This document shows, piece after piece, positions 1 to 24,168 of a stretch of 24,168 bases of DNA (the stretch's first letter is position 1; every line of letters starts with the position of its first letter). The stretch spans positions 1 through 24,168 of IMG/VR virus record IMGVR_UViG_3300010398_000050, one strand, 5' to 3'. Made by a program: the position numbers and the translations under genes. This stretch comes from a virus. Taxonomy: Duplodnaviria; Caudoviricetes. The notes under the pieces are model-generated. The model made no database searches. It had not been told where the DNA came from and saw nothing but the letters and a program-made list of their open reading frames with translations.

Positions 1-1499
1 CGCCCCGACGTTGAAAATGGATTGCGCGGATTTCCTGCCGAGTTGGCGAACGCATCCAGCCACTCCTGATACGACAAGTCGTGCGGGCCTTTCTTCTTCC
101 TGGGATCCTGCGGGCCGTAACGCGGGTCAGGCGGGCCGTAGACCGCATTGGGATTAGGTGGAGGCGGATACCAGCTAGGGCCGGGAGTCTTGAATGTCTC
201 GCGCACGTTGTTGAATGCACCACCCGTCTCCATGTCGCAAATTCCAATCAAGGTCGCCAGGAAGAGATTGTAATCCCACGGCCCATGCCAGTCCTTCGCG
301 GCTTTGATGAAATAATTGCCCCAACTCTCGGGCATCTGAACGTCTGCCTCAAGCTCCTTGCCCAGCCCTGTCGAAACCGTTGCACCTGGAACTGTCGATT
401 GCTTGGCGAGCTTCGGATCCACGGGGATGCGTTGCGAGACGGCAAACTGCTTCTCGCGCAGCCGAACTTCCTGAACGAAGCCATCCGAGTCACATTGAAT
501 TTTCGAGCCGACAACGAAATACTCGCCGGTCAAGCCAAGCTGCGGAATGTTGACCTTGGCAATGCTGTTCTGCCTGATCATGATCCCCGGATCAACAATC
601 GTCACCTTGATTTCAAGACTGCCGACCTTACCTTCGAAAATTTCCTCGTTGGCGGTCTTGGTCGCCTTCTTGGGAGACGTGATGCTGGAGTCGAACATGA
701 TCTTGCGGGATTTCTTGACCCACATCTTCGTGGTCGAGTCGTTCGCCGTCTCCATGAAACCCTGCTCGCCCCGCTGGCCGAAGACCCAGACAGCCGCGTA
801 ACGCCGCTGCATGTTCTTGTTGATTTCAAGCCTCTCCACCGGAATGTAATACTGGCGGATGTGCTGCGGGTCGTTGCTTGCAGGAGTGCCAAAGAAGTAG
901 ACGGGAGACGAATGGTAGTTGAGTGCTCCTGAAATCAGCGTACCCTTCGGGTCGCACCAAAGAAATTGTTTCTCCTTGCGCACGATCCTGTACCAGAAGT
1001 CCCAGTACGACTCCGAGCCGTCCGTGTAGAACGTCTTCTTGCTCTTGTTCGCAGGCGAAAGATCGATGCCGGGGAAATTCAGTGTCTGCGCCTGCGTGGA
1101 GATGACTTGATGCGCCGCCTTCAGTTTGTAGCGGTACGGAGGCGCAGTCGAGTCCACGGCGACTGAACTGAAATCTCGGCCCATGATCTGGATCGATCCA
1201 CCGTCATCGAACGATGCCTCATCCGCGATCCCGTTCATGATGTAGCTGATGCCTTCTCGTCCGACACCGAAAAGTTCCAGGCGAATTTCAGAATCACGCT
1301 GGAACATCTCCAGCATCGAACCGTGTGGATCCGCAACCGAAAGCTGCCAGCTATCCGAATCGTTGTCGAGCGCCGTGTCAACGAAATATGACTCGATTGC
1401 CGTGAGCGTCTTCGGACGGTAGCCGGTGTTGTTCCAGCGAGTCGTGATGATCGCACGAACGTTTGAAATGCTGGGATTACTCGGAACGCTACTTGGCAT
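1..1499 (-). CDS. Baseplate hub (Mu gp44/T4 gp27-like) fused to a putative lytic transglycosylase domain; runs off the left edge
   Basis: Not in the ORF track (no stop in window). My translation from ATG 1499: MPSSVPSNPSISNVRAIITTRWNN...SYFVDTALDNDSDSWQLSV...IQIMGRDFSSVAVDS...TDGSESYWDFWYRIVRKEKQFLWCDPKG...GEYFVVGSK, resembling Mu gp44-type hubs; then YFIKAAKDW...LATLIGICDMETGGAF (SLT-like helix with Glu). Follows the tape measure and LysM genes. Confidence 0.75.
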   Translation of the reverse strand, partial: MPSSVPSNPSISNVRAIITTRWNNTGYRPKTLTAIESYFVDTALDNDSDSWQLSVADPHGSMLEMFQRDSEIRLELFGVGREGISYIMNGIADEASFDDGGSIQIMGRDFSSVAVDSTAPPYRYKLKAAHQVISTQAQTLNFPGIDLSPANKSKKTFYTDGSESYWDFWYRIVRKEKQFLWCDPKGTLISGALNYHSSPVYFFGTPASNDPQHIRQYYIPVERLEINKNMQRRYAAVWVFGQRGEQGFMETANDSTTKMWVKKSRKIMFDSSITSPKKATKTANEEIFEGKVGSLEIKVTIVDPGIMIRQNSIAKVNIPQLGLTGEYFVVGSKIQCDSDGFVQEVRLREKQFAVSQRIPVDPKLAKQSTVPGATVSTGLGKELEADVQMPESWGNYFIKAAKDWHGPWDYNLFLATLIGICDMETGGAFNNVRETFKTPGPSWYPPPPNPNAVYGPPDPRYGPQDPRKKKGPHDLSYQEWLDAFANSAGNPRNPFSTSG

Positions 1500-1680
1500 G
1501 GACTTTGGCTTTCCTTAGTTCGCGTTGTAATTCGATTTGTAGAGCAGCGCTGTCGATCAGTGCGTCGAACTGGGCGTTTCTCCGTTGCTTGTCAGCCCCT
1601 GGATGCCGTTCGCACCACTTCTGAAATTCCACGATGGCTTGTCTATGCCGTGCCCTCACTTTTCCCTTTGCCTCGGCCAC
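1489..1680 (-). CDS. Hypothetical protein, 63 aa
   Basis: Fills the gap between the LysM gene and hub and overlaps the hub start by 11 nt; no recognisable motif. Confidence 0.5.
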   Translation of the reverse strand: MAEAKGKVRARHRQAIVEFQKWCERHPGADKQRRNAQFDALIDSAALQIELQRELRKAKVHAK

Positions 1681-1691
1681 TTGACCCCATT

Positions 1692-2537
1692 TCAGTAAAC
1701 GATCTTCGAACCGACAGGCCAGCGGTGAGTAGGTAGCTCGTAGTTGGCAGGAGTAGACTCTCCAGGCCGTGCCTTGAAAAAAGCGTTCACCCTCTTCTGG
1801 TTGAGCGGCACGAGCCTCGTCCAGAGGTTTGCGTCCTTGTAGACCTTGTACGCGATCTGGCGGAACGTCTGCACGCCCGCCTTGACAGTGAAAACGTGAT
1901 GCGCTTTTCCTTTTGGGATCGTCTTGACAGCCGGGTTGGGATCTGGTGGCAGACCATGCGGATCCTCTACCTGCCCGCCGACGCCGATAATTACAAAGCT
2001 GAGCGTGTAGGCAATCGAATGCGTACGGTCGTCCGGGTCGTGATTGAAATCCCAGCTTTCAGGCAAGACATAGAGCCAGTTGCTGAGCAGCCCCGGCATG
2101 TAGAGCCGCAAGCCGTTGCGCTGATTCGTTGTCAGGATCTGAAGACATGCCTGCATTTTCAGTGCCGACGACGTGCCGGGGAAAATTCCATTCATCGACA
2201 GACGGCCTTCTTCATAATGCGTCGTCTGACCTCTGACGATCTTGCCGCCAATTACATGATGCAGACCGAGTTGTGCCTGACCGGTGCGGCTGAAGCCTTC
2301 GATACCGGCAGGGAAGCCGAACAGAGTCTTGCCGTCCGTCGTCGTGATGTAGCAACGCGGATGACGCATGTTCCCGGCGGTCGCATTGTTCGGGCCATAA
2401 ATCGATCCAGGGCCGATGATGTAGCGAGCCGGATCCATGCCGGTGCCGACATCCCAGACCTGAACGACCTTCGGCTTGTCGTCAAACGCATCCGGGTTCT
2501 GTCCGCCGCCGAGAATTACACTTTGGACTTCCGCCAT
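1692..2537 (-). CDS. Tail tube initiator/baseplate protein with C-terminal LysM-like domain
   Basis: C-terminal HVFTVKAGVQTFRQIAYKVYKDANLWTRLVPLN is LysM/gpX-like; directly downstream of the tape measure, as in myophages. Confidence 0.7.
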   Translation of the reverse strand: MAEVQSVILGGGQNPDAFDDKPKVVQVWDVGTGMDPARYIIGPGSIYGPNNATAGNMRHPRCYITTTDGKTLFGFPAGIEGFSRTGQAQLGLHHVIGGKIVRGQTTHYEEGRLSMNGIFPGTSSALKMQACLQILTTNQRNGLRLYMPGLLSNWLYVLPESWDFNHDPDDRTHSIAYTLSFVIIGVGGQVEDPHGLPPDPNPAVKTIPKGKAHHVFTVKAGVQTFRQIAYKVYKDANLWTRLVPLNQKRVNAFFKARPGESTPANYELPTHRWPVGSKIVY

Positions 2538-2538
2538 T

Positions 2539-4710
2539 TCAGTTGCTCCTCTGGGTCTTCCCTGGTTTGCCGCCCTGGCTTGGATACTTGTTGGCCCACA
2601 TTTTCACTGGAACGTGTACGCGCTTCTGGGTCGTTGTGCCATCCGGATGCTTGAGGGTGATGTTCATCCAAAGCTCGCCACTGACCCCGGCAAACGGGTT
2701 ATTCATGCCCGTCACCGTATTGCCGTTCGTTCCCCAAAGCTGGTTGGCCTTTGCCAGTGAGCGCTGCGATGAAATCAGACGATTCCCTCTCTGCCATGCC
2801 GCGGCTCTACCACCGCCACCCTCGCCTTGACCGGCAGGGTCAGCGTTGTAGAAGTAGTCGAAGATGGTCGCTGCAGTGCCAACAGGCCCAGCAAATTTCG
2901 CAAACTTGGCAAATTTCGCAGCGTGGCCTGTCGCATCAAGCGCGTCCATCGCAATCGCCGTATCCAACTTCCGGTTCCGGAAGAAATTCCCGACTCCTCC
3001 TGGAAAACGTCTGACCTTGCCCAGCAAGCCAAAGAATTTCGAACCGCCTTTTGCTGCAGCTACGTCTTCACCGACTCGCTCTGCATCGCTCGCAGCCTTT
3101 CCCAGCGGAGTTCTACTTCCACCACCGAAATTTCCTCCTCTGATCAACTGATCGACCACGACGACGTAGAGCGGATTCGTAGGCGAAGCGCCGAGAGTTG
3201 CGCCGCCAGCCATCATCGCTTTTGCAGCATTGGCCTCGACTAGTGCATGCCCAAGCCCGCCGCCACCACCGCCGAAGAGCCGGTTGAAAAGCGGCAATTT
3301 CCCTAGAAGTTTTCCTCCTCCGAGCATGCGGCCGACTGTAATTCCACCAATCGCCGCCAAGCCTCCCCAAGCGAGCCGGTGTGTCCACTTGGGATGATTC
3401 TGTGCCCAGTGCTGCGGGCCTGTGACAAGATGGCCCGCGCTCCAATTGAGCACCGGTTCGAACGTCTGCGCAACCTGTAGCGCCATGTTGTTGATCGCAA
3501 TCGACGCCTGCTGCAATTTCGCCCGCTTCTGAAAATTCTTCCAGGCGAGTGCCATGTTGTGCGCGTCATCAACGTTGTTGTTCTGCTCGTTGACCATCAT
3601 CTGCAGATCCTGGTTGAGCGACTGCACATTTCCTCGCTGCCGCAACTGGTGCGCGAGTATGATCGCTGCCCGGATTCCGTGGATACGCGGAATCATCTTG
3701 CGCAGGCGAGTCATCTCTGCGGCCGGAATTCCGGGCAGGTTGCTCTGATCGTCAAGCTGGTCGTCCGGAATTGCTGAAATTGCTCCGATCCTGCCCGTGT
3801 TCGTGATTGTCCGCAGCAATTTCATGGTGGCTGCGTACACACCACGACGCTCCACGAACTGCGGTGTAATTCCGATCCCCGCCAGAGCCTTCGCAGCACC
3901 GCCCGTCGGCTGGGCAACACTCTGTAGCAGGTACGTCAGCCCGCGCATTGCGACGGCCGGAGGAGCGCCTGTACGAACAGCCCCTAGTGTGAGACTCATC
4001 ATCTGCGCCTGGGCCAGACGAGGGCTTACAGAGCGTCCTGGGGCCATCTGGAACATCGACGCCAGTGTCGGGATCTGAGCCGCAATCTCCGGGGCCGCCG
4101 AGACTCCACCCGGAGCGGTCTTGATCAGAGCGAACCACATCCGGTTGAATTCTGAGATGTTCTTGAAATTGTTCTGCCGTCCGAACGCCACATTCAACGT
4201 TGACGCCGCCTTGGTCAGATCCTCGACCGGGGTCTGAGACAATTTCGCTGCCTGGCCGATGTTCTTGATGATGTCCGGAAGCTCCGACTGCTTGACACCC
4301 TGAACAGTCGAAAGGTAGTTGATCGTCGCGTCGTTGATTTCATTGATCGGAGTCAATGAATCAACGGATGCCTGCCGCAGACTGTCGCCCATCTGCTTGA
4401 TCGCGTTGTCACTGAAAATCCCGCCGCCTGCAGGCTCACCGATAGCCTGCATCAGCCCGAGTTGCTGCTGCACGTCTTTCAGTTGCCCGATCATGCGCGT
4501 CAGCCCGAAGATCGCCTGTCCTGCGACTGCATAGCGGATCGTCGTTCCCAGTGCGCGCCACTGGTCGTTCAGCCGGGTGGAGAGCCTCGTCGTGTCGTTG
4601 ATCGAACGGGCAATGTTCCCAAAGCCCTGCGACACCGTGCCCATCTGGGCAATCGCCTGATTGCCACGAGCGCGGAAGGTAGTTGTAATTGTGTTGTTGA
4701 TCGTGCTCAT
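2539..4710 (-). CDS. Tail tape measure protein, 723 aa
   Basis: Ala/Gly-rich helical protein with TP901-type core (GLTYLLQSVAQPTGGAAKALAGIGI), hydrophobic segments, directly after the chaperone pair. Confidence 0.9.
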   Translation of the reverse strand: MSTINNTITTTFRARGNQAIAQMGTVSQGFGNIARSINDTTRLSTRLNDQWRALGTTIRYAVAGQAIFGLTRMIGQLKDVQQQLGLMQAIGEPAGGGIFSDNAIKQMGDSLRQASVDSLTPINEINDATINYLSTVQGVKQSELPDIIKNIGQAAKLSQTPVEDLTKAASTLNVAFGRQNNFKNISEFNRMWFALIKTAPGGVSAAPEIAAQIPTLASMFQMAPGRSVSPRLAQAQMMSLTLGAVRTGAPPAVAMRGLTYLLQSVAQPTGGAAKALAGIGITPQFVERRGVYAATMKLLRTITNTGRIGAISAIPDDQLDDQSNLPGIPAAEMTRLRKMIPRIHGIRAAIILAHQLRQRGNVQSLNQDLQMMVNEQNNNVDDAHNMALAWKNFQKRAKLQQASIAINNMALQVAQTFEPVLNWSAGHLVTGPQHWAQNHPKWTHRLAWGGLAAIGGITVGRMLGGGKLLGKLPLFNRLFGGGGGGLGHALVEANAAKAMMAGGATLGASPTNPLYVVVVDQLIRGGNFGGGSRTPLGKAASDAERVGEDVAAAKGGSKFFGLLGKVRRFPGGVGNFFRNRKLDTAIAMDALDATGHAAKFAKFAKFAGPVGTAATIFDYFYNADPAGQGEGGGGRAAAWQRGNRLISSQRSLAKANQLWGTNGNTVTGMNNPFAGVSGELWMNITLKHPDGTTTQKRVHVPVKMWANKYPSQGGKPGKTQRSN

Positions 4711-5099
4711 ACTTCTACCTCGACTTCGATTTCACCCTCTCCGTCTCCGTTGCTCCCGTTGCTGCTGAAGCTCTTGCTGGGCTTTCTGAAATCCAGATCG
4801 ACGCTGTATCCGGCCTCCTCGACTGACGGGCGGTAGATTTTGCTCTGGATGTCCTCGGACAATTCACTTTCTACGATCACTGGCTCGTTGCAGACTTCGC
4901 AGGTGGTTCGGAGGAGCTTTCCTCGGCACCAGGAGTGGACTCTTGCGAGTCGCTCGTCGTAATCGACGAGTTGGTTGAGATAGACCCAGCAAAGTTGTCC
5001 AGCAGTGGCGAAGGTGTAATCTTTGAAAGGAAGCGTTTGGCTGCGTACCATGCACCCCCAGAGAGTTCGTTCCAGTCCATTGTCTGCAAGGCTTTTTTT
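4707..5099 (-). CDS. -1 frame extension of tail assembly chaperone (gpGT-like T part)
   Basis: The -1 frame is open from the A7 slippery site: KKSLADNGLERTLWGCMVRSQTLPFKDY...HSWC...CEVC...EVEV*; its stop overlaps the tape measure ATG (ATGA). Confidence 0.8.
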   Translation of the reverse strand, partial: KKSLADNGLERTLWGCMVRSQTLPFKDYTFATAGQLCWVYLNQLVDYDERLARVHSWCRGKLLRTTCEVCNEPVIVESELSEDIQSKIYRPSVEEAGYSVDLDFRKPSKSFSSNGSNGDGEGEIEVEVEV

Positions 5100-5533
5100 A
5101 TGTTCTCTAGCTCCTCTTCCGGGATCCCTTCCAACGATGGCGATGACTGCTCGACCATCTCGTTGTAGCGATCAACAATTTCATCGATGTCGCTCACTTC
5201 GAGAGTGTCCAGCAATTTCTCTAGTGCCGTTCCTTCCTCGTCGTCCGCATAGACACGCTGCAGCAAATTCTCCGGCTCCCTAATTGCCCAGACGAGAGTC
5301 TGCTGCGCGGTCACACGATCTTTGAGGGACACTCCCGCAAGATCGTCGCCGGTCTGAATTGCATTCACTTCGTTCAGCACCTTGTAATACTCGGCCTCGG
5401 TCAGAGGCACGATTGCGACCCGAATTTCAGGATCACTGGGCAGTGGCACGTAATCGCACACGGCCTGCCCGAGCCGCATGCGCTCTAGCTTACGTTCCCT
5501 GATTCGCTCTGCCGTCGAAGCCACGTTGCGCAT
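4877..5533 (-). CDS. Tail assembly chaperone (gpG-like)
   Basis: Acidic helical protein between tube and tape measure with ...EELENIKKAL at the slippery site; start may be GTG 5524 (AAGGA upstream). Confidence 0.8.
   Translation of the reverse strand: MRNVASTAERIRERKLERMRLGQAVCDYVPLPSDPEIRVAIVPLTEAEYYKVLNEVNAIQTGDDLAGVSLKDRVTAQQTLVWAIREPENLLQRVYADDEEGTALEKLLDTLEVSDIDEIVDRYNEMVEQSSPSLEGIPEEELENIKKALQTMDWNELSGGAWYAAKRFLSKITPSPLLDNFAGSISTNSSITTSDSQESTPGAEESSSEPPAKSATSQ
5093..5099 (-). promoter_or_regulatory. Programmed -1 ribosomal frameshift slippery heptamer A AAA AAA
   Basis: Minus strand ATA AAA AAA GCC in the chaperone frame fits X XXY YYZ; an A7 run is rare in this GC-rich DNA; the -1 frame is open to 4707. 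Confidence 0.8.
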
Positions 5534-5834
5534 TCCTTTCGGCCATCAGTTCTGTCGCCTCCTGAACCGTCTTCGACATTTCCATTTGCACCGGCATTGC
5601 AATGAATTCCCGGTTGCACGTCAGGCATGTCGCCTTGATGACAATTTCAGCAAGCGGCCCTTGTCCTGCAGATTCTTTGACGCTGACATCTGGGTTCATC
5701 GTGTGGCAGTGCGGACAGACTGGCGGCAACGTCTCGACATTGATGACAGGATCCTGAGCGAGCCGTTCTAGAGCGTCAACGGCCCGCTCAGCGAGTCCCA
5801 GCAGAGCATCTGTCTGAATTTCAAGCTCTGACAT
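5490..5834 (-). CDS. Zinc-ribbon hypothetical protein, about 114 aa
   Basis: CPHC and CLTC pairs; ATG 5834 overlaps the tube stop (TGATG). Confidence 0.7.
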   Translation of the reverse strand: MSELEIQTDALLGLAERAVDALERLAQDPVINVETLPPVCPHCHTMNPDVSVKESAGQGPLAEIVIKATCLTCNREFIAMPVQMEMSKTVQEATELMAERNAQRGFDGRANQGT

Positions 5835-6235
5835 CAGTTCTGCGGTGGCTTCCACCCTGGCACCGAGATGTCGCAGTCGAGCGTTACGTCGTTGAGCGTG
5901 GAGCGGATTGAAATCCGGTTCCAGTTGCAGCCCAGGTACGTGTAGACGTTGTTGCCGCGCTTCACCTTGACCTGAAAGTCGCGCATGTTCTTCAGCACGC
6001 TCTCGTCGTTCATGTGACCGGCAACGCCGTCCTTGAGCAGAATTGCAGAGAAGCTGACGGTGCCTTCGTCGGCCGGACGTACCCTACGCAGTACCGGGCC
6101 GTCCGTGCCGAATGCACCCTGGTAGGCGACTTCCTGGCGAGTCTCCTCCGTCATCTCCTGCGTAGCGGCGAAGTCAACGCCGTTTTCGAAGGAAATTCCC
6201 AGATCCGTCGCGGTCAAGCCTTGGAGCCATGCCAC
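5834..6235 (-). CDS. Tail tube protein, 133 aa
   Basis: Beta-rich, typical size, downstream of the sheath; strong RBS AAGGAGG before GTG. Confidence 0.75.
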   Translation of the reverse strand: MAWLQGLTATDLGISFENGVDFAATQEMTEETRQEVAYQGAFGTDGPVLRRVRPADEGTVSFSAILLKDGVAGHMNDESVLKNMRDFQVKVKRGNNVYTYLGCNWNRISIRSTLNDVTLDCDISVPGWKPPQN

Positions 6236-6250
6236 TGAAATTCCTCCTTT

Positions 6251-6358
6251 CTAGCTGACCCAGTTGAAGCCGAAGAGCAGGAAGACGATGAAGCAGACGA
6301 GGATCCCGAACGTCCAGATCCCCGAGTACGTATTGAGTCCTGTCAGGCTGAGCTTCAT
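6251..6358 (-). CDS. 35-aa single-pass membrane micro-protein
   Basis: Below ORF-track cutoff: MKLSLTGLNTYSGIWTFGILVCFIVFLLFGFNWVS*; GGGGGA RBS-like sequence upstream; fills the gap exactly; GC3-rich codons. Confidence 0.7.
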   Translation of the reverse strand: MKLSLTGLNTYSGIWTFGILVCFIVFLLFGFNWVS

Positions 6359-6367
6359 CGTTCCCCC

Positions 6368-6874
6368 CTAGACTGGGATCGTGAGGTTCCGCTGCACGAT
6401 CCCTTCGACATGCGAGCGGTTCAGTCCGACTTGGTATGAAATACGATTCAGGTTCATCCCCTCCTCACGTAACTGCAGAATTTTCAGAACCTTCGCCTTC
6501 TTGATCGGTCGTGGCCTACTTCCCCGTCGTGCAGGATGAGCATCTGCCCATGCGATCATTTCCTTGGCCTTCAACCGCTTGACTCGCAGGTACGGCTCAA
6601 TCTGCTTCAGAAATTCAGAAGCAACTGCACGATTGACCGTGTAAATCTTGTGCAGCGGAGTTCGGTTTCCGTACGACTGACTGACGCGATGCGTCAGCAT
6701 GATCCCATGTTCCGCGCAGAAAGCCTGAATTTCAAACAGCACTTGCTCTTGCGGCTCTGCCTGGCATATCTCCACAAGAACCCGCGCTGTTCGGCCATCC
6801 GGATAGAACCCGATGCAGCCTTCACCGTCGAGGAAACCAGCGATGTATTGCCAGGAAATTTCATTCATGGTCAT
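6368..6874 (-). CDS. Free-standing single-motif LAGLIDADG homing endonuclease with C-terminal HTH-like region, 168 aa
   Basis: WQYIAGFLDGEGCI motif, FLKQIEPYLRVKR motif, C-terminal KILQLREEGMNLNRISYQVGLNRSHVEGIV; ATG overlaps the sheath stop (ATGA). Confidence 0.9.
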   Translation of the reverse strand: MTMNEISWQYIAGFLDGEGCIGFYPDGRTARVLVEICQAEPQEQVLFEIQAFCAEHGIMLTHRVSQSYGNRTPLHKIYTVNRAVASEFLKQIEPYLRVKRLKAKEMIAWADAHPARRGSRPRPIKKAKVLKILQLREEGMNLNRISYQVGLNRSHVEGIVQRNLTIPV

Positions 6875-6891
6875 ACAGGGATTGTTAGATT
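6389..6891 (-). mobile_element. Homing endonuclease insertion carrying a replacement 3' end for the sheath gene
   Basis: Bounded by two synonymous versions of NLTIPV-stop at 6871-6891 and 6368-6388. Confidence 0.7.
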
Positions 6892-8025
6892 CGCCGCGAC
6901 CTTGATCGTGGAAATTCCACGCCGGACGACGCCCGAGTAGCCGACCGTGACTTGCCGGTTGTCCGTCGAGCTTGTTACGTTGACGCTGTAGCCCTGCGTG
7001 CCGTCGGGCTGCGTGATCGGCTGAATCCACTCGCCACGCTCCGCGAGAATTGCAGCGACGCCAGAGCGAATGTGCTCCCGCGTCGATTCCGAATTCGGCT
7101 GACGCAGGTATTCGCTGTCGTAGATGTAATTCCGCACGTCGATGAAAACCTGATCCACGATCACACGGGTGTAGAGCGCGTCGTACGCCCCGTTCGTCGT
7201 GTAGACGGTGCGGAGATGCGTCGTTGCGACTCCACCGGCCACACGGGACGGCTGCAGCGGCGAGACGCCTCCCTGGAGCAAGTCTTCGAAGTCGTCCACG
7301 GCCGTACCGGAAACAACCTTGCGCCTGAAAAGCGGCAGGCCGAAGCTATCGACTTCGATCCCGCTCAGTGACGGAATGACCCACAGGTCGAGGTCATTCG
7401 TCGGATCGGCGTTCTTCGCAATTTCAGCCGCTGCGTATGCGGCTGCAAAGGAACCACCCCGAAGTGTTCCCAGCGAGTCGTAGACGCCGGGGCCGACGAG
7501 CACAAACCGAGTCGCCTGCGGAACCAACTGCGGAGAGCCGCCTGCAATTGCAGTTGCCGCCGTGATCAGGTTCGCCTTCGTCGTTCCCGCTGCCAGACCG
7601 CCGAGTGCGATCTGCTTGTTGTAGAGCAAGTCCGCGTTCGCCGCCGACTGAGCGAGCGCAACGAGGTCAGCCTGCAATTCTGAGCCGGTCAGACGCAGGC
7701 GGATCGTCGGATCCGACTCGAATTTCTCCCAGACTGCTTGCCGCTGGACGAGAGTCGGTGCCGTTCCCTTCGCAGAACAGGCCGCAATTACAGGCCCAGC
7801 CCCGGCCGTGAGTACCGCTGAAATCAGCGATGTCAAAACCGATGCGGGGCCGAATGCGTCGTTCGCCTGATCAACGCGGGTGAACGTTGCCGGTGTTGCA
7901 ATTGCCGCCGTTCCTACCGTGTCCGCCTGACCTTCGATGGCGATAGGCAAGTAGATGTCTGCCGCCGTCTTCGGAATCAGGTTACTTGCGTCGAGGACGC
8001 GAGGATCGAGCAAGGTACTGGACAA
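6871..8025 (-). CDS. Contractile tail sheath protein, compact (384 aa)
   Basis: Sheath C-terminal signatures: EDLLQGGVSPL, LYTRVIVDQVFIDVR...YLRQPNSESTREHIRSGV, VTVGYSGVVRRGISTIKV; GGAGG RBS with TTG start. Confidence 0.88.
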   Translation of the reverse strand: MSSTLLDPRVLDASNLIPKTAADIYLPIAIEGQADTVGTAAIATPATFTRVDQANDAFGPASVLTSLISAVLTAGAGPVIAACSAKGTAPTLVQRQAVWEKFESDPTIRLRLTGSELQADLVALAQSAANADLLYNKQIALGGLAAGTTKANLITAATAIAGGSPQLVPQATRFVLVGPGVYDSLGTLRGGSFAAAYAAAEIAKNADPTNDLDLWVIPSLSGIEVDSFGLPLFRRKVVSGTAVDDFEDLLQGGVSPLQPSRVAGGVATTHLRTVYTTNGAYDALYTRVIVDQVFIDVRNYIYDSEYLRQPNSESTREHIRSGVAAILAERGEWIQPITQPDGTQGYSVNVTSSTDNRQVTVGYSGVVRRGISTIKVAANLTIPV

Positions 8026-8041
8026 ATTTCCTCCTTCCTAC

Positions 8042-8674
8042 CTATCCGAGAACGAACATGTTCGGGGGTTGATCCACAATCGACAGATTGGGATCCTGCT
8101 GAATGTCTTCGATGGTCGGGCCTCCTTCCGGCAGAAGCGGTGTACGACTGAAAATCCGAAGTACGAGCGTGCAATCGACCATCCGGTAGAGCCGGAAGTC
8201 GTTCTGCATGTCCATCACGAACCTGCCGCCGCTGAAGCTCAGAATTTCAAGGTAGCCGTCTCCTCCGTCAGTGGCATCGATCAGCCGTTGCTTCGCTAGC
8301 TGTCCGCCGAAGAGCAGCGTTAGGCTCTGTCGCGCTCTCATTCGCGCTGTAAGCCCTCCCGAGGCGTCGGACGACCAAACCCCCACGTCGAAGTTGATGT
8401 GGACTTCACGGGCCTCCTGCGGGTTCACCGTCTTGGTCACGTCGTCGTAGTTCAGGGCGAAGTAATTCTGGCCCATCCCGACAACCCGGTCATCGATGGC
8501 ATCGACTTCGAAGTGGATCAGTGTCTTGTGCAACGGCATCTTGATTTCAGCGATCTGCGGAGCCGGAAACGCCATCACCACTGAATAGATGCGGGTGTTG
8601 ATGTTTGACTCCACGTAGGATTTCAAACAGCGGTTTGCCGACTCCATCCAATGCTCTGGATCGAAGACTGTCAT
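8042..8674 (-). CDS. Putative tail terminator/sheath stabiliser
   Basis: Last neck gene before the sheath; alpha/beta pattern (INFDVGVWSS...RARQSLTLLF) consistent with this class. Mostly gene order. Confidence 0.55.
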   Translation of the reverse strand: MTVFDPEHWMESANRCLKSYVESNINTRIYSVVMAFPAPQIAEIKMPLHKTLIHFEVDAIDDRVVGMGQNYFALNYDDVTKTVNPQEAREVHINFDVGVWSSDASGGLTARMRARQSLTLLFGGQLAKQRLIDATDGGDGYLEILSFSGGRFVMDMQNDFRLYRMVDCTLVLRIFSRTPLLPEGGPTIEDIQQDPNLSIVDQPPNMFVLG

Positions 8675-8675
8675 T

Positions 8676-9374
8676 TCAGTTCGCCCTCGTCACTTTCTGA
8701 GTTTGACCAAATTGCATCGACGGCCCTCCAAACCTCACCAGTGCGCCGCGCAGATTTCCAGTCACGGCTGCACCGGCACCGTGGACTGTCTGTGAAAATC
8801 CCATCCCGCCGCCGATGTACTTCGGATCGGCGTAGATGCTGACCCAGATCCGATCCCATGCCTCGGTGCGCATCATGAAATCCATCGTCTTCTTCAACGA
8901 GAGCTTCCTGATCGGCCTGCGCACACGATGCAGGTACGGGCTAATCCCGAATTCGATGTAATACGCCTCACGCGAGTCGTTGTAAAGCTGCCAGACCGCA
9001 GGGCCGAGCGACTTGATCTTCCAGCCCAGGTAGTACCGGCCTGTAATTCTGCGCACCGGGATTTGCCATGCAGCGGGACTGGACTGATACTGCGGGCCTT
9101 GCTTGGAGAATCCACCCAGCCCGGTTGTCTGGTGGCCGGTGAGTTGGTGAAATTCTGTTCTTGCTGCGCCGGGATCGTAGGGGCCGAATGACATCTCCCT
9201 GGCAAAGCCCTGGTTGAGCAGTGCCATGTGAAATGTCAACTCGTTCATCGCTGCGCGCAGGCGAGAAGGCACGTAGACCTCTGCCCATTCGATTGCCTCC
9301 TCCAGCGCGCGAAACGTCTCTTCCGTCGGCTCCAGGAAAGCTCTGCTGCTGTGGTATCTGGTGAATCTCGCCAT
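8676..9374 (-). CDS. Putative tail completion/neck protein (HK97 gp10-like)
   Basis: PVRRITGRY...LYNDSREAYYIEFG resembles the PVxTGxL...NxxxYAxyvEfG pattern; gene order. Confidence 0.6.
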   Translation of the reverse strand: MARFTRYHSSRAFLEPTEETFRALEEAIEWAEVYVPSRLRAAMNELTFHMALLNQGFAREMSFGPYDPGAARTEFHQLTGHQTTGLGGFSKQGPQYQSSPAAWQIPVRRITGRYYLGWKIKSLGPAVWQLYNDSREAYYIEFGISPYLHRVRRPIRKLSLKKTMDFMMRTEAWDRIWVSIYADPKYIGGGMGFSQTVHGAGAAVTGNLRGALVRFGGPSMQFGQTQKVTRAN

Positions 9375-9378
9375 GAAA

Positions 9379-9888
9379 TTACGGCCCCAGTGGCTCGATT
9401 GCCATCAGACGCAATCCTGTCTCCCAGTGATGCCGGGGATTGCCGTCTGCCGGATCGGGGATCAGGTTCGCGTTGACAACGAAGAATTTCCTGCTGTTGT
9501 AGATGATGTACTCGTCGCCGCTCTGCGACCAATCGTAGAAGTCCAGTGAAATTCCGCCCCAGGACTCCGGAAAAATTCCAAGATGGTCGTCCGCTTCGAT
9601 TACGCCGTAGATCGCTTCGATCATCTCGGACTGCAGGCGAGTTGCACGAGTCGATTGGATCGGCTGCACGAACGCCTTCACGAGCGCATGCACTTCGACA
9701 CCTGGAAGCAGTGCGCGCTCATTACAGAGCGGCGCAGCAGGATTGGCGACGTGCCAGTCCATGTCCCGCGAGCCTTCAGGAGTCATGCAAGGACAGGGTT
9801 GCATCTGATCCACGTAGTCACGGTGGTACGTGACATCCGAGCCGTGCTCGCTGACCAAGCTGACGAAGTGATCAACCGTTCCGGGCAT
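9379..9888 (-). CDS. Putative head closure/stopper protein
   Basis: Follows the adaptor; GSDVTYHR...PCPC...VKAFVQP...GDEYIIYNSRKFFVV...HHWETGLR is stopper-like. Confidence 0.6.
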   Translation of the reverse strand: MPGTVDHFVSLVSEHGSDVTYHRDYVDQMQPCPCMTPEGSRDMDWHVANPAAPLCNERALLPGVEVHALVKAFVQPIQSTRATRLQSEMIEAIYGVIEADDHLGIFPESWGGISLDFYDWSQSGDEYIIYNSRKFFVVNANLIPDPADGNPRHHWETGLRLMAIEPLGP

Positions 9889-9926
9889 GAAATTTACCTC
9901 TGGGTTGTGGTACTGAAATTACTGCG

Positions 9927-10628
9927 TCACTGTACTTCGATGATTGTCCTGCTCAGGTCGGCTGCAACAAGCTGCTTGTAGCCGCCTGCGACTTCAATTT
10001 CCTGCAGCAAGAGCACGACGCTGTAGCTCCTGCCCAATTCCAGATTCGCCGCCTGCAGCAGCTTGTCGATGTTGTCCCAGTAGGAACCCTTCTTCGACGC
10101 TGCGGAGAGGTCGAGCGAGACAAGTCCTGCGACCCACTTGCCTCCCGACGTGGAAGCGAAGGAGACTGCCTTGGCGATATACGAGCGGGCCATCGTGAAA
10201 TATGTCAGGCCGCTCAAGATTTTCAACGTCACCGCATCCGGATCGACAGACAGCGGATCCTGTGTGTGCAGATACTCCGAGACTGCGACTTCCGCCTCCT
10301 GGCTGACGATGATCTGATTCAGAGTCGGATCGCGGAGCATCACCCGGTTGACAATTTCACTGACAAGAGTGGACGTACCACCCTGCATCGGTACCGAAAG
10401 CTCTCCGACGACGTTCGCCGTGTTCTCCCAGGCAATTGCGAACCAATCTGTCGTCGCGGTTGCATTGGCCGTCGTGTAGCGGGTGATGTAATTCGGGTAC
10501 GCTCCAATGGCCTGCGTCACGTCGATTTCGGAGAACGGGCCAGCCGAATCCGTCGCCTCGTAGACGTGCAGGGCGTACAGATCCGGCTCGTCCGGCGGAA
10601 TGAATTCAAGTGCTACCGAGACTGCCAT
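9927..10628 (-). CDS. Putative head-tail adaptor with N-terminal Ig/FN3-like domain
   Basis: N-terminal beta-sandwich-like sequence (LHVYEATDSAGPFSEI...WFAIAWEN), helical C-terminal half; first neck gene. Confidence 0.55.
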   Translation of the reverse strand: MAVSVALEFIPPDEPDLYALHVYEATDSAGPFSEIDVTQAIGAYPNYITRYTTANATATTDWFAIAWENTANVVGELSVPMQGGTSTLVSEIVNRVMLRDPTLNQIIVSQEAEVAVSEYLHTQDPLSVDPDAVTLKILSGLTYFTMARSYIAKAVSFASTSGGKWVAGLVSLDLSAASKKGSYWDNIDKLLQAANLELGRSYSVVLLLQEIEVAGGYKQLVAADLSRTIIEVQ

Positions 10629-10640
10629 CTCCCCTCCCCG

Positions 10641-11210
10641 CTAGATGCTCGAAACTGTTCCGGCCATTACCAGGATGATCTGAGCGTTGTTCCCTACTGG
10701 CACGGTTCCTCCGTTGAGCCATGAAATTGGAGTCTCCAGGTACGTGGTCTTGTCCACGGTCGGGCCGGTGATGCTGTAGCGCTGAAAACTGGATGCGTTA
10801 CCCTGAACCTGAAATCCGACGCGATTACCGGCCGTTCCCCAGAACGAAAACGCATTCGTGGGATCGATGTTGTCCGTTGTGTTCTTGTACGTCCACAATT
10901 TCGTTGCCTGCGTCGGGTCTGCGGTGTTGACACGCACCTGACTGTTCGACGGCGGTTCGGTTATGGACGTGCTGAACCTGAAACTGAAAAGGTTCGATGT
11001 CGATTCTCCTGGAGGGCCAGCGGGGCCAACAGCACCTGGAGGCCCAGGAGGCCCAGGCTCACCGGGAGGCCCAGGCGGGCCAATTACAGTCTCGATCAAG
11101 GAGCCTGTCTCCAGGGTTCCCACATCCGAGAGCGTACCTGATGCCGGAGGTTGAGTGCTCATCAGTTGCCCTGCCTCCCTCTGCGTAGCCGTGAGTGTGG
11201 AGTTGAGCAT
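10641..11210 (-). CDS. Collagen-like virion protein, 189 aa
   Basis: GPPGPPGEPGPPGPPGAVGPAGPPGE (about 9 Gly-X-Y triplets) followed by a beta-rich domain. Confidence 0.8.
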   Translation of the reverse strand: MLNSTLTATQREAGQLMSTQPPASGTLSDVGTLETGSLIETVIGPPGPPGEPGPPGPPGAVGPAGPPGESTSNLFSFRFSTSITEPPSNSQVRVNTADPTQATKLWTYKNTTDNIDPTNAFSFWGTAGNRVGFQVQGNASSFQRYSITGPTVDKTTYLETPISWLNGGTVPVGNNAQIILVMAGTVSSI

Positions 11211-11214
11211 GAAA

Positions 11215-12750
11215 TTACGCCTGGCTCCCCAGTACGCCGGTAAGGATCGGTCTGTCGATCCCGTCCACGGCCGAGAGGTAGCGAATCTTGCCCGCCGTCA
11301 AGCCGCCGATGTGGTACGTGTCCTTCATCGTCCCGTGATCCTGGTCTGAAATTCTTGCCGTGAGAGTCGCAAGCTCGTTTGCATGACCAAGCTCGACCGG
11401 CTTACTGACGACGTAGACGACGGCAAGCTCGACCGTCGTGGAGGCGTCCGAAGCGCTCTTCTGGTAGTGCTGGGCCAGATCGACGTACTCGACCGCCGTG
11501 AACATGTCCGTAGGAGCCACTGTAACGGCTTCTGAGGCGTTCTCAGCCCCTGACCCTACCTCCGGTACCCCCTGAGCCTTAGAAAGGCTCTCAGAGGCTC
11601 CTGCGAGGTCTTGGGAAACGACCAGATTGGCCTGCTGAAGAGCCGCAGCTTCAGAAATAGTCCCTAGTTCTATTCCTGGAATCGATGAAATTTCGGCAGC
11701 TGCCTCTGCAATTGCTCCCGAATCGCTCACCATGACCGGAACTGCGACAGTCGCGCTCTCCGTTGCCGTGGCTGCGTCCGTGCCGCTCTTGAACGTCGTC
11801 GTGTTCGTTGCGCCAACGTCTGTTCCAGCGCCGCTATCTGTCGTGACGAGCTTCCGCTGTGAAATTACTTCGGCTGCTGTGCCTGCATCAGTTGCAGGGA
11901 GGGCTACCTGCGTGCTCTCGCTGATTCCGCCTGTGTCCGGCTGCGTAGACTTGGCGGCAAGGACTGCTGCATCACTTGAAATCCCGCTGTCTGCGCTACC
12001 GACCTGAAGAGCCGAGAGAACAGCCGAAGCAGAATCTGCTGCAGTAGCTGTGTCGGAGGTTACGAGCGCAACTACCTCAGTGACAACCTCTGAAATTCCA
12101 TTGCCGTCCGTGACTGTCGGCCTGACAACAGGAGCAGCAGTCTCTGTAATTCCATTTGCATCAGTCGCCGTCAGCTTGGCAACGAGCGAACTGCTGTCTG
12201 CTCCTGTGCCTGCTTCTGTACCCGCCTTGAAGATCCCGGTACTGGCAGCTTCCAGAATCGTTCCCGTATCTGCCGGAACGACCAGCTTAAGCGCTGAAAT
12301 TATCTCACTGCTCGTTCCTGCATCCGCGGTAGTCTGCGCAAACTTGTAATTGGCCGTTTCTGTCGTAGCTCCGTTCGCATCGGTTGCGCTCAGAGGAGCA
12401 ACAAGAGTTACTGCTTCAGCCAGGGTGCTGTTTACATCGGCAACGGTGAGCTTGAGCGACGAGACGATTTCTGAAATCGTGCTGCTTTCAGAGACAGTCG
12501 CACTGACGGCTTCGACGACTGCCTCTGAAAACGCACCATTCGTATCAGCCGCAGTCGTCTTGACTGTGACCAGGGCCGTCTCTGAAATCGTCCCATTCTC
12601 GAAGGCAGGAACAGTCGCACGGGAAACGAGCGATGTAATCTCGCTGACTGTGCCCGCGTCAGTACCACTGATCGGGACAACCGTCAGGATGAAGCGAAGA
12701 GGATCCCCACCGCGAACGGTGGAGCTTCGCATCTTGAAGGCGCTAGCCAC
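11215..12750 (-). CDS. Ala/Ser/Thr-rich repetitive virion surface protein, 511 aa
   Basis: Degenerate roughly 20-aa units with D-x-G-x-x-x-E/D (DAGTVSE, DTGTILE, DSGISSD, DSGAIAE); almost no aromatic residues. Confidence 0.7.
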   Translation of the reverse strand: MASAFKMRSSTVRGGDPLRFILTVVPISGTDAGTVSEITSLVSRATVPAFENGTISETALVTVKTTAADTNGAFSEAVVEAVSATVSESSTISEIVSSLKLTVADVNSTLAEAVTLVAPLSATDANGATTETANYKFAQTTADAGTSSEIISALKLVVPADTGTILEAASTGIFKAGTEAGTGADSSSLVAKLTATDANGITETAAPVVRPTVTDGNGISEVVTEVVALVTSDTATAADSASAVLSALQVGSADSGISSDAAVLAAKSTQPDTGGISESTQVALPATDAGTAAEVISQRKLVTTDSGAGTDVGATNTTTFKSGTDAATATESATVAVPVMVSDSGAIAEAAAEISSIPGIELGTISEAAALQQANLVVSQDLAGASESLSKAQGVPEVGSGAENASEAVTVAPTDMFTAVEYVDLAQHYQKSASDASTTVELAVVYVVSKPVELGHANELATLTARISDQDHGTMKDTYHIGGLTAGKIRYLSAVDGIDRPILTGVLGSQA

Positions 12751-12961
12751 TTGTCTCCTGTAGCTGCTGCGTTAGCTGCTGAAGGATCTGCTCCTGCCTG
12801 AGCAACTGCACTTGCTGCCGACCAATTACAAGATGAGCATCCTGTAATTCATTGGCAAGCTGCTGAAGCTGCTCCTGTAGATCCGGCTGGCCGTTCGGAG
12901 ACGGAGGATCAGGAGCAGGAGTCGGAACGATCTTTGGACGACGTGCGCGAGGAGGACTCAT
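12743..12961 (-). CDS. Small coiled-coil protein, 72 aa
   Basis: Pro-rich N-terminus then a Gln/Leu heptad pattern; overlaps both neighbours. Confidence 0.65.
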   Translation of the reverse strand: MSPPRARRPKIVPTPAPDPPSPNGQPDLQEQLQQLANELQDAHLVIGRQQVQLLRQEQILQQLTQQLQETSG

Positions 12962-13218
12962 GGTGTCGTCGGTGTAATCGGCTCAGGTGTCGGAATTGTA
13001 ATCGGAGTTGGATTTGCGAAGTCGTGTTGATCGTCCGTTGCAGCAGTAGCAGCGCATGTGTTGGAGCAGAAAACGTGCGACTGCGTTGCCATACCGTAGA
13101 TTTCACTCGTGATGAAGAACCAGCCAGTCCGGTCAGCCGGATCGAGAGTGTTCCCCGGACAAGCCGGGTTGTCACAGACGATGTTCAGCGTTGTCGTTTG
13201 TTCGACAGGCAATTTCAC
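12958..13218 (-). CDS. Small Cys-containing protein (start GTG 13218 or TTG 13212)
   Basis: CDNPAC...FCSNTC treble-clef-like metal-binding pattern; directly downstream of the fibre gene. Confidence 0.65.
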   Translation of the reverse strand: MKLPVEQTTTLNIVCDNPACPGNTLDPADRTGWFFITSEIYGMATQSHVFCSNTCAATAATDDQHDFANPTPITIPTPEPITPTTP

Positions 13219-13224
13219 TCCTTT

Positions 13225-15459
13225 CTACGGGACAGTGGCGATCCAGTTGATGGTTAGACCGACACCAGTTCCGTTGTAGACCGTGAATTTCGAAGCCGTT
13301 CTAGCCCCAATGGTGACCACATGATTGGTCGAAGTTGGATCCTCAACGGTAATCGAGACGACTGGCACTCCAGAAGTAAACACGGCTGGGTAAGTAACAT
13401 CCGAAATTCCCGACGGTATCGCAGTTGATCCTGCCTGCTGCTCATGCCCATCGATCCTCCACCACGATGACCAGATGCCGCCGCTCAGGTATCGCTGCCA
13501 AATTTCCTTGGCAGCATGACGGAAAAAGACCTGACGGCAGGCACCTGTATAGGTGATGTTGGCGACTTCAAGTGCCCCGTAGTCATTGACCGGTGCATTC
13601 GTGTAACCAGGTGCAATTGAATACCAGCCGTTGTTAACCGCATTGTTGAAATTGCTGCCCGGAGGAGGCGGGCCGACACCGAAGCCGTTACTGGCATTAG
13701 GTCGAATTTCCCCATCGACAATCAGGTGGCTGTTCGTTCGCAAGGTGTTCGCCGCCGAGCGATAGAGGAAGGTGTCAGATGCGGAGCCGAAGTAGAGCGC
13801 GTTCTGGGCGTTGGCAACGTCCAGGATGATCCCGCCGCTGGCCTGGATCGAGAAGCTGGCGGTGGAGTTCACGTACAGACGCGCGCCAACAGTGGTATCC
13901 CCGTTGCGCTGCCACTGCAGAGCGATCACTTCGCTGTTCTCGGCATCGTTCAGCGCGGTCAATTTCATCTGGCCGTCGGTGAGGGCGTACATCTGCCATT
14001 TCTTCTGATCGGCGGCGTTGCCAGTCGAGTTCCAGGAGAAGCGCGGGTACGACACGCTCTGAACTCTGAAATCCGCAACGCTGCTCGTCGGCTCTAGCAC
14101 CAGCCGCCCCAACCCACCGCGATACAGATTCGTATCCGAAGAAGCACCGAACAAAATACTGGAGTTCGCTCCGGCCGCAATCAGCACTGCGCCGCCACCG
14201 GACTGGCTGAGGATCGGCCAGTTACTCGCCAGCCACTTGTTGCCGTGCCGGAACAGATCCACATCGTAATTGGTGCCGTCAGACCACCCCATGTACCCGT
14301 CGGCTCGAATATACCAACGAACAATTGTGTCGCCCGACTTGTTCGCCATCAGCGCCCAGTCGCTGGTATTCGGCCTGGCGAACTGTAATTGCGAGTTCGT
14401 GAGCATCGCCGACGCAGCCGAGCGGTAGATGTACGTGTCGAGCGCGGTGCCGAGGTAGAGCGTCGAGGCAACGTCGAGCGAGCCGCCGACCCAGAACGAC
14501 CCATCGGTATTCAAATTTCCTGCCGACGAGCGATAGAGATTAGTGTCAGGTGTGCTGAAATTCGCCCCCGAGTGCCAGCCGAGCTTGCCGTCATTCGTGA
14601 CGTTGAAGCGCCAGCCACTGTCCCCGGACACGTAGGCATAGAACGCGCTGCTGCCACTCCCGACGCCGATCCCGGAGATGATTCCATTGTCCGCGATCAG
14701 CGTGCCCGGCGTCCTGATGTAGTTCGCTGAGTGTCGGTAGAGATGCGTGTCGTAAGCGCTGCCGAACCAGAGACTTGTGTCGGAGTTGCCGAAGCCGACG
14801 ACCATGAACGTCCCAGCGATGAAGCCGCCGTCAGTCTTGAGAACGCTCGCCTGCGAGCGGTAGAGGTTTGTGTCCACCGCAGAGCCGAAGCGGAGCATCG
14901 CTCCAGTGCCACCGAAGTCCACGTCGAGGTAATTGCCGACTCGGAAGCTGCCATCGGTTTTCAGAACCGTCGAAGCTGTGCGGTACAGGTTCGTATCGGC
15001 CGCGCTACCGAAATACAGCGTATTGATCGTGTTCATCACCCGCTTGTCCACGATCTTCGCCGCTGAAATCGAGGCAATAGCTGCTGGCACTCTCACGGCC
15101 GCTAAGACGAGTTTTCCTCCCGCGCTGGGGAAGACTGGATTTGCAGCAGGAGTACCTGCGACCGCAGATTTCACTCCCGCGCTGTCCACACAGATCAGAT
15201 CGAATCTCGGGTTCGTCGCATCAGCCGTTGTAATCGTCACGTTGCCTGCCGTGACCGTTGCGACTGCGCCGTTGACACAGACCGTGCCAGCGGCAACTGC
15301 GACTGTCATGTTCGGCGTTCCCTGCGCAGTTACCGCGCAGCCGGTGACGACGCCAGTCCAGGAGAAGCCAGCGGCAAGTATGTCGCTGAAATCCCTCGCA
15401 TCTACCTGAGCCTGCGAGGGATCTTCAGCGTCTACTGCGTTGGGGATCGTGAAGGGCAT
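13225..15459 (-). CDS. Fibre / receptor-binding protein, 744 aa
   Basis: N-terminal VTAQGTPNMTVAVAAG...NPRFDLI attachment domain, about 8 repeats of FGSAxDTNLYR, pyocin-knob-like region (GWY...TNAP...GALEV...WSSW) and a gp53/H-lectin-like C-terminus. Confidence 0.85.
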   Translation of the reverse strand: MPFTIPNAVDAEDPSQAQVDARDFSDILAAGFSWTGVVTGCAVTAQGTPNMTVAVAAGTVCVNGAVATVTAGNVTITTADATNPRFDLICVDSAGVKSAVAGTPAANPVFPSAGGKLVLAAVRVPAAIASISAAKIVDKRVMNTINTLYFGSAADTNLYRTASTVLKTDGSFRVGNYLDVDFGGTGAMLRFGSAVDTNLYRSQASVLKTDGGFIAGTFMVVGFGNSDTSLWFGSAYDTHLYRHSANYIRTPGTLIADNGIISGIGVGSGSSAFYAYVSGDSGWRFNVTNDGKLGWHSGANFSTPDTNLYRSSAGNLNTDGSFWVGGSLDVASTLYLGTALDTYIYRSAASAMLTNSQLQFARPNTSDWALMANKSGDTIVRWYIRADGYMGWSDGTNYDVDLFRHGNKWLASNWPILSQSGGGAVLIAAGANSSILFGASSDTNLYRGGLGRLVLEPTSSVADFRVQSVSYPRFSWNSTGNAADQKKWQMYALTDGQMKLTALNDAENSEVIALQWQRNGDTTVGARLYVNSTASFSIQASGGIILDVANAQNALYFGSASDTFLYRSAANTLRTNSHLIVDGEIRPNASNGFGVGPPPPGSNFNNAVNNGWYSIAPGYTNAPVNDYGALEVANITYTGACRQVFFRHAAKEIWQRYLSGGIWSSWWRIDGHEQQAGSTAIPSGISDVTYPAVFTSGVPVVSITVEDPTSTNHVVTIGARTASKFTVYNGTGVGLTINWIATVP
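13730..15020 (-). repeat. About 8 degenerate protein repeats, consensus LYFGSAxDTNLYRSAAxxLxTDG
   Basis: Seen directly in the translation (DTNLYR x4, DTHLYR, DTYIYR, DTFLYR, DVDLFR); boundaries approximate. Confidence 0.85.
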
Positions 15460-16119
15460 CTACGAGAATGTAATTTGCGCGGTCAAAGTCCACGTACCTG
15501 TGGATTTCGTTCCCAGCGCCGCCACCTTGCGGTTGAGGTTGATCGTTCCCGAACCGCCCAGTGCTCCAGGCGATGTCGCACCAGCCGCAATCGCCCATTC
15601 GGCCCAGACGTAATTCGCCTGTGCCGAAGTGAAGTCAGACTGAAAGCTGACAGTCTGGTTCGACCGAGACGGGTACGTCGCGTTCATCGCGTTGTACCAG
15701 CGGTTCGACGCGGCCTGTAATTCGACCTGCGTTGCCGCTTCCGCCGTGTTGCTGTCTCCGACGCCCGTGTAGGCGTTGGCGTTCGACCAGGGGTTGCCTG
15801 CGACCTGATTGGACGTGACGGTTGCGATCATCGTCATGTCCTCCAGCCGCTGGATGCCTTCGTTCAGGAGCAGGTTACCCTGAATTTCAGCACATTCCTC
15901 CGCTGGCCCCACAACCGACCGGAGCACGCAGGAAGGAATCCCTTCCTTGATCGGGATCAATCGGGGGATGAGCAAGCCGCTTCTGCGAACTAGCTCTCCG
16001 GGAGAATGTGAAATTCCGGCTCTTTCGAGCCTCCGCCGTGCGAACTCCACAGCCTCCTCGCTCCACTTCTCGCAGATCCAGAGCGTCTTGTGCTTGAGCG
16101 TCTCAGTTTGTGGTGTCAC
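15460..16119 (-). CDS. Putative virion structural protein
   Basis: NLLLNEG...GVGDSNTAEAATQVELQ...FTSAQANYVWAEWAI...LGTKSTGTWTLTAQITFS resembles fibre-anchoring domains; GAGGGGG RBS favours GTG 16119. Confidence 0.65.
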   Translation of the reverse strand: MTPQTETLKHKTLWICEKWSEEAVEFARRRLERAGISHSPGELVRRSGLLIPRLIPIKEGIPSCVLRSVVGPAEECAEIQGNLLLNEGIQRLEDMTMIATVTSNQVAGNPWSNANAYTGVGDSNTAEAATQVELQAASNRWYNAMNATYPSRSNQTVSFQSDFTSAQANYVWAEWAIAAGATSPGALGGSGTINLNRKVAALGTKSTGTWTLTAQITFS

Positions 16120-16477
16120 CGGACACCCCCTCATCCCCCGAAGTTACATGGCTGTAGTCCAGGTCAGCCACAGCTTGAAGTTCCGGCGGAATTTCATCTC
16201 CCGCTTCCTGTAATTCCTGAACCGCGACTTGCGCCTGCGCGACGACGGACTGGATCGTCGGCATGCTGGGATCGGGAATGATCGTGCTGGGGTGAAGCTC
16301 GTCCTCCTCGCCACCGAGAGCGCCGCCATCGACCAGCGCCTGGATGTTCTCGTCCGTCTGCCCCGCAGCTTCCAGATCCTCTTCTGAAATCAAGTCGCCC
16401 GGACGAAATTGCTTCTCGATGATCGGGAGGTTGATCGCCGTCAAAGCCTTGTACTGCACTGCCGACTTCTTGGACAA
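16103..16477 (-). CDS. Acidic capsid-associated hypothetical protein
   Basis: GGAGGG RBS before TTG 16477; FRPGDLI...IQALVDGGAL pattern is common in small genes following capsid genes. Confidence 0.65.
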   Translation of the reverse strand: MSKKSAVQYKALTAINLPIIEKQFRPGDLISEEDLEAAGQTDENIQALVDGGALGGEEDELHPSTIIPDPSMPTIQSVVAQAQVAVQELQEAGDEIPPELQAVADLDYSHVTSGDEGVSGDTTN

Positions 16478-16493
16478 TTTCCCTCCTTTCACG

Positions 16494-16581
16494 TTTCAGC
16501 GGGGTGCCGGTCGGGAGGGCTACGCTACCCTGCGGCGGGAACTGCTTGCGTAGCTTGGGTTGAACCAACACCCCGCTGAAA
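16494..16581 (-). ncRNA. Candidate structured cis-acting RNA downstream of the capsid gene
   Basis: Perfect 13-bp inverted repeat (16494-16506/16569-16581) enclosing TTGG/CCAA and GCTACGC/GCGTAGC stems. Confidence 0.55.
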
Positions 16582-16588
16582 TTTCGAA

Positions 16589-17791
16589 TTACGTGGACGA
16601 CGTTGCCAGCGTGATCTTCTGGACAGAGTTGGGCAGATCCAGGTACAGCCCGCGACGTGTGCGAGCTACCTGCTGTCCTTCGACCAGACGCGAGATGTCG
16701 GCAGGGCCGATGTCCACGCGTAGGTCGTGATGCACGAGTTCCTTCATGCGCAACGCCGGGGCGATGAAATAACACGTTCCCGCAGTCACACCGGGATAGG
16801 TGTAATTCTTGACGCCGTTCGTCACCGTCGCGCCGTTGTAGTAGATGATCCCCTCGACCGGCACGCGCCGCAGCGGGTTGCCCTGCGAGTCCACGACCGG
16901 GGTGAGCAGTGCGTCTTCGATCTGGAAGCGGTCTGCCTCGTTCGCCAGGATCCAGGTAGGGATGCGCTGCGGGACTGCGAGCGCCGCCGTGCGGTACGCC
17001 TGCTGAAATCCGACGAGCGTGTTGGCGACGAGCGAGCCGTTGCCGGTCACTGCCGCCGTGGTGTTGCCACCGCCGTAGGCGTAGGCGATGATCGGAGACA
17101 GGTGGTTGTGGTTCAGAAGGTAATTGTACGCCCTTCCGAACGCACGGGAGTTCATCCCGATTTCATACGAACGGTCGAACTCGATCATGTCCTCCGTCCA
17201 CTCGAAACCACCCGCGTACGTCGTCACGGGCACGAACGTCGGTGCTCCCTGCTTGGCGAGCGTTCCGAAAATTACCTCGCCCGCTTCCATCTTCTCCATG
17301 AAGACGATGTTCGCGTCGAAGAGCACGTCGCCGCCGATCTGTACGGATCCACCGGGGAACGGGCCGTTGATCCGCTCGTACAGCGGCTGGTAGAGCAGCG
17401 GGACTTCTGCGAGTCCCACGTCGATGTCGAGCCGCACCTTCTGCAGCAAATCCATCGCACCCTGCGAGGTCGTGATCATCTCGCCCACGCTCTGAAGCAA
17501 GTCGATCACGAGTGCGTCCCGACGAAATTCCGGGACGAGACGTGCCTGCATCTCGCTCGCTGAAATCATCTGGACGGTGGCGATTTCACCGGCCAGCACT
17601 GCGGGCCGGTTCCATTGCCTGTGCGTCAGATCGCTGTCGTTGTTGTCCGGGCTTGCGATGCCCATCGACGCACCGACAGGCGGGCCGAACGTGCCGTCGT
17701 GGCCGATGGTGAACCGTCCGCCCCGCATGCGCTTTGTGATGGATTCCATCGTCGGCGCTTCCGGAACGAGGACGGAGCTTGACCTACTCAT
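16589..17791 (-). CDS. Major capsid protein (HK97 fold presumed), 400 aa with N-terminal extension
   Basis: AAGGAGGG RBS before ATG 17791; PLLYQPLY, EAGEVIFG, YAGGFEWTEDMIEFD motifs; follows protease and cement genes. Confidence 0.85.
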   Translation of the reverse strand: MSRSSSVLVPEAPTMESITKRMRGGRFTIGHDGTFGPPVGASMGIASPDNNDSDLTHRQWNRPAVLAGEIATVQMISASEMQARLVPEFRRDALVIDLLQSVGEMITTSQGAMDLLQKVRLDIDVGLAEVPLLYQPLYERINGPFPGGSVQIGGDVLFDANIVFMEKMEAGEVIFGTLAKQGAPTFVPVTTYAGGFEWTEDMIEFDRSYEIGMNSRAFGRAYNYLLNHNHLSPIIAYAYGGGNTTAAVTGNGSLVANTLVGFQQAYRTAALAVPQRIPTWILANEADRFQIEDALLTPVVDSQGNPLRRVPVEGIIYYNGATVTNGVKNYTYPGVTAGTCYFIAPALRMKELVHHDLRVDIGPADISRLVEGQQVARTRRGLYLDLPNSVQKITLATSST

Positions 17792-17807
17792 GAAATTCCC
17801 TCCTTCC

Positions 17808-18176
17808 TTATACGCCGATGTTGAGGATGCGAATCGCCGCGTAGCCGTTCGCGTCCTTCGTCTCTTCGACCTTGGCACACGGGGAGCCTGCGACCGTTGC
17901 CGAGAGGTCGGTGTCGCCGCGCTTGATGCCTGCGCCGGTCGTCCAGTAGAGCACGTCTCCGATTGCAGGCGAGAGCGCAGCCGGAAGCTTCACGTACCAG
18001 ATCCGATCCGGTGCAATTTCCATGTCCGCCGTTCGGAGCGTGTCTGCGGAGTTGATCGTCTTCATGATCACCCCGTTCCACTGGTTGAGGCGGAAGAACT
18101 CCCCGAACGTGTATGTCCCGGCAGGCCAGGTGTAACCGTTCTGAGTCGCCCGCCCGTCATGCTTCAGTTGGCCCAT
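17808..18176 (-). CDS. Capsid cement/decoration protein (DUF2190-like)
   Basis: 122 aa with AIGDVLYW...AKVEETKDANGYAAIRI; directly upstream of the capsid gene. Confidence 0.7.
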   Translation of the reverse strand: MGQLKHDGRATQNGYTWPAGTYTFGEFFRLNQWNGVIMKTINSADTLRTADMEIAPDRIWYVKLPAALSPAIGDVLYWTTGAGIKRGDTDLSATVAGSPCAKVEETKDANGYAAIRILNIGV

Positions 18177-18194
18177 CTCTCCTCCTCTCTGAAA

Positions 18195-18782
18195 TTAGGC
18201 GGGTGCCTCTTCCTCGTCCTGCTGGTCGATGTAATCCTGCACATCGGCCTTGGTGATGTTGCCGTCCTTCCCGGTGCCCTCGACCTGGGCCAGATCGACT
18301 CCCTCGGCATCGGCAAGCTCGCGTGCTGCGTCGGATGCCGTCACGTCCTCCGCAGTGGTCTGTGGGGCCACAGGAGCGCTCTGGACGGTCGCCTCGCCCT
18401 TGAGCGTCCCGTCGTACCCCTCACCGTAATCCTCGCTCAGAGCGGCCGGGTGGCCCTCGGGGAGATTCTCGGCAGCGAGCGGGTGAGACGAGAGCGAAAC
18501 GAGACGGCCGACCGATGTAATTGCTTCCGGCGAGCCGTATGCGGGCGGGCCGACGATGGTCGGACGCATCTCCATGCCCTGCTCCTCCTCCGGGACGTAG
18601 GGGTTCATTGCCTGCGACGGAGCGGCGAAGACGACGCCTTCGTCCTCCGCGTCGAAGTCGAAGTGCTCACCGGCAGCGACAACCTCGTCGTTCGGCTGCT
18701 GCTCGAAATCGTCGGACACGATTTCAGCTTCGACCCGCTCCTCGGGAGGAGCCGTGCTGATCTTCTTGCGGGGTGGTGCCAT
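18195..18782 (-). CDS. Acidic, probably disordered protein with C-terminal E3-binding (PSBD) domain
   Basis: ASDAARELADAEGVDLAQVEGTGKDGNITKADVQDYI matches the 2-oxoacid dehydrogenase E2 PSBD consensus; AGGAGG RBS. Confidence 0.85.
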   Translation of the reverse strand: MAPPRKKISTAPPEERVEAEIVSDDFEQQPNDEVVAAGEHFDFDAEDEGVVFAAPSQAMNPYVPEEEQGMEMRPTIVGPPAYGSPEAITSVGRLVSLSSHPLAAENLPEGHPAALSEDYGEGYDGTLKGEATVQSAPVAPQTTAEDVTASDAARELADAEGVDLAQVEGTGKDGNITKADVQDYIDQQDEEEAPA

Positions 18783-18797
18783 GAAATTCCTCCTCTC

Positions 18798-19970
18798 CTA
18801 CGCCGAGCGGACGCGGATCGAAGATGTGGTCAGTCCGGCCTTCAACTCGCGCTGCTGGCCGCGACCTTGCTGGGAGGACGACGGCGGCGACGGAGGAGTG
18901 CCCTCCATCTCTGAAATCGTCTCCTTGATGTCCTCGTTGGAGTTGATGACCTCGTTCACCATCTCCGTGACGAACTTCTCGTCCTTGTCGCTGTCGCCGG
19001 TGAGAGTGAAATCCTTGTCGCGGATTTCACCGACGATCACGCGCTTGACGAGTGCGCGATCCTTCTCGTCTCCGCCCGTGAGCCTCTTGCTGAGCACGGA
19101 GTCGAGCACGGAATCGCGCAGTGACTTCCCGGCCGCACGGAGTTGTGAAATCGTGGCCTGCACTACAGCCAGCGGCTCCGTGTCTTCCTTGAGGCCGAGC
19201 AGCTTGCGCAGATCGGGGATCAGATCCAGCGTCGGCTTGACCGTCGCCTCTGCCGTCTCCATTTCACCGATCTTCGTGTCGAGCGGGGCACGCACGTCGT
19301 CCTCGATAGCCTTGACCACGGCGGGATTGTGCGCGCGAAGCTCGTTTACCGACAGTGCTGCAATTTCCTTCGGATCCACTGCTTTCCCTCCTTCCTCCAT
19401 CTCGCTTGTGAGCGCAACGAGACGCGCACTCATCCCGGCCGCACGAGGCCGAGCCAAGTCGATTGACTCCAGATGAAATTCCTTGATCCGGACTCCCTTC
19501 TCGTGCATCTCCTGTGCGACCTTGCCACGCCAGGAGACTGTCTTCGCCAGACCGCGACGTGCGTAGTCCCTCGCCTTCGTGCCGGGAAGGAAATACGCCT
19601 TCGCAGCCAGCCTTGCCCCGCTTGCCGCCGAAAGCAGCTTGGCCCCCACCCACTGAAGCTGAATTTCAGGGAATTCGTAGGGGTCGTCGTCAGGCCGGAT
19701 GTGACCGAGGTATCCGACAATCGGCTCCGTGCTCGCGGCTGAGTTGATTTCAGTCGCAACGCCACCGAAGAGTTCCGGCCCCCAGAAGCGATTCGACTTC
19801 GACCAGCCGCTTTCGATTACGTACGTGCCGAAGATCGGACTCGTGTCATCACCGACCACTTCGCTGAGCAGCCCCGCTGAAATCGGGACTGCCCCACCCG
19901 ATACCGAGGCCATCTCCGAGACGAAGACAACCTCGACAGGTTCGAAGATTTCAGTGATGAAATCCGACAT
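18798..19970 (-). CDS. Prohead protease/scaffold fusion, 390 aa
   Basis: N-terminal IESGWSKSNRFW...GYLGH...VSWRG...SIDLARP protease-like domain, charged helical C-terminal scaffold; between portal and capsid. Confidence 0.75.
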   Translation of the reverse strand: MSDFITEIFEPVEVVFVSEMASVSGGAVPISAGLLSEVVGDDTSPIFGTYVIESGWSKSNRFWGPELFGGVATEINSAASTEPIVGYLGHIRPDDDPYEFPEIQLQWVGAKLLSAASGARLAAKAYFLPGTKARDYARRGLAKTVSWRGKVAQEMHEKGVRIKEFHLESIDLARPRAAGMSARLVALTSEMEEGGKAVDPKEIAALSVNELRAHNPAVVKAIEDDVRAPLDTKIGEMETAEATVKPTLDLIPDLRKLLGLKEDTEPLAVVQATISQLRAAGKSLRDSVLDSVLSKRLTGGDEKDRALVKRVIVGEIRDKDFTLTGDSDKDEKFVTEMVNEVINSNEDIKETISEMEGTPPSPPSSSQQGRGQQRELKAGLTTSSIRVRSA

Positions 19971-19972
19971 GA

Positions 19973-20287
19973 CTACGTGTACTGCGCCCGGCGCAGCTTC
20001 TTGCCCTGGTTCTGGTTGAAGAGCGTGCGCGGGATCACGTTCTGATGTCCACGGGACGCCTTACCCGGAACGCTCATCGTCTTGCGTGTCGCGGCGACGG
20101 AGACTTCCCTGACCGCGCCGTTGCCCTTGGACGGGTCGTAGAGCACGTTCGGGTTGTTCGTGAACTGGTTCGCAACATCTGAAAATGTAGCGACCGTGAC
20201 TCCCCGGTTCGCTGAAATCAGGTTGTACGGATCCCGGACGTGCAGCCGCTTGACGCCCGTCCTCTTGGTCTGTCTGACTGGTGCCAT
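19973..20287 (-). CDS. Small basic protein, 104 aa
   Basis: TGATG coupling upstream; stop 2 nt before the protease ATG. Confidence 0.7.
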   Translation of the reverse strand: MAPVRQTKRTGVKRLHVRDPYNLISANRGVTVATFSDVANQFTNNPNVLYDPSKGNGAVREVSVAATRKTMSVPGKASRGHQNVIPRTLFNQNQGKKLRRAQYT

Positions 20288-20496
20288 CAGAGATTTCCTT
20301 TACTCTTGATCGTCGTCGCCTGGATCGTGGCCCGTGCTGCCTCACGCTCCGAGGCGTACGCCTGCAGGACTGCCGGTGCTTGTGCATCGCCAATCGTGTC
20401 GTCGCGGATCCCGTGCTGAATTCCAGGAGCCGCCTTCGGATTTCCTGGGCCACCGTAGCCGGTGCCCAGTTGCTTCACTCTCAAGATCCTTACCAC
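20287..20496 (-). CDS. Small protein, 69 aa
   Basis: AGGAGG RBS before GTG; tightly packed. Confidence 0.65.
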   Translation of the reverse strand: MVRILRVKQLGTGYGGPGNPKAAPGIQHGIRDDTIGDAQAPAVLQAYASEREAARATIQATTIKSKGNL

Positions 20497-20499
20497 GAA

Positions 20500-20688
20500 T
20501 TACCTCCTTCCTCTTCCCCCGACCGGGGTCTGAATGAATTTGAACCTTGATCCGGCAGGGAAGCTGGCCGTTGCCGGATTGACACCGCCGCGTGCGAGGT
20601 TCTTCATGTGCCGGATCTGCGGCATCCGCATCACCTTCAACGGCCCAGTGCGTCCTGCGTAGCCGAGCGTTGGATTTCCGATTGCCAT
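20500..20688 (-). CDS. Small Arg/Gly-rich protein, 62 aa, no Asp or Glu
   Basis: GGAGGAG RBS; tightly packed. Confidence 0.7.
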   Translation of the reverse strand: MAIGNPTLGYAGRTGPLKVMRMPQIRHMKNLARGGVNPATASFPAGSRFKFIQTPVGGRGRR

Positions 20689-20696
20689 CGCTCCTC

Positions 20697-20831
20697 CTAG
20701 TAGCGGACGAGCCGCAGGTATTGGGTGTATCCGGCCGGGAGCAGCGGCAGGATTCGCTTGCCCGATTTCCTGTCACGCAGTGATTGGTTCGACTGCGTGA
20801 TGATCGGTGTTACTGAAATTGCCCCCTTCAT
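20697..20831 (-). CDS. Small basic protein, 44 aa
   Basis: Below cutoff: MKGAISVTPIITQSNQSLRDRKSGKRILPLLPAGYTQYLRLVRY*; ATGA overlap with the upstream stop; fills the gap. Confidence 0.55.
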   Translation of the reverse strand: MKGAISVTPIITQSNQSLRDRKSGKRILPLLPAGYTQYLRLVRY

Positions 20832-21070
20832 CTCTTCCGCCTCTTTCTCCTCTGCTTGGCGAGGGTCTTTGCCAGTGCAGCCTGCCGCTTGGTGCGTGTG
20901 CTGGCCCTGGAATTCTTGGCGAGCACCTTGTTCGCGTAGGCACTGGTGCTCATGCCTGCGCGCTTCGCCTTCGCACTGAAGGCACCCGGTCGCTTGATCG
21001 CGCCTTTGATCCAGTTCTTGTTGCCACTGGATTTCCTTCTTCTTGAGGAGCTTGCACGCTTGCGCGGCAT
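20828..21070 (-). CDS. Highly basic protein, 80 aa, no Asp or Glu
   Basis: GAGGAGG RBS; KNWIKGAIKRPGAF...RQAALAKTL resembles hypothetical proteins I recall from uncultured phages (unverified). Confidence 0.8.
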   Translation of the reverse strand: MPRKRASSSRRRKSSGNKNWIKGAIKRPGAFSAKAKRAGMSTSAYANKVLAKNSRASTRTKRQAALAKTLAKQRRKRRKR

Positions 21071-21071
21071 T

Positions 21072-21224
21072 TCACTTGCGCCTCCTCTTCGGCTTCGCCC
21101 GCCTCATCGCCGTCTGCGCTACAACCTTCGGATTTCTCTGCCCGAGCTTGACCCTGCGCGCACTCTTCTTCACCCGCAATTTCCTTCTACGGCCGGTGCG
21201 CGGAACGTGTGGCCTCGCCCTCAC
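21072..21224 (-). CDS. Protamine-like protein, 50 aa
   Basis: Below cutoff: MRARPHVPRTGRRRKLRVKKSARRVKLGQRNPKVVAQTAMRRAKPKRRRK*; GGAGG 6 nt before a GTG overlapping the portal stop (GTGA). Confidence 0.7.
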   Translation of the reverse strand: MRARPHVPRTGRRRKLRVKKSARRVKLGQRNPKVVAQTAMRRAKPKRRRK

Positions 21225-22825
21225 TGCTGACCTCCCTGAGCTACCGGAGTGCCGCCGCCCTGGTGGTAGTAGTAGTTGTATTTGCTTCCTTGCCCACCGC
21301 CCTGCTGGTTGGGGCCAGGAGCCGGATTCAACTGTGCCTGCTGCTGCGCCTGCCTCTGCATGTCCAACTGCGCCTGCTTGCCCTCGTCAACCGACGATTT
21401 CATCACAGGCAGGAACTGCTTCAACATCCGCCGGTACGTCTCGTCCGAGATTTCACCGCGCTGGGCTGCGACTTCCAGGCCCATCACGAGTTGCTGGAAC
21501 GCCTGGTAGAAGACAACCTCGTCGTCCACCCGGATGATCTGCCATGAAATTTCCGGCCTGACTGGGATCAGGCCGTTCATGACAAGCACCATCTTGCAAA
21601 GCTGCTGGATCGGATCCGTGAAATTGATGCGCTTACCTTCGATCTTCTTCAGCAGCGGCACCGTCTGTGCGTTGCGGTCGGAGTTGGCAGAGCCTGAATC
21701 GACTCGCATGAACGCCCACTCCGGAGTCTGGCTTGCGATGCAGATGCAGTCGATCAGGAATTCCAGCAGGACGTGGGTATCCCCGAGCACACTCTTGGCC
21801 TCCAGAAACGAGATGTCCTCGTCGGTCTGAACAAAGAGAATCTCCCGGCCCCGCCAGGAAATTTCACCGTCCTGCTTGATCTGTCCCGTCTCCGTGTCCA
21901 CTGCCTCGGGGAAGTTGTTCATGATGAATGGAGCCACATCCGTCAATTTCATCATGACCTTCGGAGTCGAGTGGTAGCCGTGAGCCTGCAGTCCCTGGGT
22001 GAGCGCGTCATGGAAAGCCTGGATGAACGGGATTACAGTTTCCAGATCGCTCTGCCCGCCCTTCAGTGTGGAGTCGTACTCGTTGTAGACCTCAACCAGC
22101 GGCACGAAGCCGTAGCGATTGACTGCTTCCATGTCGGTCAGCCACTCGCTGGTCGTGTTGTCGAAGAACTTGAAATCGTCGCGGGTGATGAATTCCAGTA
22201 CCTCGTGCTCCTCAACAATCGGATCCCGGCCCTGGGCTATGTCGCCCTCGTCCTTGATAAAGAGCATCCGGTGGTGAATTACAGCCCGCTGGATGATCCA
22301 CTTGTTCTCCGGATGCCGTTCGATCTGAACGAGTTCGGGCGGGAACATCTCCAATGCGCAGTGGTCGCTCTCTTCGATTGTCATCAACGGGTCGAAGATG
22401 TCCGGTCTGCGCAGGCGAACGATCACCTTGGAATCCCGCATCGAGTCCCTGAGCATCTGCTTGATTTCATTTGCCCAGTATGTGCGAATGCACTCGTTGA
22501 GGAAATCAGACGTGGCCTCGTTGTCCGCCGAGATGACCGGCATCCCTATGAAATTCACGGGGATGTCGATGATCGGCTTGGCAAAGCCTGCTCCCAACCC
22601 GTTGTCTCCGGAATTCCTGTACAGCGCACGCAGCGCCTCGTAGTTGACGATGGAGTTCTCGCCCATCGGCCGCTTCGTCGTCCAGAAGCGCAAACCGAAA
22701 TTCGGTAGGCCGAGGAAGCGGAGGGTGCTCGTGCTGCTCCAGGGAATCAGAGCGCGGGTCATATCGACCCACGCGCCCGAGACGCTGTAATACATCTCGC
22801 TCAGCTTATTCAGAACTTTGCCCAC
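21221..22825 (-). CDS. Portal protein (SPP1 gp6-like), 534 aa
   Basis: FAKPIIDIPVNFIGMP, NRYGFVPLVEVYN...GQSDLETVIPFIQAFH, SQTPEWAF motifs; size and position after the terminase. Confidence 0.9.
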   Translation of the reverse strand: MGKVLNKLSEMYYSVSGAWVDMTRALIPWSSTSTLRFLGLPNFGLRFWTTKRPMGENSIVNYEALRALYRNSGDNGLGAGFAKPIIDIPVNFIGMPVISADNEATSDFLNECIRTYWANEIKQMLRDSMRDSKVIVRLRRPDIFDPLMTIEESDHCALEMFPPELVQIERHPENKWIIQRAVIHHRMLFIKDEGDIAQGRDPIVEEHEVLEFITRDDFKFFDNTTSEWLTDMEAVNRYGFVPLVEVYNEYDSTLKGGQSDLETVIPFIQAFHDALTQGLQAHGYHSTPKVMMKLTDVAPFIMNNFPEAVDTETGQIKQDGEISWRGREILFVQTDEDISFLEAKSVLGDTHVLLEFLIDCICIASQTPEWAFMRVDSGSANSDRNAQTVPLLKKIEGKRINFTDPIQQLCKMVLVMNGLIPVRPEISWQIIRVDDEVVFYQAFQQLVMGLEVAAQRGEISDETYRRMLKQFLPVMKSSVDEGKQAQLDMQRQAQQQAQLNPAPGPNQQGGGQGSKYNYYYHQGGGTPVAQGGQQ

Positions 22826-23381
22826 TGAGCATCCCTTCCAGTTCTTCGATCAACTGCGCGGCCTTCTCCTGTACCTCGACCGGAGCTTCGCGCAATTTCT
22901 CCAGCATTCCGCCGTCCTTGACTGTAATTACTTCCTCTTCGACACGTTCCTGCCGAGAAATCTTGATCACGCCGCCGCGATCCAGCACAGATTCCGCAGC
23001 TTTGATTCGCATGCCGTCGTCTTCCGTCGTCCGCATGACATCGACCAAGACCATCACGGCTTCGATCATGAAATCCTGCAGAAGCTCCAGCGCGGCAGCA
23101 GGAAGCTTCTTTCTGAGAACGGCGATTTCCTCGTTGATCCGGGGGAGAGCAAGAATCTCATTGACTTGACCCAATGAAATCCCGATGACCTTGCTCATCT
23201 GCACCCGCGAGTAGTTGGCGAGCTTGAGCACGACGACCATCTGCTCGACGTGCGGAACCTCTGCTGGCAGCAATTTCAGTCGCTTCGCTGTGTTCAGCTT
23301 GTACTGCCGCCGGATCCTGTCCACCTGGCTCTTCTTCGCTATCGCCCTGCGGACGGGTGTGGACTGTCGTCTAGCGGGCAT
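22806..23381 (-). CDS. HTH protein, terminase small subunit-like, 191 aa
   Basis: HTH-like YSRVQMSKVIGISLGQVNEIL, then AVMVLVDVM...RIKAAESVLDRGG typical of TerS oligomerisation helices. Confidence 0.6.
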   Translation of the reverse strand: MPARRQSTPVRRAIAKKSQVDRIRRQYKLNTAKRLKLLPAEVPHVEQMVVVLKLANYSRVQMSKVIGISLGQVNEILALPRINEEIAVLRKKLPAAALELLQDFMIEAVMVLVDVMRTTEDDGMRIKAAESVLDRGGVIKISRQERVEEEVITVKDGGMLEKLREAPVEVQEKAAQLIEELEGMLSGQSSE

Positions 23382-24168
23382 TGACCATGCTCCTGTTCAT
23401 CGCTTGTGAAATTCCAGCAGGAATACTCAGCGTAGGACGCTTCGTAGCAGCGACGGTTGCAAACATCGCCGCGTGGTGCCAGTGGTCTGCGTTGGAATTC
23501 TTCTTCCAGCGCCCCACGAGATTTCCTCTCGTGTTCTCCTCCTCCATCCTGACCATCTGCGTAAGCTGGTAGTACATGCCGTTGAAGCCCTTGCGCGGCA
23601 TCTGCTCGCCCAAGTCACGCGCATCCGGGGGCAGAATTACAGCCCCGTTCAGCATGTCTTGGATCAGTGTGTCGAGAGCCATCGTCTTGTCGATGTTCAC
23701 CCGGCCCGCCTCTTTCGTCTTGAGCGGGAAGAAATTTGCCATTTCGGAGGCTTGCTCACGCTCGTCGGAGAAGCCGATGCGGAGCTTGCCGTGGTATTTC
23801 ATTGCAAGCTCGTGCGATTTCGTCTTCTCCGGGTGTGCATCGATGATTCCCGTCCAGGATGAAAGGGTCGAAAGGAACTTGTCCAGGTCGTTCCAGTTCC
23901 TGAACAATTTCAGATTCCAGAGCATCTTTCGGCCCTGCCGGTCGAAATGCCAGCACCAGACATGAAGCAGCGTGCCCACGTCGATTCCGATTGCCAAGTA
24001 GGAATTCGGAATGCCGCCCATGTGGTAGCCACTAACACGGCACTTGTCCAACAGTTCTGCTGAAATCTTGTCTCCGGGCGCTGCGTACGGCATCCCCATG
24101 TTCTGGTTCCAGAATGCCTTCAATTTCCTTATGTCGCGCTGCCCGAGGAAGTAGTCGCGGACGATTTC
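23371..24168 (-). CDS. terL: Terminase large subunit, C-terminal nuclease domain (GpA-like); starts beyond the right edge
   Basis: FWNQNMGMPY, AIGIDVG, IIDAHP and DHWHHA RNase H-fold motifs; frame is open to the window edge. Confidence 0.9.
   Translation of the reverse strand, partial: EIVRDYFLGQRDIRKLKAFWNQNMGMPYAAPGDKISAELLDKCRVSGYHMGGIPNSYLAIGIDVGTLLHVWCWHFDRQGRKMLWNLKLFRNWNDLDKFLSTLSSWTGIIDAHPEKTKSHELAMKYHGKLRIGFSDEREQASEMANFFPLKTKEAGRVNIDKTMALDTLIQDMLNGAVILPPDARDLGEQMPRKGFNGMYYQLTQMVRMEEENTRGNLVGRWKKNSNADHWHHAAMFATVAATKRPTLSIPAGISQAMNRSMVNAR

What the first reader, a model, noticed from the sequence alone, without database searches (positions are those of the whole stretch)
308..24066. 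Window-wide saturation with the hexamer TGAAAT (consensus cTGAAATY) on both strands
Seen: my manual count gives about 63 TGAAAT and about 43 ATTTCA on the + strand (one per roughly 230 bp; e.g. 308, 930, 1622, 6236, 9374, 9888, 9914, 12091, 16577, 18190, 24061), plus dozens more with only the GAAAT/ATTTC core. At about 60% GC roughly 3 per strand are expected, so enrichment is about 15-20 fold. Copies lie in different reading frames (Ile-Ser as ATT TCA, Glu-Ile as GAA ATY, Asp/Asn-Phe), use AT-ending codons that are otherwise uncommon here, occupy most intergenic spacers, and sometimes form inverted pairs (19947-19964 GATTTCAgtgaTGAAATC; 12466-12479). Inference: a second code overlaid on the genes under DNA-level selection, comparable to uptake sequences, Chi sites or stoperators. 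Candidate roles: binding sites for a protein that coats, condenses or shields the genome, a self mark for packaging or modification, or decoys for a host factor. The TerS-like HTH protein and the basic micro-proteins are candidate readers.
Basis: partly seen in the sequence, partly recalled or inferred. Interest (0 to 1): 0.9.

Follow-up and report, generated by a model that had tools for sequence, protein, structure and literature searches.

The report
Self-spacing DNA word coats soil phages
An uncultured family of soil phages writes one seven-letter word (TGAAATT or a lineage-specific variant) into its DNA every 150-200 bases in both directions and keeps copies about 50 bases apart, which likely makes them docking sites for a phage-made DNA-coating protein, possibly a histone-H1-like protein that the family always carries.

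Summary
The full word is TGWAATY, with 127 sites.

It survives synonymous shuffling (115 coding sites, about 15 expected). It is retained at synonymous sites in relatives (319 changes, 553 expected), yet most positions turn over. Copies avoid each other within about 50 bp, equally in same and opposite orientation, so the word behaves as a double-stranded-DNA signal.

The window is the structural module of a family of about 70-kb phages. The word runs genome-wide in nearly all members, with dialects along the tree (TGAAATT, TGAAAAC, TGACAAA, TGCCAAG). No member carries any of three common methyltransferase families.

The best candidate lies outside the window: a Lys/Arg-rich, H1-like protein with a family-specific three-helix domain, behind the only near-consensus promoter kept in 11 of 11 genomes.

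Closest parallels are DUS dialects and HIP1, neither of which is this.

The parts
269..24067 (.). 127 TGWAATY sites (81 on +, 46 on -), mean gap 189 bp, largest gap 601 bp, under-dispersed
   Evidence: site list; CV 0.68 vs 0.99 random (0 of 5000) and vs 0.92 for synonymously possible positions (0 of 1000)
19947..19964 (.). GATTTCA-gtga-TGAAATC, the closest pair (11 bp); an exception to the spacing rule, not a recurring unit
9369..9380 (-). Example of a site overlapping a start codon (AATTTC-ATG); the same at 9888, 11210, 17791 and 18782, AATTTCA-GTG at 6235, TGAA-ATG at 2537, 8674 and 21070
   Evidence: 10 of 31 starts; not clearly enriched at starts in G001-G005
23371..24168 (-). Terminase large subunit, C-terminal part (gene cut by the contig end)
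   Evidence: phrog_675 E 1.7e-22; PF20454 weak
22806..23381 (-).
   Evidence: position; weak matches to solved small terminases E 0.08-0.76; the G005 orthologue hits TerS PHROGs; helix variable among same-word phages
21221..22825 (-). Portal protein
   Evidence: phrog_64 E 5.9e-18
19973..21224 (-). Cluster of five small proteins (104, 69, 62, 80, 50 aa), several very basic; patchy in relatives
   Evidence: (80-aa: phrog_20603)
16589..17791 (-). Major capsid protein, used to find relatives
   Evidence: PF25209 E 2.3e-8
6871..8025 (-). Tail sheath-like protein (contractile tail inferred)
   Evidence: phrog_10244 E 4.6e-5
6368..6868 (-). Homing-endonuclease-like gene; it too carries sites (6728, 6857)
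   Evidence: phrog_5046; site list
3..4710 (-). Tape measure and baseplate hub genes
   Evidence: PF10145 weak; phrog_177

Best explanation
TGWAATY is a selected, genome-wide seven-base word, used in both orientations and spaced so that copies rarely fall within about 50 bp, and it likely serves as the docking site for a phage-encoded protein that coats the double-stranded genome, most likely the family's histone-H1-like protein. Shown: enrichment beyond codon use, synonymous retention with positional turnover, orientation-blind spacing, family-wide dialects, and the presence, architecture and conserved promoter of the H1-like gene in relatives. Inferred model: after entry, host RNA polymerase would transcribe the H1-like gene strongly from its TTGAC-N16-18-TANNNT promoter. 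Its three-helix domain would grip one word as a single unit, since no paired or phased sites exist. Its two long Lys/Arg tails would cover some 20-25 bp on each side, so a second word nearby adds little and is not maintained. The result would be a loosely spaced, sequence-anchored coat that marks, compacts or shields phage DNA and spares host DNA. Changes in the third helix would drag the word from TGAAATT through TGACAAA to TGCCAAG. The gene is not in this 24-kb fragment; its presence in this phage is inferred.
Confidence: 0.4

Rival explanations
1. The reader is the small MerR-like winged-helix protein two genes upstream of the H1-like gene. Its helix would read TG and its C-terminal Gly-Arg-Pro arm would read the A/T-rich half in the minor groove.
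For: Found in all 11 genomes; HTH_17 E 1.5e-4 and MerR E 8e-4 for the G003 protein, both under the curated cut-offs. GRP is present in 29 of 33 distinct sequences and missing in G005 and G010, the two TGCCAAG genomes. The related fold BldC reads AATT through its wing (PMC5859096, passages). AT-hook chemistry is recalled, not tested.
Against: G005 and G010 share the word dialect and the H1-like subtype, so the loss is likely one event; two TGWAATY-type loci (L116, L127) also lack GRP. The helix start RDPSR occurs with TGAAATT (G003), TGAAAAK (G007) and TGCCAAG (G005). BldC-type proteins bind phased direct repeats, and none are seen. It has no strong promoter of its own (0 of 10), and an 82-aa protein poorly explains a 50-bp reach.
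Confidence: 0.15
2. A host protein (nucleoid, partition or defence-related) reads the word, and the dialects track host switches.
For: No phage gene covaries better than ancestry. Host-read words in phages exist (Chi, PMC12315714, passages). The host is unknown, so host genomes could not be tested properly.
Against: The dialects grade smoothly along the capsid tree, as expected of a co-evolving phage reader. The only bacterial bin holding such a contig shows no enrichment in 84 kb of its other contigs, out of about 4.5 Mb; that bin may not be the host.
Confidence: 0.15
3. The word is a distributed packaging mark: TerS or another head protein samples it so that phage DNA, not host DNA, is packaged or condensed in the head.
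For: TerS has an HTH whose helix differs between the TGWAATY and TGMCAA groups. The densest kilobase lies 2.1-6.4 kb upstream of terL in 5 of 10 genomes.
Against: The TerS helix is highly variable among same-word phages. The dense stretch is largely ORF-free, so relaxed coding constraint explains a 2-3-fold rise, and 5 of 10 genomes peak elsewhere. Known TerS sites are local arrays (recalled).
Confidence: 0.12
4. The word is a signal for the phage's replication or recombination enzymes (primase site, helicase loading, or a Chi-like stop for the Cas4-like exonuclease with RecA).
For: DnaB (0.91), primase (0.86) and the likely SSB (0.85) rank among the best correlates of motif distance. The family encodes DnaE, DnaB, primase, RecA, a Cas4-like nuclease and a resolvase.
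Against: Strand-specific signals should space out only on one strand, but opposite-orientation pairs are depleted equally. No strand switch appears along six genomes. Structural genes score as high (0.88, 0.86), and 7 genomes cannot separate them.
Confidence: 0.1
5. The word is a modification target, or the by-product of biased repair or gene conversion, with no binding role.
For: HIP1 in cyanobacteria contains methyltransferase sites (search listing). Drive could also raise apparent retention.
Against: 0 of 12 records (7 at least 90% complete) carry PF01555, PF00145 or PF02086, while controls ring. The word is not palindromic. Neutral creation should give random or clustered spacing, not exclusion. 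Unknown or host modifiers are not excluded.
Confidence: 0.06

Closest known systems
DNA uptake sequences and their dialects in Neisseriaceae (PMC3630211; abstract and passages read)
   Same: Short non-palindromic word in hundreds to thousands of copies, inside genes, with dialects that follow the phylogeny and a conserved core (here TG..A). About 3.7% of the window is motif (127 x 7 bp), against 1-2.5% given for DUS.
   Different: DUS serves transformation of a bacterial chromosome, is read by ComP and often forms inverted pairs at terminators. Here the carrier is a phage, the word is 7 bp, and inverted pairs are depleted.
HIP1 of cyanobacteria (PMC5861425; abstract only)
   Same: Strong over-representation, conservation within reading frames as evidence of selection, non-random spacing, and a proposed role in chromosome structure with no known reader.
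   Different: HIP1 is an 8-bp palindrome recognised by host methylases, with 10-90 kb periodicity. This word is asymmetric, no phage methylase was found, and the spacing rule acts at about 50 bp.
Chi sites in lambdoid phages (PMC12315714; passages)
   Same: A selected short word enriched in phage genomes.
   Different: Chi is polar (20 vs 3), clustered near one end, tens of copies, host-read, and found in phages lacking recombination genes. This word is two-way, genome-wide, about 280-490 copies per near-complete genome (94 in the 46-kb G006), in phages with RecA.
Mycobacteriophage stoperators (recalled; no paper retrieved, one search returned none)
   Same: Many sites across a phage genome read by one phage protein.
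   Different: Stoperators are 13 bp, a few dozen, oriented with transcription and near gene junctions in temperate phages. Here the word is 7 bp, about tenfold more numerous, unoriented and about 90% inside genes.
BldC and D29 Gp36, MerR-like direct-repeat binders (PMC5859096 passages; PMC12266134 abstract)
   Same: A small MerR-like winged-helix protein is in every genome, and BldC reads AATT.
   Different: They bind phased head-to-tail repeats at promoters; the word here is solitary, with no information four bases past AATT.
Linker histone H1 and bacterial H1-like proteins (Pfam HC2; architecture recalled)
   Same: The candidate has a small folded domain between long Lys/Arg/Ala/Pro-rich tails; 6 of 51 homologues hit HC2 (best E 6.2e-6).
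   Different: The HC2 matches likely reflect low-complexity tails. The central domain matches no Pfam family significantly (best E 0.008), and H1-type proteins are not known as readers of a genome-wide word.

Membership tests
DNA uptake sequence (DUS/USS) | Hyper-abundant short word with phylogenetic dialects | tested here: met
DNA uptake sequence (DUS/USS) | Frequent inverted pairs in intergenic terminators | tested here: not met
   opposite-orientation pairs at 8-35 bp are 0.25-0.53 of expectation
DNA uptake sequence (DUS/USS) | Promotes uptake through a ComP-type receptor | not testable with these tools
   the carrier is a phage; host unknown
HIP1 | Palindromic word | tested here: not met
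   TGWAATY and its dialects are asymmetric
HIP1 | Conserved within ORFs beyond codon-matched controls | tested here: met
HIP1 | Recognised by a cognate methyltransferase | tested here: inconclusive
   0 of 12 phage records with three methyltransferase families; host enzymes and other families untested
Chi | One orientation strongly preferred or clustered at an end | tested here: not met
   TG-form on the mRNA strand 39-53% in six sequences; flat along genomes
Chi | Modulates a RecBCD/AddAB/AdnAB-type enzyme | not testable with these tools
   needs biochemistry
Stoperator | Oriented with transcription, mostly at gene junctions (recalled) | tested here: not met
   115 of 127 sites wholly in coding DNA, 45 of 115 in sense
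BldC-type direct-repeat array | Phased head-to-tail repeats about one helical turn apart | tested here: not met
   same-orientation pairs at 8-15 bp are 17 vs 74 expected; no 8-13 bp period stood out
HTH/SANT-Myb-type DNA-binding domain (candidate reader) | Three-helix bundle with a recognition helix | tested here: inconclusive
HTH/SANT-Myb-type DNA-binding domain (candidate reader) | Sequence-specific binding of the word | not testable with these tools
   the complex tool does not score protein-DNA pairs; no job sent

The most novel reading that the evidence does not exclude
This phage family builds a sequence-anchored viral chromatin. A phage-encoded linker-histone-like protein with its own helix-turn-helix-like reader binds a seven-letter word written some 300-500 times into the genome, at the cost of amino-acid changes. 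Reader and word co-evolve as dialects, and the move to TGCCAAG let one lineage erase AATT completely (0 in 72 kb), plausibly escaping an AATT-cutting host enzyme.
Probability: 0.3. Interest if true: 0.92.

Novelty: categorically new. Interest (0 to 1): 0.8.

Why it matters
Hyper-abundant selected words are known from bacterial chromosomes (DUS, HIP1), and HIP1's reader has been sought for decades. Here a family of uncultured soil phages carries such a word at higher density, with graded dialects and a measurable 50-bp exclusion zone. Their 70-kb genomes hold only a handful of possible readers. That turns an open question (what reads such words, and why) into a small binding experiment with built-in specificity controls: three or four protein subtypes against three or four words.

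Tried and rejected
Autoregulation. The H1-like promoter looked motif-rich by eye but ranks as average among upstream regions in 10 of 11 genomes; only G007 is near the top. Rejected.

Start-codon role. 10 of 31 starts overlap a site in the window, but G001, G003, G004 and G005 show 5, 11, 14 and 16 near-start sites against 9, 12, 11 and 13 expected (G002 17 vs 11). Treated as a cheap place to put the word.

Helical phasing or intrinsic bending. No period stood out, and the TGCCAAG dialect has no A-tract.

HU/IHF-like protein as reader. G010's HU resembles those of TGWAATY phages while its word is TGMCAAG, and the flanks carry no second half-site.

Gene-by-gene correlation with motif distance. 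The first run used unequal genome sets; redone on 7 matched genomes it cannot single out a gene.

A residue-level link (Lys/Arg after RT with a C-ending word) was seen but G008 contradicts it; not pursued.

Host. No capsid relative was found in GTDB. One family contig sits in an Acidobacteria bin, while an Rpf-like transglycosylase points to Actinobacteria. Unresolved.

Sequencing runs. No RNA holder was listed. Contigs of run X2 were too patchy for a polymorphism test.

One search found the domain in 0 of 14 records, 13 of them fragments; only complete G014 is informative, and that search had no positive control.

The capsid tree is the quick tree; the careful search did not finish.

Literature. 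Searches listed no paper on this family or word, judged from titles and abstract openings. The library lacks most subscription journals, and no supplements were read.
Full report
Observation. The window holds exactly 63 TGAAAT and 43 ATTTCA, against 2.4 and 3.2 from base composition and 10.8 in all from an order-2 Markov model. Single-base substitution tables show the word is TGWAATY, with weaker tolerance of other letters at positions 1 and 3; there are 127 sites. I picked 32 minus-strand ORFs by hand as the gene set, leaving out one doubtful overlapping ORF at 4707-5051. In 500 within-gene synonymous shuffles the coding DNA gave 5.3 + 10.1 sites on average, against 45 + 70 observed, and no shuffle came near. 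Of 192 positions where the proteins allow the word, 115 carry it.

Context. The window is the whole record: terminase, portal, capsid, sheath, tape measure and baseplate hub genes of a tailed phage. Runs holding it are soil metagenomes (one may be the source). The nearest cultured capsids are 30-43% identical. A capsid search returned 49 viral loci. Of these, 39 have TGWAATY-type words among their top words at 2.0-5.7 per kb, 9 instead carry TGACAA or TGCCAA words, and one (L033) shows none. Some loci are near-duplicates, and five are parts of G001-G005. A wider search added 29 loci that I scored: eight outgroup loci at 33-37% lack the word, L166, L167, L168 and L172 show little or none, and the rest carry it. 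On the quick capsid tree TGAAAT(T/C) occurs in several deep branches, and the TGACAA and TGCCAAG forms fall in one supported clade that also holds G007, G008 and two word-poor loci. In ten long records the excess is 1.9-14.5 words per kb, spread over early and late regions alike in the five plotted.

Selection and turnover. Against codon-matched controls, synonymous positions inside the word changed 319 times where 553 were expected, lower in 19 of 19 locus pairs; the pairs share loci and are not independent. Positions still turn over: only 10-15 of about 60 window sites are at the same place in G001-G004, and none in G005 or G009. The word bends protein sequence: Glu-Ile and Ile-Ser are over-used 1.6-2.0-fold and 1.3-1.7-fold in TGWAATY phages but not in G005, where Ala-Lys is. 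Density, not position, is what is kept.

Spacing. Gaps in the window have CV 0.68 against 0.99 at random (0 of 5000) and 0.92 when sites are placed only where the proteins allow (0 of 1000). G002-G005 agree; G001 does not. Pooled over 11 sequences, pairs 8-35 bp apart fall to 0.23-0.53 of expectation and recover by 50-75 bp, alike for same, convergent and divergent orientation. G001, G006 and G008 are exceptions. Ordinary words show no such dip, although for the short window alone the controls overlap the motif. There is no helical period and no strand switch. I infer a reader that treats both orientations alike, binds one word at a time and gains little from a second word within about 50 bp. 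This argues against primase sites, Chi-like polar signals and dimer operators.

Candidate readers. Pfam and PHROG scans of 132 mostly non-structural proteins of G003 and G005 found DnaE, DnaB, primase, RecA, a Cas4-like nuclease, a resolvase, an SF2 helicase, HIRAN, HU and a MerR-like HTH, but no methyltransferase. Three methyltransferase families were absent from 12 of 12 records. TerS has a variable helix among same-word phages, and three of the window's micro-proteins are patchy. HU does not follow the dialect. The MerR-like protein has a GRP arm in 29 of 33 sequences, lost in both TGCCAAG genomes but also in two other loci.

Other signals. The densest kilobase lies in a largely ORF-free stretch 2.1-6.4 kb upstream of terL in 5 of 10 genomes. 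The family removes many 6-bp palindromes (15 of 40 testable absent in the window; 17-25 in nine of the 11 relatives, 9 of 40 in G010 and 2 of 49 in G002). That suggests exposed, largely unmodified DNA under restriction pressure (inference). AATT, the core of this window's word (157 copies), is absent from G005 (0 vs 88 expected), L038, L045 and L095 and rare in L039, but present in G010, L040, L041 and L042. The dialect shift may have allowed, or been pushed by, escape from an AATT-cutting enzyme; such enzymes are recalled, and the direction is unknown.

Comparison with what is known. It works most like DUS dialects (PMC3630211, abstract and passages) and HIP1 (PMC5861425, abstract), but fails defining features of DUS, HIP1, Chi (PMC12315714, passages), stoperators (recalled) and BldC arrays (PMC5859096, passages). 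My paper searches listed nothing on this family; the library is incomplete and no supplements were read. I confirmed its main claim independently but count it as no support.

Verdict. The feature is real, selected and family-wide. A phage-encoded coat anchored by the H1-like protein is my best explanation at 0.4; the MerR-like protein, a host factor, a packaging mark and replication signals remain open. Interest 0.8.

Noticed in passing
window 1-24168 and G001-G011: Strong purge of 6-bp palindromes (CGATCG, GCCGGC, GACGTC, CACGTG and CCCGGG all absent from the window) and of TTAA (2 in the window, 0 in G004, G005 and G011); G002 lacks the palindrome purge (2 of 49).
   Followed up: partly
G005 whole record; L038, L045, L095: AATT is completely absent (0 in 72,088 bp, 88 expected) in part of the TGCCAAG lineage.
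   Followed up: partly
window 18195-18782 (-): Acidic protein between scaffold and capsid genes with an E3-binding (PF02817) domain, E 1.3e-11; homologues in most relatives.
   Followed up: no
G008 19200-19700 (L141); G002 24500-25000; G004 7800-8300; G001 53000-53500: Largely ORF-free stretch upstream of terL with up to 17 sites per 500 bp, some as 9-bp-offset inverted pairs in G008; may hold genome ends or the origin.
   Followed up: partly
L059:16162-18467 (G003) and matching genes in G001, G002, G004: Opposite-strand AAA_5 ATPase plus DUF7192 gene pair, found in the four complete TGWAATY genomes and not in the other six records searched.
   Followed up: no
L067:6386-9532 (G005): 1048-aa opposite-strand ORF with no Pfam, PHROG or PADLOC match, in roughly the position where other members have the AAA pair.
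   Followed up: no
L068:17923-18156 (G005) and homologues in G002-G004: Rpf-like transglycosylase (PF06737), a hint of an actinobacterial host.
   Followed up: no
L060:5016-5528 (G003): Conserved 170-aa protein between the SF2 helicase and the MerR-like gene; resembles Mu Gam/Gp157 by eye only, with no library match.
   Followed up: no
L059:10322-10516 (G003); L062:10175-10718 (G004): A further family of small basic proteins just upstream of terL, duplicated in G002 and G004.
   Followed up: no
L167, L168, L172, L033: Family members by capsid (GC 41-48%) with little or no enrichment of the word; natural negative controls if complete genomes can be found.
   Followed up: partly
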